From Bacteroidales bacterium (GTDB lineage Bacteria; Bacteroidota; Bacteroidia; Bacteroidales; JAOZVK01): a DNA stretch of 43,129 nt. The stretch is from assembly GCA_029938185.1 (NCBI GenBank), contig JAOZVK010000002.1, positions 1-43,129 of the forward strand. Reading direction: 5' to 3'. Position numbers and translations under genes: made by a program. Numbering within the stretch: position 1 is the stretch's first letter; each line of letters begins with the position of its first letter. This document shows, one piece after another, positions 1 to 43,129 of the stretch. The notes beneath the pieces were generated by a model. It was not told the origin of the DNA. It saw nothing but the letters and a program-made list of their open reading frames with translations, and did no database searches.

Positions 1-2
1 TA

Positions 3-194
3 CAGGAAATACAACCACAAAAATTTGATTTTAAAAAAACTACATTAATCGGTGCTATTGCAGGTATGGTAATAGAAGACGGAGTTGAAGCTTATGCAAT
101 AGAAAACGGATTTTATATATTAAAACAAAGTGGTAATATGGTAGAAATAAGTAATCAAGACGACTTCCAACCCACTGAATGGAAAATTATGTAA
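3..194 (+). CDS. 3' end of an upstream gene, product unknown (partial at window edge)
   Basis: Frame 3 is open from the window edge to TAA at 192-194 (..KKTTLIGAIAGMVIEDGVEAYAIENGFYILKQSGNMVEISNQDDFQPTEWKIM*). It has no start in the window, so it is absent from the ORF track. No family recognised. Confidence 0.35.
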   Translation, partial: QEIQPQKFDFKKTTLIGAIAGMVIEDGVEAYAIENGFYILKQSGNMVEISNQDDFQPTEWKIM

Positions 195-244
195 AGTTTA
201 TTTTCATCTTGATTAATACTATATGGTTATGCTGCACAACAAAA

Positions 245-279
245 AGCGTAAACCACATTAAACAGGTCAAAGACACTTA
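245..279 (+). repeat. Degenerate partial copy of the right end of intergenic repeat family R1
   Basis: gcgtaaaccacattaaacaggtcaaagacactta resembles the conserved R1 end gcgtaagccacattaaataggtcgaagacctta seen at 3129-3161. Confidence 0.45.
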
Positions 280-420
280 TTATAATAGAACAATCCCATA
301 CTGATATTTTAAAATTCATAGTGTGACTTGCAAGTTTAATAAAAAATAATTAAAAATAGTTTTGTTAAAAAGAGAAATTAAATTAAATTTGTCAAAATTT
401 ATAAGAGTGTAGTTTCATAA

Positions 421-524
421 GTACTGTTACAAAAGTTTTTCAATATTTACTTATTTATAACTATTTGATTAAGTTGCTTTTATACTAATTCGTAAGCAAC
501 TATAAAGTTAGGTTGAAGACCTTA
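421..524 (+). repeat. R1 intergenic repeat element, full copy (~104 bp)
   Basis: Starts gtactgttacaaaagttttt and ends cgtaagcaactataaagttaggttgaagacctta. Both termini match the copies at 3059, 42203 and, in reverse complement, 14450, 23018, 29295 and 37524. Confidence 0.8.
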
Positions 525-637
525 CATTTTAAAAAACAAAAAATTTAGTACTTACTTATCACAATTTATAAACACAATTTATAAACAAAATTAATAATAG
601 CAAATGGATTAATAAAAAAATTTAACACATAATACAT

Positions 638-806
638 AAAAGCGTTTAGCTTACTTTCTTGTCTGTGAAATCATCCAAAAATTTTATAAGGTTACAAGAA
701 ATAAGATGAATGTTCACGCCTAAATTGGCGTGGGCTGTTTCTTATTTGTAACCATGGTTTTGGATGAACCTCACAGACAAATAAAATTTATACAGTCCAC
801 GCTTTT
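638..806. repeat. Long imperfect palindrome (~170 nt, hairpin-forming); MITE-like element or structured RNA
   Basis: Three nested pairings. Outer: aaaagcgt (638-645) / acgctttt (799-806). Middle: ttgtctgtgaaatcatccaaaa (659-680) / ttttggatgaacctcacagacaa (758-780). GC-rich tip: cacgcc (715-720) / ggcgtg (727-732). Confidence 0.6.
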
Positions 807-843
807 TTTATGTCAAAAAAATAGATTTTAGTTCAGTAAATAC

Positions 844-918
844 ACTGTGTTTTGACAGTATTACTGAACATAGACTGTTTAATGACTGTGTTTTAACTGT
901 ATTACTGATTTTAGACTG
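844..918 (+). repeat. Two direct ~34-bp repeats spaced 41 bp, upstream of the 1008 gene
   Basis: actgtgttttgacagtattactgaacatagactg (844-877) versus actgtgttttaactgtattactgattttagactg (885-918), with most positions identical. Confidence 0.6.
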
Positions 919-957
919 AATTATAACTGTATTTTCTTTTTTTGATATTACTTACTT

Positions 958-965
958 TAGATTTG
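958..965 (+). promoter_or_regulatory. Candidate Bacteroidota -7 promoter box (TAnnTTTG)
   Basis: tagatttg matches TAnnTTTG, 43 nt upstream of ATG 1008. The nearest upstream TTTG (941-944) is closer than the usual -33 spacing, so the call is weak. Confidence 0.3.
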
Positions 966-1007
966 TGATTATTAAAAATACTTTAACAATTAAAATTAAA
1001 CCAAATT

Positions 1008-1340
1008 ATGAAAATCAAAATTTTATTTAGCATTATAATGCTTGCAGTTTTTACATTAGGTTTTATTGAACCCGAAAAAGTTAAATCTGATAAAGAATGT
1101 ACAGTTTATGTCAAATGGTATAGTACGAGTGGTTCTCCAGCAAAAAGTAAAAAAATTGTAGGTTATACTACCGACCATGCTTTAAGTACCGAAGGTACTA
1201 ACATTGCTTATACCAATAGTGACGGTAAGGTTACATTAAAGTGGTCGTCTTACAAAGATTTGTACATAATATATGTTGATGGAACAGGACATAAAGGTAC
1301 TTACAGAAATGGTGGAACATATACTTTTGTATTAGATTAA
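1008..1340 (+). CDS. Small secreted protein (signal peptide plus ~85-aa beta-rich domain), function unknown
   Basis: 110 aa with N-terminal hydrophobic signal MKIKILFSIIMLAVFTLGF. No overlapping longer ORF. The pattern TNSDGKVTLKW..YIIYVDG is beta-sandwich-like. Confidence 0.6.
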   Translation: MKIKILFSIIMLAVFTLGFIEPEKVKSDKECTVYVKWYSTSGSPAKSKKIVGYTTDHALSTEGTNIAYTNSDGKVTLKWSSYKDLYIIYVDGTGHKGTYRNGGTYTFVLD

Positions 1341-1547
1341 AATTATAAGGGTTAAATTTATTAACCCTTTTTGCAACTAAAAAACAACATATAAGTACAT
1401 AAATACGAAAAACATGCTGTAAAACACGTATGCTATAATGTATTGAATATAGGTAATTTATTAGTTTGCTCACGTAGATGTCAATTAAATGGGGAAAAAA
1501 AAATTAATTTTATGTTTTTTTACATCTTGAAAAAATATTAAATATTT

Positions 1548-2765
1548 ATGAAAAAAGAAGACTTTTTATTTGAGCCGTCAATTAATACAAGAGACGATGT
1601 ATACGAACTAATTTCATGGTGGAAAAAAGATAAAGTTCGAAATGCAAAAGTAATGGTTATTGGAGCAGGAGCACTAGGAAACGAAGTACTAAAAAACCTT
1701 GCACTATTAAATATTGGAAATATATTGATTGTTGATTATGATACAATTGAATTTTCAAATCTTTCGCGTTCTTTGCTATTCAGAGAAAATGATGCAAACA
1801 ACAATGCTCTTAAATGTAGTATTGCAGCCGAGAGAGTTAAAGATTTAAATCCTGAGGTTAAGGTAATGTCTCTTAATGCTGATATAAATAATGGTATTGG
1901 CTTAGGAGTTTTCAGACGTATGGATGCAATTATAGGCTGTTTGGATAATCGTTTGGCAAGACTTTCAATAAACAGGGCTTGTTATAAATTAAGAAAACCA
2001 TGGATTGATGGAGCAATAGAAAACCTTGCAGGACAATCAACTGTTTATGTTCCGGGCAAATCTTGTTATGAATGTGATTTGACCGAAAGAGAAAAAAAAA
2101 TGATTAGAAGAGCACAAGCATGTATGAATGTTGCTAACAGGAGTATTGTTAGAGGACGAATCCCTACAACTCCAATATCTGCTTCAATTATAGGAGCAAT
2201 ACAAGCACAGGAAGCTCTAAAGATAATACATAATTATGATGAAAAAAGCAAAGAAGCATACTTTGAGACTTTAAAAAGTAAAATTTTTAGATACGAAGGA
2301 AAAACTATTGATATTGGTGTGTATGAATTAGAAGATATTAAGGAAGACTGTGATAGTCATTATTATTATGATGAAATTATTGAAGCAAATGAATTAAGTC
2401 ATAATACTACTGTTGGAGAGTTGATTGAATGGGCACAAAAAACATTTAATGAAAGCGAACCTGAAATTCCTCTTCAACAACAATTTATTTATGAATTAAT
2501 TCAGGACAAATCAGAAAATAGAATATCTGTCAGATTACCAGAGAGTAAGGTGCGTGAATATATTGAAACAAATAATTTAAGAACCGACTTTAATGAAGAA
2601 GTATATTTAAAAGGTTATCATTATTTAACTATTGACTTCCCTTTCAAAGAGCTTACTCTTAAAGAAGTAGGTATAGCTCCGCTAGAGATTATCTTAATTG
2701 AAATTGAAGGAGCAAAAAAATATGTTGAATTAACAGGTGATAGTAATTATCTTAATTTTAAATAA
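1548..2765 (+). CDS. Ubiquitin-activating E1-like adenylyltransferase (ThiF/MoeB/HesA superfamily) with C-terminal extension
   Basis: Rossmann loop VMVIGAGALGNEVLKNL (GxGxxG at ~1662-1679). Adenylation motif DYDTIEFSNLSRSLLF, then CLDNRLARLSIN. CYEC zinc-type pair and a downstream Cys (RRAQACMNV) as candidate catalytic Cys. The ~140-aa C-terminal extension is possibly UFD-like (inference). The gene ends 17 nt before the Ubl gene. Confidence 0.85.
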   Translation: MKKEDFLFEPSINTRDDVYELISWWKKDKVRNAKVMVIGAGALGNEVLKNLALLNIGNILIVDYDTIEFSNLSRSLLFRENDANNNALKCSIAAERVKDLNPEVKVMSLNADINNGIGLGVFRRMDAIIGCLDNRLARLSINRACYKLRKPWIDGAIENLAGQSTVYVPGKSCYECDLTEREKKMIRRAQACMNVANRSIVRGRIPTTPISASIIGAIQAQEALKIIHNYDEKSKEAYFETLKSKIFRYEGKTIDIGVYELEDIKEDCDSHYYYDEIIEANELSHNTTVGELIEWAQKTFNESEPEIPLQQQFIYELIQDKSENRISVRLPESKVREYIETNNLRTDFNEEVYLKGYHYLTIDFPFKELTLKEVGIAPLEIILIEIEGAKKYVELTGDSNYLNFK

Positions 2766-2782
2766 AACTAATAAAATTAATT

Positions 2783-3067
2783 ATGGCAAAAAAGAAATAT
2801 AGAGTTCGTATAGTACATACAGGCAAAGAATTTACAATGAGTTTGGATCCAAGTACTCAAGGATTACAGATTGTTAAAGCATTATTGAATAATACAAAAC
2901 TAAACTTGGTTAAAACTGATACAGAGGGTAACCCTATAGAGTATAAACTAAGCTCTAAACAAAAAGGAAAAGATATTAGTACAAATACTCTTAGTGAACT
3001 TGGTATTACTGATGGTGATGTACTTCTTTTGCATCAAAAAATTATTGCGGGATATTTAGTAGTGTAA
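2783..3067 (+). CDS. Ubiquitin-like beta-grasp protein (Ubl) precursor ending ..QKIIAG followed by a 4-aa tail YLVV
   Basis: 94 aa with a beta-grasp-like pattern: YRVRIVHTGKEFTMSL, helix TQGLQIVKALLNN, then LSELGITDGDVLLLHQKIIAG. Gly codon at 3050-3052. It lies between E1 and E2. Two further copies of the same domain occur in the 25811 ORF. The last two codons and the stop (gta gtg taa, 3059-3067) lie inside an R1 repeat copy. Confidence 0.75.
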   Translation: MAKKKYRVRIVHTGKEFTMSLDPSTQGLQIVKALLNNTKLNLVKTDTEGNPIEYKLSSKQKGKDISTNTLSELGITDGDVLLLHQKIIAGYLVV

Positions 3068-3161
3068 CAAAAGTTTTTTCGGCATTTGTTTTTATATAAT
3101 TATCTACATGACAATATTTTACAAAAATGCGTAAGCCACATTAAATAGGTCGAAGACCTTA
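3059..3161 (+). repeat. R1 intergenic repeat element, full copy; overlaps the 3' end of the Ubl gene
   Basis: The sequence gtagtgtaacaaaagttttttcggcatttgttttt...aaaatgcgtaagccacattaaataggtcgaagacctta is almost identical to the reverse complement of the 23018 copy (gtaccctaacaaaaatttttcggcatttgttttt...). Confidence 0.8.
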
Positions 3162-3266
3162 TACTAAATTTAGCTTAAGAATTTTACTTTTATTAAATCT
3201 TTATATGTTATTATTCAATATTTTGTATAATTGTATCATTGAATAATTGAACCATTTAAAGTATAA

Positions 3267-3327
3267 GCCGAAATCAAGTTTTGCAAAAATATTTATGCGT
3301 TAGCAAAGTAAAAAGGCTTTAAGAGCC
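3267..3327. repeat. Shorter R1-related variant element (R1v) ending in hairpin ggctttaagagcc
   Basis: The sequence gccgaaatcaagttttgcaaaaatatttatgcgttagcaaagtaaaaaggctttaagagcc has R1-like blocks (gccgaaa..ttttg; atgcgt.agc...). It is related to the copies at 7646 (reverse complement) and 31548. Confidence 0.5.
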
Positions 3328-3374
3328 AAAAAAATCAAAGAGTTTCATTATATTAATTTATTGAATTATTTTTT

Positions 3375-4046
3375 ATGAGATCTAAAAAATACAAAAATGC
3401 CAGAGATAGCAGATTGGCAAAAGAATATAAAAAAGTTGAAGAACTCTGTAGCAGAAGTTCCAGAATTACTTTTAAAATATTGCATCAAACTAAAAGTAGC
3501 AGACTGCCCGATAAATATGAAATAACTTTTAAATTAAAAAGTATAGTAGGTATTGACAAAAAAACAAAAATGCCTGAATACAGCAATCTGCATAAAATGA
3601 GAATTACATTGCCGCCACGTTGGCCAGCAGCAGATTCTCCTCCCGATTATTATATTAATACAGATATTTGGCACCCAAATATTAAGTCATCTGACCCATA
3701 TAAAGGTCATGTATGTATTAATTCTAAAGCAATATCAGTTTTTGAAGGTTTAGACAATCTTATTCTTAGGGTTGCCGAGCTTTTGCAGTGGAAAAACTAT
3801 TTGGCTGAAGACAAGCCGCCATACCCCGAAGATGTTAATGTGGCAAAGTGGGTACGAGATTTTGCCGAACCAAAAGGTATAGTTAATTTTAAGAAAGGAC
3901 TAGCAATAGATTACTCTGATTTGCTAGAACCTATTGAAGATGAAACTATTTTTGAAGAACCAAATGATGGCGAAGATGATGGTATTGTTATTATTATTGA
4001 AGATGAAAAAATAAAAGATATAGATATCGAAATTGAATTTGATTGA
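3375..4046 (+). CDS. Ubiquitin-conjugating E2 (UBC-fold) enzyme with acidic C-terminal tail
   Basis: Eukaryote-like UBC signature. RLAKEYKKVEEL at the N-terminus, then YEITFKL and MRITLPPRWPAADSPPDYYINTDIWHPNI (HPN at 3672-3680). Catalytic Cys context KGHVCIN (tgt 3714-3716). LILRVAELLQWKNY follows. C-terminal tail is GIVIIIEDEKIKDIDIEIEFD. Confidence 0.85.
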   Translation: MRSKKYKNARDSRLAKEYKKVEELCSRSSRITFKILHQTKSSRLPDKYEITFKLKSIVGIDKKTKMPEYSNLHKMRITLPPRWPAADSPPDYYINTDIWHPNIKSSDPYKGHVCINSKAISVFEGLDNLILRVAELLQWKNYLAEDKPPYPEDVNVAKWVRDFAEPKGIVNFKKGLAIDYSDLLEPIEDETIFEEPNDGEDDGIVIIIEDEKIKDIDIEIEFD

Positions 4047-4094
4047 TATATTTTTAGAAATTGTTTATTATTTAGCATATTTTAAAACTTTTAT

Positions 4095-4820
4095 ATGAAG
4101 ACAAACAATTTTTTTATTTTGATGCAAATAAAATTATTTATAGTATTTATTTTTTTATTTAATAATACTAATGCACAAACTTGGAACTATGTAGGAAAAG
4201 CTGCTGGCAAAGATATTAAATTTACATTAAAAATTATTATAGATGAAAAAAATAAGAATTTTTTTTACATAGGTGGTAGTATAACAAAATTAGATAAAGG
4301 ATACCTCTATATAGCTTATAAAGACATTATAATTCCAAAAAATGTAAAAATTATAACAAAAACTGGTTCTATATATAAACAATGGAGCTATAGAAGTAAT
4401 CCAATACTTCATAATCAAAGACTAAAATTTGAACTGTTACCGGGTTTTAAGGGTGGAAATATTGATTTGAGAATAAGATGTCAATATAATTCAGAATCCA
4501 ATGGTTTTAAATTAAACAGATTATCTAAAAATAATGGCAGACATACTTTTAAAATAAAAAATTTACCTAAAATTTTAACTGCTTATGAAATAAAAGCAGA
4601 ATATGAAAAAAATGGAAAAAGTAGATTAGTAGAAAAAGCTAAGGATATAGAAATGAAATATAGAGACACTATCAATATGCTAAAATCTCGTTTAAATGAA
4701 GTTAGTAAGGATAGTGATATTAATAAGAATACAAAAAATAATAATTTACTGTATGTTATTATTGGGATATTGCTTATATTAATGACTTTAGCTTTATTTA
4801 ATTTATATTTCAAAAAGTAA
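4095..4820 (+). CDS. Signal-peptide ectodomain, short coiled coil and C-terminal TM anchor; JAB-less paralog of the N-terminal part of the 5041 protein
   Basis: AQTWNYVGKAAGKDIKFTLKIIIDEKNKNFFYIGGSITKLDKGYLYIAYKDIIIPKNVKIITK.. aligns almost residue for residue with AQTWNYEGKGAGKDIKFTLKIITDAKKPNFFYIGGGITKLDKGWLHIAIKDIKIPKNVKIITS.. of the next gene. The C-terminal TM segment is LLYVIIGILLILMTLALFNLYF. Confidence 0.75.
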   Translation: MKTNNFFILMQIKLFIVFIFLFNNTNAQTWNYVGKAAGKDIKFTLKIIIDEKNKNFFYIGGSITKLDKGYLYIAYKDIIIPKNVKIITKTGSIYKQWSYRSNPILHNQRLKFELLPGFKGGNIDLRIRCQYNSESNGFKLNRLSKNNGRHTFKIKNLPKILTAYEIKAEYEKNGKSRLVEKAKDIEMKYRDTINMLKSRLNEVSKDSDINKNTKNNNLLYVIIGILLILMTLALFNLYFKK

Positions 4821-5040
4821 GATTTAAACAAATAATTATATAAAAAAATTAGTATAACTGATTAATCACATTAAAAAACGTAAAGAAATATAAAAATTAT
4901 ATATAATTATTTCATTACTAACATGTAATATTGCTTATATTATAAGTTTTTTGATTTTTTAATACAATTAATTATATATCAAACAAAAACAACATTAAAT
5001 TAGGTAAAAAACCATAAATAACATTTTTTTAATAAAATAT

Positions 5041-7644
5041 ATGAATATTATTGAATTAATCCCTAAATATATGAAAACTACATATAAACTCTTTTTTATT
5101 TTGCTAATTTTCTTTTCATTTTTTAATACCACAGTTGCACAAACTTGGAACTACGAAGGAAAAGGTGCAGGTAAGGACATCAAATTTACATTAAAAATTA
5201 TTACAGATGCAAAAAAACCGAATTTTTTTTATATTGGAGGAGGTATAACAAAATTAGATAAAGGATGGCTACATATAGCTATAAAAGATATTAAAATTCC
5301 AAAAAATGTAAAAATTATAACAAGTGGGGCTAAATATAAACAATGGAGTAAAATTAGTAAAACAATACCTCATAAACAAAGACTAAAATTTGAATTATTA
5401 CCAGGTTTTAAGGGTGGAGATATTGATTTAAAAATAAAATGTCAATATAATGAAACTGGAGATTTTAAAGTTAAAAGGTTATCACCAAATGGCATCTACA
5501 CGTTTAAAATAAAAAATTTACCTGAAATTTTAACTGCTGATGAGAAAAAAAAAGAAGCTGAAATAAACGAAACCAAAAGATTATCAGAAAAAGCTAAGAA
5601 TATAGAAACAAAATATAGAGATACAATTAATATAATCAAAGCTGATAATACTAAAATTAAAGAAGATTTAGAAGCTCTAAAAAAACTAATTAAGAATACA
5701 GATGTAAGTGAAAGTGAAAAATTCAACACTTATTATAATGAACTTAAAAAAATAGAAGCCAAAATAGACAAAAATATAGAGAGCTTACAGCCAATTATAA
5801 ATAAGTGTGGAAATGATAAAACAAAAGAGCCAGTTAAAAAAATATATACAGAAATAAATAATTTAAAAACGGATTATAAGGAACTTAAAAAATCAATGGA
5901 AAGCAAAGAACTTTATAAACATACCAATATTGTAAAAAGATGGAAGAACATAAAAGAAAAGAATAAAAAAGAAGCTAATATACTTACAGTAAAATACTTG
6001 CCAATATATACTAAATTAAAATCAAGTTTTGAAACTAATATAACAACATGTAAAGAATTAAAAGAAAAATTTGCAAAAGCACTTATTAGTGATAATGATA
6101 CTGATGTTCAAAGTTTGTATAAACAATATGATAACTTTATAAAAAACTTCAATAAAGATTCAATAAAAAAGAAGAATACTGATAGTGATTATGAAAAAGA
6201 AAAAAAACATCTAATTAAAAAATTAGAAGAAGTAAATAAATTAAAACTTGAGTGTGAACAATATATAAATACATTAGCAAAAGCAGATGGCTTAATAGTA
6301 GAGTTAAAGAGAGAACGAAATAAATTATTGGAAAAAATTCCAGCAAAAAATAATACATGGATATATATTCTAGTAGGAATATTAATTGTTTTGGCAATTT
6401 CGGCTTATCCAATCTTTAATTTTTTAAAAAAGAAAAAACAAAAAAAAGATGCAGACAAAGAAAAAGCAATTATAGATAATATAGATATTGATATTGATTT
6501 TGACGAAAATATGATTGAAAGTGGTTTAATTATATCATTGGAAAATATCAATAAAGGTGAGTATTTGGAAGTTTTGATGTCCGAACAGTGGAATAATTCA
6601 TTTGTAAAAAAATGCTATTTGCATCAAACTGTTATTGAAAAAATATATGAAGTTTGCAGAGAAGAGCAACAGAAAAAAGGAAAAGGAAGTAAAGCACCTG
6701 AAATGGGGGGCTTTTTACTTGGGAAATACTATATGTATGAAAATGATTTATATGATGTTTATATTGATAAATATTTACAACCAAGCGAAGTAGAGCACCA
6801 AGACCTATACCAAATTGAGTTTGGCTCAAAAGCTATGTTAGAATTAGATGATGCATTGCGAAACAATTTAGAAAATGCTCTTGTTGGTTGGTTTCACACT
6901 CACCCCGGTCATGGTCCTTTCCTTTCGATGCCCGACCTGAATATACATAATGGTATGTTTACCAAAAAATGGCAACTTGCTATTGTTACTGACCCATATC
7001 GTGGTCTTGAAACAGGTATATTTACACGTTTTCAAGATGTTACAACAAAAAGTCGAACCAAGATTAATAATAAGGGGCAAAAAAAATGGTTCAATTGGAG
7101 AGATGATTTTATTAAAGCAAAAAAAGTCAATGTAGCAGAAACAACTAAATTACAAACAAATCTACCTCAAACACTTGAAGGGAATTATTATCCAATTGAA
7201 TTAAGTAAATTTTGGATAAATTCTAATGTGATGAAAATATATATTGAATATAATCTAATCTTTGATCTTGATAAAATAAGTATTTCTAAAAAAGAAAATA
7301 ATTCTGAAAGAATAAATTTTGATGGATACATTGTGGGATATTATAAAGAGATTGAATCTCAAAAATATAATCTTTATTTAAATAAAATTTCAAAAGAAAA
7401 ACCATTGAAAAATAATGTTGCATGGATTGGAAGCTCTAAACTTAAAATGAATGTGCTACAAGGAATAATTCAAACATTTCATAAAAATAAATCTATAAAT
7501 AAATGGGATATAGCTGTTGTACTTTCAGATAATAAAGATAAAATAAGCTTTTTCCCAACTAATAAAAATGGAAAATTAAATTTTTCTTCTGATGAAAAGC
7601 ATAGTATGAATTTTTCGGAATTAGATAATTGGACAAGAAAGTAA
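5041..7644 (+). CDS. Membrane-spanning JAB/MPN+ (JAMM) metallopeptidase: signal peptide, ectodomain, long coiled coil, TM, cytoplasmic JAB domain, C-terminal domain
   Basis: JAMM motif GWFHTHPGHGPFLSMPDLN (HxH at 6895-6903) with upstream Glu in APEMGGFLLGKYY. TM segment WIYILVGILIVLAISAYPIF is followed by KKKKQKKD (cytoplasmic side). A more likely start is the internal Met at 5071 (MKTTYKLFFILLIFFSFFNTTVAQ signal peptide). Confidence 0.88.
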   Translation: MNIIELIPKYMKTTYKLFFILLIFFSFFNTTVAQTWNYEGKGAGKDIKFTLKIITDAKKPNFFYIGGGITKLDKGWLHIAIKDIKIPKNVKIITSGAKYKQWSKISKTIPHKQRLKFELLPGFKGGDIDLKIKCQYNETGDFKVKRLSPNGIYTFKIKNLPEILTADEKKKEAEINETKRLSEKAKNIETKYRDTINIIKADNTKIKEDLEALKKLIKNTDVSESEKFNTYYNELKKIEAKIDKNIESLQPIINKCGNDKTKEPVKKIYTEINNLKTDYKELKKSMESKELYKHTNIVKRWKNIKEKNKKEANILTVKYLPIYTKLKSSFETNITTCKELKEKFAKALISDNDTDVQSLYKQYDNFIKNFNKDSIKKKNTDSDYEKEKKHLIKKLEEVNKLKLECEQYINTLAKADGLIVELKRERNKLLEKIPAKNNTWIYILVGILIVLAISAYPIFNFLKKKKQKKDADKEKAIIDNIDIDIDFDENMIESGLIISLENINKGEYLEVLMSEQWNNSFVKKCYLHQTVIEKIYEVCREEQQKKGKGSKAPEMGGFLLGKYYMYENDLYDVYIDKYLQPSEVEHQDLYQIEFGSKAMLELDDALRNNLENALVGWFHTHPGHGPFLSMPDLNIHNGMFTKKWQLAIVTDPYRGLETGIFTRFQDVTTKSRTKINNKGQKKWFNWRDDFIKAKKVNVAETTKLQTNLPQTLEGNYYPIELSKFWINSNVMKIYIEYNLIFDLDKISISKKENNSERINFDGYIVGYYKEIESQKYNLYLNKISKEKPLKNNVAWIGSSKLKMNVLQGIIQTFHKNKSINKWDIAVVLSDNKDKISFFPTNKNGKLNFSSDEKHSMNFSELDNWTRK

Positions 7645-7645
7645 T

Positions 7646-7718
7646 GGCTCTTTGAGCCTTTTAATCTTTACTTATGCATAAATAAATTTTACGAACTCAA
7701 ATAATTAAGCTTAAGACC
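7646..7718. repeat. R1v variant element starting with the hairpin ggctc-ttt-gagcc plus T-run (terminator-like) just after the JAB gene stop
   Basis: The sequence ggctctttgagccttttaatctttacttatgcataaataaattttacgaactcaa..cttaagacc is the reverse complement of the 3267-3327 type. The 5-bp GC stem followed by TTTT sits 2 nt after TAA 7642-7644. Confidence 0.5.
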
Positions 7719-7738
7719 TATTAATAAAATTAAAACAC

Positions 7739-10102
7739 ATGAAATCAATTTTGAAGTTAACAAAAATAATTTTTATCATTTTTTTTATTTTCCCAATAAA
7801 TGTTTTTACACAGAATCTTGAAATAACAGATATTCAATTTCGTAGAGATTCCTTATTGGTTGATGTTTTTTTTAGCGTCCGAGATGGAGGTGGCTTAATT
7901 AAACTAAAAGATGTATATGATGATTTGAGAGTTGTTGAAAAGAAATTTGATAAAAGCTTAGAAATGAACAAACTTCATTATCAAAATCTTAAAGGTGGAG
8001 TTTCGGGCAATAGACCGGGAGGAAACAATGGTGCAAAGGTTAAAGTTGAACAAATGACCATATCGGTAGCTCTTGATTATAGCGGAAGTATGAGTTATCA
8101 TAACAAATTGGAACAAGCCAAAAAAGCTGTAAAAAGTGTTTTCGATGTTGGGCTTCCTGATGGTAGTATTTGGTTTACAACATTTCATCATGATATATCA
8201 GCAAAAAAAATACTAACACCATCAAACTATGATGAGATAGTTGGTAGTTTAGTACCACACCCAAAAAACAAAAGTAGCTTGTTTCATACCAATTTACGAA
8301 CAGTTATTGTTAATAAAATAATTGAACTCAAAGAATCTAAAAGAAAGGGAAAAAAAGTATTAATAATATTAACTGATGGTAAACATGATTTAAAAAATCA
8401 CCCTGACTTGGAAAGTATTTCTCCAGACGAAAAGCAAGTTTTGGACTGGGCAAGCAAAGCCGATATTGATATATATACCATTGGTATTGGCGATAATTCT
8501 AAAGGAGAGTCAAGCATAAACAAAAAATTTCTTGAAGCAATACCGGCAGCAACAAAGAGCAAGTTTGATGGTTATCTTTTTGCAAAACTTCCAAAAGACT
8601 TAGGAAAACATATAAAGAAAACAATAGAAACAGCCAGAGCTGACTATATGATAACACTAAGGTCTAATTTTGATATTTATGAAGGAGTGGACAGAACTGT
8701 TACACTAAGAATAAACAAAGGTTCGCTTGATGTTGAAGATGATATTCAATATATAGGGGGGAGTGGAATTGATAAAATAAAAATGTTTGAAATGGATGAG
8801 AAGGGTAATATTGTACATGTAAAGCCAAATGTATTTGCATCTATTTTAACAGGAATAACTGCTTTGTTTTTATTATTTGTTGTTTCTGTGATTTTGTATC
8901 CGGCTACGATGAAAAAAATATTTGATAAGAAATTTACAAAAAAATATATACCCGAAGATGATGATACTACAGAAGATTGCCCTGTATGTGGCAACCAAAT
9001 TGTTAAGGGCGAGCTGATTGTAACAAAATGTGAACACAAACAACATAAAACATGCTGGGAAGGCGAGCCAGACCCTAATAAATGTATTATGAATTGCGAT
9101 GCTAAATTTGATAAAGGTTTTAAAGTGAGTGACTTTTTTGACCAAAAAGGAGAAACAGTTTCACTAAACTGGATGTTTTTTGGTGCTCTTGCCTTGTTTG
9201 TTGCATATATAATTATAGCTTTAAGTGGCGATAGTGGCTCATATTCATCTTTTATGCAATCGTTGTTAGCAACAGTAACAGGCGAAGATACTAAAGTTAT
9301 AAAACGTATATATTTGTCGGATTTTACACGTAATACCTTAAATGGAATTTTTGTAAGTGCCTCATTAGGCTTTGCTTTTTCGTATCTCGAAGAAAGACGT
9401 AAAAGAATGGATGCCAAAACTTTTATTAAAATTTTTGTAAGAACATTTATTTTAGGTTTAATTGGTTTTATTGTCTTTTTCATTGGTTCTTCAATCTCAA
9501 AAGCGATAAATATGGATTATATTTCGGGCTTAATTATGTGGTTGTTGTTTGGCTTAATTATAGGTGCATCTTTATCAATAGGTACATCAATTAGTGTGAA
9601 AAATGGAATAATAGGTGGACTTTTGGCTTCAATTATAGCATACCAACCATTTTATTTTATAATTAAATATGTGGGAATGCCAGATATATCAAAAGTTATA
9701 AGTTTTATTATTTATGGAGCCATACTTGGTTTATTGATTTCGGTTGTAAACAAAAAACTTGAAAAATATGTTCTGAAAATAACACAAGTACCAGCCGGCA
9801 GCGAAAAATGGCAAGGAGTTGATGTGAAAATTCATAAATGGATGAATACGAGTCAAGTAGTTACTATTGGTAAATCAGTTGATAATCATTTTACTGTTCA
9901 TTGGGAAGACCAAATTCCTGAAAGTTCTATTAGTCTTGAAAAAACAGTAGATGATAAAATATTTTTAAATGTACTTGATACAGTTGAAGAAAAACCTGTA
10001 CAACTAAACAACAGAATTCTTGTAGAAGGTACTAAAAGACAAATTTCTAACAATGATATAATCCAAATAGGAGAAACTAAATTTCAGTATATGGAAGAAT
10101 AA
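7739..10102 (+). CDS. Signal peptide, vWA domain, TM, RING-H2-like zinc finger, ~6 TM helices and a C-terminal FHA-like domain; candidate membrane E3 ligase
   Basis: vWA MIDAS ISVALDYSGSMS (gat at 8075) and VLIILTDGKHD. RING-like CPVCGNQIVKGELIVTKCEHKQHKTCWEGEPDPNKCIMNCD (8978-9097) has spacing C-x2-C-x13-C-x-H-x2-H-x2-C-x9-C-x3-C. Several hydrophobic helices lie between ~9170 and 9750. C-terminal VVTIGKSVDNHFTVHW...NNRILVEGTKRQISNNDIIQIGETKFQY is FHA-like but lacks a clear SR.H motif. Confidence 0.75.
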   Translation: MKSILKLTKIIFIIFFIFPINVFTQNLEITDIQFRRDSLLVDVFFSVRDGGGLIKLKDVYDDLRVVEKKFDKSLEMNKLHYQNLKGGVSGNRPGGNNGAKVKVEQMTISVALDYSGSMSYHNKLEQAKKAVKSVFDVGLPDGSIWFTTFHHDISAKKILTPSNYDEIVGSLVPHPKNKSSLFHTNLRTVIVNKIIELKESKRKGKKVLIILTDGKHDLKNHPDLESISPDEKQVLDWASKADIDIYTIGIGDNSKGESSINKKFLEAIPAATKSKFDGYLFAKLPKDLGKHIKKTIETARADYMITLRSNFDIYEGVDRTVTLRINKGSLDVEDDIQYIGGSGIDKIKMFEMDEKGNIVHVKPNVFASILTGITALFLLFVVSVILYPATMKKIFDKKFTKKYIPEDDDTTEDCPVCGNQIVKGELIVTKCEHKQHKTCWEGEPDPNKCIMNCDAKFDKGFKVSDFFDQKGETVSLNWMFFGALALFVAYIIIALSGDSGSYSSFMQSLLATVTGEDTKVIKRIYLSDFTRNTLNGIFVSASLGFAFSYLEERRKRMDAKTFIKIFVRTFILGLIGFIVFFIGSSISKAINMDYISGLIMWLLFGLIIGASLSIGTSISVKNGIIGGLLASIIAYQPFYFIIKYVGMPDISKVISFIIYGAILGLLISVVNKKLEKYVLKITQVPAGSEKWQGVDVKIHKWMNTSQVVTIGKSVDNHFTVHWEDQIPESSISLEKTVDDKIFLNVLDTVEEKPVQLNNRILVEGTKRQISNNDIIQIGETKFQYMEE

Positions 10103-10201
10103 ATGATCTTACTTTCAATGGTATGCAGCTTAACGAAGTGATTATTAATTAGATACAACTTAATAAAATAAAAATTAATTTAATATAAAAAAAAAAGAAT
10201 A

Positions 10202-11074
10202 ATGAAATTTAAAATACTTTTAGTGTTTGTGTTTTTTTCTATTAATTTATTTGCACAAAAAAGTGAGGAGGAAAAAACACTTGAGTATGTTAAAAAAACA
10301 ATAAACGATTATAAAAAATATTGTTCTTTTACAAAAAATTTTGATAGCCTTAGTCCAGAGTATTTAAAACACTTTAAAAAGTTAGTTAGTCCAAGTGCTC
10401 AACTATTTAACGATATACTATTAGATAGTTTAGCTTCTGGAAATCTTAAAATAAATGATTATATTAAAGAAGTCAAAGAGCACTATAAAACAGGTTTTGA
10501 AGTAAATGATGTTACAATTGATTTTTTTGTTGTAGAAAAAAATAGAGATAGGGAGACAAAAGAAAAATATCCTAAAATAGCAGATGTAAGGGTTTTAAAA
10601 AGCTTTAATGGATATTATGATGAAAAAAGCTATATTGATAAAAAAATATATCTAAATATCTTTATAGGGATTAGCAGAAATTATGAGAATAACAAAATAC
10701 TCAATATAGAAGAAAATATAAAAAATAAAATAAAAAGAGATACAATTTCAACAAAAATTAATAATGATTCGATAACAAAAGCTAAGAAAATTAATATAGA
10801 TTCTATTAATTTATTAAAAAAGGAAATTATAGAAATTGACAGTGTTATAAAAGTCAATGAACAAAATAAAAAGGAAACAGAAAAAAAAATAGAATTGCTT
10901 GAAAAAAAGAAATTTAAAAAAGTAGAAATAAATATTAAAAATTATGCAAAGACAGAAGAAAAAGAAAAAAAAGATAGAGAAAAATACAAAGAAAAATATT
11001 TAAATATTACAAAATCTAATAAAAAAGAAAATAAAAAGGATAAAAAACCTAAAAAAGCCAAAAATAAAAAATAA
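10202..11074 (+). CDS. Secreted protein with Lys/Glu-rich low-complexity C-terminal tail, function unknown
   Basis: Signal peptide MKFKILLVFVFFSINLFAQ, a ~150-aa globular part, then a K/E/N-rich tail (..KKENKKDKKPKKAKNKK). Confidence 0.6.
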   Translation: MKFKILLVFVFFSINLFAQKSEEEKTLEYVKKTINDYKKYCSFTKNFDSLSPEYLKHFKKLVSPSAQLFNDILLDSLASGNLKINDYIKEVKEHYKTGFEVNDVTIDFFVVEKNRDRETKEKYPKIADVRVLKSFNGYYDEKSYIDKKIYLNIFIGISRNYENNKILNIEENIKNKIKRDTISTKINNDSITKAKKINIDSINLLKKEIIEIDSVIKVNEQNKKETEKKIELLEKKKFKKVEINIKNYAKTEEKEKKDREKYKEKYLNITKSNKKENKKDKKPKKAKNKK

Positions 11075-11085
11075 ACAGTAATATT

Positions 11086-11379
11086 ATGGATGATGATAAA
11101 AAAAAAATAGAAATAATCTTTGATAACGATATTGAATTCGATGATGATGATATTATCTTTGATGAAGATGATATTATTACTGAAAATGACGATATAAGCG
11201 ATGAAGATGATATAACAAGTAACGAAAAAGATGAACCTATCCCTATTGAAAAAGAAAAAAAATGGGAACCAAAAGATGGTGATTCTGAAATACGCACTGA
11301 GGTAGAAGAAGAAACATGGGATGACTCTCATTTTAAAAATAGAAAGAGAATAAGAATTAAAAAGAAAAAAGTTAAATAA
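11086..11379 (+). CDS. Small highly acidic protein with alternating hydrophobic/acidic repeats and a basic C-terminus
   Basis: 97 aa: IEIIFDNDIEFDDDDIIFDEDDIITENDDISDEDDI ... RKRIRIKKKKVK. The stop is 2 nt before the start of the SrfB-like gene (11382), suggesting translational coupling. Confidence 0.6.
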   Translation: MDDDKKKIEIIFDNDIEFDDDDIIFDEDDIITENDDISDEDDITSNEKDEPIPIEKEKKWEPKDGDSEIRTEVEEETWDDSHFKNRKRIRIKKKKVK

Positions 11380-11381
11380 TT

Positions 11382-14300
11382 ATGGCTGAAATAATATCAT
11401 TAATTGCAAATTCAGGAATTCAATTTATTGAAAAAAGAGTTAATTTAGACGAAAACTCAGATGCCTACACACAAAGAAGCCGTTTTGCCGAAATTGTTAC
11501 AAAAGATGTTGTAGGTGAAAAAGAATACGAATTAGTATTTCCTTATTTGTATAAAAAAAGAGAAAAATATATTTTAAAGGATAGTATAAATATTGAAGCA
11601 TTTAATAAAAAAAATGGTAAAATAGAAGAAGAATATATTAAAGAAAATTATGTTAAGTATGTAGATGAAAGAAAAGGCGATAAGGTTTATTCTGTTCAGG
11701 CACGCGATAGCATTGAAACATTTCAGGGAGCTTGGCTGCCCTTACCATATTTTAGAAAAGCAGGTAATAAAAAGCTACAACCCGGACCATTTTCATGGGC
11801 AAGAATGTGGTTTAGTAAAATTCCTTCAAAAGAAAAAAAAATAGACAATGCAACGCATCATGTCATATTAGCTTTTGATACGCGTACTGTGGAGTCAAAT
11901 GAAGAAAAATATATTGTACCCGAAGAACTTGATGCAGAACAAGGTTCTGTTTTTAAATGTTCGGATGACGATGATGCCACTTTTAATTTTTGTGGTTTAG
12001 AGTGGGTGCAAGAATGGCTTGAAAATGAATTTGAAAAAGGTAAAAAAAGAAATTATAAATATCAGTTTTATCATATAGCAATATATTTTAATTTAATACA
12101 ATTATTAGATAAAATAAATGTTTTTCCTGAAGTTTCATTACACTCAACTCAACAGTTCGAAAATCCATTTTCTAATGAAGTTGATCTAATCCTTGATATT
12201 GGAAACTCAAGAACTTGTGGTTTGCTTTATGAAACATCAAAAGTTGGAAAACCTTTTAGCTTTACTGATGCAGTTCCTCTAAACATAAGAGATTTGACCT
12301 ATCCAAGCAAAAGATACTCCGATCCGTTTTCTATGATTTTGGCTTTTGTAAAAGCCGAATTTGGTAGCGATATTATTATACCCGAAAATATTGATGCTTT
12401 TAAATGGCCAAGCTTATTAAGGATTGGAAGTGAAGCAAAAAGATTGATAGTTATGAATAATAAGCTTTCATCTAATTTTACAATGTCGAGTCCTAAAAGA
12501 TATTTATGGGACAATAGAAAAACTATTTTCCCTTGGGAGTTTATCGCTGATAAAAATGATGATATAAAAAATATTGAAGTTAACGGAGCTATTGTTAGAG
12601 GGCTAAATGAATTGTTTACATCGGAGGGTGTTTATTTAAAAAAAGCACAGGAAATTGCAGAAAATAAAGGTGATGAATTTGTTCAGGATTTTCCTCACAC
12701 ACCAAATTATTCAAGAAAATCATTGATGACTTTCGTTTTTGTTGAAATATTTTTACACGCTTTAACATCTGTGAATAGCTATGAATTTCGTAAAAAACAT
12801 GGTAATGAACGTATTCCTCGAAAGCTTAAACGAATAGTTTTAACATGTCCTACTGCTATGATTCAGAAAGAGCGTTTTTTTCTGAGAGATCTTGCTTTAG
12901 ATGCTCTTAAAACAATAGGAGAACTATTTGATAAATCATTTGTTGATATAAAGGACATTGAAATAATACCAGATCCTCACAATGTTAAAAAACTTGCACA
13001 AGAAGATATTGAAGAAGATAGCAAAAAAATGATAAAAGATTGGGCATATGATGAAGCTACATGTAGCCAATTAACATTTTTATATGGTGAAATTGCACAC
13101 AGATACAGAAAAAAGACTTCTTTATTTTTTAAAATAAATGGAAAAATAAGAAAAAATTCAATTTATGAAAATAAACCTGCTGTAACTGTTGCAAGTGTTG
13201 ATATTGGTGGTGGTACAACCGACCTTATGATAGCAACTTATCAAACATCACCTGAGGATGATTCTGTAATAATACCTGACCCTGAGTTTTGGGAAGGATT
13301 TAATATTGCAGGAGATGATATTAGTCGCAGAATTATTGAAACTTTAATATTACCAGTAATTGCACAAGATGCCAAAAACAAGGAATGTTCTGATATTGTA
13401 GATGTTATGTCTTTTTTATTTGGACACGATATGCAAAGACAAGAAGCGGAAGATAGACATATGAGAAAACAATTTGCACAACAAATTGCAATACCTATGT
13501 CATACCAAATGATACAACATGCAATAGATAATAAGGATAATGAAACAAGAGGTTTCAAAGACTTTTTTGTTGAATACCCAACTCCAAGTGAAGCATTAAT
13601 AGATTATATAAATTCAAATTTTGCAAAAAGAGCTACTAAAAACTTTAATATTAAAAATATTAAATGGGAGTTGAATACAATTCATATAAATGAAGTTGTA
13701 AAAAAAGTTGTTGAAAAAATGCTAAAGAAGCTCTGCATTGTGATTGCTCAATTTAATTGTGATTACTGTGTTTTGGCAGGACGACCAACAACAATGCCTG
13801 TTATTAGAGATTTGTTTTTAAAATATTTGCCAACATATTCCGATAGAATCATACAACTTGGAAATTACCGTATTGGTAGATGGTATCCTTTTGCCGATGC
13901 ATCTGGTAGAATAAAAGACCCAAAAACTTGCGTTTCGGTGGGTGCAACAATTTCACTTATGAGTAAACTTGGACAGCTTGATGGATTTAGGTTTGAAACT
14001 AAATATCTTAAAGATAAACAAAAATCCACAGCCGAGTATATAGGAAAATATGAAAAGGACACAGGCAAAATCTCAAAAACATATTTTACGCCCAAAGATA
14101 ATTTTAGTACTATAGTTTTTAATTCTCCAATGTTGGTCGGTATGAAACAACTAAAAGATGAAGATTGGATTTCCACTCCTATATTTAAAGTAGATTTTGC
14201 GGATTCAAATAGAGCTGCAAAATTAAGTAGTAGAATGCCTTTGAAAATTGATTTAACACGAGACTATGCTACAAATAAAGAAGAGTTTGAAAGTATTGAA

Positions 14301-14426
14301 TCAATATTAGATAATGATGGAGACGAGGTGATGCCGGGCGACATAGCAATAAATTTACAAAGTTTACCAAACGAACATGGATACTGGATGGATACAGGAA
14401 TATTTAATTTACCAATTTTTTCATAA
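11382..14426 (+). CDS. SrfB-like large actin/HSP70-fold ATPase
   Basis: 1014 aa. Phosphate-1 motif VDLILDIGNSRTCGLL (~12181-12220). Phosphate-2 motif VASVDIGGGTTDLMIA (~13198-13225). Adenosine-type motif YCVLAGRPTTMPVIRDLF (~13769-13800). Size and motifs fit my recollection of the SrfB virulence-factor family; this needs HMM confirmation. Confidence 0.7.
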   Translation: MAEIISLIANSGIQFIEKRVNLDENSDAYTQRSRFAEIVTKDVVGEKEYELVFPYLYKKREKYILKDSINIEAFNKKNGKIEEEYIKENYVKYVDERKGDKVYSVQARDSIETFQGAWLPLPYFRKAGNKKLQPGPFSWARMWFSKIPSKEKKIDNATHHVILAFDTRTVESNEEKYIVPEELDAEQGSVFKCSDDDDATFNFCGLEWVQEWLENEFEKGKKRNYKYQFYHIAIYFNLIQLLDKINVFPEVSLHSTQQFENPFSNEVDLILDIGNSRTCGLLYETSKVGKPFSFTDAVPLNIRDLTYPSKRYSDPFSMILAFVKAEFGSDIIIPENIDAFKWPSLLRIGSEAKRLIVMNNKLSSNFTMSSPKRYLWDNRKTIFPWEFIADKNDDIKNIEVNGAIVRGLNELFTSEGVYLKKAQEIAENKGDEFVQDFPHTPNYSRKSLMTFVFVEIFLHALTSVNSYEFRKKHGNERIPRKLKRIVLTCPTAMIQKERFFLRDLALDALKTIGELFDKSFVDIKDIEIIPDPHNVKKLAQEDIEEDSKKMIKDWAYDEATCSQLTFLYGEIAHRYRKKTSLFFKINGKIRKNSIYENKPAVTVASVDIGGGTTDLMIATYQTSPEDDSVIIPDPEFWEGFNIAGDDISRRIIETLILPVIAQDAKNKECSDIVDVMSFLFGHDMQRQEAEDRHMRKQFAQQIAIPMSYQMIQHAIDNKDNETRGFKDFFVEYPTPSEALIDYINSNFAKRATKNFNIKNIKWELNTIHINEVVKKVVEKMLKKLCIVIAQFNCDYCVLAGRPTTMPVIRDLFLKYLPTYSDRIIQLGNYRIGRWYPFADASGRIKDPKTCVSVGATISLMSKLGQLDGFRFETKYLKDKQKSTAEYIGKYEKDTGKISKTYFTPKDNFSTIVFNSPMLVGMKQLKDEDWISTPIFKVDFADSNRAAKLSSRMPLKIDLTRDYATNKEEFESIESILDNDGDEVMPGDIAINLQSLPNEHGYWMDTGIFNLPIFS

Positions 14427-14449
14427 ATAAAATTAAGTAAAGATAGATT

Positions 14450-14549
14450 TAAGGTCTTCGACTTATTTAATGTTACTTACGCATTCTGTTAATACTTTAA
14501 TATTGTGTTTTAACAAAAAGCAAATGTCGGAAAACTTTTGTAAGGCTAC
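14450..14549 (-). repeat. R1 intergenic repeat element, full copy, reverse orientation
   Basis: The sequence taaggtcttcgacttatttaatgttacttacgcattc...caaatgtcggaaaacttttgtaaggctac begins 24 nt after the stop of the SrfB-like gene. Confidence 0.8.
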
Positions 14550-14617
14550 TTAAAACTTTTGTATTTAGACTTATATTTTTCAAATTTTTACGAATTAATA
14601 CTTAATACTCAATAAGC

Positions 14618-14625
14618 TATTTTTG
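14618..14625 (+). promoter_or_regulatory. Candidate Bacteroidota -7 promoter box (TAnnTTTG)
   Basis: tatttttg matches TAnnTTTG ~40 nt upstream of ATG 14665. No convincing -33 TTTG was seen. Confidence 0.3.
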
Positions 14626-14664
14626 TTTTTCACTAATTGACAACTGAATATAAAAAATTTAATT

Positions 14665-15642
14665 ATGGCAGGTATAAAAAAAACAATAACTAATAACAAT
14701 AATGATGAAATAGGCAAAAAAAATTCAATAAAGAAAACTGAATATCTAAGTAAATCACAAGATGCAAATGAAAAAAGTTTAGATAACAATAATACATCGC
14801 AAAAAGTTTTTAGCAAAACATCATATAAAGAAGCAGCAAAACAGTTACTTGATATTTTTGGACACGAAGTTATAAATAGTTTAAAAAACAATCAGTTTTT
14901 AAAAATACCATATACCTATAGCGATATTACTGATGAAGAGTGGCTACTAAAAGCAATACAAACTATACTTAACGAAAATGATGTAATACTAATACTACAA
15001 AGCATTAATAATAAATATAATAATTTGATAAACAAAGTAGAAATACTTCAAACTGAAATAGAAAAAATAAAAAAAAATGTAAAAAACAAACAAAGTGAAA
15101 ACCAAAAACTTGAAAAAGAGAGTGATAAATATTTTATAGAAAACAAAAAACTAAAAGAAGAAATATCAAAGTCAGTAAATCTGTCATTGGTATTCGAGTC
15201 TGTTTTTAGTCAGGATAATCAAAAAGGCTTATTAAGATTAGCAAAAGAAGCTGTTGATGAAGATTCAGACGAAGAAACAGTAAAGTTTTTACTTGCTTTT
15301 CTAAATGGCTGGACGCAAATTATTCCTACATTAGAAATAGAAATTAATAATGAAGAAGAGAAAGTTGAATTATATGACCAAGTGTTAAGAGAATTACTAT
15401 TGTTAATAAAAGATTTGCAAATACCTCAACGAAGAGCCTTTTTAGATGCTTTAGCAAGGTATATAAATAAAAATCTTAATGAATTTGAATTTATTTCGCC
15501 TGAAGAAACTATACAAATAGATATTGACTTGCATAATGCTAAAGGAATTGGAGGTAGCAAAATAAAACAAGGCTTATCTTATGCTGTTGTTAGAAAAGAA
15601 AATAGGCAAACATATAAATATGCAGATATTGAAGTATATTAA
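14665..15642 (+). CDS. Coiled-coil protein with a GrpE-like C-terminal pattern (tentative nucleotide-exchange-factor-like partner)
   Basis: 325 aa with a low-complexity N-terminus and a coiled coil (NLINKVEILQTEIEKIKKNVKNKQSENQKLEKE..). The C-terminus FEFISPEETIQIDIDLHNAKGIGGSKIKQGLSYAVVRKENRQTYKYADIEV resembles the GrpE core pattern (V-E-x-I .. D-P-x-x-H-x-A .. G-Y .. R-x-A-x-V-x-V). This is pattern recognition only. Confidence 0.4.
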   Translation: MAGIKKTITNNNNDEIGKKNSIKKTEYLSKSQDANEKSLDNNNTSQKVFSKTSYKEAAKQLLDIFGHEVINSLKNNQFLKIPYTYSDITDEEWLLKAIQTILNENDVILILQSINNKYNNLINKVEILQTEIEKIKKNVKNKQSENQKLEKESDKYFIENKKLKEEISKSVNLSLVFESVFSQDNQKGLLRLAKEAVDEDSDEETVKFLLAFLNGWTQIIPTLEIEINNEEEKVELYDQVLRELLLLIKDLQIPQRRAFLDALARYINKNLNEFEFISPEETIQIDIDLHNAKGIGGSKIKQGLSYAVVRKENRQTYKYADIEVY

Positions 15643-15714
15643 CTTGAATGTAAGTATTTATTTGGTCTACTACCTTAAAATCTGTTTTTGTACAATTGAT
15701 AAAATTAATAAATT

Positions 15715-18543
15715 ATGATTACCGAAAAAATAAATAAACTCACAAACACCTGTGATTCAATAATAAATACTATCCCAAAAACTACAGACTGGGTTGGAAA
15801 ATACAAAATTGTGCCTCAAGAAAATAAAAAAGCTCTTAATTATCAACTTAATAAATACAGAAGAGATACTCAAAGATATAAAGATGCACTAACTAAAAGA
15901 CCATCAATAGCTATTTTTGGACAAAGTCAGGTTGGTAAATCATATTTGGTATCAAATCTTGCAAAAAGAAACGAAGACTTCTCTCTTATGGTAGAAGTTC
16001 CCGGAGAAAACAAAAAAATTGATTTCATTGAAGAAATGAATCCTCCTGGAGGAGGGAAAGAAGCTACTGGTTTGGTTTCGCGTTTTACTGTACAAGATAA
16101 TTATTCGAGTGGACAAAAACCATATTTGTTGAAACTGTTTTCGCAATGCGATATTGTGAAAATTATTACTAATGGTTATTTATCAGATATTAAGCCATAT
16201 GTGTATGAGGTGAATAAAGTAGAAGTTCAAAATATTATAAATTTAGTTAAAGCAAAAAAAAGCAGTTCCATACAAGCAGGTTTTACTGAGGATGATGTTT
16301 TTGAACTAAAAGAATATTTAAATCATAATTTTAGAAGTCATAGCATAATTAAAGACTTCAATAATTTAAATTTTTGGGATGATATTGCTGATATTATTCC
16401 TTATTTATCATATAATATAAGATACGAAATATTAGAATTGCTTTGGGGTAAACAAGATTTTTTTACCGAACTGTTTAAAAATTGCTCATCGGGACTCAAA
16501 GAAATTGATTTTGCAAAAGAAGTAAGATGTGGCTTACAAGCATTATCTCCAAATACAGATACACTGCTTGATGTGCAGCGTCTTAGAGAGATGTTCGGAG
16601 ACGGTACTGTCAAACAAGATGTTGATTTATACAGAGACACAACAAAAATTGCCAGATTACCACGAAGTGTAGTAAGTGCAATTACCGCTGAGGTAATCTT
16701 ACCATTACCTAAAGACATTGTAAACACAGCTGAAAGAGCATTTCTAAAAGATGCTGATATTTTGGATTTTCCTGGTGCACGTTCTCGTAACATGATACCC
16801 GAGCAAACTTTTATTGAAAATGATAATGTTGATAAATTAGAAATTTTTTTAAGAGGTAAAGTAGCATTTTTATTTGATAGATATAATTATAACTTTGAAA
16901 TAAGTACCTTAATGTTTTGTATGCATAATGACCAACCAGAAGTGCAGGATATTCCTCGATTATTGTATGAATGGATTAGCACAAATCATGGGGCTTCGCC
17001 TCAAGAAAGAGAAACCAGAGAAAATTTACTATCACAAATAGTACCTAATTCTGGAATTAAAAGAATAATACCACTTCTTGTTGTTCAAACAAAATTTAAT
17101 ATTGACTTAAAGGGAAATCCGGCTACTGAAACTATTGGTAAATCAGCATCTCATGATTGGAAGTGGAATGCAAGATTAGATGCAAACTTTCATAAGTTTA
17201 TGATAAAACCTGTTGTTGATAAATGGCCAGAATCTTGGAATATTAGCGATGGTAGTTTTAAAAATATTTTTTTATTACGTGACCCAAAATGGTCAACAGA
17301 TGTGTTTGAAGGATATGATAGTACTAATAAAAATGAAACAGGTCTAAAAAGTCCTTACGACAAAAAATTGGAAGATATGAAAACATCATTCCTATCTCAC
17401 AAATATACAAACTTACATTTCAGATCGCCTATGGATGCATGGGTAGAATCATGTACGCCAAATAAAAGTGGTATTGACTATATTGTAAAATATCTATCTC
17501 CTACTTGTAATCCAATAATTCGATTAGAACGGCTAAAAACTCTAATTCACGAACAAAAAACAAATGTTTTACAAGCTTTTGAAAACTATGTTGATTCTGG
17601 TGATCTTGCCTCAAAACTAAAAAAAGCTAAAGTAAATGGAGCAAAAGTATTTATGTCAATGATGAAATGGGTAAAAAAGACAAATGGATTTGGTGCATTT
17701 CTTGACGAATTGACTATTAATGAAGACGAAGCATGGAAAGTTTATTGGAATCTTAAAAGCTCGCCTCCTAAAACTGAAAACAATGGACAAGATGCTAATA
17801 ATGAGCAAAGTGTTGCAACATTCAAACAATATCTTGAAGAAGCAGGAATACCTTTTGATATTTCAAAAGATATTCGCTGGCATATTGAGCAATTAAAAGA
17901 ATTTTTTGGTTTTGATGATGATGAGAGTATTTATGAAGTATTAAAAGAAGCTGATATTGACTTAGAAAAAATACTTAAAGGTGGTGAAAGTGTGGATTAT
18001 ATTAAATCAGAAGCAGAAATTTATTCTGAAATGCTAATCGAAAATTGGTTCTCTAAAGTTATTAATCTTAAAAACAATACTAATTTATTAAACAAAGGCT
18101 TATCAAAAAACATTATTTCTTTGGTTTGTAATACTCTGGATAAAAGTAAAGAACGAATAGGTTTAAAACGCTTATTAACAGATAGGATTCATGACGAAGT
18201 AGAATATTTTTCAGTCAGTAAAAATTATAATATTGTGGCTCATATTTCAGCTACAACTATCAATGATTATATAAACTCAATAGGTTGGAAGTTTGTAGAT
18301 GAAACAATTACAGAATATCCAAAAGTTAAAAACGTACCAGTTTATTCAAAACAAGGAGTATTAACACCTAAAAAAGAAGATTTAAGAATGGATATTGATT
18401 ATCCAGGTATGTTATTGTTCAATGAATGGAATGCAGGAATAAGAAATTCATTTACAGCTAATGTTTTATTTGAAGAAAAAGCCGGAAACACCGAAGATGC
18501 TCTTGTAAAACAAAAACTAAATGATATTCTTAAAAAAATGTAG
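15715..18543 (+). CDS. SrfC-like large P-loop NTPase (probable GTPase)
   Basis: 942 aa. Walker A IAIFGQSQVGKSYLVSNL (~15915-15941). Walker B / G3-like DADILDFPGARS. LLVVQTKFN is a possible degenerate G4. Size, the N-terminal P-loop and adjacency to a SrfB-like gene fit my recollection of the SrfC family. Confidence 0.65.
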   Translation: MITEKINKLTNTCDSIINTIPKTTDWVGKYKIVPQENKKALNYQLNKYRRDTQRYKDALTKRPSIAIFGQSQVGKSYLVSNLAKRNEDFSLMVEVPGENKKIDFIEEMNPPGGGKEATGLVSRFTVQDNYSSGQKPYLLKLFSQCDIVKIITNGYLSDIKPYVYEVNKVEVQNIINLVKAKKSSSIQAGFTEDDVFELKEYLNHNFRSHSIIKDFNNLNFWDDIADIIPYLSYNIRYEILELLWGKQDFFTELFKNCSSGLKEIDFAKEVRCGLQALSPNTDTLLDVQRLREMFGDGTVKQDVDLYRDTTKIARLPRSVVSAITAEVILPLPKDIVNTAERAFLKDADILDFPGARSRNMIPEQTFIENDNVDKLEIFLRGKVAFLFDRYNYNFEISTLMFCMHNDQPEVQDIPRLLYEWISTNHGASPQERETRENLLSQIVPNSGIKRIIPLLVVQTKFNIDLKGNPATETIGKSASHDWKWNARLDANFHKFMIKPVVDKWPESWNISDGSFKNIFLLRDPKWSTDVFEGYDSTNKNETGLKSPYDKKLEDMKTSFLSHKYTNLHFRSPMDAWVESCTPNKSGIDYIVKYLSPTCNPIIRLERLKTLIHEQKTNVLQAFENYVDSGDLASKLKKAKVNGAKVFMSMMKWVKKTNGFGAFLDELTINEDEAWKVYWNLKSSPPKTENNGQDANNEQSVATFKQYLEEAGIPFDISKDIRWHIEQLKEFFGFDDDESIYEVLKEADIDLEKILKGGESVDYIKSEAEIYSEMLIENWFSKVINLKNNTNLLNKGLSKNIISLVCNTLDKSKERIGLKRLLTDRIHDEVEYFSVSKNYNIVAHISATTINDYINSIGWKFVDETITEYPKVKNVPVYSKQGVLTPKKEDLRMDIDYPGMLLFNEWNAGIRNSFTANVLFEEKAGNTEDALVKQKLNDILKKM

Positions 18544-18614
18544 ACATAAAATACTATTTACTTTCTCATAAATAAGTTCTCTAATAAAAATCTATATTAA
18601 AAACTAATCATAAA

Positions 18615-21164
18615 ATGGCAATTTCAACAATTTATACAACTATTTTATCTGAACTTCGACCAGTAATTTGGCATGGAAAGGCAGTATATAAACACTCAAC
18701 ACAATTAAAGTCATTTATTAGTAAAAATCTTGGTAATGAATACGGACACTTATTTGCCGAACCTTATATTTCCGATGATGCAGTAAATGGTACAGCTACT
18801 GCATATTGGGCATCGGAATACATTAGTTCAAAAGCAAAACCAATTACAGAACTTAGTAGTGAAGAGCAAAAAGTAATACAAGCAAAACTGTCATCTTATT
18901 TAAATAAAATAGAAAAACTATCAAACAAACTGTTGCAATCGGGTGATTTAAACAAAATTAAATGGGGTGAAATTATACAAGTTGTAATAGAAGTTCCTTC
19001 TTTTGAACATGTTTTTGTTGAAAATGGTAAAATTGTTTTAGTATGTTGGGGGTTTTCATCAGATAAAACTGAGTCAAACATGTTTCAATTAAAAAAAACA
19101 ATAACTGAAACTATTCCTGTTACCGATAAACCGGAAATCGAAAGCAATCAAATTGATAATAATGATTCAGACGATGAGGAAAAAGACAAAAATGATATAA
19201 CTGTTAATATTGAGAAAGATGATGACAAAGTTGACGAAAAAGACGAAGATAAAACTGAAAAAAAAGTTGAAAACAAAGAAGAAGACAAAGTTGAAGACAA
19301 AGTTGACGAAAAAAATAATGGTAATGGAAAAACTAATATTTTAAAAAAGTATTGGTGGTTGTGGACAATTATTGTAGTTATTGCAATATTCATTGTTTGT
19401 ATTTTGTTTTGCGTAGGAAGTAAACAAACTCATTTGCCAAAAAATGAAGGTGTAATTCCTCCAATCGACAGCTCAAAAATTGTTGTCAGTCCAGAAGGAC
19501 GAAAAGTCATTTCGAACCAACTAAATATTTGGTTATCTAATGATAGCTTATCAATTGATGATTTTGCTAAAGATTTTAAGAAAAAATATTCAAACAAAGA
19601 ATACAAAATTATTTATTATAATAAAAAACTCAAAAGAGTAAGAATAGAGTTTCCTGACAAAGATAAGAAAAAACTAACAGAGGCATTAGAAAAGCAATTT
19701 TCTAAATACAGAATAATTATTTTTGAAGAATCAATCTTAAATAATAATAGTGTTCCGAGCGACCCAGGATTTTCTGATAATAAGAAGAGTTGGGCATACG
19801 AAATGATAAAAGCATATGAAGCATGGGATATAAATAAAGGAAATCCAAGTATTATTGTTGCAATAATTGACGATGGTTTTGACTTAACTCATCCAGAACT
19901 TACAGGACGAATAGTAAAACCATACAATGTTCCTCTTAATAACTCAAGTCCAAATACAGGTATAGTTCGTATGACACATGGTACACATGTTTCGGGTACA
20001 GCAATTGGTAATATTTCTAATTCTCATGGTGTTGCAGGTATTGCTCCTAATTGTAGATATATGCCAGTTCAGGTTGGCGACCCAAATGGGAATATGAGTA
20101 CAACTGCAATTATTGATGCTGTATTATACTGTATTGCAAATAAGGCAAATGTTATAAATATGTCACTTGGTATGCCGGCTCCTAATGGTTTTTCAAAAAT
20201 GAAACAATCAACCCAAAAAGACTTTATCGAACACACGTATAAGGAAGAAGAAAAAATGTGGAACAAATTATTTGCAATTGCTGATAAAAATAATGTAACC
20301 ATTGTATTGGCTGGTGGAAACGATGATGTTTTAATTGGAATTGGACCTATGGGCAGAACACCTTATACAATAAATGTATCTGCCATTAATCCAGATATTA
20401 AAAAAGCTAATTTTAGTAATTATGGCGATTATTCCACAGTTAGTGCTCCAGGTGTAAAAATATACAGTTCAATTCCTTCAAATAAATATGATTTTTATGA
20501 TGGTACAAGTATGGCTGCACCAATAGTAACCGGTGCGGTAGCTTTACTTAAATCAGAAAACCCTGCATTAACCACTAATGAGATTAAAAAAATATTAAAA
20601 ATAACTGGTGTTAAAGTCAATGAACCAGATAAATATGTAGGTGAACTAATACAACTACATAAAGCTTTGATGTATGCAAAAGGAGAGTTACCAAACATAG
20701 TTGACTGTCCTAATATTCAGAAAAAAATTGATAGCTTACAAAGACAAATAGACGAACTAAAAGGTTTGTGTGATTCAACCAGTAATAAAAATGAAGAATT
20801 AGTGATACCTGATGCACCTAAAGACTTTAAATTTGCTGAAGGAAAATGGAAAAGTAGTAGTGATTTGATAAGTATTAGAACAAACAAACCAATTGAATTG
20901 TATTTTGATTTTTACAATAATGGAACAGGTAAATTAACACTACAAGAGTCTAATGGAAACTTATGCTATGCTGGTCTTGATTTAAGTGTAGATAAAAAAT
21001 TGTTAAGTATTATTCAAAAAGAAAATGCAAAATGTGTTAATGGTAAAGCTTACGATATTTATAAGTTTAAATGTGTTTCTACTGGACGTTCAGCTGCAAA
21101 ATGCAAAGCTAAGACAAAATCAGGTAGTACAATTGTTGAATTTACATTGAAAAGAGTTTATTGA
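18615..21164 (+). CDS. N-module, acidic linker, TM, subtilisin-like (S8) serine peptidase and a C-terminal Cys-containing module
   Basis: N-module motifs LFAEPYISDD..AYWASEY and IVLVCWGFSSD. TM segment YWWLWTIIVVIAIFIVCILFCVG is preceded by KK. S8 triad contexts are AIIDDGFDLTHPEL (Asp), HGTHVSGTA (His) and GTSMAAPIVTGAVALL (Ser). The C-terminal ~118 aa (20808-21161) is homologous to the C-terminus of the 29433 protein. Confidence 0.85.
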   Translation: MAISTIYTTILSELRPVIWHGKAVYKHSTQLKSFISKNLGNEYGHLFAEPYISDDAVNGTATAYWASEYISSKAKPITELSSEEQKVIQAKLSSYLNKIEKLSNKLLQSGDLNKIKWGEIIQVVIEVPSFEHVFVENGKIVLVCWGFSSDKTESNMFQLKKTITETIPVTDKPEIESNQIDNNDSDDEEKDKNDITVNIEKDDDKVDEKDEDKTEKKVENKEEDKVEDKVDEKNNGNGKTNILKKYWWLWTIIVVIAIFIVCILFCVGSKQTHLPKNEGVIPPIDSSKIVVSPEGRKVISNQLNIWLSNDSLSIDDFAKDFKKKYSNKEYKIIYYNKKLKRVRIEFPDKDKKKLTEALEKQFSKYRIIIFEESILNNNSVPSDPGFSDNKKSWAYEMIKAYEAWDINKGNPSIIVAIIDDGFDLTHPELTGRIVKPYNVPLNNSSPNTGIVRMTHGTHVSGTAIGNISNSHGVAGIAPNCRYMPVQVGDPNGNMSTTAIIDAVLYCIANKANVINMSLGMPAPNGFSKMKQSTQKDFIEHTYKEEEKMWNKLFAIADKNNVTIVLAGGNDDVLIGIGPMGRTPYTINVSAINPDIKKANFSNYGDYSTVSAPGVKIYSSIPSNKYDFYDGTSMAAPIVTGAVALLKSENPALTTNEIKKILKITGVKVNEPDKYVGELIQLHKALMYAKGELPNIVDCPNIQKKIDSLQRQIDELKGLCDSTSNKNEELVIPDAPKDFKFAEGKWKSSSDLISIRTNKPIELYFDFYNNGTGKLTLQESNGNLCYAGLDLSVDKKLLSIIQKENAKCVNGKAYDIYKFKCVSTGRSAAKCKAKTKSGSTIVEFTLKRVY

Positions 21165-23002
21165 TGAAAAATTTTGTAAAAGAAACAACAACACGAAACC
21201 TTAGACCTTTTAAAACTAATAATATACAGATAATGTATAGGTATAGTATATTTAAAAGTTTATTTAAAAAAAACAAAGCATATACTATTTTTGCTGAACC
21301 TGATTTTTCTTTTATTAATAAAAAAATAATTAAATGGTACAGTGAATTTAATTCAGAATCGGTTTCATATAATGATGTGAACGATGATGAAAAACTACGT
21401 ATTAATAAATTACTAAAAAACCAAGTTAAGTTGCTATATAACTATGCTTTATATATTCATGAAAATAGCACCGATAATGATAAGATATTTGAAACTCTTG
21501 ATAAAGCAATTGAAGTACCCGACTTATCTGATATTAATATATTAAAAGACAATAACAGAATTAAGATTGTATTGACAAGATGGGGAGCTATAAGTGATGA
21601 ATATAATGCTAAAAAAGGAATAATAAAAAATTTAGTACCTGTAAAAATTAAAGATATTACTTTTAATTTGAAATATAATGACGGTACTCCAGCATTAGAT
21701 AAAGAACTTTTTTTTAGATTGAATGAGCTTGTAACAAATTATAAGACAGATAACAATGGTAAAATTGTTTTATTTGATATACCATTTTGGCAAATTATAG
21801 AAGTTTGGCATAATAATGAAAATTTTGAAAAAGTTTTTAAAAACAAATATAAATGTAGTAGTAAAGATCAGTACACAATTATTATTCCTAAGGAAAAAAT
21901 ATTTTTTGATATGCGATTTATTATCCATAACGAAAGTAGTATTCCTGAAAAAAACAGAGAATTTAGTATTACAATAGACAATTCATCAAATAAATACAAG
22001 ACAAATAGCAATGGTGAATTTATTTTAAATAAAATTGAGGAAAAAAAGAAAGTATATTGTTCTGTAGATGATAATGGTAATATTCAAAAATTTGGTTTTC
22101 TTAATGATGGAAGGAGCTATTATATATTAAAACTAAAAACTAAAAAAGTTAAAGTAGAACCTATTAGTAAAGAAAAGCCCATTGAAGAGAAAGTAAAAAA
22201 AGAAGAAAAACCTATAAAAGAAACAGTTACTATTGTAACTCAACCAACTTATTCAACTGATACTGATAGGAAATTAAGAGTTATATATAATAACAATTCA
22301 GTTGTTAAAGGTGCTAAAGTTTTTTTTAGTAATTCATCTGATTATTTAAAAACGGATATTAATGGTGAACTACAGTTTCAATCTAATGAAAATAGTCTTA
22401 TTAATATAAAAATAAAAAAGAACTATAGAGTAACAAAAATTGATTTATTTATTACGAATCAAAAAGAGTATGTTATAAAAATAAATTCAAAAAAAAGAAT
22501 ACTACTATACTTGATACTATCATTAATACCACTATTGGCAATATTGTTTTATTTTATTTTATTTTCAAATGCAAAAGTTGAAAAGTATACTCATAAAGTA
22601 TTTATATCCGGCTGTATTGTTAGTGATAATTATGTAAGAGAAATATTTAGTGAAATCTTTGTTGATGATGAGTATAGTATAACAGTTAAAAAAGGAGTGT
22701 ATAATATTAATGATATTTTACCTGAAATTAAAAAAATCACTCTTGATGGTTTAGTAATTGGTATTAAAACAAGATTGATTTTATATTCAGATAAAAATGG
22801 ACATGGAAATATTTTAGTTGATACAGTTGGACCTTTAATTATCAATTGTAAAAGATGGAGGTATAATAAATTTTTTAATATCTCAAATTCAAAAAAATAT
22901 AAAAAAGAATTACAAAATATATTTCCATTGAAAAAAAGAATGTGGAGTACTGATACTTTAATGAAATATAATAATGGGTCGATAAAAGTTTTATATGAAT
23001 AA
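21164..23002 (+). CDS. N-module, beta-sandwich repeats, TM and a C-terminal domain shared with the 30384 protein (beta/gamma-crystallin-like motif)
   Basis: N-module motifs IFAEPDFSFINKKIIKWYSEF and IVLTRWGAISDE. TM segment ILLYLILSLIPLLAILFYFILF. The C-terminus LDGLVIGIKTRLILYSDKNGHGNILVDTVGPLIIN..NNGSIKVLYE aligns with the 30384 C-terminus. The ATG at 21164 overlaps the upstream TGA (tgatg); the track start at 21161 is a TTG. Confidence 0.75.
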   Translation: MKNFVKETTTRNLRPFKTNNIQIMYRYSIFKSLFKKNKAYTIFAEPDFSFINKKIIKWYSEFNSESVSYNDVNDDEKLRINKLLKNQVKLLYNYALYIHENSTDNDKIFETLDKAIEVPDLSDINILKDNNRIKIVLTRWGAISDEYNAKKGIIKNLVPVKIKDITFNLKYNDGTPALDKELFFRLNELVTNYKTDNNGKIVLFDIPFWQIIEVWHNNENFEKVFKNKYKCSSKDQYTIIIPKEKIFFDMRFIIHNESSIPEKNREFSITIDNSSNKYKTNSNGEFILNKIEEKKKVYCSVDDNGNIQKFGFLNDGRSYYILKLKTKKVKVEPISKEKPIEEKVKKEEKPIKETVTIVTQPTYSTDTDRKLRVIYNNNSVVKGAKVFFSNSSDYLKTDINGELQFQSNENSLINIKIKKNYRVTKIDLFITNQKEYVIKINSKKRILLYLILSLIPLLAILFYFILFSNAKVEKYTHKVFISGCIVSDNYVREIFSEIFVDDEYSITVKKGVYNINDILPEIKKITLDGLVIGIKTRLILYSDKNGHGNILVDTVGPLIINCKRWRYNKFFNISNSKKYKKELQNIFPLKKRMWSTDTLMKYNNGSIKVLYE

Positions 23003-23017
23003 ATTTTATTTACCAAA

Positions 23018-23119
23018 TAAGGTCTTCGACCTATTTAATGTGGCTTACGCATTTTTATAAATTGCTATTATGTAGCCAATTGTACAAAAACAAATGCCGA
23101 AAAATTTTTGTTAGGGTAC
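23018..23119 (-). repeat. R1 intergenic repeat element, full copy, reverse orientation
   Basis: The sequence taaggtcttcgacctatttaatgtggcttacgcattttt...caaatgccgaaaaatttttgttagggtac begins 15 nt after the stop at 23002. Confidence 0.85.
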
Positions 23120-23180
23120 TTATAGCGTCTTTAAGGACTCAATAAATCAATTTTTTGAAAATTTAAACTCAGAATATTAA

Positions 23181-23927
23181 ATGGAAAAAATATTAATAAG
23201 TGTTAAATTAGAAAATTTAGATAATAAACTAATAAAAATAAAAGTAAATCCAAACAAAAGAATTGATGAAGTTTTGGATTCAATAGTTGATAGCCCAAAG
23301 ATTGGACTGGCTAAACAAAACGAAGAAAATGTTCCTCTATATTATGGACTATGGTTTGGAAAAGAGAATGTTGCTATTGATGAGCAAAAATTTGAAGACG
23401 CAGGAATAGAGGAAGGTGATGTTTTAATTTTACGTGCAATCATAGGAGAAAACGAAGAAGATGAAAAAACTAAATTACCGTTTTTTAAGAAAATAAATAA
23501 AAAGCAAGCAGCAATTATTTCAGTTGTTTCGGTTTTGATTCTTACTATTTTAATACTTATTACAAATTGGAATAAGTTGTTTCCTGAAGTCAAAGAAGTC
23601 GTATATAATAAAAATGAGTTTGTTGCTCAATATATGGGGTATTTAGAAATAAATGGAACAAAAAAATTATTAAAACTTAATATTATTGAAGTTAGAGACG
23701 ACTGGGTAATTAAGTATGACTTGTATATTGATAAAAAACCGGAACTAAAAAACAAAAAAGCAAAAATAGAACCTTTAAATAATAAAATTATTTTCTTTGA
23801 AATGCCCGAAGACACTAAGGTTGAAAAACAAACAATAAGTAAATTAGACAATGCCAAATTTAGTAAGACAGATGTTGGCAAAATACAAATTTTATTAAAT
23901 AACAATTGTGAATTAATTCAATTATAA
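23181..23927 (+). CDS. Membrane protein with a possible YukD-like beta-grasp (Ubl-like) N-terminal domain, TM and C-terminal domain
   Basis: The N-terminus KILISVKLENLDNKLIKIKVNPNKRIDEVLDSIV...EQKFEDAGIEEGDVLILRAI has a beta-grasp-like ending (G-I-x-x-G-D-x-L-x-L). TM segment AAIISVVSVLILTILILITNW. The Ubl assignment is inference. Confidence 0.45.
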   Translation: MEKILISVKLENLDNKLIKIKVNPNKRIDEVLDSIVDSPKIGLAKQNEENVPLYYGLWFGKENVAIDEQKFEDAGIEEGDVLILRAIIGENEEDEKTKLPFFKKINKKQAAIISVVSVLILTILILITNWNKLFPEVKEVVYNKNEFVAQYMGYLEINGTKKLLKLNIIEVRDDWVIKYDLYIDKKPELKNKKAKIEPLNNKIIFFEMPEDTKVEKQTISKLDNAKFSKTDVGKIQILLNNNCELIQL

Positions 23928-23939
23928 AAATATTAAAAA

Positions 23940-24923
23940 ATGAAAAATAAACTTTTTTTATCTCTATTGATGACATTATTAGTATTTTCTGCATGCAAAG
24001 ACGAGAAATGTGCAGATATGAACCAAAAACTTGAATTGCAGCTTGAAGAATATGAAAAGAGAGAAAAATTTCTTAGCGAAGCAATGACTGACTATGACAA
24101 GAGTATTGATGAGTATAAATTGAAAAACGATACTCTGAAAATGTTTCAGGATTCTGTGAGGATTCTTACACAAAAAATGGACGAAAAAGGTTCTGCAAAT
24201 AGTGAAGAAACTAATGTATTAAAAAAATATATGACTAAGATTAGAACAATGTTATCCGAAAATAAGAAAATAGCTAAATATTTGAAAGAATATGTTGGTG
24301 ATAAAGACCTTGGTGCCAATCCAGCTTTAGCAGTAGAATTTTTAGCCAAAAACATTGAATCAAAAGAAGTTGAAATTAAAAGTATGCAAGATGAAATTGA
24401 ACGATTAAAAAATAGAATAAGTGGGCTTAACTATACAATTGTTACTATTAGTGCAGAAAAAGATGAGTTAACTGATGGGTTTGATTCTTTAAAAGTAGAA
24501 AATACTATTGTCAAAACTCAAGTCGCAAAATTATTAGCACGAAGTATTAAAACTCAGTTTTATGGTAAAAGTAATAAAAATATAACAAAAGCATTAATTC
24601 GTTTACATAAAAGAGCAAAATTTATTGAAATATGTTTTAATATAAACAAAAACGAATATGCAACTAAGGGTAATCATTCTTTTTATATATGTATTCAAAA
24701 AGGTAATAATATTCTTACAAATAACACATCGAATATTTTAAGAACACCTGATAATAAGGAATTTGGTTATACAATAAAACAAGATGTCAATTTTGATGGT
24801 AGTTTTACTAAAACATGTGCACGCTGGAATAAAGAAACCATAGAATTAACAAAAGGTAAGTACACAATTATTATATATAATAAAGATGGTGAAATTATAG
24901 GAAGAGATTATTTCAGTTTATAA
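23940..24923 (+). CDS. Lipoprotein with coiled-coil region and C-terminal beta-rich domain, function unknown
   Basis: SPII-type signal MKNKLFLSLLMTLLVFSAC (lipobox-like FSAC). Coiled-coil heptads follow (EIKSMQDEIERLKNRISGL..). Confidence 0.65.
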   Translation: MKNKLFLSLLMTLLVFSACKDEKCADMNQKLELQLEEYEKREKFLSEAMTDYDKSIDEYKLKNDTLKMFQDSVRILTQKMDEKGSANSEETNVLKKYMTKIRTMLSENKKIAKYLKEYVGDKDLGANPALAVEFLAKNIESKEVEIKSMQDEIERLKNRISGLNYTIVTISAEKDELTDGFDSLKVENTIVKTQVAKLLARSIKTQFYGKSNKNITKALIRLHKRAKFIEICFNINKNEYATKGNHSFYICIQKGNNILTNNTSNILRTPDNKEFGYTIKQDVNFDGSFTKTCARWNKETIELTKGKYTIIIYNKDGEIIGRDYFSL

Positions 24924-24944
24924 ATTAAAAAACCAAACTTGTAT

Positions 24945-25793
24945 ATGAATATTATTATTGATTTTCAAAACAAAAAAATTAATAGAGAAATAACTTTAGA
25001 TATTGATATTAATATTTTTATAAAGCAAATGTTATCTAAAACAGATATTGTTGATTACTCGGAATATGAGTTATTTTCTATTGAGAAAAATAGAGCAGTT
25101 ACAGGAACTTTTTCAGAAAATAATATAAAGCAGAATTGTGAATTTATTTTACAAATTAGAAATAAAAAAAAAATTGAAAAAGAATATTCTGAACTTACAG
25201 ATATTGATATTGACATTGAACTAATTGACAATAACGAAAATGAAAGAGGTCAATTATTTCAAACTGAAAATATTGATAATTCCAAATATAAAGAATACTT
25301 GCTTGATGAGATATACGATAGTACAATAGTTAAAAAATGTTATATTCATAATAATACATTTAATGAAATTAAAGAGTTTTGTATTGAATCAATCAAGAAA
25401 AAGATAAAAAAAGAATATGGAGCATTTTTGCTTGGCAAATTTTTCAAAAAAAGTGATAACGAATATATTATTTATATCGAAAAATTTGTAATTCCAACTT
25501 GCTATGCTTTTCATAACGAATATCGTATAGACTTTGGCAGCAAAGCAATGATTGAGCTTGATGCTGCTTTACAAAAAAACAAAAATATGTGCCTTATAGG
25601 TTGGTTTCATACACACCCAGGACACTCTGTTTTTTTATCAAACTACGATTTAAATGCTCACTATGGTTCATTCAACGAACCATACCAAACTGCAATTGTT
25701 ACTGATACTCTTACCGAAGAATTTGATACAGGTATTTTTACGCGAAAAATAAATATGGAAATGAATAATATTGAGGATGTAATTGTTAAATAA
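24945..25793 (+). CDS. Soluble JAB/MPN+ (JAMM) metallopeptidase, paralog of the 5041 JAB domain, with a possible beta-grasp-like N-terminal region
   Basis: JAMM motif IGWFHTHPGHSVFLSNYDLN (HxH at 25608-25616) with upstream Glu in KEYGAFLLGKFF. As in the 5041 protein, an acidic alternating motif (LTDIDIDIELID) and a KKCY(L/I)H block precede the JAB domain. The track start at 24939 is a TTG; the ATG at 24945 gives MNIIIDF. Confidence 0.85.
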   Translation: MNIIIDFQNKKINREITLDIDINIFIKQMLSKTDIVDYSEYELFSIEKNRAVTGTFSENNIKQNCEFILQIRNKKKIEKEYSELTDIDIDIELIDNNENERGQLFQTENIDNSKYKEYLLDEIYDSTIVKKCYIHNNTFNEIKEFCIESIKKKIKKEYGAFLLGKFFKKSDNEYIIYIEKFVIPTCYAFHNEYRIDFGSKAMIELDAALQKNKNMCLIGWFHTHPGHSVFLSNYDLNAHYGSFNEPYQTAIVTDTLTEEFDTGIFTRKINMEMNNIEDVIVK

Positions 25794-25810
25794 TTTTATT
25801 AAGATATATT

Positions 25811-26884
25811 ATGAAAAAAATGAAATACCGTGTAAGAATAGTACATACAGGGAAAGAATTTACAATGTCATTATCTCCCAACACACAAGGAACACAGATT
25901 GTAAAAGCATTACTAAATAACACCAAACTAAACCTTGAGAAAACTGACTGTGGAGGAAATCTTATAGAATATAAACTAACTTCAAATCATATTGGTAAAG
26001 ACATATGCAATGAGACATTAGCAAATGTAGGTGTTACAAGTGATGATTTATTGTTATTATTTCAAAGGTTTAAAAAAATGAAATACCGTGTAAGAATAGT
26101 ACATATAGGGAAAGAATTTACAATGTCATTATCTCCCAACACACAAGGAACACAAATTGTAAAAGCATCACTAAATAACACCAAACTAAACCTTGCGAAA
26201 ACTGACTGTGACGGAGAACTTATTGAATATGAACTAACTTTAAAACGTACTGGTAAAAACATACGCAATGAGACATTAGCAAATATAGGTGTTACAAGTG
26301 TTGATTTATTGTTATTATCTCAAAAAATAATAGCGGGAAAACCTATAATATATTTGTATCCAAATATAGAACAGGAGGTTTCTATAAAACTTAATATCAA
26401 AGGTATTATAACAGTGACATATCCACCATATAAAGATGAATGGAAAGTAAAAGCATTTCCTGATGGTAAAATTATAAACTTTTCAGATAATAAAGAATAT
26501 TCATATTTGTTTTGGGAAGCCAATATTTTTTTAAAATGGAATATAGAAGATATAGATGGTTTTGTTGTAAAAGGAGGTGAAACAGCAGTTTTTCTGCAAG
26601 ATATTTTATCAAAATTAGGATTGTTGCCTAAAGAATATAATGAATTTATTGTTTGGTGGTTACCTCAAATGCAAAACAATAAGTATAATTTTATACATTT
26701 TTCAGAAAAAGAATATCAAGATATTGCACAGCTTTCAATAAATCCAAAACCTGATTCTGTTTTGCGTATATTTATGGTTTGGAAGGCATTAGAAACTAAA
26801 ATAAAAGTAAAAGAACAAAAAACAAAAAATTTTAAAAGAAAAGGCTTTACTGTTGTTGAATGGGGAGGTACCCAAATATATTAA
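25811..26884 (+). CDS. Tandem di-Ubl fused to a ~182-aa C-terminal domain of unknown function (polyubiquitin / Ub-fusion-like precursor)
   Basis: Two head-to-tail copies of the 2783 Ubl domain. Repeat 1 spans 25811-26077 (MKYRVRIVHTGKEFTMSL...LLLLFQRFKK). Repeat 2 spans 26078-26338 (MKYRVRIVHIGKEFTMSL...LLLLSQKIIAG, Gly at 26336-26338). Then KPIIYLYPNIEQEV... continues to 26884. Confidence 0.8.
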   Translation: MKKMKYRVRIVHTGKEFTMSLSPNTQGTQIVKALLNNTKLNLEKTDCGGNLIEYKLTSNHIGKDICNETLANVGVTSDDLLLLFQRFKKMKYRVRIVHIGKEFTMSLSPNTQGTQIVKASLNNTKLNLAKTDCDGELIEYELTLKRTGKNIRNETLANIGVTSVDLLLLSQKIIAGKPIIYLYPNIEQEVSIKLNIKGIITVTYPPYKDEWKVKAFPDGKIINFSDNKEYSYLFWEANIFLKWNIEDIDGFVVKGGETAVFLQDILSKLGLLPKEYNEFIVWWLPQMQNNKYNFIHFSEKEYQDIAQLSINPKPDSVLRIFMVWKALETKIKVKEQKTKNFKRKGFTVVEWGGTQIY

Positions 26885-26899
26885 GTAAAAAAATAACAA

Positions 26900-27553
26900 A
26901 TGATAGACATAATTTTAGGAACAACTCTTTCATTAGCCAGCATGGGACATGCATTTGTACAAGACAAAAAACAAGATAAAATCAATAAAGAAATAATCAA
27001 AGAGTTGAAAGAACTGACGATTGTTGTTAAACAGCTATACGATAATGCAGTTGATAATGATGAATTTATCGAAATATCTATAGAAGACGAAATTCATATT
27101 CATATCGACGAAGATACTAAAAGAAGTGCAATTCCAAACTCCGACTCAATTATAATATATGATGACGATTCCGAGATTGATATTGAAGTTTTTAATGAAT
27201 TCCAGTTAGAAATTACAAAACTATATATATACATAAATATTATTAAAGCAGATGGAGTGATTGATAACAATGAAGTAATTTTTTTTAATAAATTGTTGGA
27301 AAAATCAAAATTAAACGAGAAAATCAAACAAGATATTTATAATGAATTACATAGTTCTAAAGAGTTTGATATTGAAATATCTCACTTACTTATATATCCA
27401 GAAACAATTATTAACAACATTATTACAAATGTTATAAATATTGCTGCTTGTGATGGCTATATTCATAAAAAAGAAAAAGAATTTATTTATGAACTTGCTA
27501 AAAAACTAAAAATTCCTAGAATAAGAATTGATGATATGTTAAGCATTGCTTAA
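26900..27553 (+). CDS. Protein with an acidic alternating-motif linker and a TerB-like C-terminal domain
   Basis: Two ADG-x4-E type repeats typical of the TerB fold: IIKADGVIDNNEVIFFNKLLEK and IAACDGYIHKKEKEFIYELAKKLKI. The preceding segment is IEISIEDEIHIHIDED...IIIYDDDSEIDIEVF. Confidence 0.55.
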   Translation: MIDIILGTTLSLASMGHAFVQDKKQDKINKEIIKELKELTIVVKQLYDNAVDNDEFIEISIEDEIHIHIDEDTKRSAIPNSDSIIIYDDDSEIDIEVFNEFQLEITKLYIYINIIKADGVIDNNEVIFFNKLLEKSKLNEKIKQDIYNELHSSKEFDIEISHLLIYPETIINNIITNVINIAACDGYIHKKEKEFIYELAKKLKIPRIRIDDMLSIA

Positions 27554-27574
27554 CATTTATATTATTATGTTGTG

Positions 27575-27601
27575 AAACTGTGTTAAAAAAACAGAGTTTT
27601 T
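27575..27601 (+). terminator. Weak AT-rich hairpin plus T-run after the 26900 gene
   Basis: aaactgtgt (27575-27583) pairs with acagagttt (27591-27599) with one mismatch, followed by tt. Confidence 0.3.
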
Positions 27602-27771
27602 AGGCTATATCAATACAATTTTCTTAAATTAAGTCTACAATTGGCTGTCTTCATGTCTGTAGACTGAAAGCTGTTGTTTATCAGACTTATTAAAAGTAAT
27701 AATTTAGCAATTTTGTTTGTTGCTTCGCTATGCTAAGTATATACTATAAACAATGTTCATTTTTTTTAACA

Positions 27772-29286
27772 ATGCAAATAATAACAAAAACAAATAAAGA
27801 TAATATACGTTTGATAATCGGTAATTATTATGATTACAGTCATAGGTATAATTATTTGTCAAATAGTTTGAAAAATGTAGATTTATTTTTTGCTGAACCG
27901 ATTATAGGAACAAATACTATTCTTTGGCAAACTCCTATTAATGAGCTTATAACTAATTTTAATAAATTATCAATATTAAAACAAAATAGTGTAAATCAAT
28001 ATATTAAAAAAATAATAATATTTGAACTTAATAAAATAGCAGAAAACAATATTTTATTATCAAAAAAAATAAATAAATATCTCACAATTCCCAATACAGA
28101 TAATATATATGTTTCGGAAAATGGTAATGCAATTAAAATAATTTTAACACAATGGGGTAGCAAATTTGATGATTTTAATAGAAAAGCTGTAAAACTTGAT
28201 GCTATACCATTCAACAAAAAAGAATCAGCAGGTACTATAAGTCAAGCCAAACCAAGTCCCAAAAGAAAACCCAAAAAAATAGAAGAGAGCAAACCTCTAA
28301 CTACAACAAACCAAAATACGACAACTCATACTTTTAGTTTTGATTTAGATATAAACACGTATAAAATAAATCTAAATTTAACAAATAATTTATACAAGTA
28401 CTTTCAAACACAACAAAAAGCATTTATTTATCAAGGAAAAGTACCACCAAAAAACTGGGAAGTTAAATATCATACAATGTTTTTAAACAAAGAAAAAGAC
28501 AATGATATAACTGAAGAAATAATAAAAAAGCTTAAAAAAATTGCATTAAAAACACAATTTTCACTTGTTGAAGTAATTACTGCTTTTGTACAGGGTGCAA
28601 TAGAGTACCAACATAGTAAAATAAACGATATCAATAGAGTGAAATATTACCCATATGAAACACTTTATCAAATAGAAGGCGTATGTGAAGATACGTCAAT
28701 ACTTTTGGCTAAATTATTAATATCATGTAACTATGAGGTAGTATTTCTAAGTTATGAACGCGCTAAACATCTTGCAATTGCTATTAAAGTTAATTCCCAT
28801 AAATATTCGAGCTATACATATAAAAAAAAATATTTTGCATATATAGAAACGACATCATATAGCAGGATAGCCAAAAAACCAGAAAAATTAGCAGAAGATA
28901 TAAAACTAAATGAGAAGGCAAATATTTTGCTGCCAGAAATAAACGGAAAAAAAGAATTTCATATTTCTAATGATTTTATGAAATATGAAAATGAAATTAT
29001 AAGCAAATACAAAAAAGAATATTTTGCAATATCTGCTGATGGGCGAAAACTGCTGATAAAAATATGTTATAAAAAAAACGAACTTGAACTAATTAAAAAC
29101 CAACAGGAACAACTAAATAAAGAGTTAAAAAGTTTAAAACAAAAATTAAATACACAAACAGTAATTGATAAATATAATAAAAAAGTAAATGAATTTAACT
29201 TGCTTAACAATAAAGTAGAACAAAAACAAAATGAACACAACAAATTAGTAGAAGTATTAAACCAAATAAATAAGCAAAATACTTAA
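27772..29286 (+). CDS. N-module, transglutaminase-like / papain-fold Cys peptidase domain and C-terminal coiled coil
   Basis: N-module motifs FFAEPIIGTNTILWQTPIN and IILTQWGSKFDD. Cys context YQIEGVCEDTSILLAKLLISCNYEVVFL (tgt 28684-28686), then AKHLAIAIKV (His) and YIETT (acid). Coiled coil is ELELIKNQQEQLNKELKSLKQKLN. By homology with its paralogs, the start is probably the Met at 27772 (MQIITKTNKD) rather than the track start at 27730. Confidence 0.65.
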   Translation: MQIITKTNKDNIRLIIGNYYDYSHRYNYLSNSLKNVDLFFAEPIIGTNTILWQTPINELITNFNKLSILKQNSVNQYIKKIIIFELNKIAENNILLSKKINKYLTIPNTDNIYVSENGNAIKIILTQWGSKFDDFNRKAVKLDAIPFNKKESAGTISQAKPSPKRKPKKIEESKPLTTTNQNTTTHTFSFDLDINTYKINLNLTNNLYKYFQTQQKAFIYQGKVPPKNWEVKYHTMFLNKEKDNDITEEIIKKLKKIALKTQFSLVEVITAFVQGAIEYQHSKINDINRVKYYPYETLYQIEGVCEDTSILLAKLLISCNYEVVFLSYERAKHLAIAIKVNSHKYSSYTYKKKYFAYIETTSYSRIAKKPEKLAEDIKLNEKANILLPEINGKKEFHISNDFMKYENEIISKYKKEYFAISADGRKLLIKICYKKNELELIKNQQEQLNKELKSLKQKLNTQTVIDKYNKKVNEFNLLNNKVEQKQNEHNKLVEVLNQINKQNT

Positions 29287-29294
29287 AAAAATTA

Positions 29295-29391
29295 TACGGT
29301 CTTCTAACCATTTAATATTGCTTTATATATAATTAGCTATAATTCAAAAAGTAAGCTTTACACAAAATAGATGAAATTTTTGTATTAGTTC
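29295..29391 (-). repeat. R1 intergenic repeat element (subfamily shared with the 37524 copy), reverse orientation
   Basis: The sequence tacggtcttctaaccatttaatattgcttt...aagctttacacaaaatagatgaaatttttgtattagttc begins 9 nt after the stop at 29286. Confidence 0.7.
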
Positions 29392-29432
29392 ATAGAAAAA
29401 ATAAAAAAGAATTCAACTAAAAAATAGGGAAA

Positions 29433-30365
29433 ATGCAAACTATAAAAAAAACAGATAAAGATTCAATACGACTACTTGTGGGTAATTTTAACGATTATAT
29501 TTTGCGATATAAATATTTGTATAATCAAATAAAAGAAAAAGCATTCTTTTTTGCTGAACCTTATCTTGCAGGTAATATTATACTTTGGCGTACACCACTA
29601 AAGGGGAAAATAATACCCTTTGGGAAACTACAAAAAAATGAAAAAGATAAGACTATATTCCAATTTGATGTTTTTTATAAAGAATTATGCAAAAAATTAA
29701 ATCAAAACACTAAACTTATTAATGAAATTAATAACTGTTTTATAATTCCGTCAGAATCTGATATATATGTTATTGAAAACGATTTATCTAAAAATATAAT
29801 ATTAACTCAGTGGGGAAGTGAATTTGATGAAAGAAAGGCAACACCTTTTAATGTTAAATCATATTTTGAAGAAATTATTGAAAATCAAAAAGAAAAGATA
29901 AGAAAACAAAAAGAAGAAAAACGAAAACAAGAAGAAAAGCGTAGAAGAGAAGAAGAAAGAAAAAAACAAGCACCGAAGCCAATAAGCCAACCAGAAGTAC
30001 TTCTAATTCCTGATGCTGCTGATGATTTTGAATTTGCTATGGGAAAATGGAAGAGTACAAGTGATTTGCGTAGTACATTATCAGAAGAATCCGTTGAGCT
30101 TTTTTTTGAATTTGATAAAAAAGGAAAAGGCACACTAACATTACTTGAAGAAAGTGGAAATAGATGTTTTGCACCTTTACAATTGCGTTTAGAAAAAAAA
30201 GTATTACATATAGAACAGTTAGATGTTGCTAAATGTGAGAATGATTCATTTTATATAAAAAATAATATCAAATGTGTTTCGGATGATAATAATGTTGCTC
30301 ATTGTGTTACTGAAACAAGTTCGGGAGATAAAATTGTAGAATTTACATTAGAGCATTTAAAATAA
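29433..30365 (+). CDS. N-module, K/E/R-rich linker and a C-terminal Cys-containing module shared with the S8 peptidase protein
   Basis: N-module motifs FFAEPYLAGNIILWRTPLKG and IILTQWGSEFDE. The C-terminus PDAADDFEFAMGKWKSTSDL...GDKIVEFTLEHL (30009-30362) aligns with PDAPKDFKFAEGKWKSSSDL...GSTIVEFTLKRV of the 18615 protein. Confidence 0.75.
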   Translation: MQTIKKTDKDSIRLLVGNFNDYILRYKYLYNQIKEKAFFFAEPYLAGNIILWRTPLKGKIIPFGKLQKNEKDKTIFQFDVFYKELCKKLNQNTKLINEINNCFIIPSESDIYVIENDLSKNIILTQWGSEFDERKATPFNVKSYFEEIIENQKEKIRKQKEEKRKQEEKRRREEERKKQAPKPISQPEVLLIPDAADDFEFAMGKWKSTSDLRSTLSEESVELFFEFDKKGKGTLTLLEESGNRCFAPLQLRLEKKVLHIEQLDVAKCENDSFYIKNNIKCVSDDNNVAHCVTETSSGDKIVEFTLEHLK

Positions 30366-30383
30366 CATAAACAAATTATTTTT

Positions 30384-31529
30384 ATGAATAAATATAAAAA
30401 AAAGTTAAAATTTGGTAGCAACAACGAAGAGTATATAATTAAAATAAAAAAGCCATGTAAATTGTGTTTATTATTGCTGTTAGTGCCTTTGTTATTGCTA
30501 ATAAGATTTAACAATAAAATTGATTATGTTTTGATAAATAGTTGCGATAATTCTAAAATTGCAGATACAGAAATAGCTATAAATTATAAAGATAATAATA
30601 TAGAACTTCATAATATCAAAAAAAAAACAGATTTAAATGGAGTAGTTTCATTTAAAATAAAAGGTAGGCGTTTATACGAAATTATTTTTGGACTTAATAA
30701 AATTACTAGCTACGAAGTTACCGCAAATGCAAATTCATTTGGCAAAACATTGGCTTCACACAAAGAATTATTAGTAAACTTAATTGAAAAAACAACAAAT
30801 TTGATAGTTAGTATAAAAAAGGAATTTGTTGTAAATGTAATAAGCAAAAAAAACGAAAATTTAAATATTCCAGAAACAAATATTAAACTAAAATATTATA
30901 TCAATGACAAAGAAACAATTCTAACATGTATTTCAGATAAAAAGGGAGTTTGTAGATTTGATATTCCTGTATGTGCTGAAGGAATAAAGCTATTTGGAGA
31001 AAAAAATGGCTACTCGTCTGATAGTATTTCTACAAATCTTGTTTCGGCAAAAGCAAATCCGGATAATAGAAAATTGAAATTGGAAGTATTAGGACCAGAA
31101 CCGCCTAGAGAGAATTGTAGGGCTTATTTTACAGGTAGATTAGTTGGTGAAAAAGTTAGAAATACTAAAGGCATTGTCATACCTTATATTGTAGATAAAT
31201 GGAGTGAGTATGTTGGTTCAGGCGAATATCCGGATAACAGTGTAGCTTTTCCAAAAGCAGTAGGTTCTTCTTTTGACGGAATTGCAATTGATTCAGGAAC
31301 AAGAGTAATTATTTATAAAAATAAAAACTTTACAGGTGAAATATTATTTGATAAAACAGGTCCTGCAATTGTTAATAATAAGGATTATAAAAATTCTTAT
31401 GCTTATTGTGATACGATTGTTTTTCCAATACCTGAGATTCAAGCAAGTTTTCCAAGTTCAGTTCGTGAGTGGAGTAAAACAAGTATGCATAATTGGTCGA
31501 ATGGTTCAGTTAAAATTATTTGTCAATAA
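30384..31529 (+). CDS. Single-pass membrane partner protein (IKIKK-CxxC-polyLeu N-terminus), beta-sandwich repeats and a beta/gamma-crystallin-like C-terminal domain
   Basis: N-terminus EEYIIKIKKPCKLCLLLLLVPLLLL. The C-terminus FDGIAIDSGTRVIIYKNKNFTGEILFDKTGPAIVNN..SNGSVKIICQ is homologous to the 21164 C-terminus. YKNKNFTG fits the Y/F-x4-F/Y-x-G Greek-key motif. Confidence 0.7.
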   Translation: MNKYKKKLKFGSNNEEYIIKIKKPCKLCLLLLLVPLLLLIRFNNKIDYVLINSCDNSKIADTEIAINYKDNNIELHNIKKKTDLNGVVSFKIKGRRLYEIIFGLNKITSYEVTANANSFGKTLASHKELLVNLIEKTTNLIVSIKKEFVVNVISKKNENLNIPETNIKLKYYINDKETILTCISDKKGVCRFDIPVCAEGIKLFGEKNGYSSDSISTNLVSAKANPDNRKLKLEVLGPEPPRENCRAYFTGRLVGEKVRNTKGIVIPYIVDKWSEYVGSGEYPDNSVAFPKAVGSSFDGIAIDSGTRVIIYKNKNFTGEILFDKTGPAIVNNKDYKNSYAYCDTIVFPIPEIQASFPSSVREWSKTSMHNWSNGSVKIICQ

Positions 31530-31547
31530 AAATATATAGAAAATTAT

Positions 31548-31622
31548 GGCTCTTAAAATTTATTTAAACACAAAGTTGTAAAAATATCTGTGCATAAGCA
31601 ATGCAAGAAGGTAAGCAGAGCC
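31548..31622. repeat. R1v variant element with inverted ends ggctctt / agagcc
   Basis: The stretch ttgtaaaaatatctgtgcataagcaatgcaagaaggtaagcagagcc parallels ttgcaaaaatatttatgcgttagcaaagtaaaaaggctttaagagcc at 3290-3327. It overlaps the 5' extension of the track ORF 31601. Confidence 0.5.
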
Positions 31623-31672
31623 AATTTAGTAAAACAATATTAAATTTATCATTATATAATAATTTCTCATTT

Positions 31673-32935
31673 ATGAAAACAATAGAAAAAAAGTCTACAT
31701 CTTCAATAAGATTTATCGTTGGAGCAGTAAACGATTATGATATAAGATATCGTAATTTACAAAAATTCTTAAAAAAAGGTAATCTTTACACTCTTTTTGC
31801 TCAACCCCTAGTGTCGGGTAAACAAATTTTATGGCAAACTCCTTTGAAAGGAAAAATTACAAAGTACTCAAATTTATCACTGGATAAACAAAATATAGCT
31901 GATAGAATATTGGAAGAGCAGGCAGGTCAAATCATTGGTGCTATTTCTAACAGAATGAATACAAGTAAAATAAAACAATATTTAAGCATTCCGACCAAAA
32001 GTGATATTTATTTAGTACAAACAGATTTGGAAGATAAAGTTGTTATCACTCAATGGGGATGTGTTGCTGATGATGCTGATAAAATGCCTGTTACAATTAT
32101 CAAAGATGAAAATTTTCCTGTACCTGTTTTATTTATTGTTAAATATAAAAATGGAGAAATGGCTCCTAATGAAGATTTATTTATTGTATTTAATAATATG
32201 GCAAATAAAGAAAATTCAGGAACAGAAGCCAAAATTGACTTTGGAAAAGTTGTTAAACGCACACCAATACAAGTATATCAAATTGTTGAGAAAAAAAAAC
32301 AATTTTTTCACGACTTTATTGTTGATAGTCGAATTGAGTATTTTATAGAACTACCTCCTCTACAAACAATGCACTTTATGGTACAGGATACAAATGGAGA
32401 CACTAAATCTGATTATAGTTTTACTTTTGAATATGCTGGTAAAAAACTTACTCAAATATCAAACGAAAATGGATTTATTGATATTGAAGGGATTAAAGTA
32501 ACAACTTCTGTTAAAGCATATCATGAAAAATCTGAAAAAAAATTATATCCACACTCTTTTATTTGTGAGGAAGATAGAGATGTATATATTTTGTTAATAC
32601 CTGCACCTATCGTTAAGGAACCACCACCAATAATTATTGATGAACCAGAACCATATATTGAGCCAAAATCAAAACCAAAACCTAAGGAATTAAAAATTAA
32701 ACTTGTAACAAGACGTTTCTTTTTTCAAAAAAACAAACCCATAGCAAATCAAGAAATTGAATTTAAACATAAAGAAAAAGAATATAAACTGACGACTGAT
32801 GATGAAGGATATTGCACACTAATAATAGATGAAATAGAAAAAGACGAAATAATTGAAGCATTAGTAAATATTCCAAAAAAGAAAAAAGAAAAAAAATCAA
32901 AACCAAAATATTCAAAAGACAATGCAAATAATTAA
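31673..32935 (+). CDS. N-module, two beta-sandwich-like repeats, Pro/Lys-rich linker and a small C-terminal domain
   Basis: N-module motifs LFAQPLVSGKQILWQTPLKG and VVITQWGCVADD. The start is set at Met 31673 (MKTIEKKSTSSIRF) by homology with 37767 (MKIIEKKSTSSIRL); the 31601-31672 extension lies in a repeat element. The gene overlaps the next gene by 14 nt. Confidence 0.75.
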   Translation: MKTIEKKSTSSIRFIVGAVNDYDIRYRNLQKFLKKGNLYTLFAQPLVSGKQILWQTPLKGKITKYSNLSLDKQNIADRILEEQAGQIIGAISNRMNTSKIKQYLSIPTKSDIYLVQTDLEDKVVITQWGCVADDADKMPVTIIKDENFPVPVLFIVKYKNGEMAPNEDLFIVFNNMANKENSGTEAKIDFGKVVKRTPIQVYQIVEKKKQFFHDFIVDSRIEYFIELPPLQTMHFMVQDTNGDTKSDYSFTFEYAGKKLTQISNENGFIDIEGIKVTTSVKAYHEKSEKKLYPHSFICEEDRDVYILLIPAPIVKEPPPIIIDEPEPYIEPKSKPKPKELKIKLVTRRFFFQKNKPIANQEIEFKHKEKEYKLTTDDEGYCTLIIDEIEKDEIIEALVNIPKKKKEKKSKPKYSKDNANN

Positions 32936-35489
32936 AAATACAAAAACAGACTCAATTAGAACATTAGAAGGTAGTTTTAATGATTTTTCAATCAGATATG
33001 CACAATTAAAGTCAATACTTATAACTAACAAACTTGATATAATTTTTGCAGAACCTTCAATAGCAAATAATGTTATAGTATGGAAAACTGAGCTAAAAGG
33101 AAAAATAGTCAATTACACAAATTTATCGAAAGAAGAAAAAGAAAAAACTGATAAATTACTGGGAAGACAAGCAGCAATTATTAAACAGAGATTAATAAAT
33201 ATACCATATATATCAAAAAAAATTGATATATATCTGAATATACCTTCTGATGAGTCAAAATACTTAATTAGAACTGATAAAGGTGATAAGGTTATTCTTA
33301 TACAATGGGGATGTATTACAGATGATGCTGCTAAAAGTAGTACGAAAATATCAGTAGAAGGTGAATATCCTGTTCCTGTAATTTTTAAGACTATTTTTAA
33401 AGATAATACAATTGCTGCAAATGAAAAAATATATATAAATTATAATAAAAATGAATATGAAAAATTCACAAATAATCAAGGTATAATAAACTTTGGTAAT
33501 GCATATACTGGGAAAACACTATCAACATATCAGATAGTTGAAAATAAAAAATGTAATGAACAAAAATTTATTTGCGATGGTAGAGATGAGTATATTATCA
33601 AAATTCCTAAAAATCAAAATATGCTTTTCAAAGTCCAATATAAAAATGGAAAAATTGTAAGTTCAAAAGATTTTATTTTTGAATATTCGGGGAAAACAAA
33701 AAAAATAACTACAAATAATAAAGGTGAAATACAATTAAAAGATATTCGTCCGCATACAAAAGTAAATATTTTTATACTAAAAGATGGAAAAAAAGAAATA
33801 TTCAGTACAATTGTTTGTGAAGAAAATAGAAAAATATACAAACTATCATTACCCAATCCTATACAAATAAAGAAACAAAGTCCAAAGGTTGTAAGTATTA
33901 TGCAACCAGATGATATAATAGATAAACCAGATGAAATAATAGAAAAAACAGACGATAAAACAGATGATATAATAGAAAAAATAGATGAATACAATCCAGT
34001 TAAAGATGATGAATCTGAAAAAAAAGTAAGAAGAAAAAAAATACGTAAAAGGATATTAATTGCTGGTGGTGCAACTATTTCATTATCTGCAATAATTTAT
34101 GGTATAATGATATTTTTAGGAGTATTTGCTATTGTTACTTATACTGGTATGAAATTTAACGATAGTGTTTATGATAGTTTAAAAACTCAAAAAATGCTTT
34201 CTAAAGCATCTTATGTAACACTTGCCAAAAATTTTAGTTTAAAACCGTATTGTCCAACACCTAAGCAACAAGGACAGTATGGGACATGTGTAGGATGGTC
34301 ATCAAGCTACGCAGCTAGAACAATTGTAGAAGCTTACAAAAAGGGTTGGAAAAATCAAACAAATAAAATTAACGAAAATGCATTTTCTCCACTTTTTGTA
34401 TACGGCTTAATATATGTAGCTAAAGACAACTGTAGTGATGGAACCTCCATAAACCAAGCAATGAAAGTGCTAACTAAAATTGGAGATGTGAAATTAAAAG
34501 AATTCCCTAAAATGTGTGCATGTGAATCCGAAGTCCCTTTAAATTTAAAGAAAAAAGCAAGTGTAAATAAAATTGAACGTTATTCAAAACTATTTGATAG
34601 AAGAGATAAAAAGGATGTAAAAATAAAAACTGTTAAAAAAGCAATTTCTGTTGGAAACCCAGTTGTAATTGGAATGATGTGTTATAGTTCTTTTTCTAGT
34701 GCCAAAGGTGTATGGAATGGGGTACAAGATAGAAAACGAGGAGGTCATGCTATGTGTGTTGTAGGTTGGGATGATAATAAATATGGCGGAGCCTTTGAGA
34801 TAATGAATAGTTGGGGTACTGACTGGGGGAATAATGGCTTTATTTGGGTTAAATATTCTGATTTTGCAAAAAATGTAAAATATGCTTTTGAATTAAATGG
34901 AAGCAATATTCCTAAAGTTAAAGAAAATTATGAATTATCAGCTTTATTACAATTCAAGTTAATCTCAGGTAAGTTTATGAAAGCTAATTGTTTGATAAGT
35001 GCAAGGGCATCTAAATTAGTAAAAGTTTCGAAGAGTCATTACAGAATATTAAACTCTTATAAATCTGGAACTAAATACAGAATATATATTACCAACAAAC
35101 AAGCTGCCTATGTTTATGTAATTGGTTCTGATATAACTGGGACAATAAATAAATTATTTCCACCTGACAACAAAACAAGCCCATACATAAGTTATGCAAA
35201 TAGTACTATTTCACTGCCTGATGATAAATATTATATTGAACTTGATAATACCATAGGTACCGATTATATTGCTGTTTTCTACTCTAAAAGTGAGCTTGAT
35301 TTTAATACTTTACTTACAAAATTAAAAACAAAATCTGGTTCTTTTTCACAAAAAATAAATTCAGTTTTTGGAGCATATTTAGTTGAAGATATAAATATAA
35401 ATTATAAACAAGATAAAATATTTTTTGAGGCTACTTCAAAAAATAAAATTACAGTACCAATTATTATTGAGATGAAACATACACGTTAA
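32922..35489 (+). CDS. N-module, beta-sandwich repeats, acidic linker, TM, papain-like (C1) cysteine peptidase and a C-terminal DUF4384-like domain
   Basis: N-module motifs IFAEPSIANNVIVWKTELKG and VILIQWGCITDD. TM segment ILIAGGATISLSAIIYGIMIFLGVFAIV follows KKVRRKKIRKR. C1 contexts are QGQYGTCVGWSSSYA (Cys, tgt 34287-34289), GGHAMCVVGWDD (His, cat 34746-34748) and NSWGTDWGNNGFIWV. The tail YRIYITNKQAAYVYVIGSDITGTINKLFPP is DUF4384-like (tentative). Confidence 0.8.
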   Translation: MQIIKNTKTDSIRTLEGSFNDFSIRYAQLKSILITNKLDIIFAEPSIANNVIVWKTELKGKIVNYTNLSKEEKEKTDKLLGRQAAIIKQRLINIPYISKKIDIYLNIPSDESKYLIRTDKGDKVILIQWGCITDDAAKSSTKISVEGEYPVPVIFKTIFKDNTIAANEKIYINYNKNEYEKFTNNQGIINFGNAYTGKTLSTYQIVENKKCNEQKFICDGRDEYIIKIPKNQNMLFKVQYKNGKIVSSKDFIFEYSGKTKKITTNNKGEIQLKDIRPHTKVNIFILKDGKKEIFSTIVCEENRKIYKLSLPNPIQIKKQSPKVVSIMQPDDIIDKPDEIIEKTDDKTDDIIEKIDEYNPVKDDESEKKVRRKKIRKRILIAGGATISLSAIIYGIMIFLGVFAIVTYTGMKFNDSVYDSLKTQKMLSKASYVTLAKNFSLKPYCPTPKQQGQYGTCVGWSSSYAARTIVEAYKKGWKNQTNKINENAFSPLFVYGLIYVAKDNCSDGTSINQAMKVLTKIGDVKLKEFPKMCACESEVPLNLKKKASVNKIERYSKLFDRRDKKDVKIKTVKKAISVGNPVVIGMMCYSSFSSAKGVWNGVQDRKRGGHAMCVVGWDDNKYGGAFEIMNSWGTDWGNNGFIWVKYSDFAKNVKYAFELNGSNIPKVKENYELSALLQFKLISGKFMKANCLISARASKLVKVSKSHYRILNSYKSGTKYRIYITNKQAAYVYVIGSDITGTINKLFPPDNKTSPYISYANSTISLPDDKYYIELDNTIGTDYIAVFYSKSELDFNTLLTKLKTKSGSFSQKINSVFGAYLVEDININYKQDKIFFEATSKNKITVPIIIEMKHTR

Positions 35490-35504
35490 TAAAATAATTG
35501 AATT

Positions 35505-37457
35505 ATGAGCACACATAAACGAAAAATAAAATACAGTCCTGATAGTCATGAGCATTTAATTAAAATTAAAAAAAGATGTAAACCATGTTGGCTTTTACTT
35601 TTACTTTTGTTACTTCCTCTTATTTTACTTATTCCACTGGAAAAGGATGTGAAATTTAAAGTATTAAATTCTTATGACAAATCTGTTGTAAGTAATTTAA
35701 ATGTAAGCTTTGAGTATTTAAAGCGTGATTTTTATAATTTTAAAACAAATAAATTTATTACACCTGAATATCGCTATCGCAAAACTGCTTATAATTCTGA
35801 TACTACTGATGAAAAAGGTTTTGCTATCATAAAAAAAATAGAATATACTGTTTATCACTGGATATTTCGTAATAATGATACTACAAGAACATATGCAACA
35901 AGCAATTGTTACAAGCTTGATACAATTATTGATTTATTTGAACTTGAAGATGGAGATACTCTATATACAAATCCTATTTTACTTGACTTCGAATTTACGG
36001 TAGTTGATGCTGATGATAACAATGAACCATTAGGGGGAGCTTTAGTTACAATAAAATCGGACATGTTTGGTCTAAAAGACTCTACACGTTCTGTAAGTGC
36101 AGGAAAAGTTTTATTTAAACAATTTCCTAAATGTTCTAATATTGAAGTTGTAGGTTCTAAATACGGCTGGTTCAATGATACGATAAAAGGCAATGCTGGA
36201 AATATTTATCAAAAAGATGATACTTTATTCTTAAAACAAGAAAAAACAATTGTGAAATTTTTTGTTCAGGACTTGTATACCAAAAAACCATTAGTTAAAG
36301 CTTATGGTCAATTGTTTTTTAGAGATAAACCAAATGAACAAGTAGGAGATGCTTTTACTAACATTAATGGTGTAGCAAAAGGGGTTATTGATGATATTCA
36401 TATAGTTAAATATATACGTATTGATGTAAATAAAACTAATAAACTGATTTTTTATAATGATACATCAACTGTTGATTATTTAAATTGGATAAAAGTTGAA
36501 GATTGGAATAAACGAACAGATTCTGCAAAAGTAATTTTTTTAAGACCTAATCCAAAACCTATTTTATTTCAGGATATTAATTGTAAAACTAAAGCAGGTA
36601 TTTCAGGTGTTGAAAATTTAGTCACTATTGTTAAATCTAATGGGGAAATAGTAGGACCTACTCCAATAACAAGTGACTCTGATGGAAACTTTAGTATTTC
36701 AGCAGGTCCTGGAGATAATATTACAATAGAGGCAAAAATCAATAGTGCGTGTCCAAATGAATATTTACCAAACAGTACAACAATAGTAAATGCACCATTT
36801 GAAGATTTAAAAAATGATGCCAGTAAAAGAAAAATTCTTTTATGTAAAGTTGATGCCAAAAAATTAGAATTTAAGAATACTGATGCAGGCACAGGGTCTC
36901 CGCTTTCTGGAGTCACCAATACTGTAAATGTACAAGGTGGAGGTACTTATACATACACAAGCATAGCTGATGGTACTTTTGTAGTAACAGATGTATATGA
37001 ATGTCAAATAATATCAATAACTGCATCTAAATCTGGATATGAAACAAATAATACTACTGTTGTAAACAAAAAATTTGATGTTTTAAGAGTTAATCCAGCA
37101 GATAGAATTATTCCATTAAAAAAGATAGTTTCGCCACCACCACCACCGCCACCGCCACCGCCAGTAAAAGGATGTGAAAGTATTGGAAGTGGAGGAGAAG
37201 GAAAAACAAAAACAGCCCATGATTTAGAAGGTTGTGAAACTTTTACAATTACTTGGGATATGCGCTCCATACCTGATGAAATGATTATTTATTGTGGAAA
37301 GGGTCCTTTTAAACGAAAATTATGGAAAACAAGTGGAGCTGTAAGTGGAAAAGGCTCAAGAACTTTGCGTTGTTCAAGAAAGTTTATTACAGTTGTTATA
37401 ATAGGTAGACAATCAGGAACTTCATGGAATTATGATTTAAAATGTGATTGTAATTGA
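35505..37457 (+). CDS. Single-pass membrane partner protein (IKIKK-CxxC-polyLeu N-terminus), several beta-sandwich repeats, a Pro10 linker and a Cys-rich C-terminal domain
   Basis: N-terminus EHLIKIKKRCKPCWLLLLLLLLPLILL. The central region is homologous to the 38994 protein (e.g. FKQFPKCSNIEVVGSKYGWFNDTI versus FKNVPNCSEIEVIGKKYGWKNDSI). PPPPPPPPPP is encoded at 37134-37163. The C-terminal ~95 aa has 6 or more Cys. Confidence 0.75.
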   Translation: MSTHKRKIKYSPDSHEHLIKIKKRCKPCWLLLLLLLLPLILLIPLEKDVKFKVLNSYDKSVVSNLNVSFEYLKRDFYNFKTNKFITPEYRYRKTAYNSDTTDEKGFAIIKKIEYTVYHWIFRNNDTTRTYATSNCYKLDTIIDLFELEDGDTLYTNPILLDFEFTVVDADDNNEPLGGALVTIKSDMFGLKDSTRSVSAGKVLFKQFPKCSNIEVVGSKYGWFNDTIKGNAGNIYQKDDTLFLKQEKTIVKFFVQDLYTKKPLVKAYGQLFFRDKPNEQVGDAFTNINGVAKGVIDDIHIVKYIRIDVNKTNKLIFYNDTSTVDYLNWIKVEDWNKRTDSAKVIFLRPNPKPILFQDINCKTKAGISGVENLVTIVKSNGEIVGPTPITSDSDGNFSISAGPGDNITIEAKINSACPNEYLPNSTTIVNAPFEDLKNDASKRKILLCKVDAKKLEFKNTDAGTGSPLSGVTNTVNVQGGGTYTYTSIADGTFVVTDVYECQIISITASKSGYETNNTTVVNKKFDVLRVNPADRIIPLKKIVSPPPPPPPPPPVKGCESIGSGGEGKTKTAHDLEGCETFTITWDMRSIPDEMIIYCGKGPFKRKLWKTSGAVSGKGSRTLRCSRKFITVVIIGRQSGTSWNYDLKCDCN

Positions 37458-37489
37458 TAACTTTACATATAGAATTTGAAGTGTAGAAT

Positions 37490-37523
37490 AATATTACTCC
37501 AACTTCAAAGCTGGAGTAATATT
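37490..37523 (+). terminator. Hairpin after the 35505 gene (11-bp stem), abutting an R1 copy
   Basis: aatattactcc (37490-37500) pairs with ggagtaatatt (37513-37523). An alternative pairing is tttgaagt (37475-37482) with acttcaaa (37502-37509). There is no strong T-run. Confidence 0.4.
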
Positions 37524-37625
37524 TAAGATATTCGACCTATTTAATGTTGCTTATGTTTAATATATAATTACCTATAGCTCAAAAGTTAAGCTTTACATAA
37601 AATAGGTAAAACTTTGTATGAGTGC
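37524..37625 (-). repeat. R1 intergenic repeat element (subfamily shared with the 29295 copy), reverse orientation
   Basis: taagatattcgacctatttaatgttgcttatg...aagctttacataaaataggtaaaactttgtatgagtgc. Confidence 0.7.
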
Positions 37626-37766
37626 TTAATAGTGATACATATAATTAATATAAGGTTCTAAATTTGACAATTATTACGTTTTTAAATAAACAAAAAAAGT
37701 TTATTTCTGGGACTTGATTTAGTATAAACAGTATTAAATTTATCATTATATAATAATCCCTCATTT

Positions 37767-38993
37767 ATGAAAATAATAGAAAAAAAGTCTACATCTTCAA
37801 TAAGATTAATCGTTGGAACAATAAACGATTATGATATAAGGTATCGTAATTTACAAAAATTCTTAAAAAAAGGTAATCTTTACACTCTTTTTGCTCAACC
37901 CCTAGTGTCGGGTAAACAAATTTTATGGCAAACTCCTTTGAAAGGAAAAATTACAAAGTACTCAAATTTATCACTGGATAAACAAAATATAGCTGATAGA
38001 ATATTGGAAGAGCAGGCAGGTCAAATCATTGGTGCTATTTCTAACAGAATGAATACAAGTAAAATAAAACAATATTTAAGCATTCCGACCAAAAGTGATA
38101 TTTATTTAGTACAAACAGATTTGGAAGATAAAGTTGTTATCACTCAATGGGGATGTGTTGCTGATGATGCTGATAAAATGCCTGTTACAATTATCAAAGA
38201 TGAAAATTTTCCTGTACCTGTTTTATTTATTGTTAAATATAAAAATGGAGAAATGGCTCCTAATGAAGATTTATTTATTGTATTTAATAATATGGCAAAT
38301 AAAGAAAATTCAGGAACAGAAGCCAAAATTGACTTTGGAAAAGTTGTTAAACGCACACCAATACAAGTATATCAAATTGTTGAGAAAAAAAAACAATTTT
38401 TTCACGACTTTATTGTTGATAGTCGAATTGAGTATTTTATAGAACTACCTCCTCTACAAACAATGCACTTTATGGTACAGGATACAAATGGAGACACTAA
38501 ATCTGATTATAGTTTTACTTTTGAATATACTGGTAAAAAACTTACTCAAATATCAAATGAAAATGGATTTATTGATATTGAAGGGGTTAAAGTAACAACT
38601 TCTGTTCAGGCATATCATGAAGAATTTGGAAAAAAATTATATCCTCATTCTTTTATTTGTGAGGAAGATAGAGATGTATATATTTTGTTAATACCTGTAC
38701 CTATCATTAAGAAGCCTCCTGTAATAATTGATGATGAGCCAGTACCGGATATTAAGCCTGAACAAAAACCCAAACAAATAAAAATAAAAATAATTGATCA
38801 TAAGAAAAAAATTGTCAAAAATAAAGAGCTAAAAATAATTTTCAGAGAAAAAGAATATGAATTAATAACAGATGAAAGTGGTTATTGCAGTCTTGAAGTA
38901 AAAGAAATTGAAGAAGGCGAAAAATTAGAAGTCATTATTAAAACTGATAAAAAAGAGAGAATTAGAAAATTGAAATATATAAAACAAAAATAA
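37767..38993 (+). CDS. N-module plus two beta-sandwich-like repeats; near-identical paralog of 31673 over its first ~255 aa, with a divergent C-terminus
   Basis: DNA is identical to the 31673 gene from ~37842 to 38528 (offset 6094 nt). It diverges after FEYTGKK. The stop abuts the next start (38994). Confidence 0.8.
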   Translation: MKIIEKKSTSSIRLIVGTINDYDIRYRNLQKFLKKGNLYTLFAQPLVSGKQILWQTPLKGKITKYSNLSLDKQNIADRILEEQAGQIIGAISNRMNTSKIKQYLSIPTKSDIYLVQTDLEDKVVITQWGCVADDADKMPVTIIKDENFPVPVLFIVKYKNGEMAPNEDLFIVFNNMANKENSGTEAKIDFGKVVKRTPIQVYQIVEKKKQFFHDFIVDSRIEYFIELPPLQTMHFMVQDTNGDTKSDYSFTFEYTGKKLTQISNENGFIDIEGVKVTTSVQAYHEEFGKKLYPHSFICEEDRDVYILLIPVPIIKKPPVIIDDEPVPDIKPEQKPKQIKIKIIDHKKKIVKNKELKIIFREKEYELITDESGYCSLEVKEIEEGEKLEVIIKTDKKERIRKLKYIKQK

Positions 38994-40376
38994 ATGAACA
39001 AACAAAAAAAAAACATACATAAATCTATTCCTTTATCAGAAAATCAAATGGAATATACTTTTTTATTAAAAAAAAAGCGTCGATGGTGGTTATTATTATT
39101 GCTAATTTTACTTATTCTTTTTATTCCATTAAAAAAAGATGTTAAGATTCAATTGATTGATAGAAAAAAAAATAATATTATCAGTGATATTGAGGTCAAA
39201 TTTGAATATAGAAAAAGAGATATTATTAACTACGATTCACTAAGCTTTTTTTCAAATTATTATCCACTCCCCAAACCTGCAATGTCATCAATAACAAATA
39301 AAAAAGGTATTGCTGTTTTTAAAAATGTAAAATATTCGATATTTCAGTACTTAAGTTCGTTTATTTATTCAAAAGACATTGGACATGTATTTATCAATAA
39401 TAATGAATGTTATAATGCTGATTCTATATATGATTTTTACGATTTAAAAAACAAAGCTGTACAAAAACTATATGTAAATCCAAATTTAATTGATATTCAA
39501 TTTACTGTTATTGATAAAGAAGATAATCAGGAATTACCAAATGCTCTTGTTACAATAGTTTCAAATGAATACAACTACATTGACTCTGCATTATCTGATG
39601 AAAGCGGAAGAGTATATTTTAAAAATGTTCCGAATTGTTCCGAAATTGAAGTAATTGGAAAAAAATATGGCTGGAAAAACGATAGTATTACCAGAATAAC
39701 AAAGGAAATTATTCGAAACAAAAAAGATACTCTATTTTTGGAACAAGAGAAGGTTATAATACCGTTCTACGTAAAAGACCTGCAAACCAACACTCCCATT
39801 GCAAATGCCTACGGTTATTTATTTTTCAGAACTGCACCAAATACAATAATTACCTCAGCAATAACAAACAGAAACGGTCTCGGAAAAGGTGTTTTTGAAG
39901 AAATTCATAAAATAAAACGAATAAGAATTGATGTAAAAAAACAGTGCTACAGAGACAGTTCTACAATAAATTATTATGTGGCAGAAGACTGGATACTAAA
40001 AACTCCGCAAGAACAAACAATATACATTGCACAAACTTTCAAAAATATTACATTATATATTTACAAATGTTGGAATCCTAAAAAAGATTCATATAAATTG
40101 TATATTGATGGAAATTTAATAACGAATTATAGAGCTACCACGGCAAACGAAACTACTGGCGAGGAAACACAAAAAAATAAAACTTTTATAACAAGAAATA
40201 TAACTTTATCCTGCGGTACACACACTATAAGTTTAAAATTATTAAAAGAAGGCGGTAATGGTTCGTGTGGTGGTTGCACAGAAGTTGCCATACCCAATAT
40301 AAATTTCTCAAGACGTGCAGACAGAAAGCACAACGACCCAAAGAAAAATTTCACATGGACTTTTAACATAAACTAA
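38994..40376 (+). CDS. Single-pass membrane partner protein (basic-polyLeu N-terminus), beta-sandwich repeats and a distinct Cys-containing C-terminal domain
   Basis: N-terminus YTFLLKKKRRWWLLLLLILLILFIPLKKDVKIQL parallels 35505 (..PLEKDVKFKVL), with homology through ~aa 330. The C-terminal domain is unrelated (..SCGTHTISLKLLKEGGNGSCGGCTEV..). Confidence 0.75.
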   Translation: MNKQKKNIHKSIPLSENQMEYTFLLKKKRRWWLLLLLILLILFIPLKKDVKIQLIDRKKNNIISDIEVKFEYRKRDIINYDSLSFFSNYYPLPKPAMSSITNKKGIAVFKNVKYSIFQYLSSFIYSKDIGHVFINNNECYNADSIYDFYDLKNKAVQKLYVNPNLIDIQFTVIDKEDNQELPNALVTIVSNEYNYIDSALSDESGRVYFKNVPNCSEIEVIGKKYGWKNDSITRITKEIIRNKKDTLFLEQEKVIIPFYVKDLQTNTPIANAYGYLFFRTAPNTIITSAITNRNGLGKGVFEEIHKIKRIRIDVKKQCYRDSSTINYYVAEDWILKTPQEQTIYIAQTFKNITLYIYKCWNPKKDSYKLYIDGNLITNYRATTANETTGEETQKNKTFITRNITLSCGTHTISLKLLKEGGNGSCGGCTEVAIPNINFSRRADRKHNDPKKNFTWTFNIN

Positions 40377-40377
40377 A

Positions 40378-41770
40378 ATGGCAAAAAACAAGGAACAAAA
40401 AGAAAAATATATAGAACGACAGATAGAATTGGATACAGAAACAAAAGAATATGTTTTTCAAATGAAAAAAAAATGTCTATGGTGTTGGTTGTTGCTATTA
40501 TTACTTTTATTACCATTACTATGGATAAGGATTGGTGATACAATAAGTTATAAAATCAAAAGCTCATGTCCGATTGAATATATTACTGACAAAACTATAC
40601 ATATTACATACATAGACGCTGATAATAAGGCTGTTGATAAAATAAAAAATATTGATACTAACAAAAAAGTTACATTTAATATTAAAGGTCGCCGAATATA
40701 TATGAGCATCTTTTTGGTATTGACAAAGCAGCTAATAATATAGTTTCAGCAAAAGTAAATTCAGCTTTAAGTTTGCTTCACGAACATAATGCACAGCTTA
40801 AAGATGTAAGAAACAGAGAAACAATAATAAAACTACCGCAAGAAGATACTCTGACAATAAATGTAATAAGTGAAATGAATAGAAATTATAAAATCAAAGA
40901 TACTAAAGTAACTCTAACATATTACCTAAAAGAAAAAATATATAAATTTGAACAACTAACCGATACTTTTGGTAATTGCAGTTTTATTATTCCTTCTTGT
41001 ACAGAATTTGTTGAATTATATGGCGAAAAACGCTCATATTTACCTGACTCACTTTTAAAAACAGAATATCAAATTGTGAAAAATGATATTCAAAAACGAA
41101 CTTTAATTTTAAAACCCAAAATTTATGATTTAGATATTGTTATGTGTATTGATGCAACAGGAAGTATGGGGCACTTATTGAGGAAATTAAAATAAGTGCT
41201 GTAAATATTCATACAGATATTGAAACTGCAATGAATAGGCATGATAAATACAAAGACTCAATACGAATTAAAAATATAGCATTTCAAGATTTCAACTTTA
41301 GTGGAAACCCAAATGCGATTATTGAAACTAAATTTTTTAATCTACCTAGTGAAATTAGTCAGTATAACACAATTGTAAGTACATTTGAAGCTGATGGAGG
41401 TGTTGCAATTAATTTAGATGTATTATCGCTTGCTTTCCTTTCTGATTGGAAAATAAACGAAAAAAATGACAGACAAATCATTTTACTTTTTGCAGACACA
41501 GATGACAGTGAGTCTAAATTAGAAGATGAAAATTGTATTGTTTACAATCCAAACATACCTAAAAATTATTATGAATTTGCTGATATGTGGAAAAGTATTA
41601 ATAAAAATGCAACACTAGTTCTCCTAATTGCAAGACAAAAAGGTAGCACCCCACTTTGGGACAAAATTGAACAAGAATGGGACAATGTTATACTAATTTA
41701 TACTGGAACGAGTGGTTTTTCACCTGCCGATTATCAGAGAGCATTAGATGAAATAGCAAAAGCAATATAA
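40378..41770 (+). pseudogene. Membrane partner family member with a C-terminal vWA domain, broken by two frameshifts (or two sequencing errors)
   Basis: Three consecutive ORFs (40378-40743, 40773-41195, 41231-41770) sit in frames 1, 0 and 2. Reading through restores homology to the 30384 protein (IKGRRIY / EHLFGIDKAANNIVSAKVNS versus IKGRRLYEIIFGLNKITSYEVTANANS). It also restores a continuous vWA domain (DLDIVMCIDATGSMG / ALIEEIKISAVNIHTDIETAMNRH...RQIILLFADTD). The shifts map to atatatat (40696-40703) and gggg (41168-41171). Confidence 0.7.
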
Positions 41771-41908
41771 AAAAAATTGAATATTTTTAATGGCACTTTA
41801 TGCAAAAATATGTAACATTATGTACTTTTAGATAGTTTTTCAATACATATAAAAAATAATTTCTGTTTCTTTTACAAAAAAACAAGTAAAGCATCTCAAA
41901 AAAATACA

Positions 41909-42190
41909 ATGAAAAACAAAATAATACTATCATTATTCATTCTAATTACTAAGCTATCCATTGCTCAAACCGATAAACTTGTAACAGATATTCAATCTCC
42001 TATTTTTGGGGATATGAGTAAAAGTAGTTGTTATTCAGATAATTGCACAAATGCATATGGAAAATATAAATTTAGTAACGGAGCTATTTATCAAGGAAAT
42101 TTTAAGAATAATTTAGCACACAGACAAGGAAAATATACCTTGAATGATGGATATTCGTATGATGGTCATATAGCAAACAACAAACACTAA
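41909..42190 (+). CDS. Short secreted MORN-repeat protein, apparently truncated
   Basis: Signal peptide MKNKIILSLFILITKLSIAQ. MORN-like repeats follow: YGKYKFSNGAIYQGNFKNNLAHRQGKYTLNDGYSYDGHIANNKH. The ORF ends in mid-repeat 13 nt before an R1 copy. Confidence 0.5.
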   Translation: MKNKIILSLFILITKLSIAQTDKLVTDIQSPIFGDMSKSSCYSDNCTNAYGKYKFSNGAIYQGNFKNNLAHRQGKYTLNDGYSYDGHIANNKH

Positions 42191-42202
42191 TGGCTTTTGG
42201 AA

Positions 42203-42304
42203 GTACTGTTACAAAAGTTTTTCGACATTTACTTATTCATGATTTCCTGATTAAATTGTTTTTGTCCTAATGCGTAAGTAACTATAAATAGGTCGAAGAC
42301 CTTA
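42203..42304 (+). repeat. R1 intergenic repeat element, full copy
   Basis: gtactgttacaaaagtttttcgacatttacttattc...aatgcgtaagtaactataaataggtcgaagacctta. Confidence 0.85.
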
Positions 42305-42315
42305 ATACTTATGTT

Positions 42316-42834
42316 ATGACATTAATGGATTACTATTTTACTCAAAAAGTAAATAAAACTGAATTATTTAATGCGATTGCTGAATTACTCCAATTAGATA
42401 ATTCACAAATTATGTGTACAGATACTGGAATCCAAACAGAAAATACAAAAGCTGTTGCTATGTATAGTGAATTTGGTAATGGTGATTACAAAGCAACTGT
42501 AGAAATAAATTCATATGAAACTATTTACGACCAAACTCAGTTTTACGAATTAGACTTTGGAATTAAACTTGCCAAAAAAATTAAAGCAGATTTATATGCT
42601 TCTGCACCAGATTCCAGTCCTTATGATTTAATAAAAATTACACCAAACGGAAGTGTATACAATTGTATTGATGATTTTTATAAAGACGAAGAAATTACTA
42701 AAATCGTAAATTTAGGAAAATTCTCTGATGAAGGAATAATAAAATTAAAAAAAGAATATACAAAAGCTGCTATAAAAGAGCACAAAGAATATAATAATAG
42801 AGACAAGGACTATTTTTATAAGCAGATTGTTTAA
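42316..42834 (+). CDS. Hypothetical cytoplasmic protein (172 aa), no recognisable motif
   Basis: Clean ORF with no signal peptide and no overlapping longer ORF, starting 12 nt after an R1 copy. Confidence 0.5.
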   Translation: MTLMDYYFTQKVNKTELFNAIAELLQLDNSQIMCTDTGIQTENTKAVAMYSEFGNGDYKATVEINSYETIYDQTQFYELDFGIKLAKKIKADLYASAPDSSPYDLIKITPNGSVYNCIDDFYKDEEITKIVNLGKFSDEGIIKLKKEYTKAAIKEHKEYNNRDKDYFYKQIV

Positions 42835-42911
42835 TTCTACTTTACGAAGTTTAAACGTTTGATAATAAAGATATTAAATATTTAGTTTTTAAATTTTTTA
42901 TGTATACTGAG

Positions 42912-43038
42912 CAAACTTAAACCAAAATTATAAATTTTAAGTTTGAGCGAAGTTAAAACCTTAATACATTAATAAACAACTGCTTCGACTCCGCTCAGCC
43001 TACGAAATAGAACATGGAGATTGAGCGAAGTCGAAATC
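42912..43038. repeat. Cluster of short inverted and direct repeats downstream of the last gene
   Basis: Hairpin caaacttaaa (42912-42921) / tttaagtttg (42935-42944). Direct repeat ttgagcgaagttaaaacc (42943-42960) / ttgagcgaagtcgaaatc (43021-43038). Inverted partner ttcgactccgctca (42984-42997). Confidence 0.45.
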
Positions 43039-43129
43039 GGTGCTAAAAAAAACGAATAATTTGCAGACCCGGCTTAAACTCAGAACTCACAAAAACAGTT
43101 TTCTTTTTCCAAAACAATCGCAAGTTAAA

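Follow-up and report, generated by a model that had tools for sequence, protein, structure and literature searches.

Prokaryotic E1-E2-RING-JAB-Ubl operons were reportedly predicted by comparative genomics by Burroughs, Iyer and Aravind in 2011 (Mol Biosyst 7:2261), and the same work is said to be the source of the Pfam families Prok-RING, Prok-JAB, and Prok-E2. The locus described here shares their gene set: an E1 of the ThiF type, a UBC-type E2 with HPN..C, a small beta-grasp ubiquitin-like protein (Ubl) with a terminal Gly, a JAB, and a membrane protein that bears a Prok-RING_1-type finger. To our knowledge, all bacterial Ubl systems studied to date (CBASS Cap2/Cap3, Bil, Bub) are cytoplasmic, and we know of no experimental test of any member of the E1-Ubl-E2-TM-JAB-vWA/RING family and of no defense phenotype for it. 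Bil types I and II (BilC), Bub type I (BubCD), and CBASS type II (Cap2/Cap3) likewise encode a JAMM peptidase together with an E1, an E2, and a Ubl, and this peptidase is expected to process pre-proteins and/or strip conjugates (PMC11601596; PMC11601603). It is a separate protein in Bil and fused to the E1 in Bub; a membrane span is mentioned for neither, and a predicted E3 is absent from Bil operons (PMC11601603; PMC11601596). In contrast to these three systems, the one in our window (the entire 43,129-nt stretch of Bacteroidales DNA that was analyzed) encodes a JAB that spans the membrane and a RING protein that also lies in the membrane, with its vWA domain in the periplasm. Outside of the 2011 work, our literature search found no description of a membrane-spanning JAB, a fused MPN- domain, or JAB-less ectodomain paralogues.

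The window resembles an E1-E2-RING-JAB-Ubl operon in its co-directional gene set and in the C-terminal Gly of its Ubl. All genes of the conserved cassette lie on the forward strand, beginning with an E1-like adenylating enzyme of the ThiF family (1548..2765; Pfam ThiF, E = 7.7e-51). The 94-aa beta-grasp Ubl follows (2783..3067; weak Pfam matches to YukD and ubiquitin), with a C-terminus that reads ...IIAG and then the 4-aa tail YLVV. The E2 (3375..4046) is UBC-like with HPN...C, its Pfam UQ_con match (E = 1.5e-5) falling slightly under the cut-off; its translation shows WHPNIKSSDPYKGHVC, and an acidic strand, DIDIEIEFD, stands at its C-terminus. A sequence scan of the window E1, Ubl, and E2 found no hydrophobic, TM, or signal segment, which we read as no export signal. 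Next come a 241-aa JAB-less paralogue (4095..4820; p4095) and an 867-aa membrane-spanning JAB peptidase (5041..7644; p5041, assigned from its ORF, Pfam, and TM helix). The gene at 7739..10102 encodes a signal peptide, a vWA domain (Pfam VWA), a TM segment, a Prok-RING finger, and a multi-TM C-terminal part; its Prok-RING_1 match is weak (2.9e-3, under the Pfam cut-off), and its product is presumed to be a membrane E3. Such a vWA-RING gene lies directly 3' of the TM-JAB in most related loci, and the co-directional E1, E2, Ubl, JAB, and RING-finger genes keep the same order in ~60 loci. Assignment of the window to Bil (BilABCD) was rejected because the locus encodes a RING protein, p5041 does not match BilC, and the gene order differs; the one PADLOC BilC match in the window, a weak one (4.6e-4), is to its second JAB. 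CBASS type II and Bub (BubE/DUF6527) were rejected because E1 and E2 are separate genes and neither a CD-NTase nor DUF6527 occurs among the Pfam matches for the 29 window proteins. The PADLOC ‘E1-E2’ matches in the window span the adenylation domain only.

From its N-terminus, p5041 is composed of a signal peptide, an Ig-like beta-sandwich, a segmented helical stalk, one TM helix, and cytoplasmic MPN+ and MPN- domains. A preliminary description of this DNA had recognized the forward-strand ORF together with its signal peptide, single TM helix, and JAMM domain, all of which hold; the dimensions and nature of the remaining parts needed revision. Translation probably starts at Met11 (nt 5071), as the family alignment shows almost no variation at this position, and the N-terminal hydrophobic segment is followed by ...TVA|QTW. 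The ectodomain, described as ~150 aa, is present as an Ig-like beta-sandwich of ~130 aa (aa 34-165; 5140..5535) in an AF2 model with a pLDDT of 81, in which ten strands precede a helix. Comparison with the PDB and BFVD returned generic beta-sandwich matches only, with no ligand clue. This domain is homologous to its orthologues and fast-evolving, with 22-29% identity as compared to 43-54% for the cytoplasmic half among the closest orthologues. What had been described as a ~270-aa coiled coil is indeed helical (aa 166-436; 5536..6348; helix onset in the AF2 model and a weak ATG17-like helical match) but is interrupted by Pro/Gly at aa 251-264, 321, and 417. The TM helix (aa 437-463; 6349..6429) is followed by a KKKKQKK stop-transfer sequence, and a linker motif of alternating acidic and hydrophobic residues, IDIDIDFDE (aa 481-489; 6481..6507), is kept in orthologues.

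The cytoplasmic part of p5041 is a predicted active Rpn11-type MPN+ peptidase fused to a predicted dead MPN- domain. The MPN+/JAMM domain (aa ~506-690; 6556..7110) scores 34.7 bits against Pfam JAB (cut-off 22.5), places the catalytic Glu554 in EMGGF, and carries the complete motif H619xHx7Sx2D632 (H619THPGHGPFLSMPD632; nt 6895-6936), which is intact in 78/78 family TM-JABs. Top Foldseek matches of the cytoplasmic half were Rpn11 (in the Rpn8-Rpn11 dimer), CSN5, BRCC36, and a Caldiarchaeum Rpn11 homologue, the best being Rpn11 (E = 2.4e-7). The AF2 model of this half as a single chain reached a pTM of 0.74, with low confidence in the linker (residues 231-249). The C-terminal domain (aa ~700-867; 7138..7641), ~170 aa rather than the ~220 aa described earlier, is a catalytically dead internal copy of the protein's own MPN domain: hhalign matched it to the family JAB profile at 96.5% as a single sequence and at 99.3% (E = 9.6e-21) as a profile. 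In the AF2 model, its secondary-structure elements succeed one another as they do in the MPN+ domain. The Glu and the HxH..S..D residues have been lost. By analogy, p5041 can be viewed as a single-chain counterpart of the Rpn11-Rpn8 pair. Like Rpn11-Rpn8, CSN5-CSN6, and BRCC36-Abraxas, it joins an active MPN+ to an inactive MPN-; unlike these eukaryotic pairs, it does so in one chain, by internal duplication within the family, and with a TM anchor to a periplasmic module. In 24 related loci, the TM-JAB is instead followed by a small JAB of its own gene, with the motif intact; this never occurs alongside a fused MPN- domain.

We predict p5041 to be a type I inner-membrane protein with the Ig-like domain on its stalk in the periplasm and the JAB in the cytoplasm, where the preliminary description had also placed it. 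This topology follows from the signal peptide with its +1 Gln, from the positive-inside bias of the family, and from the lack of a hydrophobic segment in E1, Ubl, and E2. The +1 Gln is nearly invariant in 60 family ectodomains, both p4095 and p5041 have an A|Q signal-peptide end, and the pattern matches the Q-rule of Bacteroidetes signal peptidase I substrates (PMC5837995). Lys/Arg residues are more numerous after the TM than before it in 73/78 TM-JABs (mean +3.9). The p5041 TM is itself nearly balanced (6 before, 7 after), as an inverted protein with periplasmic JAB domains and a cytoplasmic Ig-like domain might be; given the A|Q cleavage site, the bias in its relatives, and presumed substrates and partner enzymes that all lack hydrophobic segments, such an inversion is very improbable.

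As the preliminary description had noted, the gene at 4095 encodes the p5041 ectodomain and a C-terminal TM with no cytoplasmic part. The signal peptide of p4095 (aa 1-27; nt 4095-4175) ends ...TNA|QTW, its Ig-like domain (aa 28-160; nt 4176-4574) is followed by a short helix, and its TM (aa ~217-237; nt 4743-4805) is followed by FKK and the stop codon, so that the chain stops at the cytoplasmic face. BLASTP aligned p4095 aa 23-206 with p5041 aa 29-209 at 126/184 identical residues (68%, E = 9e-76), and a second segment pairs the two TM helices (9/21, E = 0.003). At the DNA level, 4145..4678 is 81% identical over 540 nt to 5107..5633, the parent copy (both on the forward strand). These comparisons identify p4095 as a recent local duplicate of the p5041 signal peptide, Ig domain, stalk start, and TM. 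The duplication is specific to the lineage of the window. In the Ig domain, dS is 0.44 and dN no more than 0.14 (dN/dS 0.32), which indicates that the copies diverged under purifying selection; the ratio over the duplicated stalk start is near neutral (0.75). The truncated JAB-less paralogue is thus a real and selected one. Independent assemblies (Logan SRR21545382 and GCA_029935775.1) encode a 241-aa protein identical to p4095, with the E2-4095-JAB context preserved, which rules out an assembly artefact as the cause of the arrangement, and a 19.8-kb contig across the region is present with zero differences in two runs.

A genome scan placed the window in a Bacteroidota operon family, E1-Ubl-E2-[TM-JAB]-[vWA-TM-RING], with 367 confirmed matches among species genomes. 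The full cassette is present in ~60/84 fetched loci, most others being cut by a contig end. The preliminary description took the JABs of known bacterial Ubl operons to be soluble, which agrees with the characterized systems, where no membrane span is mentioned (PMC11601603; PMC11601596), but not with this family: of 113 JAB ORFs counted in the window and the 84 fetched loci, 78 are membrane-anchored, as is the JAB in 120 of the best 150 representative clusters. A membrane-spanning JAB is the rule in this large family and not the exception. Between the E2 and the TM-JAB, about three quarters of loci encode one to three JAB-less tail-anchored proteins. Taken as a family, these proteins share homology with the TM-JAB ectodomains (hhalign 99.8%, E = 2.9e-28). 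The preliminary description had asked whether the pair is conserved and had named absence of the 4095 gene from most orthologous loci as a point against its reading. A JAB-less partner is widespread, but none occurs in any of the five closest orthologous loci, so that the window re-created one and the gene is dispensable for the core system. The ectodomain was recently and independently duplicated anew in the window, where the copies are 68% identical, and in Lewinella sp. W8, where the figure is 52%.

The arrangement that we consider most likely places the peptidase in a membrane complex controlled by a periplasmic module, with the JAB-less paralogue co-assembling as a modulator. As an overall explanation, a transmembrane Ubl peptidase under periplasmic control with a co-assembling, peptidase-less p4095 is the best available and a tentative one, its probability falling just short of even. 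In such a scheme, p5041 would be the processing and deconjugating peptidase for the operon's Ubl, cutting after ...IIAG and thereby removing the YLVV tail and/or releasing conjugates at the membrane, alongside E1, E2, and the membrane-embedded vWA-RING ligase. JAB peptidases both process pre-proteins and deconjugate in Bil, Bub, and CBASS (PMC11601596). Ubls of 66 related loci have a (V/I)AG or PG C-terminus; from the tails listed, about a quarter end exactly at the Gly and the rest carry tails of ~1-9 aa. The Ubls of the closest orthologues end exactly at AG, and tail processing therefore cannot be the conserved function of the JAB.

The periplasmic module may set the assembly state or activity of p5041 and so couple cytoplasmic conjugation to the cell envelope. 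BlaR1/MecR1-type sensor-proteases (family M56) join an extracytoplasmic sensor through the membrane to a cytoplasmic zinc metalloprotease. Their working logic is the same, although the likeness is an analogy only, as M56 is not JAMM and topology and substrates differ. The Ig, stalk, and TM parts common to both proteins could bring p4095 together with p5041; as a subunit with no peptidase of its own, p4095 would adjust the JAB activity or the ligand binding of the complex and might thereby take the role held by older JAB-less paralogues in most related operons. A decoy or co-receptor role for p4095 can be envisaged. The stalks measure ~45 aa in p4095 and 270 aa in p5041, so that an extended long stalk would put the Ig domains at different heights above the membrane, a point against simple in-register pairing. 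A wider and rather unlikely version has the vWA-RING ligase and an Rpn11/Rpn8-like deconjugase in one complex for envelope-crossing Ubl signaling, with their balance set outside the cytoplasm and JAB-less paralogues serving as decoy or co-receptor subunits so useful that lineages without them (the window, Lewinella sp. W8) re-create them by partial duplication.

We think it unlikely that p4095 is a young, functionless remnant of duplication, a harmless exported fragment heading for loss. A remnant would explain why all five closest orthologous loci lack a counterpart, why p4095 resembles its parent with an internal stalk deletion and a stop directly after the TM, why the retained stalk start is near neutral, and why no family model in Pfam, NCBIfam, or PADLOC matches it. 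Nonetheless, the ORF is intact and retains signal peptide, +1 Gln, TM, and basic stop-transfer, its Ig domain has been under purifying selection, about three quarters of related operons have this kind of gene at the same position, and independent re-creation occurred at least once more (locus L063). We attach a similarly low probability to the JAB-less proteins being separate components and not JAB regulators, either periplasmic scaffold or adhesin subunits of an envelope complex or targets whose short cytoplasmic tails the membrane RING ligase modifies and the TM-JAB clears. Their tails are short (median 11 aa) with 32% Lys/Arg, and the layout resembles one in which type I membrane proteins are modified by a membrane-bound RING ligase. 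Several envelope genes are frequent neighbors (PorP/SprF in 24 loci, CHU_C in 20, an M23 peptidase in 24, TssK/TssN-like in 8-11). However, basic tails are expected anyway under the positive-inside rule, 12/52 tails have no lysine, which makes a universal Lys-tail substrate role unlikely, and shared assembly or ligand binding would more easily account for their full-length homology to the TM-JAB ectodomain.

The module might also be an anti-phage or conflict system in which fast-evolving ectodomains detect an invader or envelope damage and the paralogues widen or buffer the recognition range. E1/E2/JAB operons are regarded as mobile conflict systems (PMC3417536), and Bil is anti-phage while type II CBASS has a related E2-E1 conjugation module (PMC11601603). 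The divergence of the ectodomain relative to the cytoplasmic half, the repeated duplication of ectodomain genes to 1-3 copies per locus, and nSTAND NTPases adjoining the cassette in 7 loci fit such a role, as do paralogous proteins in the window with exchanged effector-like C-termini (S8 protease, transglutaminase-like, papain-like). PADLOC, though, gave domain-level E1 and JAB matches only, with no system-level match, Pfam showed neither phage nor mobile-element genes in the window, and cultured isolates of Lewinella and Portibacter have the cassette on the chromosome. We regard a conflict role as quite improbable.

The family combines a full E1-E2-RING-JAB set with membrane anchors and with periplasmic domains on both ligase and peptidase. 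The recurrence of this pairing in hundreds of genomes suggests signaling across the cell envelope, and a system wired in this way would be the first bacterial ubiquitin-like modification linked to the envelope. If p4095 is a mere duplication remnant, the locus simply adds a further member to an unstudied operon family. With MPN+ and MPN- in a single chain, p5041 parallels the logic of Rpn11-Rpn8 in the proteasome lid and bears on the origin of paired MPN modules. The recurrent peptidase-less paralogue would offer a simple genetic handle on conjugate levels in culturable hosts, which include Neolewinella xylanilytica DSM 29526, Portibacter lacus, and Lewinella spp. The window also holds a second Ubl gene, in which a C-terminal domain is fused after the same IIAG and which adjoins the second JAB.

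The window (27% G+C) derives from a hydrothermal-vent metagenome and carries every long ORF on the + strand. Both ORFs of the pair are as first described: p4095, the JAB-less paralogue (4095-4820, + strand), encodes 241 aa, and p5041, the membrane-spanning JAB peptidase or TM-JAB (5041-7644, + strand), encodes 867 aa. The ectodomain said to be common to them is recovered by BLASTP (68% identity across 184 residues, E = 9e-76), with the TM helices forming a second, separate alignment, and in the DNA, where 4145-4678 and 5107-5633 are 81% identical across 540 nt. The duplication is real, since the 241-aa p4095 recurs letter for letter between E2 and JAB in independent assemblies and a 19.8-kb contig covers the p4095/p5041 region with zero differences in two runs. 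One contig from run X3 joins window position 4004 to 5024, with the whole 4095 gene missing; the shorter side of the join is only 22 letters long and its left edge falls within the E2 ORF. Chance joining of AT-rich sequence is the probable explanation; a strain variant lacking the gene is possible.

At the annotated p5041 start (5041-5073), Met11 (MKTTYKLFF...) lines up with the start of p4095 and with a Met that hardly varies across the aligned family; the true start is probably Met11, placing the annotation ten codons too early. No terminator was found between 4095 and 5041 by the terminator scan, and counts from the promoter, terminator and Bacteroidetes -7 motif scans were at chance level. 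The sole terminator-like hairpin near the pair (7646-7658, GGCTCTTTGAGCC then a T-run) lies directly 3' of the JAB stop, before the vWA-RING gene.

The N-terminus of p5041 is hydrophobic up to the TVA/QTW junction. The ~130 residues after the signal peptide are predicted, with four ectodomain sequences as input, to form a ten-strand Ig-like beta-sandwich running into a long helix (pLDDT 81). Fold searches with the p5041 ectodomain (PDB, BFVD) gave generic beta-sandwiches only (gamma-adaptin ear, MALT1 Ig3 and DsbD-alpha; TM-score 0.2-0.55), with neither a functional lead nor likeness to phage receptor-binding proteins. When 60 ectodomains and 41 JAB-less proteins were scanned against Pfam, almost no match emerged beyond a few PKD and YfiO. 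The helical stalk spans aa 166-436; the ~270-aa coiled coil proposed for this region is indeed helical, but Pro/Gly breaks it up at aa 251-264, 321 and 417, and its shape may be that of a folded bundle instead of a single 40-nm rod. The chain then crosses the membrane once (TM helix, aa 437-463) and continues with KKKKQKK and the acidic linker IDIDIDFDE. The cytoplasmic JAMM domain has the complete motif, Glu554 and H619xHx7Sx2D632, and scores above the Pfam JAB threshold, as expected from the preliminary description. Its AF2 model (pTM 0.74) most resembles Rpn11 of the Rpn8-Rpn11 dimer, CSN5 and a Caldiarchaeum Rpn11 homologue.

The ~220-aa C-terminal domain described downstream is present, but it measures ~170 aa and is no new domain. 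These last ~170 residues match the family JAB profile over their full length (96.5% as a single sequence), the C-terminal-domain profile matches the JAB profile at 99.3% (E = 9.6e-21), and every catalytic residue is lost; the cytoplasmic half of p5041 is therefore a tandem of a catalytic (MPN+) and a non-catalytic (MPN-) copy. Searching PDB sequences with the profile of this domain gave noise only. A fused MPN- domain occurs in 7 loci and a separate ~200-aa JAB directly 3' of the TM-JAB in 24, never both in the same locus; the small downstream JABs keep the catalytic motif. This exclusivity fits a TM-JAB that works as an MPN pair, though it is suggestive only. L004 (2103-9394) carries a tandem pair of membrane-spanning JABs (868 and 946 aa), followed by a 374-aa JAB, whose motif is degenerate (HTKP in place of HTHP), and then a 231-aa JAB, all before the vWA protein.

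The signal peptides of p4095, p5041, the vWA-RING protein and the 10202 protein all end directly before Gln, and Gln at +1 is nearly invariant among 60 family ectodomains, in agreement with the Bacteroidetes Q-rule for signal peptidase I substrates (PMC5837995). In p5041 alone, Lys/Arg counts on either side of the TM helix are nearly balanced; in the family, 73 of 78 TM-JABs show a Lys/Arg excess on the side of the JAB, with a mean of +3.9. No hydrophobic segment occurs in E1, Ubl or E2, which we read as lacking an export signal. Because of the A/Q signal peptides, the family charge bias and the absence of hydrophobic segments from E1, Ubl and E2, we predict a cytoplasmic JAB and a periplasmic Ig/stalk module, the orientation originally proposed. 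In the vWA-RING protein (7739-10102), a signal peptide is accompanied by six hydrophobic segments that stand out clearly, a number that would leave the C-terminal domain extracellular; the count may be put right by a weak seventh segment (aa ~535-552).

A membrane-spanning JAB is the norm of this operon type. An exhaustive HMMER search with the p5041 cytoplasmic half yielded 2398 representative clusters at a threshold of E <= 1e-3, of which 366 also pass E <= 1e-10. In 111 of the best 150 clusters, the JAB is preceded by a TM helix and, before that, by an exported stretch of 80 aa or more; 9 others are N-terminally anchored. A one-genome-per-species scan gave 367 confirmed matches, the best 80 of which are almost all Bacteroidota (Saprospiraceae, Lewinellaceae, Chitinophagales and Bacteroidia MAGs) and include cultured Lewinella, Neolewinella and Portibacter. 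The complete order E1-Ubl-E2-TM-JAB-vWA/RING is present in ~60 of the 84 fetched loci, most others being cut by a contig end; overlapping stop and start codons are frequent (e.g. L080), and the JAMM motif is intact in 78/78 TM-JABs. These observations together argue against the initial view of the membrane JAB as exceptional. It is commonplace in the family; the neighbouring gene p4095 is lineage-specific.

p4095 retains the signal peptide (TNA/QTW), the Ig domain, the first ~45 stalk residues and the homologous TM helix, and stops after FKK at the cytoplasmic face, where p5041 goes on with KKKKQKK; it lacks a cytoplasmic part, as first noted. It looks like the parent gene minus an internal part of the stalk. 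Conservation of the pair in related loci held in part: a gene occupies the corresponding position in many of them, but not in the five closest (L001, L002, L003, L005 and L006), where E2 and TM-JAB are 0-222 nt apart and the fetched flanks hold no ectodomain copy elsewhere. Of 65 loci having both E2 and TM-JAB, ~47 carry one to three genes in this slot; another two leave room of matching size there, with no ORF called. The encoded proteins are 450-700 aa long, with a C-terminal TM helix and a short basic tail (median 11 aa) in 52/63, and 42/63 are similar to some TM-JAB ectodomain by BLASTP. Profile-profile comparison aligns the JAB-less and TM-JAB ectodomain families over 365 columns (99.8%, E = 2.9e-28), with the caveat that the window's own pair heads both alignments. 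The nearest relative of a JAB-less protein is a JAB-less protein of another locus in 49/57 cases, which points to an old paralogous lineage. For the window copy (68%) and that of Lewinella sp. W8 (52%), the closest relative is the TM-JAB of the same locus. Given this kinship and the absence from the five closest loci, partial duplication in the window lineage has re-created a component missing from its near relatives.

The Ubl C-termini of 66 loci read (V/I)AG or PG; about one quarter stop at Gly and the rest have tails of about 1-9 residues. The window Ubl ends in IIAG-YLVV and its closest orthologues stop at AG, so tail removal cannot be the conserved role of the JAB; deconjugation is the likelier common function. 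Building on the established architecture, homology, conservation and selection of p4095 and p5041, the best supported reading is that p5041 is a controlled membrane deconjugase and p4095 a co-assembling, peptidase-less subunit, for which we infer interaction, substrate and signal. p5041 would be a membrane-anchored, Rpn11/Rpn8-like peptidase, both deconjugating and processing, that works next to the membrane RING ligase; its periplasmic Ig/stalk module would govern assembly or activity, and p4095 would join it through their common parts. The finding is real and leads to an interesting family, whose functions are so far predicted from sequence.

A p4095 that is a functionless remnant of the duplication seems unlikely to us. 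In the Ig domain, dS is 0.44 and dN 0.14 (Nei-Gojobori), and the ratio of 0.32 indicates purifying selection since duplication; at the stalk start the ratio is 0.75. We would give similarly low odds to JAB-less proteins acting as a separate scaffold, or as a substrate. Conjugation to their Lys-containing tails is weakened as an idea by 12/52 tails having no Lys. Somewhat more doubtful still is a module serving as a defence sensor.

Burroughs and colleagues reportedly predicted operons of this kind in 2011. The window's gene set matches the E1-E2-RING-JAB-Ubl operons of Burroughs et al. 2011, as papers citing that work describe them; this operon type is not described in Iyer 2006. The cassette is not Bil, Bub or CBASS: it has a RING protein and separate E1 and E2 genes, neither CD-NTase nor DUF6527 was found among Pfam matches of the window proteins, and PADLOC gave domain-level matches only on the window. 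No NCBIfam model matches p4095, p5041 or the RING protein, and the literature searched describes neither a bacterial Ubl operon with a JAMM peptidase that spans the membrane nor peptidase-less paralogues of such an enzyme.

The flanks of the cassette in L010-L081 repeatedly hold envelope-related genes: PorP/SprF (24 loci), CHU_C-domain proteins (20), M23 peptidase (24), TssK-like (11), TssN-like (8), nSTAND NTPase (7) and ion channel (8). A T6SS link through the Pfam TssN match was judged weak, as the match may mirror no more than a cytoplasmic, ubiquitin-like domain common to TssN and EccD (PMC10781749). Three genes lie 3' of the Ubl cassette (11382-18543): homologues of SrfB (E = 1e-213) and of SrfC/Virul_Fac (E = 2e-139), with the gene of an unassigned 325-aa protein between them. 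SrfB is 3' of the cassette also in the close relatives L001, L002, L005 and L006, two of which (L005 and L006) have SrfC and the 325-aa protein as well; no link between SrfABC and a ubiquitin-like system was found in the literature searched.

A second Ubl/JAB cluster of five genes occupies 23181-27553: a TM-helix protein whose N-terminal region is beta-grasp-like (23181), a coiled-coil lipoprotein (...FSAC; 23940), a soluble 284-aa JAB closely paralogous to that of p5041 (24939), an adjoining tandem di-Ubl in which the second beta-grasp repeat has the same IIAG end as the first cassette's Ubl and carries a fused ~170-aa domain (25811), and a TerB-domain protein (26900-27553). Alternating acidic/hydrophobic strand motifs (DIDIEIEFD, IDIDIDFDE, DIDIDIEL, EIDIEV) recur among four window proteins, at the E2 C-terminus (4017-4043), the p5041 linker (6481-6507), the second JAB (~25194-25220) and the TerB protein. 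Such a motif occurs in 11/78 TM-JAB linkers versus 1.5 expected from shuffles (weak statistics), and an x-I-x-I-x strand closes the E2 C-terminus family-wide; most clades have a basic version (GIKIKRK), the window's clade an acidic one. The strand could be a SIM-like Ubl-binding element. Four further proteins (18615-21164, 21161-23002, 27730-29286 and 29433-30365) have a common N-terminal ~150-aa domain (FAEP...W...ILTQWG motifs) and variable C-termini (S8 subtilase, CarboxypepD_reg-like, transglutaminase-like, no Pfam match), those at 18615 and 29433 also sharing a ~110-aa C-terminal domain; they look like a polymorphic effector set.

What the first reader, a model, noticed from the sequence alone, without database searches (positions are those of the whole stretch)
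18615..38993. Seven paralogs share a novel ~150-aa cytoplasmic N-terminal module fused to different outputs (effector-adaptor-like architecture)
Seen in sequence: the genes at 18615, 21164, 27772, 29433, 31673, 32922 and 37767 all begin with the same module. It has (F/I)FAEP-x6-8-(I/A)-x-W-x-(T/S), then ~60 variable residues, then I-P-x3-D-I-Y and (I/V)-(I/V)-L-(T/I)-(Q/R)-W-G-x-x-x-D.

Downstream of the module they carry different outputs:
- TM plus subtilisin S8.
- TM plus papain-like C1 peptidase plus a DUF4384-like domain.
- Transglutaminase-like Cys peptidase plus coiled coil.
- TM plus a crystallin-like domain.
- Beta-sandwich repeats only.

Established knowledge: in NTPase-centred bacterial conflict systems, shared N-terminal 'effector-associated' adaptor domains that recruit alternative effectors have been proposed from comparative genomics.

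Inference: this module docks alternative effectors to a common core (the SrfB/C-like NTPases or the E2/RING machinery), or it is the substrate of Ubl conjugation. I do not recognise the module as any named domain.
Basis: partly seen in the sequence, partly recalled or inferred. Interest (0 to 1): 0.85.

Follow-up and report, generated by a model that had tools for sequence, protein, structure and literature searches.

The report
SrfA N-domain on seven paralogs
The shared 150-residue module is real, but it is the N-terminal domain of the already named SrfA protein family, here copied onto seven proteins with different business ends beside the SrfB and SrfC NTPases, which makes this an unusually expanded srfABC locus and not a new kind of domain.

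Summary
Observation confirmed. Exactly seven ORFs in the window (starts 18615, 21164, 27772, 29433, 31673, 32922, 37767) begin with one homologous module of about 145-160 aa. An HMM built without any window sequence scores all seven at E 1e-24 to 3e-34.

The module is not unnamed. It is the N-terminal domain of the SrfA family (NCBIfam NF040486), and the neighbouring genes are SrfB (PF07520, 1e-213) and SrfC (PF10139, 2e-139). The locus is therefore an expanded srfABC system.

- Family size: 568 representative clusters carry the module, always at the N-terminus.
- Usual layout: the module is followed by one TM helix with the N-terminus inside the cell.
- Variable partners: beta-sandwich repeats, S8 peptidase, vWA, FGE-sulfatase and TerB.
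- Linkage: in 15 of 17 well-covered SrfB+SrfC loci a module gene lies close to the pair, under 100 bp away in 11 of them, and 10 loci have two or more.
- The E1/E2/RING/JAB genes recur only in the closest Bacteroidales relatives.

Two AlphaFold models (pLDDT 88 and 95) resemble only protein-kinase-like folds, below significance, and the kinase catalytic motifs are absent.

Best reading: a cytoplasmic pseudokinase-like adaptor that couples interchangeable outputs to SrfB/SrfC. This is a new variant of a known system, of moderate interest.

The parts
18615..21164 (+). SrfA paralog 1 (849 aa). N-module aa 4-163 (nt 18624-19103), acidic/Lys-rich linker, TM aa 249-267, S8 peptidase aa 413-665, SrfA C-terminal domain aa 727-848. 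In effect a full-length SrfA with an S8 domain inserted on the outer side of the membrane.
   Evidence: NF040486 SrfA_fam E 4.7e-36 over aa 12-276. PF00082 1.9e-44. TM. C-terminus 49% identical to 29433 aa 188-309. Orthologues directly after SrfC in L001, L002, L005, L009, L010, L012, L013. The D/H/N/S catalytic motifs (IIDDG, HGTH, GGND, GTSMA) are readable in the sequence.
21164..23002 (+). SrfA-N paralog 2 (612 aa). N-module aa 1-158 (nt 21164-21637), beta-sandwich region, TM aa 446-464, C-terminal domain of about 145 aa shared with the 30384 protein.
   Evidence: HMM E 6e-41. Weak CarbopepD_reg_2 match. TM. C-terminus 32% identical to the 30384 C-terminus. No Pfam support for 'crystallin'.
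27772..29286 (+). SrfA-N paralog 3 (504 aa). N-module aa 1-144 (nt 27772-28203), transglutaminase-like Cys-peptidase domain (aa 262-343), C-terminal coiled coil. No TM, so predicted to be cytoplasmic.
   Evidence: HMM E 3.4e-38. PF04473 DUF553 5.5e-7. No TM.
29433..30365 (+). SrfA-N paralog 4 (310 aa). N-module aa 1-144 (nt 29433-29864), charged linker, SrfA C-terminal domain (aa 159-296). No TM.
   Evidence: HMM E 2.3e-39. NF040486 profile positions 287-426, E 7.7e-20. Orthologue P0001.
31673..32935 (+). SrfA-N paralog 5 (420 aa). N-module aa 1-144 (nt 31673-32104) plus beta-sandwich repeats. No TM.
   Evidence: HMM E 6e-43. 83% identical to the 37767 protein. 38% identical to 32922 over aa 1-308.
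32922..35489 (+). SrfA-N paralog 6 (855 aa). N-module aa 1-144 (nt 32922-33353), beta-sandwich repeats, TM aa 386-404 preceded by KKVRRKKIRKR, papain-like C1 peptidase, DUF4384.
   Evidence: HMM E 2.7e-41. PF00112 4e-11 and PF14326 5e-11. TM. AF2 model of the module with pLDDT 94.8. The Q/C/H/N motifs (QGQYGTC, GGHAM, NSWG) are readable in the sequence.
37767..38993 (+). SrfA-N paralog 7 (408 aa). N-module aa 1-144 (nt 37767-38198) plus beta-sandwich repeats. No TM. A recent duplicate of 31673.
   Evidence: HMM E 6.5e-43. DNA repeat 31632-31931 / 37726-38025 at 97%. Protein 83% identical.
11382..14426 (+). SrfB. A large ATPase-like protein with actin/Hsp70-type phosphate-1, phosphate-2 and adenosine motifs (DIGNSRTCG, DIGGGTTD, LAGRPT). 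Proposed core partner of the module.
   Evidence: PF07520 1e-213. The motif residues are invariant in 28 homologues. Only a weak FtsA match at the DIGGGTTD motif, E 0.069.
14665..15642 (+). Conserved coiled-coil protein of about 325 aa, encoded between srfB and srfC in Bacteroidota-type loci.
   Evidence: phmmer hits in the same position in L001 and L005-L014 (1e-8 to 1e-95) and in L019. No family match.
15715..18543 (+). SrfC. A P-loop NTPase (Walker A GQSQVGKS) with weak GTPase-like P-loop matches. Proposed core partner of the module.
   Evidence: PF10139 1.8e-139. MMR_HSR1 0.003 and GBP 0.014 at the P-loop.
30384..31529 (+). Membrane partner protein: short N-terminal tail, TM aa 24-42, beta-rich ectodomain. 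Follows the TM-less paralog 29433.
   Evidence: TM. C-terminus homologous to the 21164 C-terminus.
35505..37457 (+). Membrane partner protein: tail, TM aa 27-45, CarboxypepD_reg beta-sandwiches, Cys-rich C-terminus.
   Evidence: PF13620 2.5e-9. TM. In Runella plasmid L002 a homologue is fused behind a 31673/37767-like N-module protein, a Rosetta-stone link.
38994..40376 (+). Membrane partner protein, a paralog of 35505. Directly follows the TM-less paralog 37767.
   Evidence: 40% identical to 35505. TM aa 32-50.
1548..10102 (+). Ubiquitin-like conjugation block: E1 (1548-2765), Ubl (2783-3067), E2 (3375-4046), TM protein (4095-4820), TM-JAB (5041-7644), vWA-RING-TM protein (7739-10102). An accessory to the Srf core found only in this clade.
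   Evidence: ThiF 7.7e-51, UQ_con 1.5e-5, JAB 1.7e-8, VWA 1.2e-6, Prok-RING_1 0.0029. YukD 4.6e-4. Same block in L005/L006. Homologues of these window proteins were not detected in any other SrfB locus.
23181..27553 (+). Second accessory block: Ubl-like+TM (23181-23927), coiled-coil lipoprotein-like protein (23940-24923), JAB (24939-25793), tandem 2xUbl fusion (25811-26884), TerB (26900-27553).
   Evidence: JAB 7.9e-6 and TerB 1.1e-5. Tandem DNA repeat 25791-26306. Sub-threshold Ubl matches.

Best explanation
The module is the cytoplasmic N-terminal domain of SrfA, the third component of srfABC systems.

It is a compact alpha/beta domain of about 150 aa whose predicted fold is closest to a truncated protein-kinase-like (PKL) fold. 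It lacks the kinase catalytic residues, so it most likely works as a pseudokinase-type binding or regulatory module and not as an enzyme.

Proposed mechanism:
1. Each paralog uses the same N-domain to engage the SrfB (actin/Hsp70-like ATPase) and SrfC (P-loop NTPase) pair on the cytoplasmic face of the inner membrane.
2. One NTPase engine is thereby coupled to a set of interchangeable outputs.
3. In three paralogs the output lies across a single TM helix on the outside (S8 peptidase, C1 peptidase+DUF4384, and a beta-rich domain).
4. In the four TM-less paralogs the output is cytoplasmic (a transglutaminase-like peptidase) or is probably supplied by the TM protein encoded next door.
5. The E1/E2/RING/JAB/Ubl genes are an accessory regulatory layer found so far only in this Bacteroidales clade.

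Shown: homology of the seven copies, identity with SrfA-N, N-terminal position, predicted N-in topology, variable outputs, and tight linkage to srfB/srfC.

Inferred: direct docking of the N-domain on SrfB/SrfC, the pseudokinase nature, and control of the outputs by the NTPases.
For: **Identity with SrfA-N**
- NF040486 hits.
- 34 of 72 distant homologues match SrfA_fam, best 1e-53.
- The custom HMM hits the PGAP-annotated SrfA family protein at E 1.5e-15.

**Family**
- 568 representative clusters, with the module always at residues 1 to about 165.
- 104 of 150 have exactly one TM after the module.
- Positive-inside rule 79 against 16, and no signal peptides.

**Variable outputs across the family**
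- CarboxypepD_reg 64, Peptidase_S8 14, several vWA types, FGE-sulfatase, and a TerB-type fusion in Klebsiella.

**Linkage**
- 15 of 17 well-covered SrfB+SrfC loci carry a module gene, under 100 bp from the pair in 11 and 0.8-1.6 kb away in the other four. 10 of 17 carry two or more.
- The loci span Bacteroidota, Alpha- and Gammaproteobacteria.
- Homologues of the window's Ub-system proteins were detected only in L005/L006.

**Physical complex**
- SrfA co-immunoprecipitates with SrfB and with SrfC, and the three co-migrate on native PAGE (PMC6950479).

**Fold**
- Two independent AF2 models, pLDDT 88.4 and 94.8.
- The PDB top hits are almost exclusively PKL folds: Bud32 at E 0.01, ROCK, PI4KII, APH(2''), IRE1, TYK2 JH2.
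- The conserved residues are two invariant Trp plus Pro and Gly, not HRD or DFG Asp.

**Rosetta-stone fusion**
- A TM-less paralog type is fused to the neighbouring TM partner type in Runella.
Against: - No experiment or multimer model here shows that the N-domain itself, as opposed to another part of SrfA, contacts SrfB or SrfC.
- The PKL similarity is below significance (best E 0.01, TM-score at most 0.44), and there is no sequence-level hit to any solved structure.
- Two well-covered SrfB+SrfC loci lack the module (L008 and L034).
- Four of the seven paralogs have no TM. In 29433 the SrfA C-domain would be cytoplasmic, whereas it lies after the TM in 18615. No single topology model fits every copy.
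- Published work treats SrfABC as a secreted toxin or effector, which fits poorly with a cell-internal machine.
- NCBIfam scores are below the curated cut-off (125 against 150 bits).
Confidence: 0.6

Rival explanations
1. The N-domains mainly bind each other. They would oligomerise homotypically, as many pseudokinases do, and assemble the seven paralogs into one mixed multi-effector complex. SrfB/SrfC would then act on that assembly without each paralog docking individually.
For: Two or more copies per locus in 10 of 17 loci. Every copy keeps the same invariant surface residues. EAD-type adaptors are proposed to work through homotypic contacts (PMC7159879).
Against: Several loci have a single module gene (L011, L012, L025, L029), so the domain must work without paralogs. 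SrfA co-immunoprecipitates with SrfB and with SrfC.
Confidence: 0.15
2. The module is an active, highly divergent kinase-like enzyme (kinase, AMPylase or glutamylase type) that modifies SrfB/SrfC or a target. It would not be an adaptor.
For: The nearest folds are all PKL, including the minimal kinase Bud32. Conserved charged positions R/K15 (86%), E49 (64%), E126 (70%) and D150 (63%) could form an atypical site. A 2026 bioRxiv preprint on PKL discovery mentions SrfA 41 times, but its text could not be read.
Against: Only about 150 aa. No Gly-rich loop. The DFG position is an invariant Trp. There is no HRD-like Asp, and the best-conserved residues are Trp, Pro and Gly. The same preprint uses the word 'pseudokinase' 7 times.
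Confidence: 0.12
3. The module is the substrate or recognition tag of the Ubl conjugation system. The E1/E2/RING enzymes would ubiquitin-tag the seven paralogs on this domain to switch them on or to destroy them.
For: E1, E2, vWA-RING, two JABs and three Ubl genes sit in the same co-directional locus. The arrangement is conserved in L005/L006.
Against: The module family is widespread. It was found in 18 other SrfB loci in which no homologue of the window's Ub-system proteins was detected, so its primary role cannot depend on Ubl conjugation. Nothing here tests modification.
Confidence: 0.08
4. The module is an N-terminal trafficking or secretion domain, as in polymorphic toxins or type III effectors, that exports the variable C-terminal toxin domains. 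This is the 'SrfABC toxin' view.
For: The layout of constant N-terminus and variable C-terminus resembles polymorphic toxins. The literature reports cytotoxicity of SrfABC (PMC6950479).
Against: No secretion-system family was found among the window ORFs scanned. Most family members are single-pass membrane proteins with an N-in topology. The domain is a well-folded 150-aa unit with no signal peptide. SrfB homologues are common in free-living Bacteroidota.
Confidence: 0.05

Closest known systems
SrfA of the srfABC operon (NCBIfam NF040486 'SrfA family protein'; Salmonella, Xenorhabdus, Klebsiella plasmids)
   Same: The N-terminal domain is homologous. The genes sit in one co-directional cluster with SrfB (PF07520) and SrfC (PF10139). 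18615 also keeps the TM and the SrfA C-terminal domain. SrfA/B/C form a complex (PMC6950479).
   Different: Canonical loci show one or two SrfA-type genes upstream of srfB. Here seven copies lie downstream of srfC. Five have lost the SrfA C-domain and carry other outputs (C1 peptidase+DUF4384, transglutaminase-like, beta-sandwich arrays). 18615 has an S8 peptidase inserted. No copy reaches the NCBIfam cut-off. An Ubl conjugation system is embedded in the locus.
Effector-associated domains (EADs) of NTPase-centred conflict systems (Kaur et al. 2020, PMC7159879)
   Same: A small constant N-terminal domain is fused to alternative effector domains, peptidases among them, in operons built around NTPases and vWA proteins. 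Some of those systems also carry a complete E1/E2/RING/JAB Ubl pathway.
   Different: EADs are defined by a second copy on the core component and are thought to act through homotypic contacts. Here no core protein carries the module. The NTPases are SrfB/SrfC, not MoxR, FtsH or GAP1. The fold is alpha/beta and PKL-like, not one of the described EADs.
Protein-kinase-like superfamily, minimal kinases and pseudokinases (Bud32, KSR1, TYK2 JH2, PAN3)
   Same: For two independent models the top PDB fold matches are almost all PKL, and kinases predominate among the named BFVD hits. My reading of the model's secondary-structure order is beta-hairpin, helix, beta-strands, two helices, beta-hairpin, then a 'WG' where kinases have 'DFG'.
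   Different: About 150 aa, or roughly half a kinase domain. No significant E-value or TM-score. No Gly-loop, HRD or DFG aspartates. Nucleotide binding was not tested.
Prokaryotic E1-E2-RING-JAB-Ubl systems with membrane-bound vWA/RING proteins (Pfam Prok-RING_1; Burroughs et al. 2011, as cited in PMC7159879)
   Same: The window's upstream block has ThiF E1, UQ_con E2, JAB, a vWA+Prok-RING_1 TM protein and Ubl genes.
   Different: This concerns the neighbourhood, not the module. I found no paper in the searchable library that links this Ubl system to SrfB/SrfC/SrfA.

Membership tests
SrfA family (NCBIfam NF040486) | N-terminal region homologous to the N-terminal part of the SrfA model | tested here: met
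   18615 aa 12-276 aligns to profile positions 10-253 at E 4.7e-36. 21164, 31673 and 37767 score E ~1e-3. 34 of 72 distant module homologues hit the model. The module HMM hits PGAP 'SrfA family protein' WP_023288354.1 at E 1.5e-15.
SrfA family (NCBIfam NF040486) | Whole-protein score above the curated cut-off (150 bits) | tested here: not met
   Best is 125.1 bits (18615). 29433 scores 71.7 bits and the others 19 bits or less. They are divergent or mosaic relatives, not equivalogs.
SrfA family (NCBIfam NF040486) | Canonical architecture: N-domain, linker, one TM, SrfA C-terminal domain | tested here: inconclusive
   18615 has all the parts plus an inserted S8. 29433 has the N- and C-domains but no TM. 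The other five lack the C-domain.
SrfA family (NCBIfam NF040486) | Encoded in one gene cluster with srfB and srfC | tested here: met
   SrfB PF07520 1e-213 and SrfC PF10139 1.8e-139 lie directly upstream. The same linkage holds in 15 of 17 well-covered loci.
Effector-associated domains (EADs; PMC7159879) | The same domain is present on both a core component and the effector proteins (homotypic coupling) | tested here: not met
   The six-frame HMM scan finds the module only on the seven paralogs. It is absent from SrfB, SrfC, the vWA-RING protein, E1, E2, the JABs and the Ubls. Definition read.
Effector-associated domains (EADs; PMC7159879) | N-terminal non-enzymatic domain fused to diverse effector domains within one system | tested here: met
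   S8, C1+DUF4384, DUF553 and beta-sandwich outputs in the window. S8, vWA, FGE-sulfatase and beta-sandwich outputs across the family.
Protein-kinase-like (PKL) superfamily | Significant structural similarity to the bilobal kinase fold | tested here: inconclusive
   The top 50 PDB hits for two models are almost all PKL, but the best E is 0.01, probability 0.77 and TM-score at most 0.44. The best BFVD hit has E 0.022.
Protein-kinase-like (PKL) superfamily | Catalytic signature: Gly-rich loop, beta3 Lys with alphaC Glu, HRD Asp, DFG Asp | tested here: not met
   Conserved positions are W65, W145, P50, P128, G146, A48 and F47. The DFG-equivalent is xWG. There is no conserved catalytic Asp and no Gly-loop. 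Only R/K15 (86%) could stand in for the beta3 Lys.
Protein-kinase-like (PKL) superfamily | Nucleotide binding | not testable with these tools
   Needs thermal shift, ITC or a structure with ligand.
Polymorphic toxin / secreted effector N-terminal trafficking domains | Linked secretion apparatus, or a signal or secretion motif at the N-terminus | tested here: not met
   No secretion-system family among the window ORFs scanned. No signal-like N-terminus in 150 family members, and the predicted topology is N-in.

The most novel reading that the evidence does not exclude
srfABC loci are not toxins. They are envelope-spanning, NTPase-driven conflict or stress systems. A minimal pseudokinase domain (SrfA-N) serves as the universal coupling module that lets one SrfB/SrfC engine control an exchangeable battery of periplasmic and cytoplasmic effectors (peptidases, vWA, FGE-type and beta-sandwich sensors). 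In one Bacteroidales clade the battery has grown to seven members and has come under the control of a complete E1-E2-RING-JAB ubiquitin-like pathway.
Probability: 0.3. Interest if true: 0.8.

Novelty: new variant of a known kind. Interest (0 to 1): 0.55.

Why it matters
SrfA, SrfB and SrfC are widespread. I found at least 1,972 SrfB clusters, and the names are more than 20 years old. In the literature I could search there is still no accepted biochemical role beyond 'virulence factor' or 'toxin'.

Three points reframe the system:
- SrfA is modular: a conserved cytoplasmic kinase-like N-domain plus swappable, mostly extracytoplasmic outputs.
- These genes form arrays next to the two NTPases.
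- The picture that follows is an inside-out signalling or effector-deployment machine at the membrane.

This gives concrete experiments: domain-level binding tests, protease activation and topology mapping.

The Bacteroidales variant also offers a bacterial case in which a full ubiquitin-like conjugation pathway is genetically tied to a defined set of seven candidate clients. That would make the targets of a prokaryotic E1-E2-RING system testable.

The finding does not reveal a new domain family, so its value lies in interpretation and system architecture.

Tried and rejected
- **Word-indexed protein search.** The module profile found one hit and the 18615 N-terminus found none. That index is too insensitive for this family. 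The exhaustive HMMER search then found 568 clusters.
- **The search for related loci.**
  - With SrfB alone on genome contigs it gave one locus.
  - With the vWA-RING protein on metagenomes it gave none.
- **Solved structures.** Sequence searches for the module, SrfB and SrfC found nothing meaningful.
- **Defence-system library.** PADLOC has no model for SrfA, SrfB or SrfC. SrfB is absent from phage genomes.
- **Literature.** Searches linking SrfB to ubiquitin, RING, TerB or defence found nothing relevant.
- **The 2026 preprint.** bioRxiv 10.64898/2026.09.18.752743 discusses SrfA as protein-kinase-like, to judge from its title and word counts. It could not be opened by any form of its id. I therefore cite only its title, the start of its abstract and term counts.
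- **Rejected: chance or low-complexity similarity.** The HMM built without window sequences rules this out.
- **Rejected: a hidden eighth copy**.
- **Rejected: the EAD class.** There is no copy on a core protein.
- **Rejected: 'crystallin-like' for the 21164 C-terminus as a database-supported call**.

Full report
**1. The window and the observation**

The window has about 27% G+C, and all its large ORFs lie on the + strand.

All 21 pairwise BLASTP comparisons of the N-termini align. E ranges from 1e-121 to 0.066, and the weakest pairs involve 18615. An HMM built only from 26 homologues from other organisms scores the seven window modules at E(Z=1e6) 1e-24 to 3e-34. A six-frame HMM scan of the window finds exactly these seven ORFs.

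This supports the starts at 27772 and 31673 over the longer ORFs. The genes at 31673 and 37767 are a recent duplication: the proteins are 83% identical, with the first ~255 residues all but three identical. The written motifs are a slightly idealised form of the true family signature.

**2. What the module is**

Pfam has no model for it. NCBIfam NF040486, 'SrfA family protein', matches 18615 over aa 12-276 (profile positions 10-253) at E 4.7e-36. It matches three other modules weakly. It also matches the C-terminus of 29433 (profile positions 287-426) at E 7.7e-20.

The C-terminus of 18615 is 49% identical to that of 29433. So 18615 is a complete SrfA (N-domain, linker, TM, C-domain) with an S8 peptidase inserted after the TM. 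The two genes upstream are SrfB (PF07520, 1e-213) and SrfC (PF10139, 1.8e-139).

An exhaustive HMMER search of 1.84 billion representative proteins with the module profile finds 568 clusters at E of 1e-3 or better, and 155 at 1e-10 or better. The module always occupies residues 1 to about 165. Of 72 of the more distant hits, 34 match SrfA_fam, the best at 1e-53.

On a Klebsiella plasmid my module HMM hits the PGAP-annotated 'SrfA family protein' directly upstream of SrfB (E 1.5e-15). It also hits the preceding 'tellurite resistance domain protein' (E 3.6e-7). The 'novel' module is therefore the N-terminal domain of SrfA.

**3. Architecture and topology**

- In the window only 18615, 21164 and 32922 have a TM helix.
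- Family-wide, 104 of the best 150 representatives have exactly one TM after the module.
- None has a signal-like N-terminus. In 79 of 104 the N-terminal flank of the TM carries more K/R than the C-terminal flank, with means of 3.3 and 1.7. The module is therefore predicted to be cytoplasmic and the C-terminal outputs external.
- Partner domains among the 150 representatives are:
  - CarboxypepD_reg-type beta-sandwiches (64) and related Ig-like repeats;
  - Peptidase_S8 (14);
  - several vWA types;
  - FGE-sulfatase and InlB-type repeats.
- The C1+DUF4384 and DUF553 combinations are unique to the window.
- The catalytic motifs of the S8 domain (D, H, N, S) and the C1 domain (Q, C, H, N) can be read in the sequence, so both look active.
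- The C-terminal domain of 21164 has no Pfam match, so 'crystallin-like' is unverified. It is shared with the 30384 protein.

**4. Genomic linkage**

I collected 34 SrfB-centred loci:
- one genome MAG;
- three plasmids;
- ten contigs found through SrfB homologues;
- twenty metagenome contigs.

Seventeen of these have both SrfB and SrfC with at least 2.5 kb on either side. Of those 17, 15 carry at least one module gene, under 100 bp from the pair in 11 and 0.8-1.6 kb away in the other four. Ten carry two or more. In the proteobacterial type the module gene sits upstream of srfB. In the Bacteroidota type it usually sits downstream of srfC, and an SrfA-S8 fusion usually comes first (L001, L002, L005, L009, L010, L012, L013).

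The highest copy number elsewhere was four, in L009. Seven is the largest array seen.

On a Runella plasmid a 31673/37767-like protein is fused to a 35505/38994-like TM protein. This ties the window's TM-less paralogs to the TM proteins encoded beside them.

Homologues of the window's E1, E2, JAB and vWA-RING proteins occur only in L005/L006, which share one SrfB sequence that is 73% identical to the window's. There the whole layout is conserved. The module thus follows SrfB/SrfC, not the ubiquitin-like machinery.

**5. Fold**

AlphaFold2 models were built with about 30 diverse homologues: 18615 aa 1-163 (pLDDT 88.4, pTM 0.82) and 32922 aa 1-147 (pLDDT 94.8, pTM 0.88). Both give the same alpha/beta domain.

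Foldseek finds no significant match. However, for both models the top PDB hits are almost exclusively protein-kinase-like folds: Bud32 at E 0.01 and probability 0.77, then ROCK, PI4KII, APH(2''), IRE1 with TM-score 0.44, TYK2 JH2, KSR1 and PAN3.

The best-conserved residues are two invariant tryptophans plus Pro and Gly. The position that I align with 'DFG' reads 'xWG', and there is no Gly-rich loop and no HRD aspartate. I therefore read the domain as a truncated, probably non-catalytic PKL-like fold. This is a lead and not a demonstrated membership.

A bioRxiv preprint of September 2026 on systematic PKL discovery mentions SrfA 41 times, SrfABC 12 times and 'pseudokinase' 7 times. It mentions 'subtilisin' and 'ubiquitin' zero times. 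Its text could not be opened.

**6. Mechanism**

Published native PAGE and co-immunoprecipitation show that Xenorhabdus SrfA, SrfB and SrfC bind each other (PMC6950479).

SrfB carries the invariant DxGNSRTCG, DIGGGTTD and LAGRPT motifs typical of actin/Hsp70-type ATPases (with a weak FtsA match). SrfC has a Walker A motif with weak GTPase-family matches.

The most economical model is that SrfA-N is the cytoplasmic handle through which each paralog engages the SrfB/SrfC pair. One NTPase engine would then serve several outputs: two external peptidases, one cytoplasmic transglutaminase-like peptidase, and beta-rich external domains, some supplied in trans. The docking step and any control of the outputs are inferred.

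Context hints are compatible with a stress or conflict role but do not prove it:
- BREX next to the Runella locus;
- a PIN toxin-antitoxin pair inserted in L005;
- an integrase in L011;
- TerB and vWA partners.

**7. Comparison with known systems and novelty**

The module belongs to the SrfA family at the domain level, but the seven proteins are below the NCBIfam cut-off and five have non-canonical outputs.

It works like an effector-associated adaptor but fails the defining EAD test, because there is no copy on a core protein.

NTPase+vWA systems with peptidase effectors and a complete E1/E2/RING/JAB pathway have been described (PMC7159879), but not with SrfB/SrfC. I found no paper linking SrfB to ubiquitin-like genes.

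The finding is therefore a new variant of a known system: an srfABC locus with a seven-fold, output-diversified SrfA array and an embedded Ubl pathway. It is not a new domain.

**8. Verdict**

The adaptor logic and the SrfB/C partnership hold. 'Unnamed novel module', E2/RING docking and the Ubl-substrate idea do not.
- Interest is 0.55. It stays above ordinary because the modular, array-forming, kinase-like nature of SrfA and the Ubl link are, as far as I could find, undescribed and experimentally tractable.

Noticed in passing
window 2783-3067, 25811-26884 and 23181-23927: There are three Ubl-type genes. The first is a 94-aa Ubl ending ...KIIAG|YLVV. The second has two tandem copies of the same Ubl (DNA repeat 25791-26048 / 26049-26306, 89%) followed by ...KIIAG|KPII and a C-terminal domain of about 190 aa, which looks like a polyubiquitin-style precursor. 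The third has an N-terminal Ubl-like domain (..AIIG) followed by a TM helix. The Pfam matches (YukD, ubiquitin, Rad60-SLD) are all sub-threshold.
   Followed up: partly
window 4095-4820 versus 5041-7644: The 241-aa TM protein is 68% identical over 184 aa to the N-terminal external part of the 867-aa TM-JAB protein. It looks like a duplicated sensor-like ectodomain without the JAB. The 5041 JAB domain is 45% identical to the stand-alone JAB at 24939.
   Followed up: no
L002 (Runella sp. SP2 plasmid NZ_CP031031.1) 35903-39208: A 1101-aa protein fuses an N-module+beta-sandwich part, like the window's 31673/37767, to a TM+beta-sandwich part, like the window's 35505/38994. This Rosetta-stone fusion links gene pairs that are separate in the window. 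The srfB-srfC-srfA(S8) cluster on this plasmid lies directly after a BREX system.
   Followed up: partly
L008 (ena:ERZ27256703 k141_832724) 17389 onward: A called gene of 17,169 aa follows srfC directly in a Bacteroidales contig. No SrfA N-module was detectable within the 10 kb held.
   Followed up: no
L005/L006 16910-17631; L011 75-1277: A small-ORF+PIN toxin-antitoxin-like pair is inserted between srfC and srfA-S8 in the closest relatives of the window. A phage-type integrase lies at the edge of the Polaribacter srf island. Both suggest mobility or an island context.
   Followed up: no
window 26900-27553; L003 (Klebsiella plasmid) 7172-8284: A TerB-domain protein is encoded among the paralogs. 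In Klebsiella a 'tellurite resistance domain protein' carries the SrfA N-module itself. Three family representatives fuse the module to a vWA-TerF-like domain. This is a recurring Ter-system connection.
   Followed up: partly
window 29433-30365 versus 18615-21164: The SrfA C-terminal domain lies after the TM helix in 18615, so it is predicted to be external. In 29433 the same domain (49% identical) is joined to the N-module by a charged linker with no TM, so it is predicted to be cytoplasmic. No explanation was found for this topology mismatch.
   Followed up: no
window 14665-15642 and the same position in L001, L005-L014 and L019: A coiled-coil protein of about 250-340 aa with no family assignment is conserved between srfB and srfC in Bacteroidota-type loci (phmmer 1e-8 to 1e-95). 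It may be a fourth core component.
   Followed up: partly
L007 (logan:ERR14790927_123737) 9359-21461: An SrfB 50% identical to the window's occurs with no srfC and no module gene. It is flanked by a zinc-ribbon protein, the 330-aa conserved protein, a rhomboid protease and a 2058-aa alpha-2-macroglobulin.
   Followed up: no

Follow-up and report, generated by a model that had tools for sequence, protein, structure and literature searches.

A candidate ubiquitin-like pre-protein with a recently duplicated head, encoded beside a JAB peptidase gene in a Bacteroidales bacterium

Eukaryotic ubiquitin is produced from fusion genes such as Ub-L40/UBA52, Ub-S27a/RPS27A and the polyubiquitin genes UBB/UBC, in which a protein is joined directly, with no linker, to the intact tail of a ubiquitin-like (Ubl) unit, and whose precursor products need a deubiquitinase. 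Among bacteria, BubAB of Type I Bub operons (6E.1) is a natural Ubl fusion shown experimentally to be cut by its operon's own JAB peptidase just behind the conserved glycine of the tail, which yields a conjugatable Ubl (PMC11601596, PMC11601603). BilC has been shown experimentally to cut an artificial BilA-GFP (Ubl-GFP) fusion, likewise behind the tail glycine (PMC10557695). In phage lambda, TAPI (tail assembly protein I) pairs an N-terminal Ubl with a small C-terminal domain, and its gene lies beside that of the JAB-containing protein K, the predicted processor of TAPI (PMC1779556). Here we describe a fusion gene on contig JAOZVK010000002.1 of a Bacteroidales bacterium (GCA_029938185.1), analyzed as a window of 43,129 nucleotides (positions 1 to 43,129, forward strand). 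The fusion resembles the cleavable Ubl pre-proteins already shown in other bacteria and represents no new principle. Features of the locus are listed in Table 1.

Table 1. Features of the fusion gene, its five-gene unit and the surrounding island (window positions)
Feature	Position	Strand	Evidence
E1-like adenylating enzyme	1548..2765	+	Pfam ThiF, E 7.7e-51
Free Ubl precursor, 94 aa, ...HQKIIAG + YLVV extension	2783..3067	+	sequence reading
E2-like protein, HPN...C motif	3375..4046	+	Pfam UQ_con E 1.5e-5, 25.1 bits (cut-off 27)
Second JAB peptidase	5041..7644	+	Pfam JAB 34.7 bits; above cut-off
vWA protein with RING-like motif, candidate E3	7739..10102	+	Pfam VWA 29.3 bits
Terminator-like hairpin upstream of five-gene unit	23020..23032	+	
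First gene of unit: Ubl-like N-terminal domain ending ...LRAIIG, acidic linker, hydrophobic (probably transmembrane) segment	23181..23927	+	tentative
Second gene of unit: coiled-coil protein, probable lipoprotein with a hydrophobic N-terminal leader that ends in Cys	23940..24923	+	by eye (lipoprotein)
Soluble JAB peptidase	24939..25793	+	Pfam JAB 26.1 bits (cut-off 22.5)
Ubl-Ubl-C-domain fusion ORF, 357 aa	25811..26884	+	ORF list
Ubl repeat 1, aa 1-89, end FQRFKK, without IIAG	25811..26077	+	repeat finding, AF2, Foldseek
Ubl repeat 2, aa 90-176, end QKIIAG	26078..26338	+	repeat finding, Ubl profile
Tail codons Q171-K-I-I-A-G176, candidate site of cleavage by JAB and activation by E1	26321..26338	+	same hexapeptide in free Ubl
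C-domain, aa 177-357, 181 aa	26339..26881	+	family 'KPVIYLYP...EWGG'
TerB-domain protein, last gene of unit	26900..27553	+	Pfam TerB 26.1 bits (cut-off 24.4)
Terminator-like hairpin at end of TerB gene	27536..27556	+	

The initial annotation of this gene had described two ~88-aa Ubl copies of high DNA similarity, joined head to tail and fused to a 182-aa C-terminal domain. The gene is indeed a tandem di-Ubl fused to a separate domain, and two repeat finders recover similar copies (89-92% identity); the repeat unit proved to be 86 codons, in frame, and the C-terminal domain (C-domain) 181 aa. A repeat search of the DNA gave two direct copies of 258 nt with 89% identity; TRF reported positions 25814-26324 with a period of 258, 2.0 copies, 92% matches and a score of 889. 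The copies differ at 27 positions (89.5% DNA and 78% amino acid identity), and repeat 2 scores 151.6 bits against the Ubl profile. Repeat 1 ends ...LLLLFQRFKK, the inter-repeat junction reading ...LLLLFQRF-KKMKY..., and repeat 2 ends ...LLLLSQKIIAG and passes without linker into KPIIYLYP..., so only repeat 2 retains the free-Ubl tail, as had been noted at the outset. The identical 357-aa protein occurs on three contigs, and a second public contig (L001, NCBI GCA_029935775.1) has 100% DNA identity across 2,235 bp, both repeats included. Since this contig carries both repeats and the copies differ from each other, an artefact of assembly collapse or expansion was ruled out as the source of the duplication.

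The expectation that the repeats are beta-grasp domains was borne out for repeat 1 at the level of prediction. AF2 modeled it with a beta-beta-alpha-beta-beta topology (pLDDT ~85; strands 4-10, 15-21, 53-58 and 80-86, helix 27-35), and Foldseek matched it with probability 1.0 to the Ddi1 UBL (top), ubiquitin (TM 0.80 on target) and the bacterial Ubl 8tyx_A, with the ESX-5 EccD Ubl also among the fold matches. In the full-length model repeat 2 had a pLDDT <50, MAFFT having set all Ubl rows on repeat 1; given the identity of the two copies, we infer that repeat 2 shares the fold. Both repeats are 68-69% identical in protein and 66-67% in DNA to the free Ubl, whose own Pfam matches to YukD (best) and ubiquitin are weak and below cut-off. 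Between the fused repeats and the free Ubl dN/dS is 0.13-0.16 with dS saturated at ~1.9, and the QKIIAG codons of the free Ubl and repeat 2 show just two synonymous differences (ATA vs ATT). Since the hexapeptide is unchanged despite this divergence between old paralogues, QKIIAG was evidently kept by selection within the fusion; its exposure as a conjugatable tail needs cleavage.

The C-domain belongs to an unannotated family of >6,000 representative proteins, based on full-length similarity and its set of invariant residues. It has 2,646 homologues at ~60% identity (among the 120 listed matches, E is ~1e-66 and identity 57-65%, with 99% of the domain covered) and retains all 42 invariant family columns. 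Its first two residues, K177 and P178, are invariant in 121 sequences and directly follow G176, so the C-domain starts exactly at the Ubl junction, and an intact Ubl tail stands immediately before an unrelated folded domain. The AF2 model of the C-domain is confident (pLDDT 95.6). No match was found in Pfam, NCBIfam, PADLOC or PHROGs families, nor in the PDB by sequence, profile or fold; the structural search of residues 177-357 that had been proposed gave as its sole fold match an uncharacterised Terrestrivirus protein. The gene neighborhoods of two homologues showed no conserved partner.

Members of this family are mostly clostridial surface proteins or lipoproteins. A hydrophobic leader or anchor was found in 247 of 278 members and a lipobox in 115 of the 278; the residue before Lys-Pro is A in 76/278 and G in 41/278. 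Family members include fusions with SLH and discoidin-type domains and one protein annotated as BspA family LRR surface protein. In the window protein and in its orthologue P0001, Ubl domains stand in place of the leader and there is no hydrophobic segment or other export signal. Judged from this, the C-domain would act in the cytoplasm here, whereas it is exported or at the surface elsewhere.

Our HMMER profile spanned the Ubl and the C-domain, with all 269 columns made profile positions by the P0001 row, and C-domain matches dominated the 6,453 representative proteins it retrieved. P0001 alone matched through the Ubl part among the best 150 of these, and is the sole other Ubl fusion found. 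It has a single Ubl and the glycine-free junction EIIA/KPIIYLYP, and the free Ubl adjoining it (locus L002) ends QRKYY, also without glycine. Comparison of Ubl repeat number at orthologous loci, as the initial annotation had proposed, covered this one locus, with a single Ubl there and two here. Since both the P0001 junction and the neighboring free Ubl lack glycine, Gly-dependent processing, as read from these sequences, is not conserved across this fusion. The fused Ubls are nearer to the free Ubl of their own genome (68-69% in amino acids) than to the P0001 Ubl (42-43%), which fits shared E1 and JAB partners. A comparison of the C-domain with that of P0001 gave dN 0.146 and dS 1.13 (dN/dS 0.13), so this domain is under purifying selection. 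A word-indexed protein search with the di-Ubl gave no match, but such a search needs several shared 5-mers and missed even P0001. Alignment scans of GTDB species genomes, JGI metagenomes and IMG/VR with the Ubl, and of genomes and metagenomes with the neighboring 613-aa protein, found no related loci.

The double head does not look like an evolved feature; it appears to have arisen recently in one lineage. As far as comparison of the genes can tell, the ancestral form is shown to be one Ubl joined without linker to the 181-aa domain, as in P0001, and a recent in-frame 258-bp tandem duplication to have given the second N-terminal Ubl. The upstream copy thereby lost its last four tail residues, IIAG, the copies since diverging almost solely through amino acid changes. 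Between the repeats dS is 0.048, with 16 non-synonymous against 2 synonymous changes and a dN/dS of ~1 or more; this divergence is compatible with neutrality (p = 0.2) and not with an omega of 0.15 (p = 3e-6). Because P0001 has a single Ubl and dS is ~0.05, the duplication is recent and was followed by near-neutral divergence, and it was probably tolerated as a near-neutral change, not selected as an adaptation. Such divergence of both Ubls argues against a strong E1/E2-recognition constraint on both copies. We also considered whether repeat 1 came from a separate Ubl gene without glycine, of the kind that encodes the QRKYY Ubl at L002, by fusion to the gene downstream; this was rejected because repeat 1 (41%) is no nearer to that Ubl than repeat 2 (44%) and the two repeats are so alike in DNA.

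The fusion gene lies in a five-gene unit bracketed by terminator-like hairpins, of which three were found in the region against 0.7 expected. The first gene product has 22% identity with the Ubl set and a weak Rad60-SLD match; the second gene, with gaps of 12 nt and 15 nt to its neighbors, has sub-threshold coiled-coil type matches only. The soluble JAB gene is directly upstream of the fusion, as initially described, ending 17 nt before it, and the TerB gene follows after 15 nt. Read from sequence, this JAB has an intact active-site motif E...HTHPGHSVFLSNYD (HxHx7Sx2D), and it has PADLOC matches to JAB and, weakly, to BilC (E 4.6e-4). Its N-terminal ~90 aa align weakly (26% identity) with the Ubl set and have no cleavable tail, so uncleaved Ubl heads may also occur here.

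Around this unit the island carries E1, E2, RING-like protein, JAB and SrfB/SrfC genes. It is rich in effector-like peptidases and membrane proteins and contains further recent duplications and split genes. A ThiF-type E1, an E2 just under its Pfam cut-off and two JABs above theirs are found near the fusion. The E1 has generic CBASS E1-E2 matches in PADLOC, and the E2 motif was read from sequence as WHPNIKSSDPYKGHVC. The second JAB has the motif HTHPGHGPFLSMPD, also read from sequence, with a complete E...HxHx7Sx2D, and hydrophobic segments seen by eye suggest that it is membrane-anchored. The RING assignment of the vWA protein is tentative (Prok-RING_1 17.9 bits, below cut-off). Its C-terminus looks FHA-like by eye, with no Pfam FHA match listed, and hydrophobic segments are likewise seen by eye. 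Secretion-system genes were not recognised in the window, and we found no relevant literature linking SrfB/SrfC with ubiquitin-like systems.

By analogy with the fusions cut in other bacteria, we see about an even chance that the gene encodes a Ubl-cargo pre-protein of the island's conjugation module, cut by a JAB after Gly176. Four residues extend the free Ubl beyond its tail, which requires a peptidase specific for that tail, and one of the two island JAB metallopeptidases would mature the free Ubl (QKIIAG/YLVV). The same JAB would also cut the fusion (QKIIAG/KPIIY), with the co-operonic soluble JAB a likelier cutter than the second one. This would free a linear di-Ubl, uncleavable between its units and ending in a free glycine. 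The E1, E2 and RING-like protein could then activate and conjugate this di-Ubl. The C-domain would be freed too, beginning at its invariant Lys-Pro. The gaps of 15-17 nt joining the JAB, fusion and TerB genes within a hairpin-bracketed unit count for a pre-protein. Against cleavage, the full-length AF2 model makes residues 173-183 (IIAGKPIIYLY) one continuous strand, which, if real, would bury the scissile bond, and A or G before Lys-Pro is common family-wide.

The main rival to cleavage, which we regard as possible though doubtful, is a permanent Ubl head acting as a docking or regulatory module, like the unremoved N-terminal UBLs of Ddi1, Rad23 and parkin; the first of these tops the fold matches of repeat 1. 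Such a head would bring the C-domain to the E1, E2, JAB or other Ubl-binding components of the island, or keep it inactive. It would agree with the missing glycines of P0001 and its neighboring Ubl, with a modeled tail that is part of the C-domain's first strand, and with JABs that at both loci start with a Ubl-like part without cleavable tail (the 26% alignment here and, by reading, a fragment at L002). The Ubl also diverges at ~3.5 times the rate of the cargo (dN 0.49-0.52 vs 0.146), as adaptor domains often do. However, the Ddi1, Rad23 and parkin UBLs have no conjugation-type tail, whereas repeat 2 keeps the exact tail of its conjugatable paralogue over saturated synonymous divergence, which a mere linker would not. 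The zero linker between tail and cargo is like that of known cleaved precursors, and JAB cutting of such fusions has been demonstrated in other systems.

It is unlikely that the gene encodes a pro-effector or a case of unconventional delivery, in which the Ubl head would stand where a domain that is usually exported, and may act on the cell envelope, has its signal peptide. The head could hold the domain dormant in the cytoplasm, with triggered activation of the JAB leading to suicide or defense, or it could target the domain to a membrane machine, as with the YukD/EccD-type Ubl in type VII secretion. The leaders, anchors, lipoboxes and surface-type fusions of the family and the effector-like peptidases and membrane proteins of the island are consistent with such a role, as are the YukD and EccD matches; yet the YukD match is below threshold, the window has no recognised secretion-system genes, and the C-domain has no known or predictable toxic activity and no PDB fold match. 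We consider it quite unlikely that the di-Ubl is a switch on a latent effector, with the island sensors (SrfB, SrfC and the vWA/RING-like protein) triggering the co-operonic JAB to cut after Gly176. If true, one cut would free an envelope- or precursor-directed activity within the cell and supply a di-Ubl modifier for conjugation, a single-cleavage, two-output defense step without described counterpart. A non-functional oddity, arising by decay or by accident from the many duplications in the island, or else an artefact of assembly, is very improbable. The dN/dS between repeats, the other duplications and split genes nearby and the finding of only two such fusions in the protein collection (best 150 of 6,453 profile matches) would suit it, but the reading frame is intact, 42/42 invariant C-domain residues and a dN/dS of 0.13 speak for constraint, and the second assembly is identical with repeats that differ at 27 sites.

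Returning to the pre-protein reading, the fusion is like BubAB in having a same-operon JAB and a tail glycine at the junction, and differs from it in several respects. The Ubl of BubAB is fused to the pathway's own E2, whereas the Ubl here is joined to an unrelated domain found outside the cytoplasm in other bacteria. Bub E1 and E2 use Tyr and Ser oxyesters, whereas the E2 here has a canonical HPN...Cys motif. Conservation of the junction Gly extends over 107 BubAB proteins, but the sole orthologue of the present fusion lacks this residue. Unlike in Bub operons, no DUF6527 protein was found in Pfam and family scans of this locus. PADLOC (2023, without Bub models) found no BilA, BilB or BilD, and the Ubl and E2 had no match. 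As in TAPI/K, an N-terminal Ubl is fused to a C-terminal domain and a JAB gene adjoins, whereas TAPI has a glycine-rich linker and a phage tail context; neither the Ubl nor the C-domain part of our protein had a PHROG match.

The likeness to polyubiquitin proposed in the initial annotation does not hold, because repeat 1 lacks the IIAG tail: each unit of polyubiquitin is cleavable, and the FQRFKK linker here has no such site. The gene is like eukaryotic ubiquitin fusions in that an intact-tail Ubl is joined directly to another protein, but the cargo is not ribosomal, the tail is IIAG and not LRGG, and homology is not apparent outside the shared fold. By analogy of architecture, ISG15/FAT10 and bacterial Ubl2/Ubl3 proteins are closer analogues than polyubiquitin. 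ISG15/FAT10, BilA (Type I Bil) and Ubl2 likewise carry two beta-grasps per chain, of which the second bears the one reactive C-terminus. Their domains are old and diverged and have at most a short C-terminal extension, whereas those described here are 78% identical, split recently and precede a 181-aa folded domain.

If cleavage is true, the fusion would represent a natural Ubl-cargo precursor from a bacterial system that looks canonical in its Cys-type E2 motif and its candidate E3 of RING-like type. The cargo would lie outside the conjugation machinery, a design nearer to that of the eukaryotic ubiquitin-fusion genes than BubAB is. The surrounding island, in which SrfB/SrfC 'virulence factor' genes occur together with a complete set of ubiquitin-like components, probably deserves more interest than the fusion. 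Cleavage would also open a first route to the function of a family with >6,000 uncharacterised proteins, whose fold is confidently predicted and has no PDB match.

The Ubl fusion gene encodes a protein of 357 aa in the ORF list (P0121). Two independent repeat finders agree on a head-to-tail duplication with a unit of 258 nt (86 codons); the copies are 89% identical in the direct-repeat search, and TRF reports 25814-26324 with period 258, 2.0 copies, 92% matches and a score of 889. The layout of the initial annotation, two Ubl copies alike in DNA and then a C-terminal domain, therefore stands, with sizes corrected to units of 86 aa (not about 88) and a C-terminal part of 181 aa (not 182). Read in frame, unit 1 (aa 1-89) ends in ...DDLLLLFQRFKK and unit 2 (aa 90-176) ends in ...VDLLLLSQKIIAG, running without a gap into KPIIYLYPNIEQ..., the start of the C-domain. 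The stand-alone Ubl (free Ubl, 94 aa) ends in HQKIIAG-YLVV, and each unit is 68-69% identical to it at the protein level. As had been noticed earlier, unit 2 thus passes from the QKIIAG tail of the free Ubl into the next domain, and unit 1 has lost the tail. The duplication is real, since it is identical in a second public contig (NCBI GCA_029935775.1, 100% identical to window 25545-27779) and there are 27 differences between the copies over 258 positions.

In Pfam the free Ubl gave sub-threshold matches only (YukD, E 4.6e-4; ubiquitin, E 1.3e-3). The full-length AlphaFold2 model gives residues 1-88 a pLDDT of about 85 and a beta-beta-alpha...beta...beta topology. A Foldseek search of the PDB with this part returned, each with probability 1.0, the Ddi1 UBL, ubiquitin (TM 0.80 on the target), SUMO-like domains and the bacterial Ubl of a Ubl-deubiquitinase complex, 8tyx_A. 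Structure prediction thus supports the proposed beta-grasp fold for repeat 1; for repeat 2 we infer it from 78% protein identity to unit 1. Residues 89-170 have a pLDDT below 50 for a technical reason, the lack of alignment depth there; in the underlying alignment (A5) the isolated repeat-2 row, 82% identical to the query, was placed on repeat 1.

The free Ubl and the fused units share 66-67% nucleotide identity, with dS about 1.9 (saturated), dN 0.25-0.30 and dN/dS 0.13-0.16, which marks them as old paralogues evolving under purifying selection. Unit 1 and unit 2, compared over their first 80 codons, differ by dS 0.048 and dN 0.088 (about 16 non-synonymous and 2 synonymous changes), which is not significantly off neutrality (p = 0.2) and is incompatible with the earlier omega of 0.15 (p = 3e-6). 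When the free Ubl serves as outgroup, the differences that can be polarised map mostly to unit 2 in the 240-nt body (9 of 11) and mostly to unit 1 in the last 18 nt (7 of 8). Unit 1 therefore preserved its body, its tail having been lost at the junction of the duplication, and unit 2 preserved the tail but shows more drift in its body, L31S in the conserved KALLNN helix being one example. The most economical interpretation is that a single-Ubl fusion, the ancestral form, underwent a recent in-frame tandem duplication that was tolerated; by these substitution counts the double head looks near-neutral.

The fusion is known from two sequences. Among 2,855 matches to the full-length query, the alignment extends past the C-domain only for P0121 (on three contigs) and one other protein, P0001. 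Of the 150 matches listed from an exhaustive search of representatives, P0001 alone covers the Ubl part, and a Ubl-profile search of 298 collected proteins picked out P0121 (two domains), P0001 and the free Ubl and no others. P0001 has 269 aa and one Ubl, lies on an ENA metagenome contig (L002) and has the junction ...LLVLVYEIIA/KPIIYLYP, without glycine. It is followed by a 90-aa Ubl ending in ...LLLYQRKYY, also without glycine, and then by a fragment (5822-6364), the counterpart of the soluble JAB 24939, with a Ubl-like N-terminus (by eye), no glycine tail and a C-terminal part resembling that JAB. Upstream of P0001 are homologues of window genes 18615 and 21161. Ubl repeat number, which had been proposed for comparison across orthologous loci, does vary, one in L002 versus two here, in a comparison covering this one locus. 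Relatives of the Ubl were not found in GTDB species genomes, JGI metagenomes or IMG/VR, nor were relatives of the 613-aa neighbouring protein in the first two; the lineage is poorly sampled.

The C-domain (residues 177-357) has no family match in Pfam, NCBIfam, PADLOC or PHROG, yet its homologues number 2,646 in a 90%-clustered collection, the best 120 of them being 57-65% identical over 99% of the domain. A combined Ubl and C-domain profile gave 6,453 matches among 50%-clustered representatives; among those listed, all but P0001 matched via the C-domain. Representative proteins of the family number more than 6,000, and most of them are small lipoproteins or secreted proteins of clostridia. 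A usual member has about 210 aa, with a signal peptide, lipobox or membrane anchor directly followed by (A/K/G)KPVIYLYP; 247 of 278 motif-bearing members have a strongly hydrophobic 15-mer upstream, and 115 of 278 a lipobox. Longer members carry SLH, discoidin-type (F5/8-C), Big_2 or copper-amine-oxidase-N domains, others a cytosolic zinc ribbon and a membrane helix, and on a Ruminococcus albus plasmid one C-domain forms part of a gene whose annotation is BspA family LRR surface protein. These leaders, lipoboxes, anchors and surface domains indicate that the family is essentially extracytoplasmic. The domain also occurs in an unannotated gut phage record, MT835506. Its AlphaFold2 model is very confident (pLDDT 95.6, pTM 0.89), but the structure search suggested by the initial annotation gave no PDB match with an E-value below 0.4, and a profile search of the PDB found nothing. 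Structural similarity was seen to one protein only, an uncharacterised one of Terrestrivirus (E 1.4e-11, TM 0.77). The many aromatic and acidic residues among the invariant positions would be in keeping with a role in binding or hydrolysing glycans, which is a guess.

The fusion gene is the fourth of a five-gene unit with intergenic gaps of 12-17 nt, bracketed by terminator-like hairpins (see table). The hydrophobic segment of 23181 is probably a membrane segment, the 23940 product probably a lipoprotein, and 23181 may be a second cleavable Ubl fusion. In the window, II(A)G is the terminal motif of the Ubl modules in 2783 and 23181 and of repeat 2 in 25811, three in all.

Features of the window around the Ubl fusion gene
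Feature	Coordinates	Strand	Description
Direct repeat, first copy	419-506		88 nt, 84% identity
Island	1548-21164, on to ~41800		Ubl toolkit with SrfB/SrfC
Free Ubl	2783-3067		stand-alone Ubl
Hairpin	23020-23032		terminator-like
Gene 1 of unit	23181-23927	+	Ubl-like head ending ...VLILRAIIG, acidic linker, hydrophobic segment
Gene 2 of unit	23940	+	coiled-coil protein
Gene 3 of unit	24939-25793	+	JAB, Pfam 26.1 bits, E...HTHPGHSVFLSNYD motif
Gene 4 of unit	25811-26884	+	Ubl fusion gene
Gene 5 of unit	26900	+	TerB-domain protein
Hairpin	27536-27556		terminator-like
Direct repeat, second copy	42201-42288		88 nt, 84% identity

Upstream of the unit are genes for an E1 (ThiF, 7.7e-51), the free Ubl, an E2 (UQ_con 25.1 bits, HPN...C), a second, apparently membrane-anchored JAB, a vWA protein with a RING-like motif (its Prok-RING_1 match is sub-threshold), SrfB (Pfam 1e-213) and an SrfC-like GTPase (Virul_Fac, 1.8e-139). 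Our literature search found no paper linking SrfB/SrfC to ubiquitin-like systems. Seven paralogous genes (starts 18615, 21161, 27730, 29433, 31601, 32922 and 37767) share by eye an N-terminal domain of about 150 aa (...FAEP...ILWQTP...IILTQWG...), which in 21161 has a weak SrfA-family match (NCBIfam E 0.0014). Their C-terminal parts all differ, with subtilase, transglutaminase-like and papain-like peptidase plus DUF4384 among them (Pfam), and the group has the look of an effector set that has diversified. The plus strand carries all 32 genes examined, and their lack of Shine-Dalgarno-like motifs would fit Bacteroidota; the window has 27% GC and no tRNA or Rfam matches. The 88-nt repeat copies, 41.8 kb apart, bracket almost the whole island and could be ends of a mobile element or a repeated regulatory element. 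The island also contains other recent segmental duplications. Genes 31601 and 37767 share 97% DNA identity across a stretch of 300 nt or more (31632-31931 and 37726-38025), and the 5' part of the second JAB gene, 5041, has a 79-83% copy in gene 4095-4820 (4141-4688 versus 5105-5643). Two short adjacent ORFs at 40378-41195 (121 and 140 aa) align by eye with the N-terminal and middle parts of a 381-aa protein (30384-31529) and look as if a frameshift or stop had divided a paralogue in two.

A peptidase specific for the bond after ...QKIIAG must exist, because the free Ubl needs its YLVV removed. Unit 2 has the same hexapeptide, with two codon differences only, both synonymous, despite saturated dS; selection has therefore maintained the tail inside the fusion. 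The favoured reading, at about an even chance, is that a JAB would cut the fusion after Gly176, releasing the C-domain and a linear di-Ubl whose free glycine would make it available to the E1, E2 and RING-like protein. Such cleavage is established for JAB peptidases of other bacterial Ubl systems. The BubCD JAB domain cuts the natural BubAB pre-protein (Ubl fused to E2) right after conserved Gly229 (PMC11601596), and BilC cuts a BilA-GFP fusion (PMC10557695). The fused Ubls resemble the free Ubl of the window (68-69%) much more than the Ubl of P0001 (42-43%), as would be expected if the same E1 or JAB reads them.

The main rival, possible though clearly less probable, is that the Ubl head is a permanent docking module. 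Four observations count against cleavage and in favour of this rival: P0001 and the neighbouring Ubl of L002 have no such glycine; the first ~90 aa of JAB 24939, which align weakly with the Ubl set (26% identity), lack the tail too; residues 173-183 are drawn as one strand in the AlphaFold2 model; and many members of the C-domain family at large have Ala or Gly ahead of Lys-Pro. It is rather improbable that the head stands in place of a signal peptide, keeping a normally exported activity latent or routing it unconventionally. A non-functional oddity is very unlikely; the C-domain is functional, since it keeps all 42 invariant family columns and has dN 0.146 against dS 1.13 relative to P0001.

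The interpretation in the initial annotation is supported in part. The units are not individually cleavable, so the suggested likeness to polyubiquitin does not hold. In its double beta-grasp with one putatively reactive end the fusion is like ISG15, FAT10 and bacterial BilA or Ubl2 proteins; as a candidate Ubl-X pre-protein it is like BubAB and eukaryotic Ub-ribosomal fusions. Tandem "polyUbl" proteins and lambda TAPI, a Ubl fusion adjoining a JAB, were described in 2006 (PMC1779556). By PADLOC and Pfam scans the system is not a Bil or Bub member: PADLOC gave only a weak BilC match for the JAB and nothing for the Ubl or E2, the Pfam scans had no DUF6527, and the Bub E2 is Ser-type whereas the window E2 has a canonical Cys motif. 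New here are a cargo that is a normally extracytoplasmic domain and not a pathway component, a setting in an SrfB/SrfC island with a RING-like E3 candidate, and a head doubled very recently. The proposed cleavage mechanism already has an experimentally shown counterpart elsewhere, and the repeat merits less attention than the whole island and the unannotated C-domain family.
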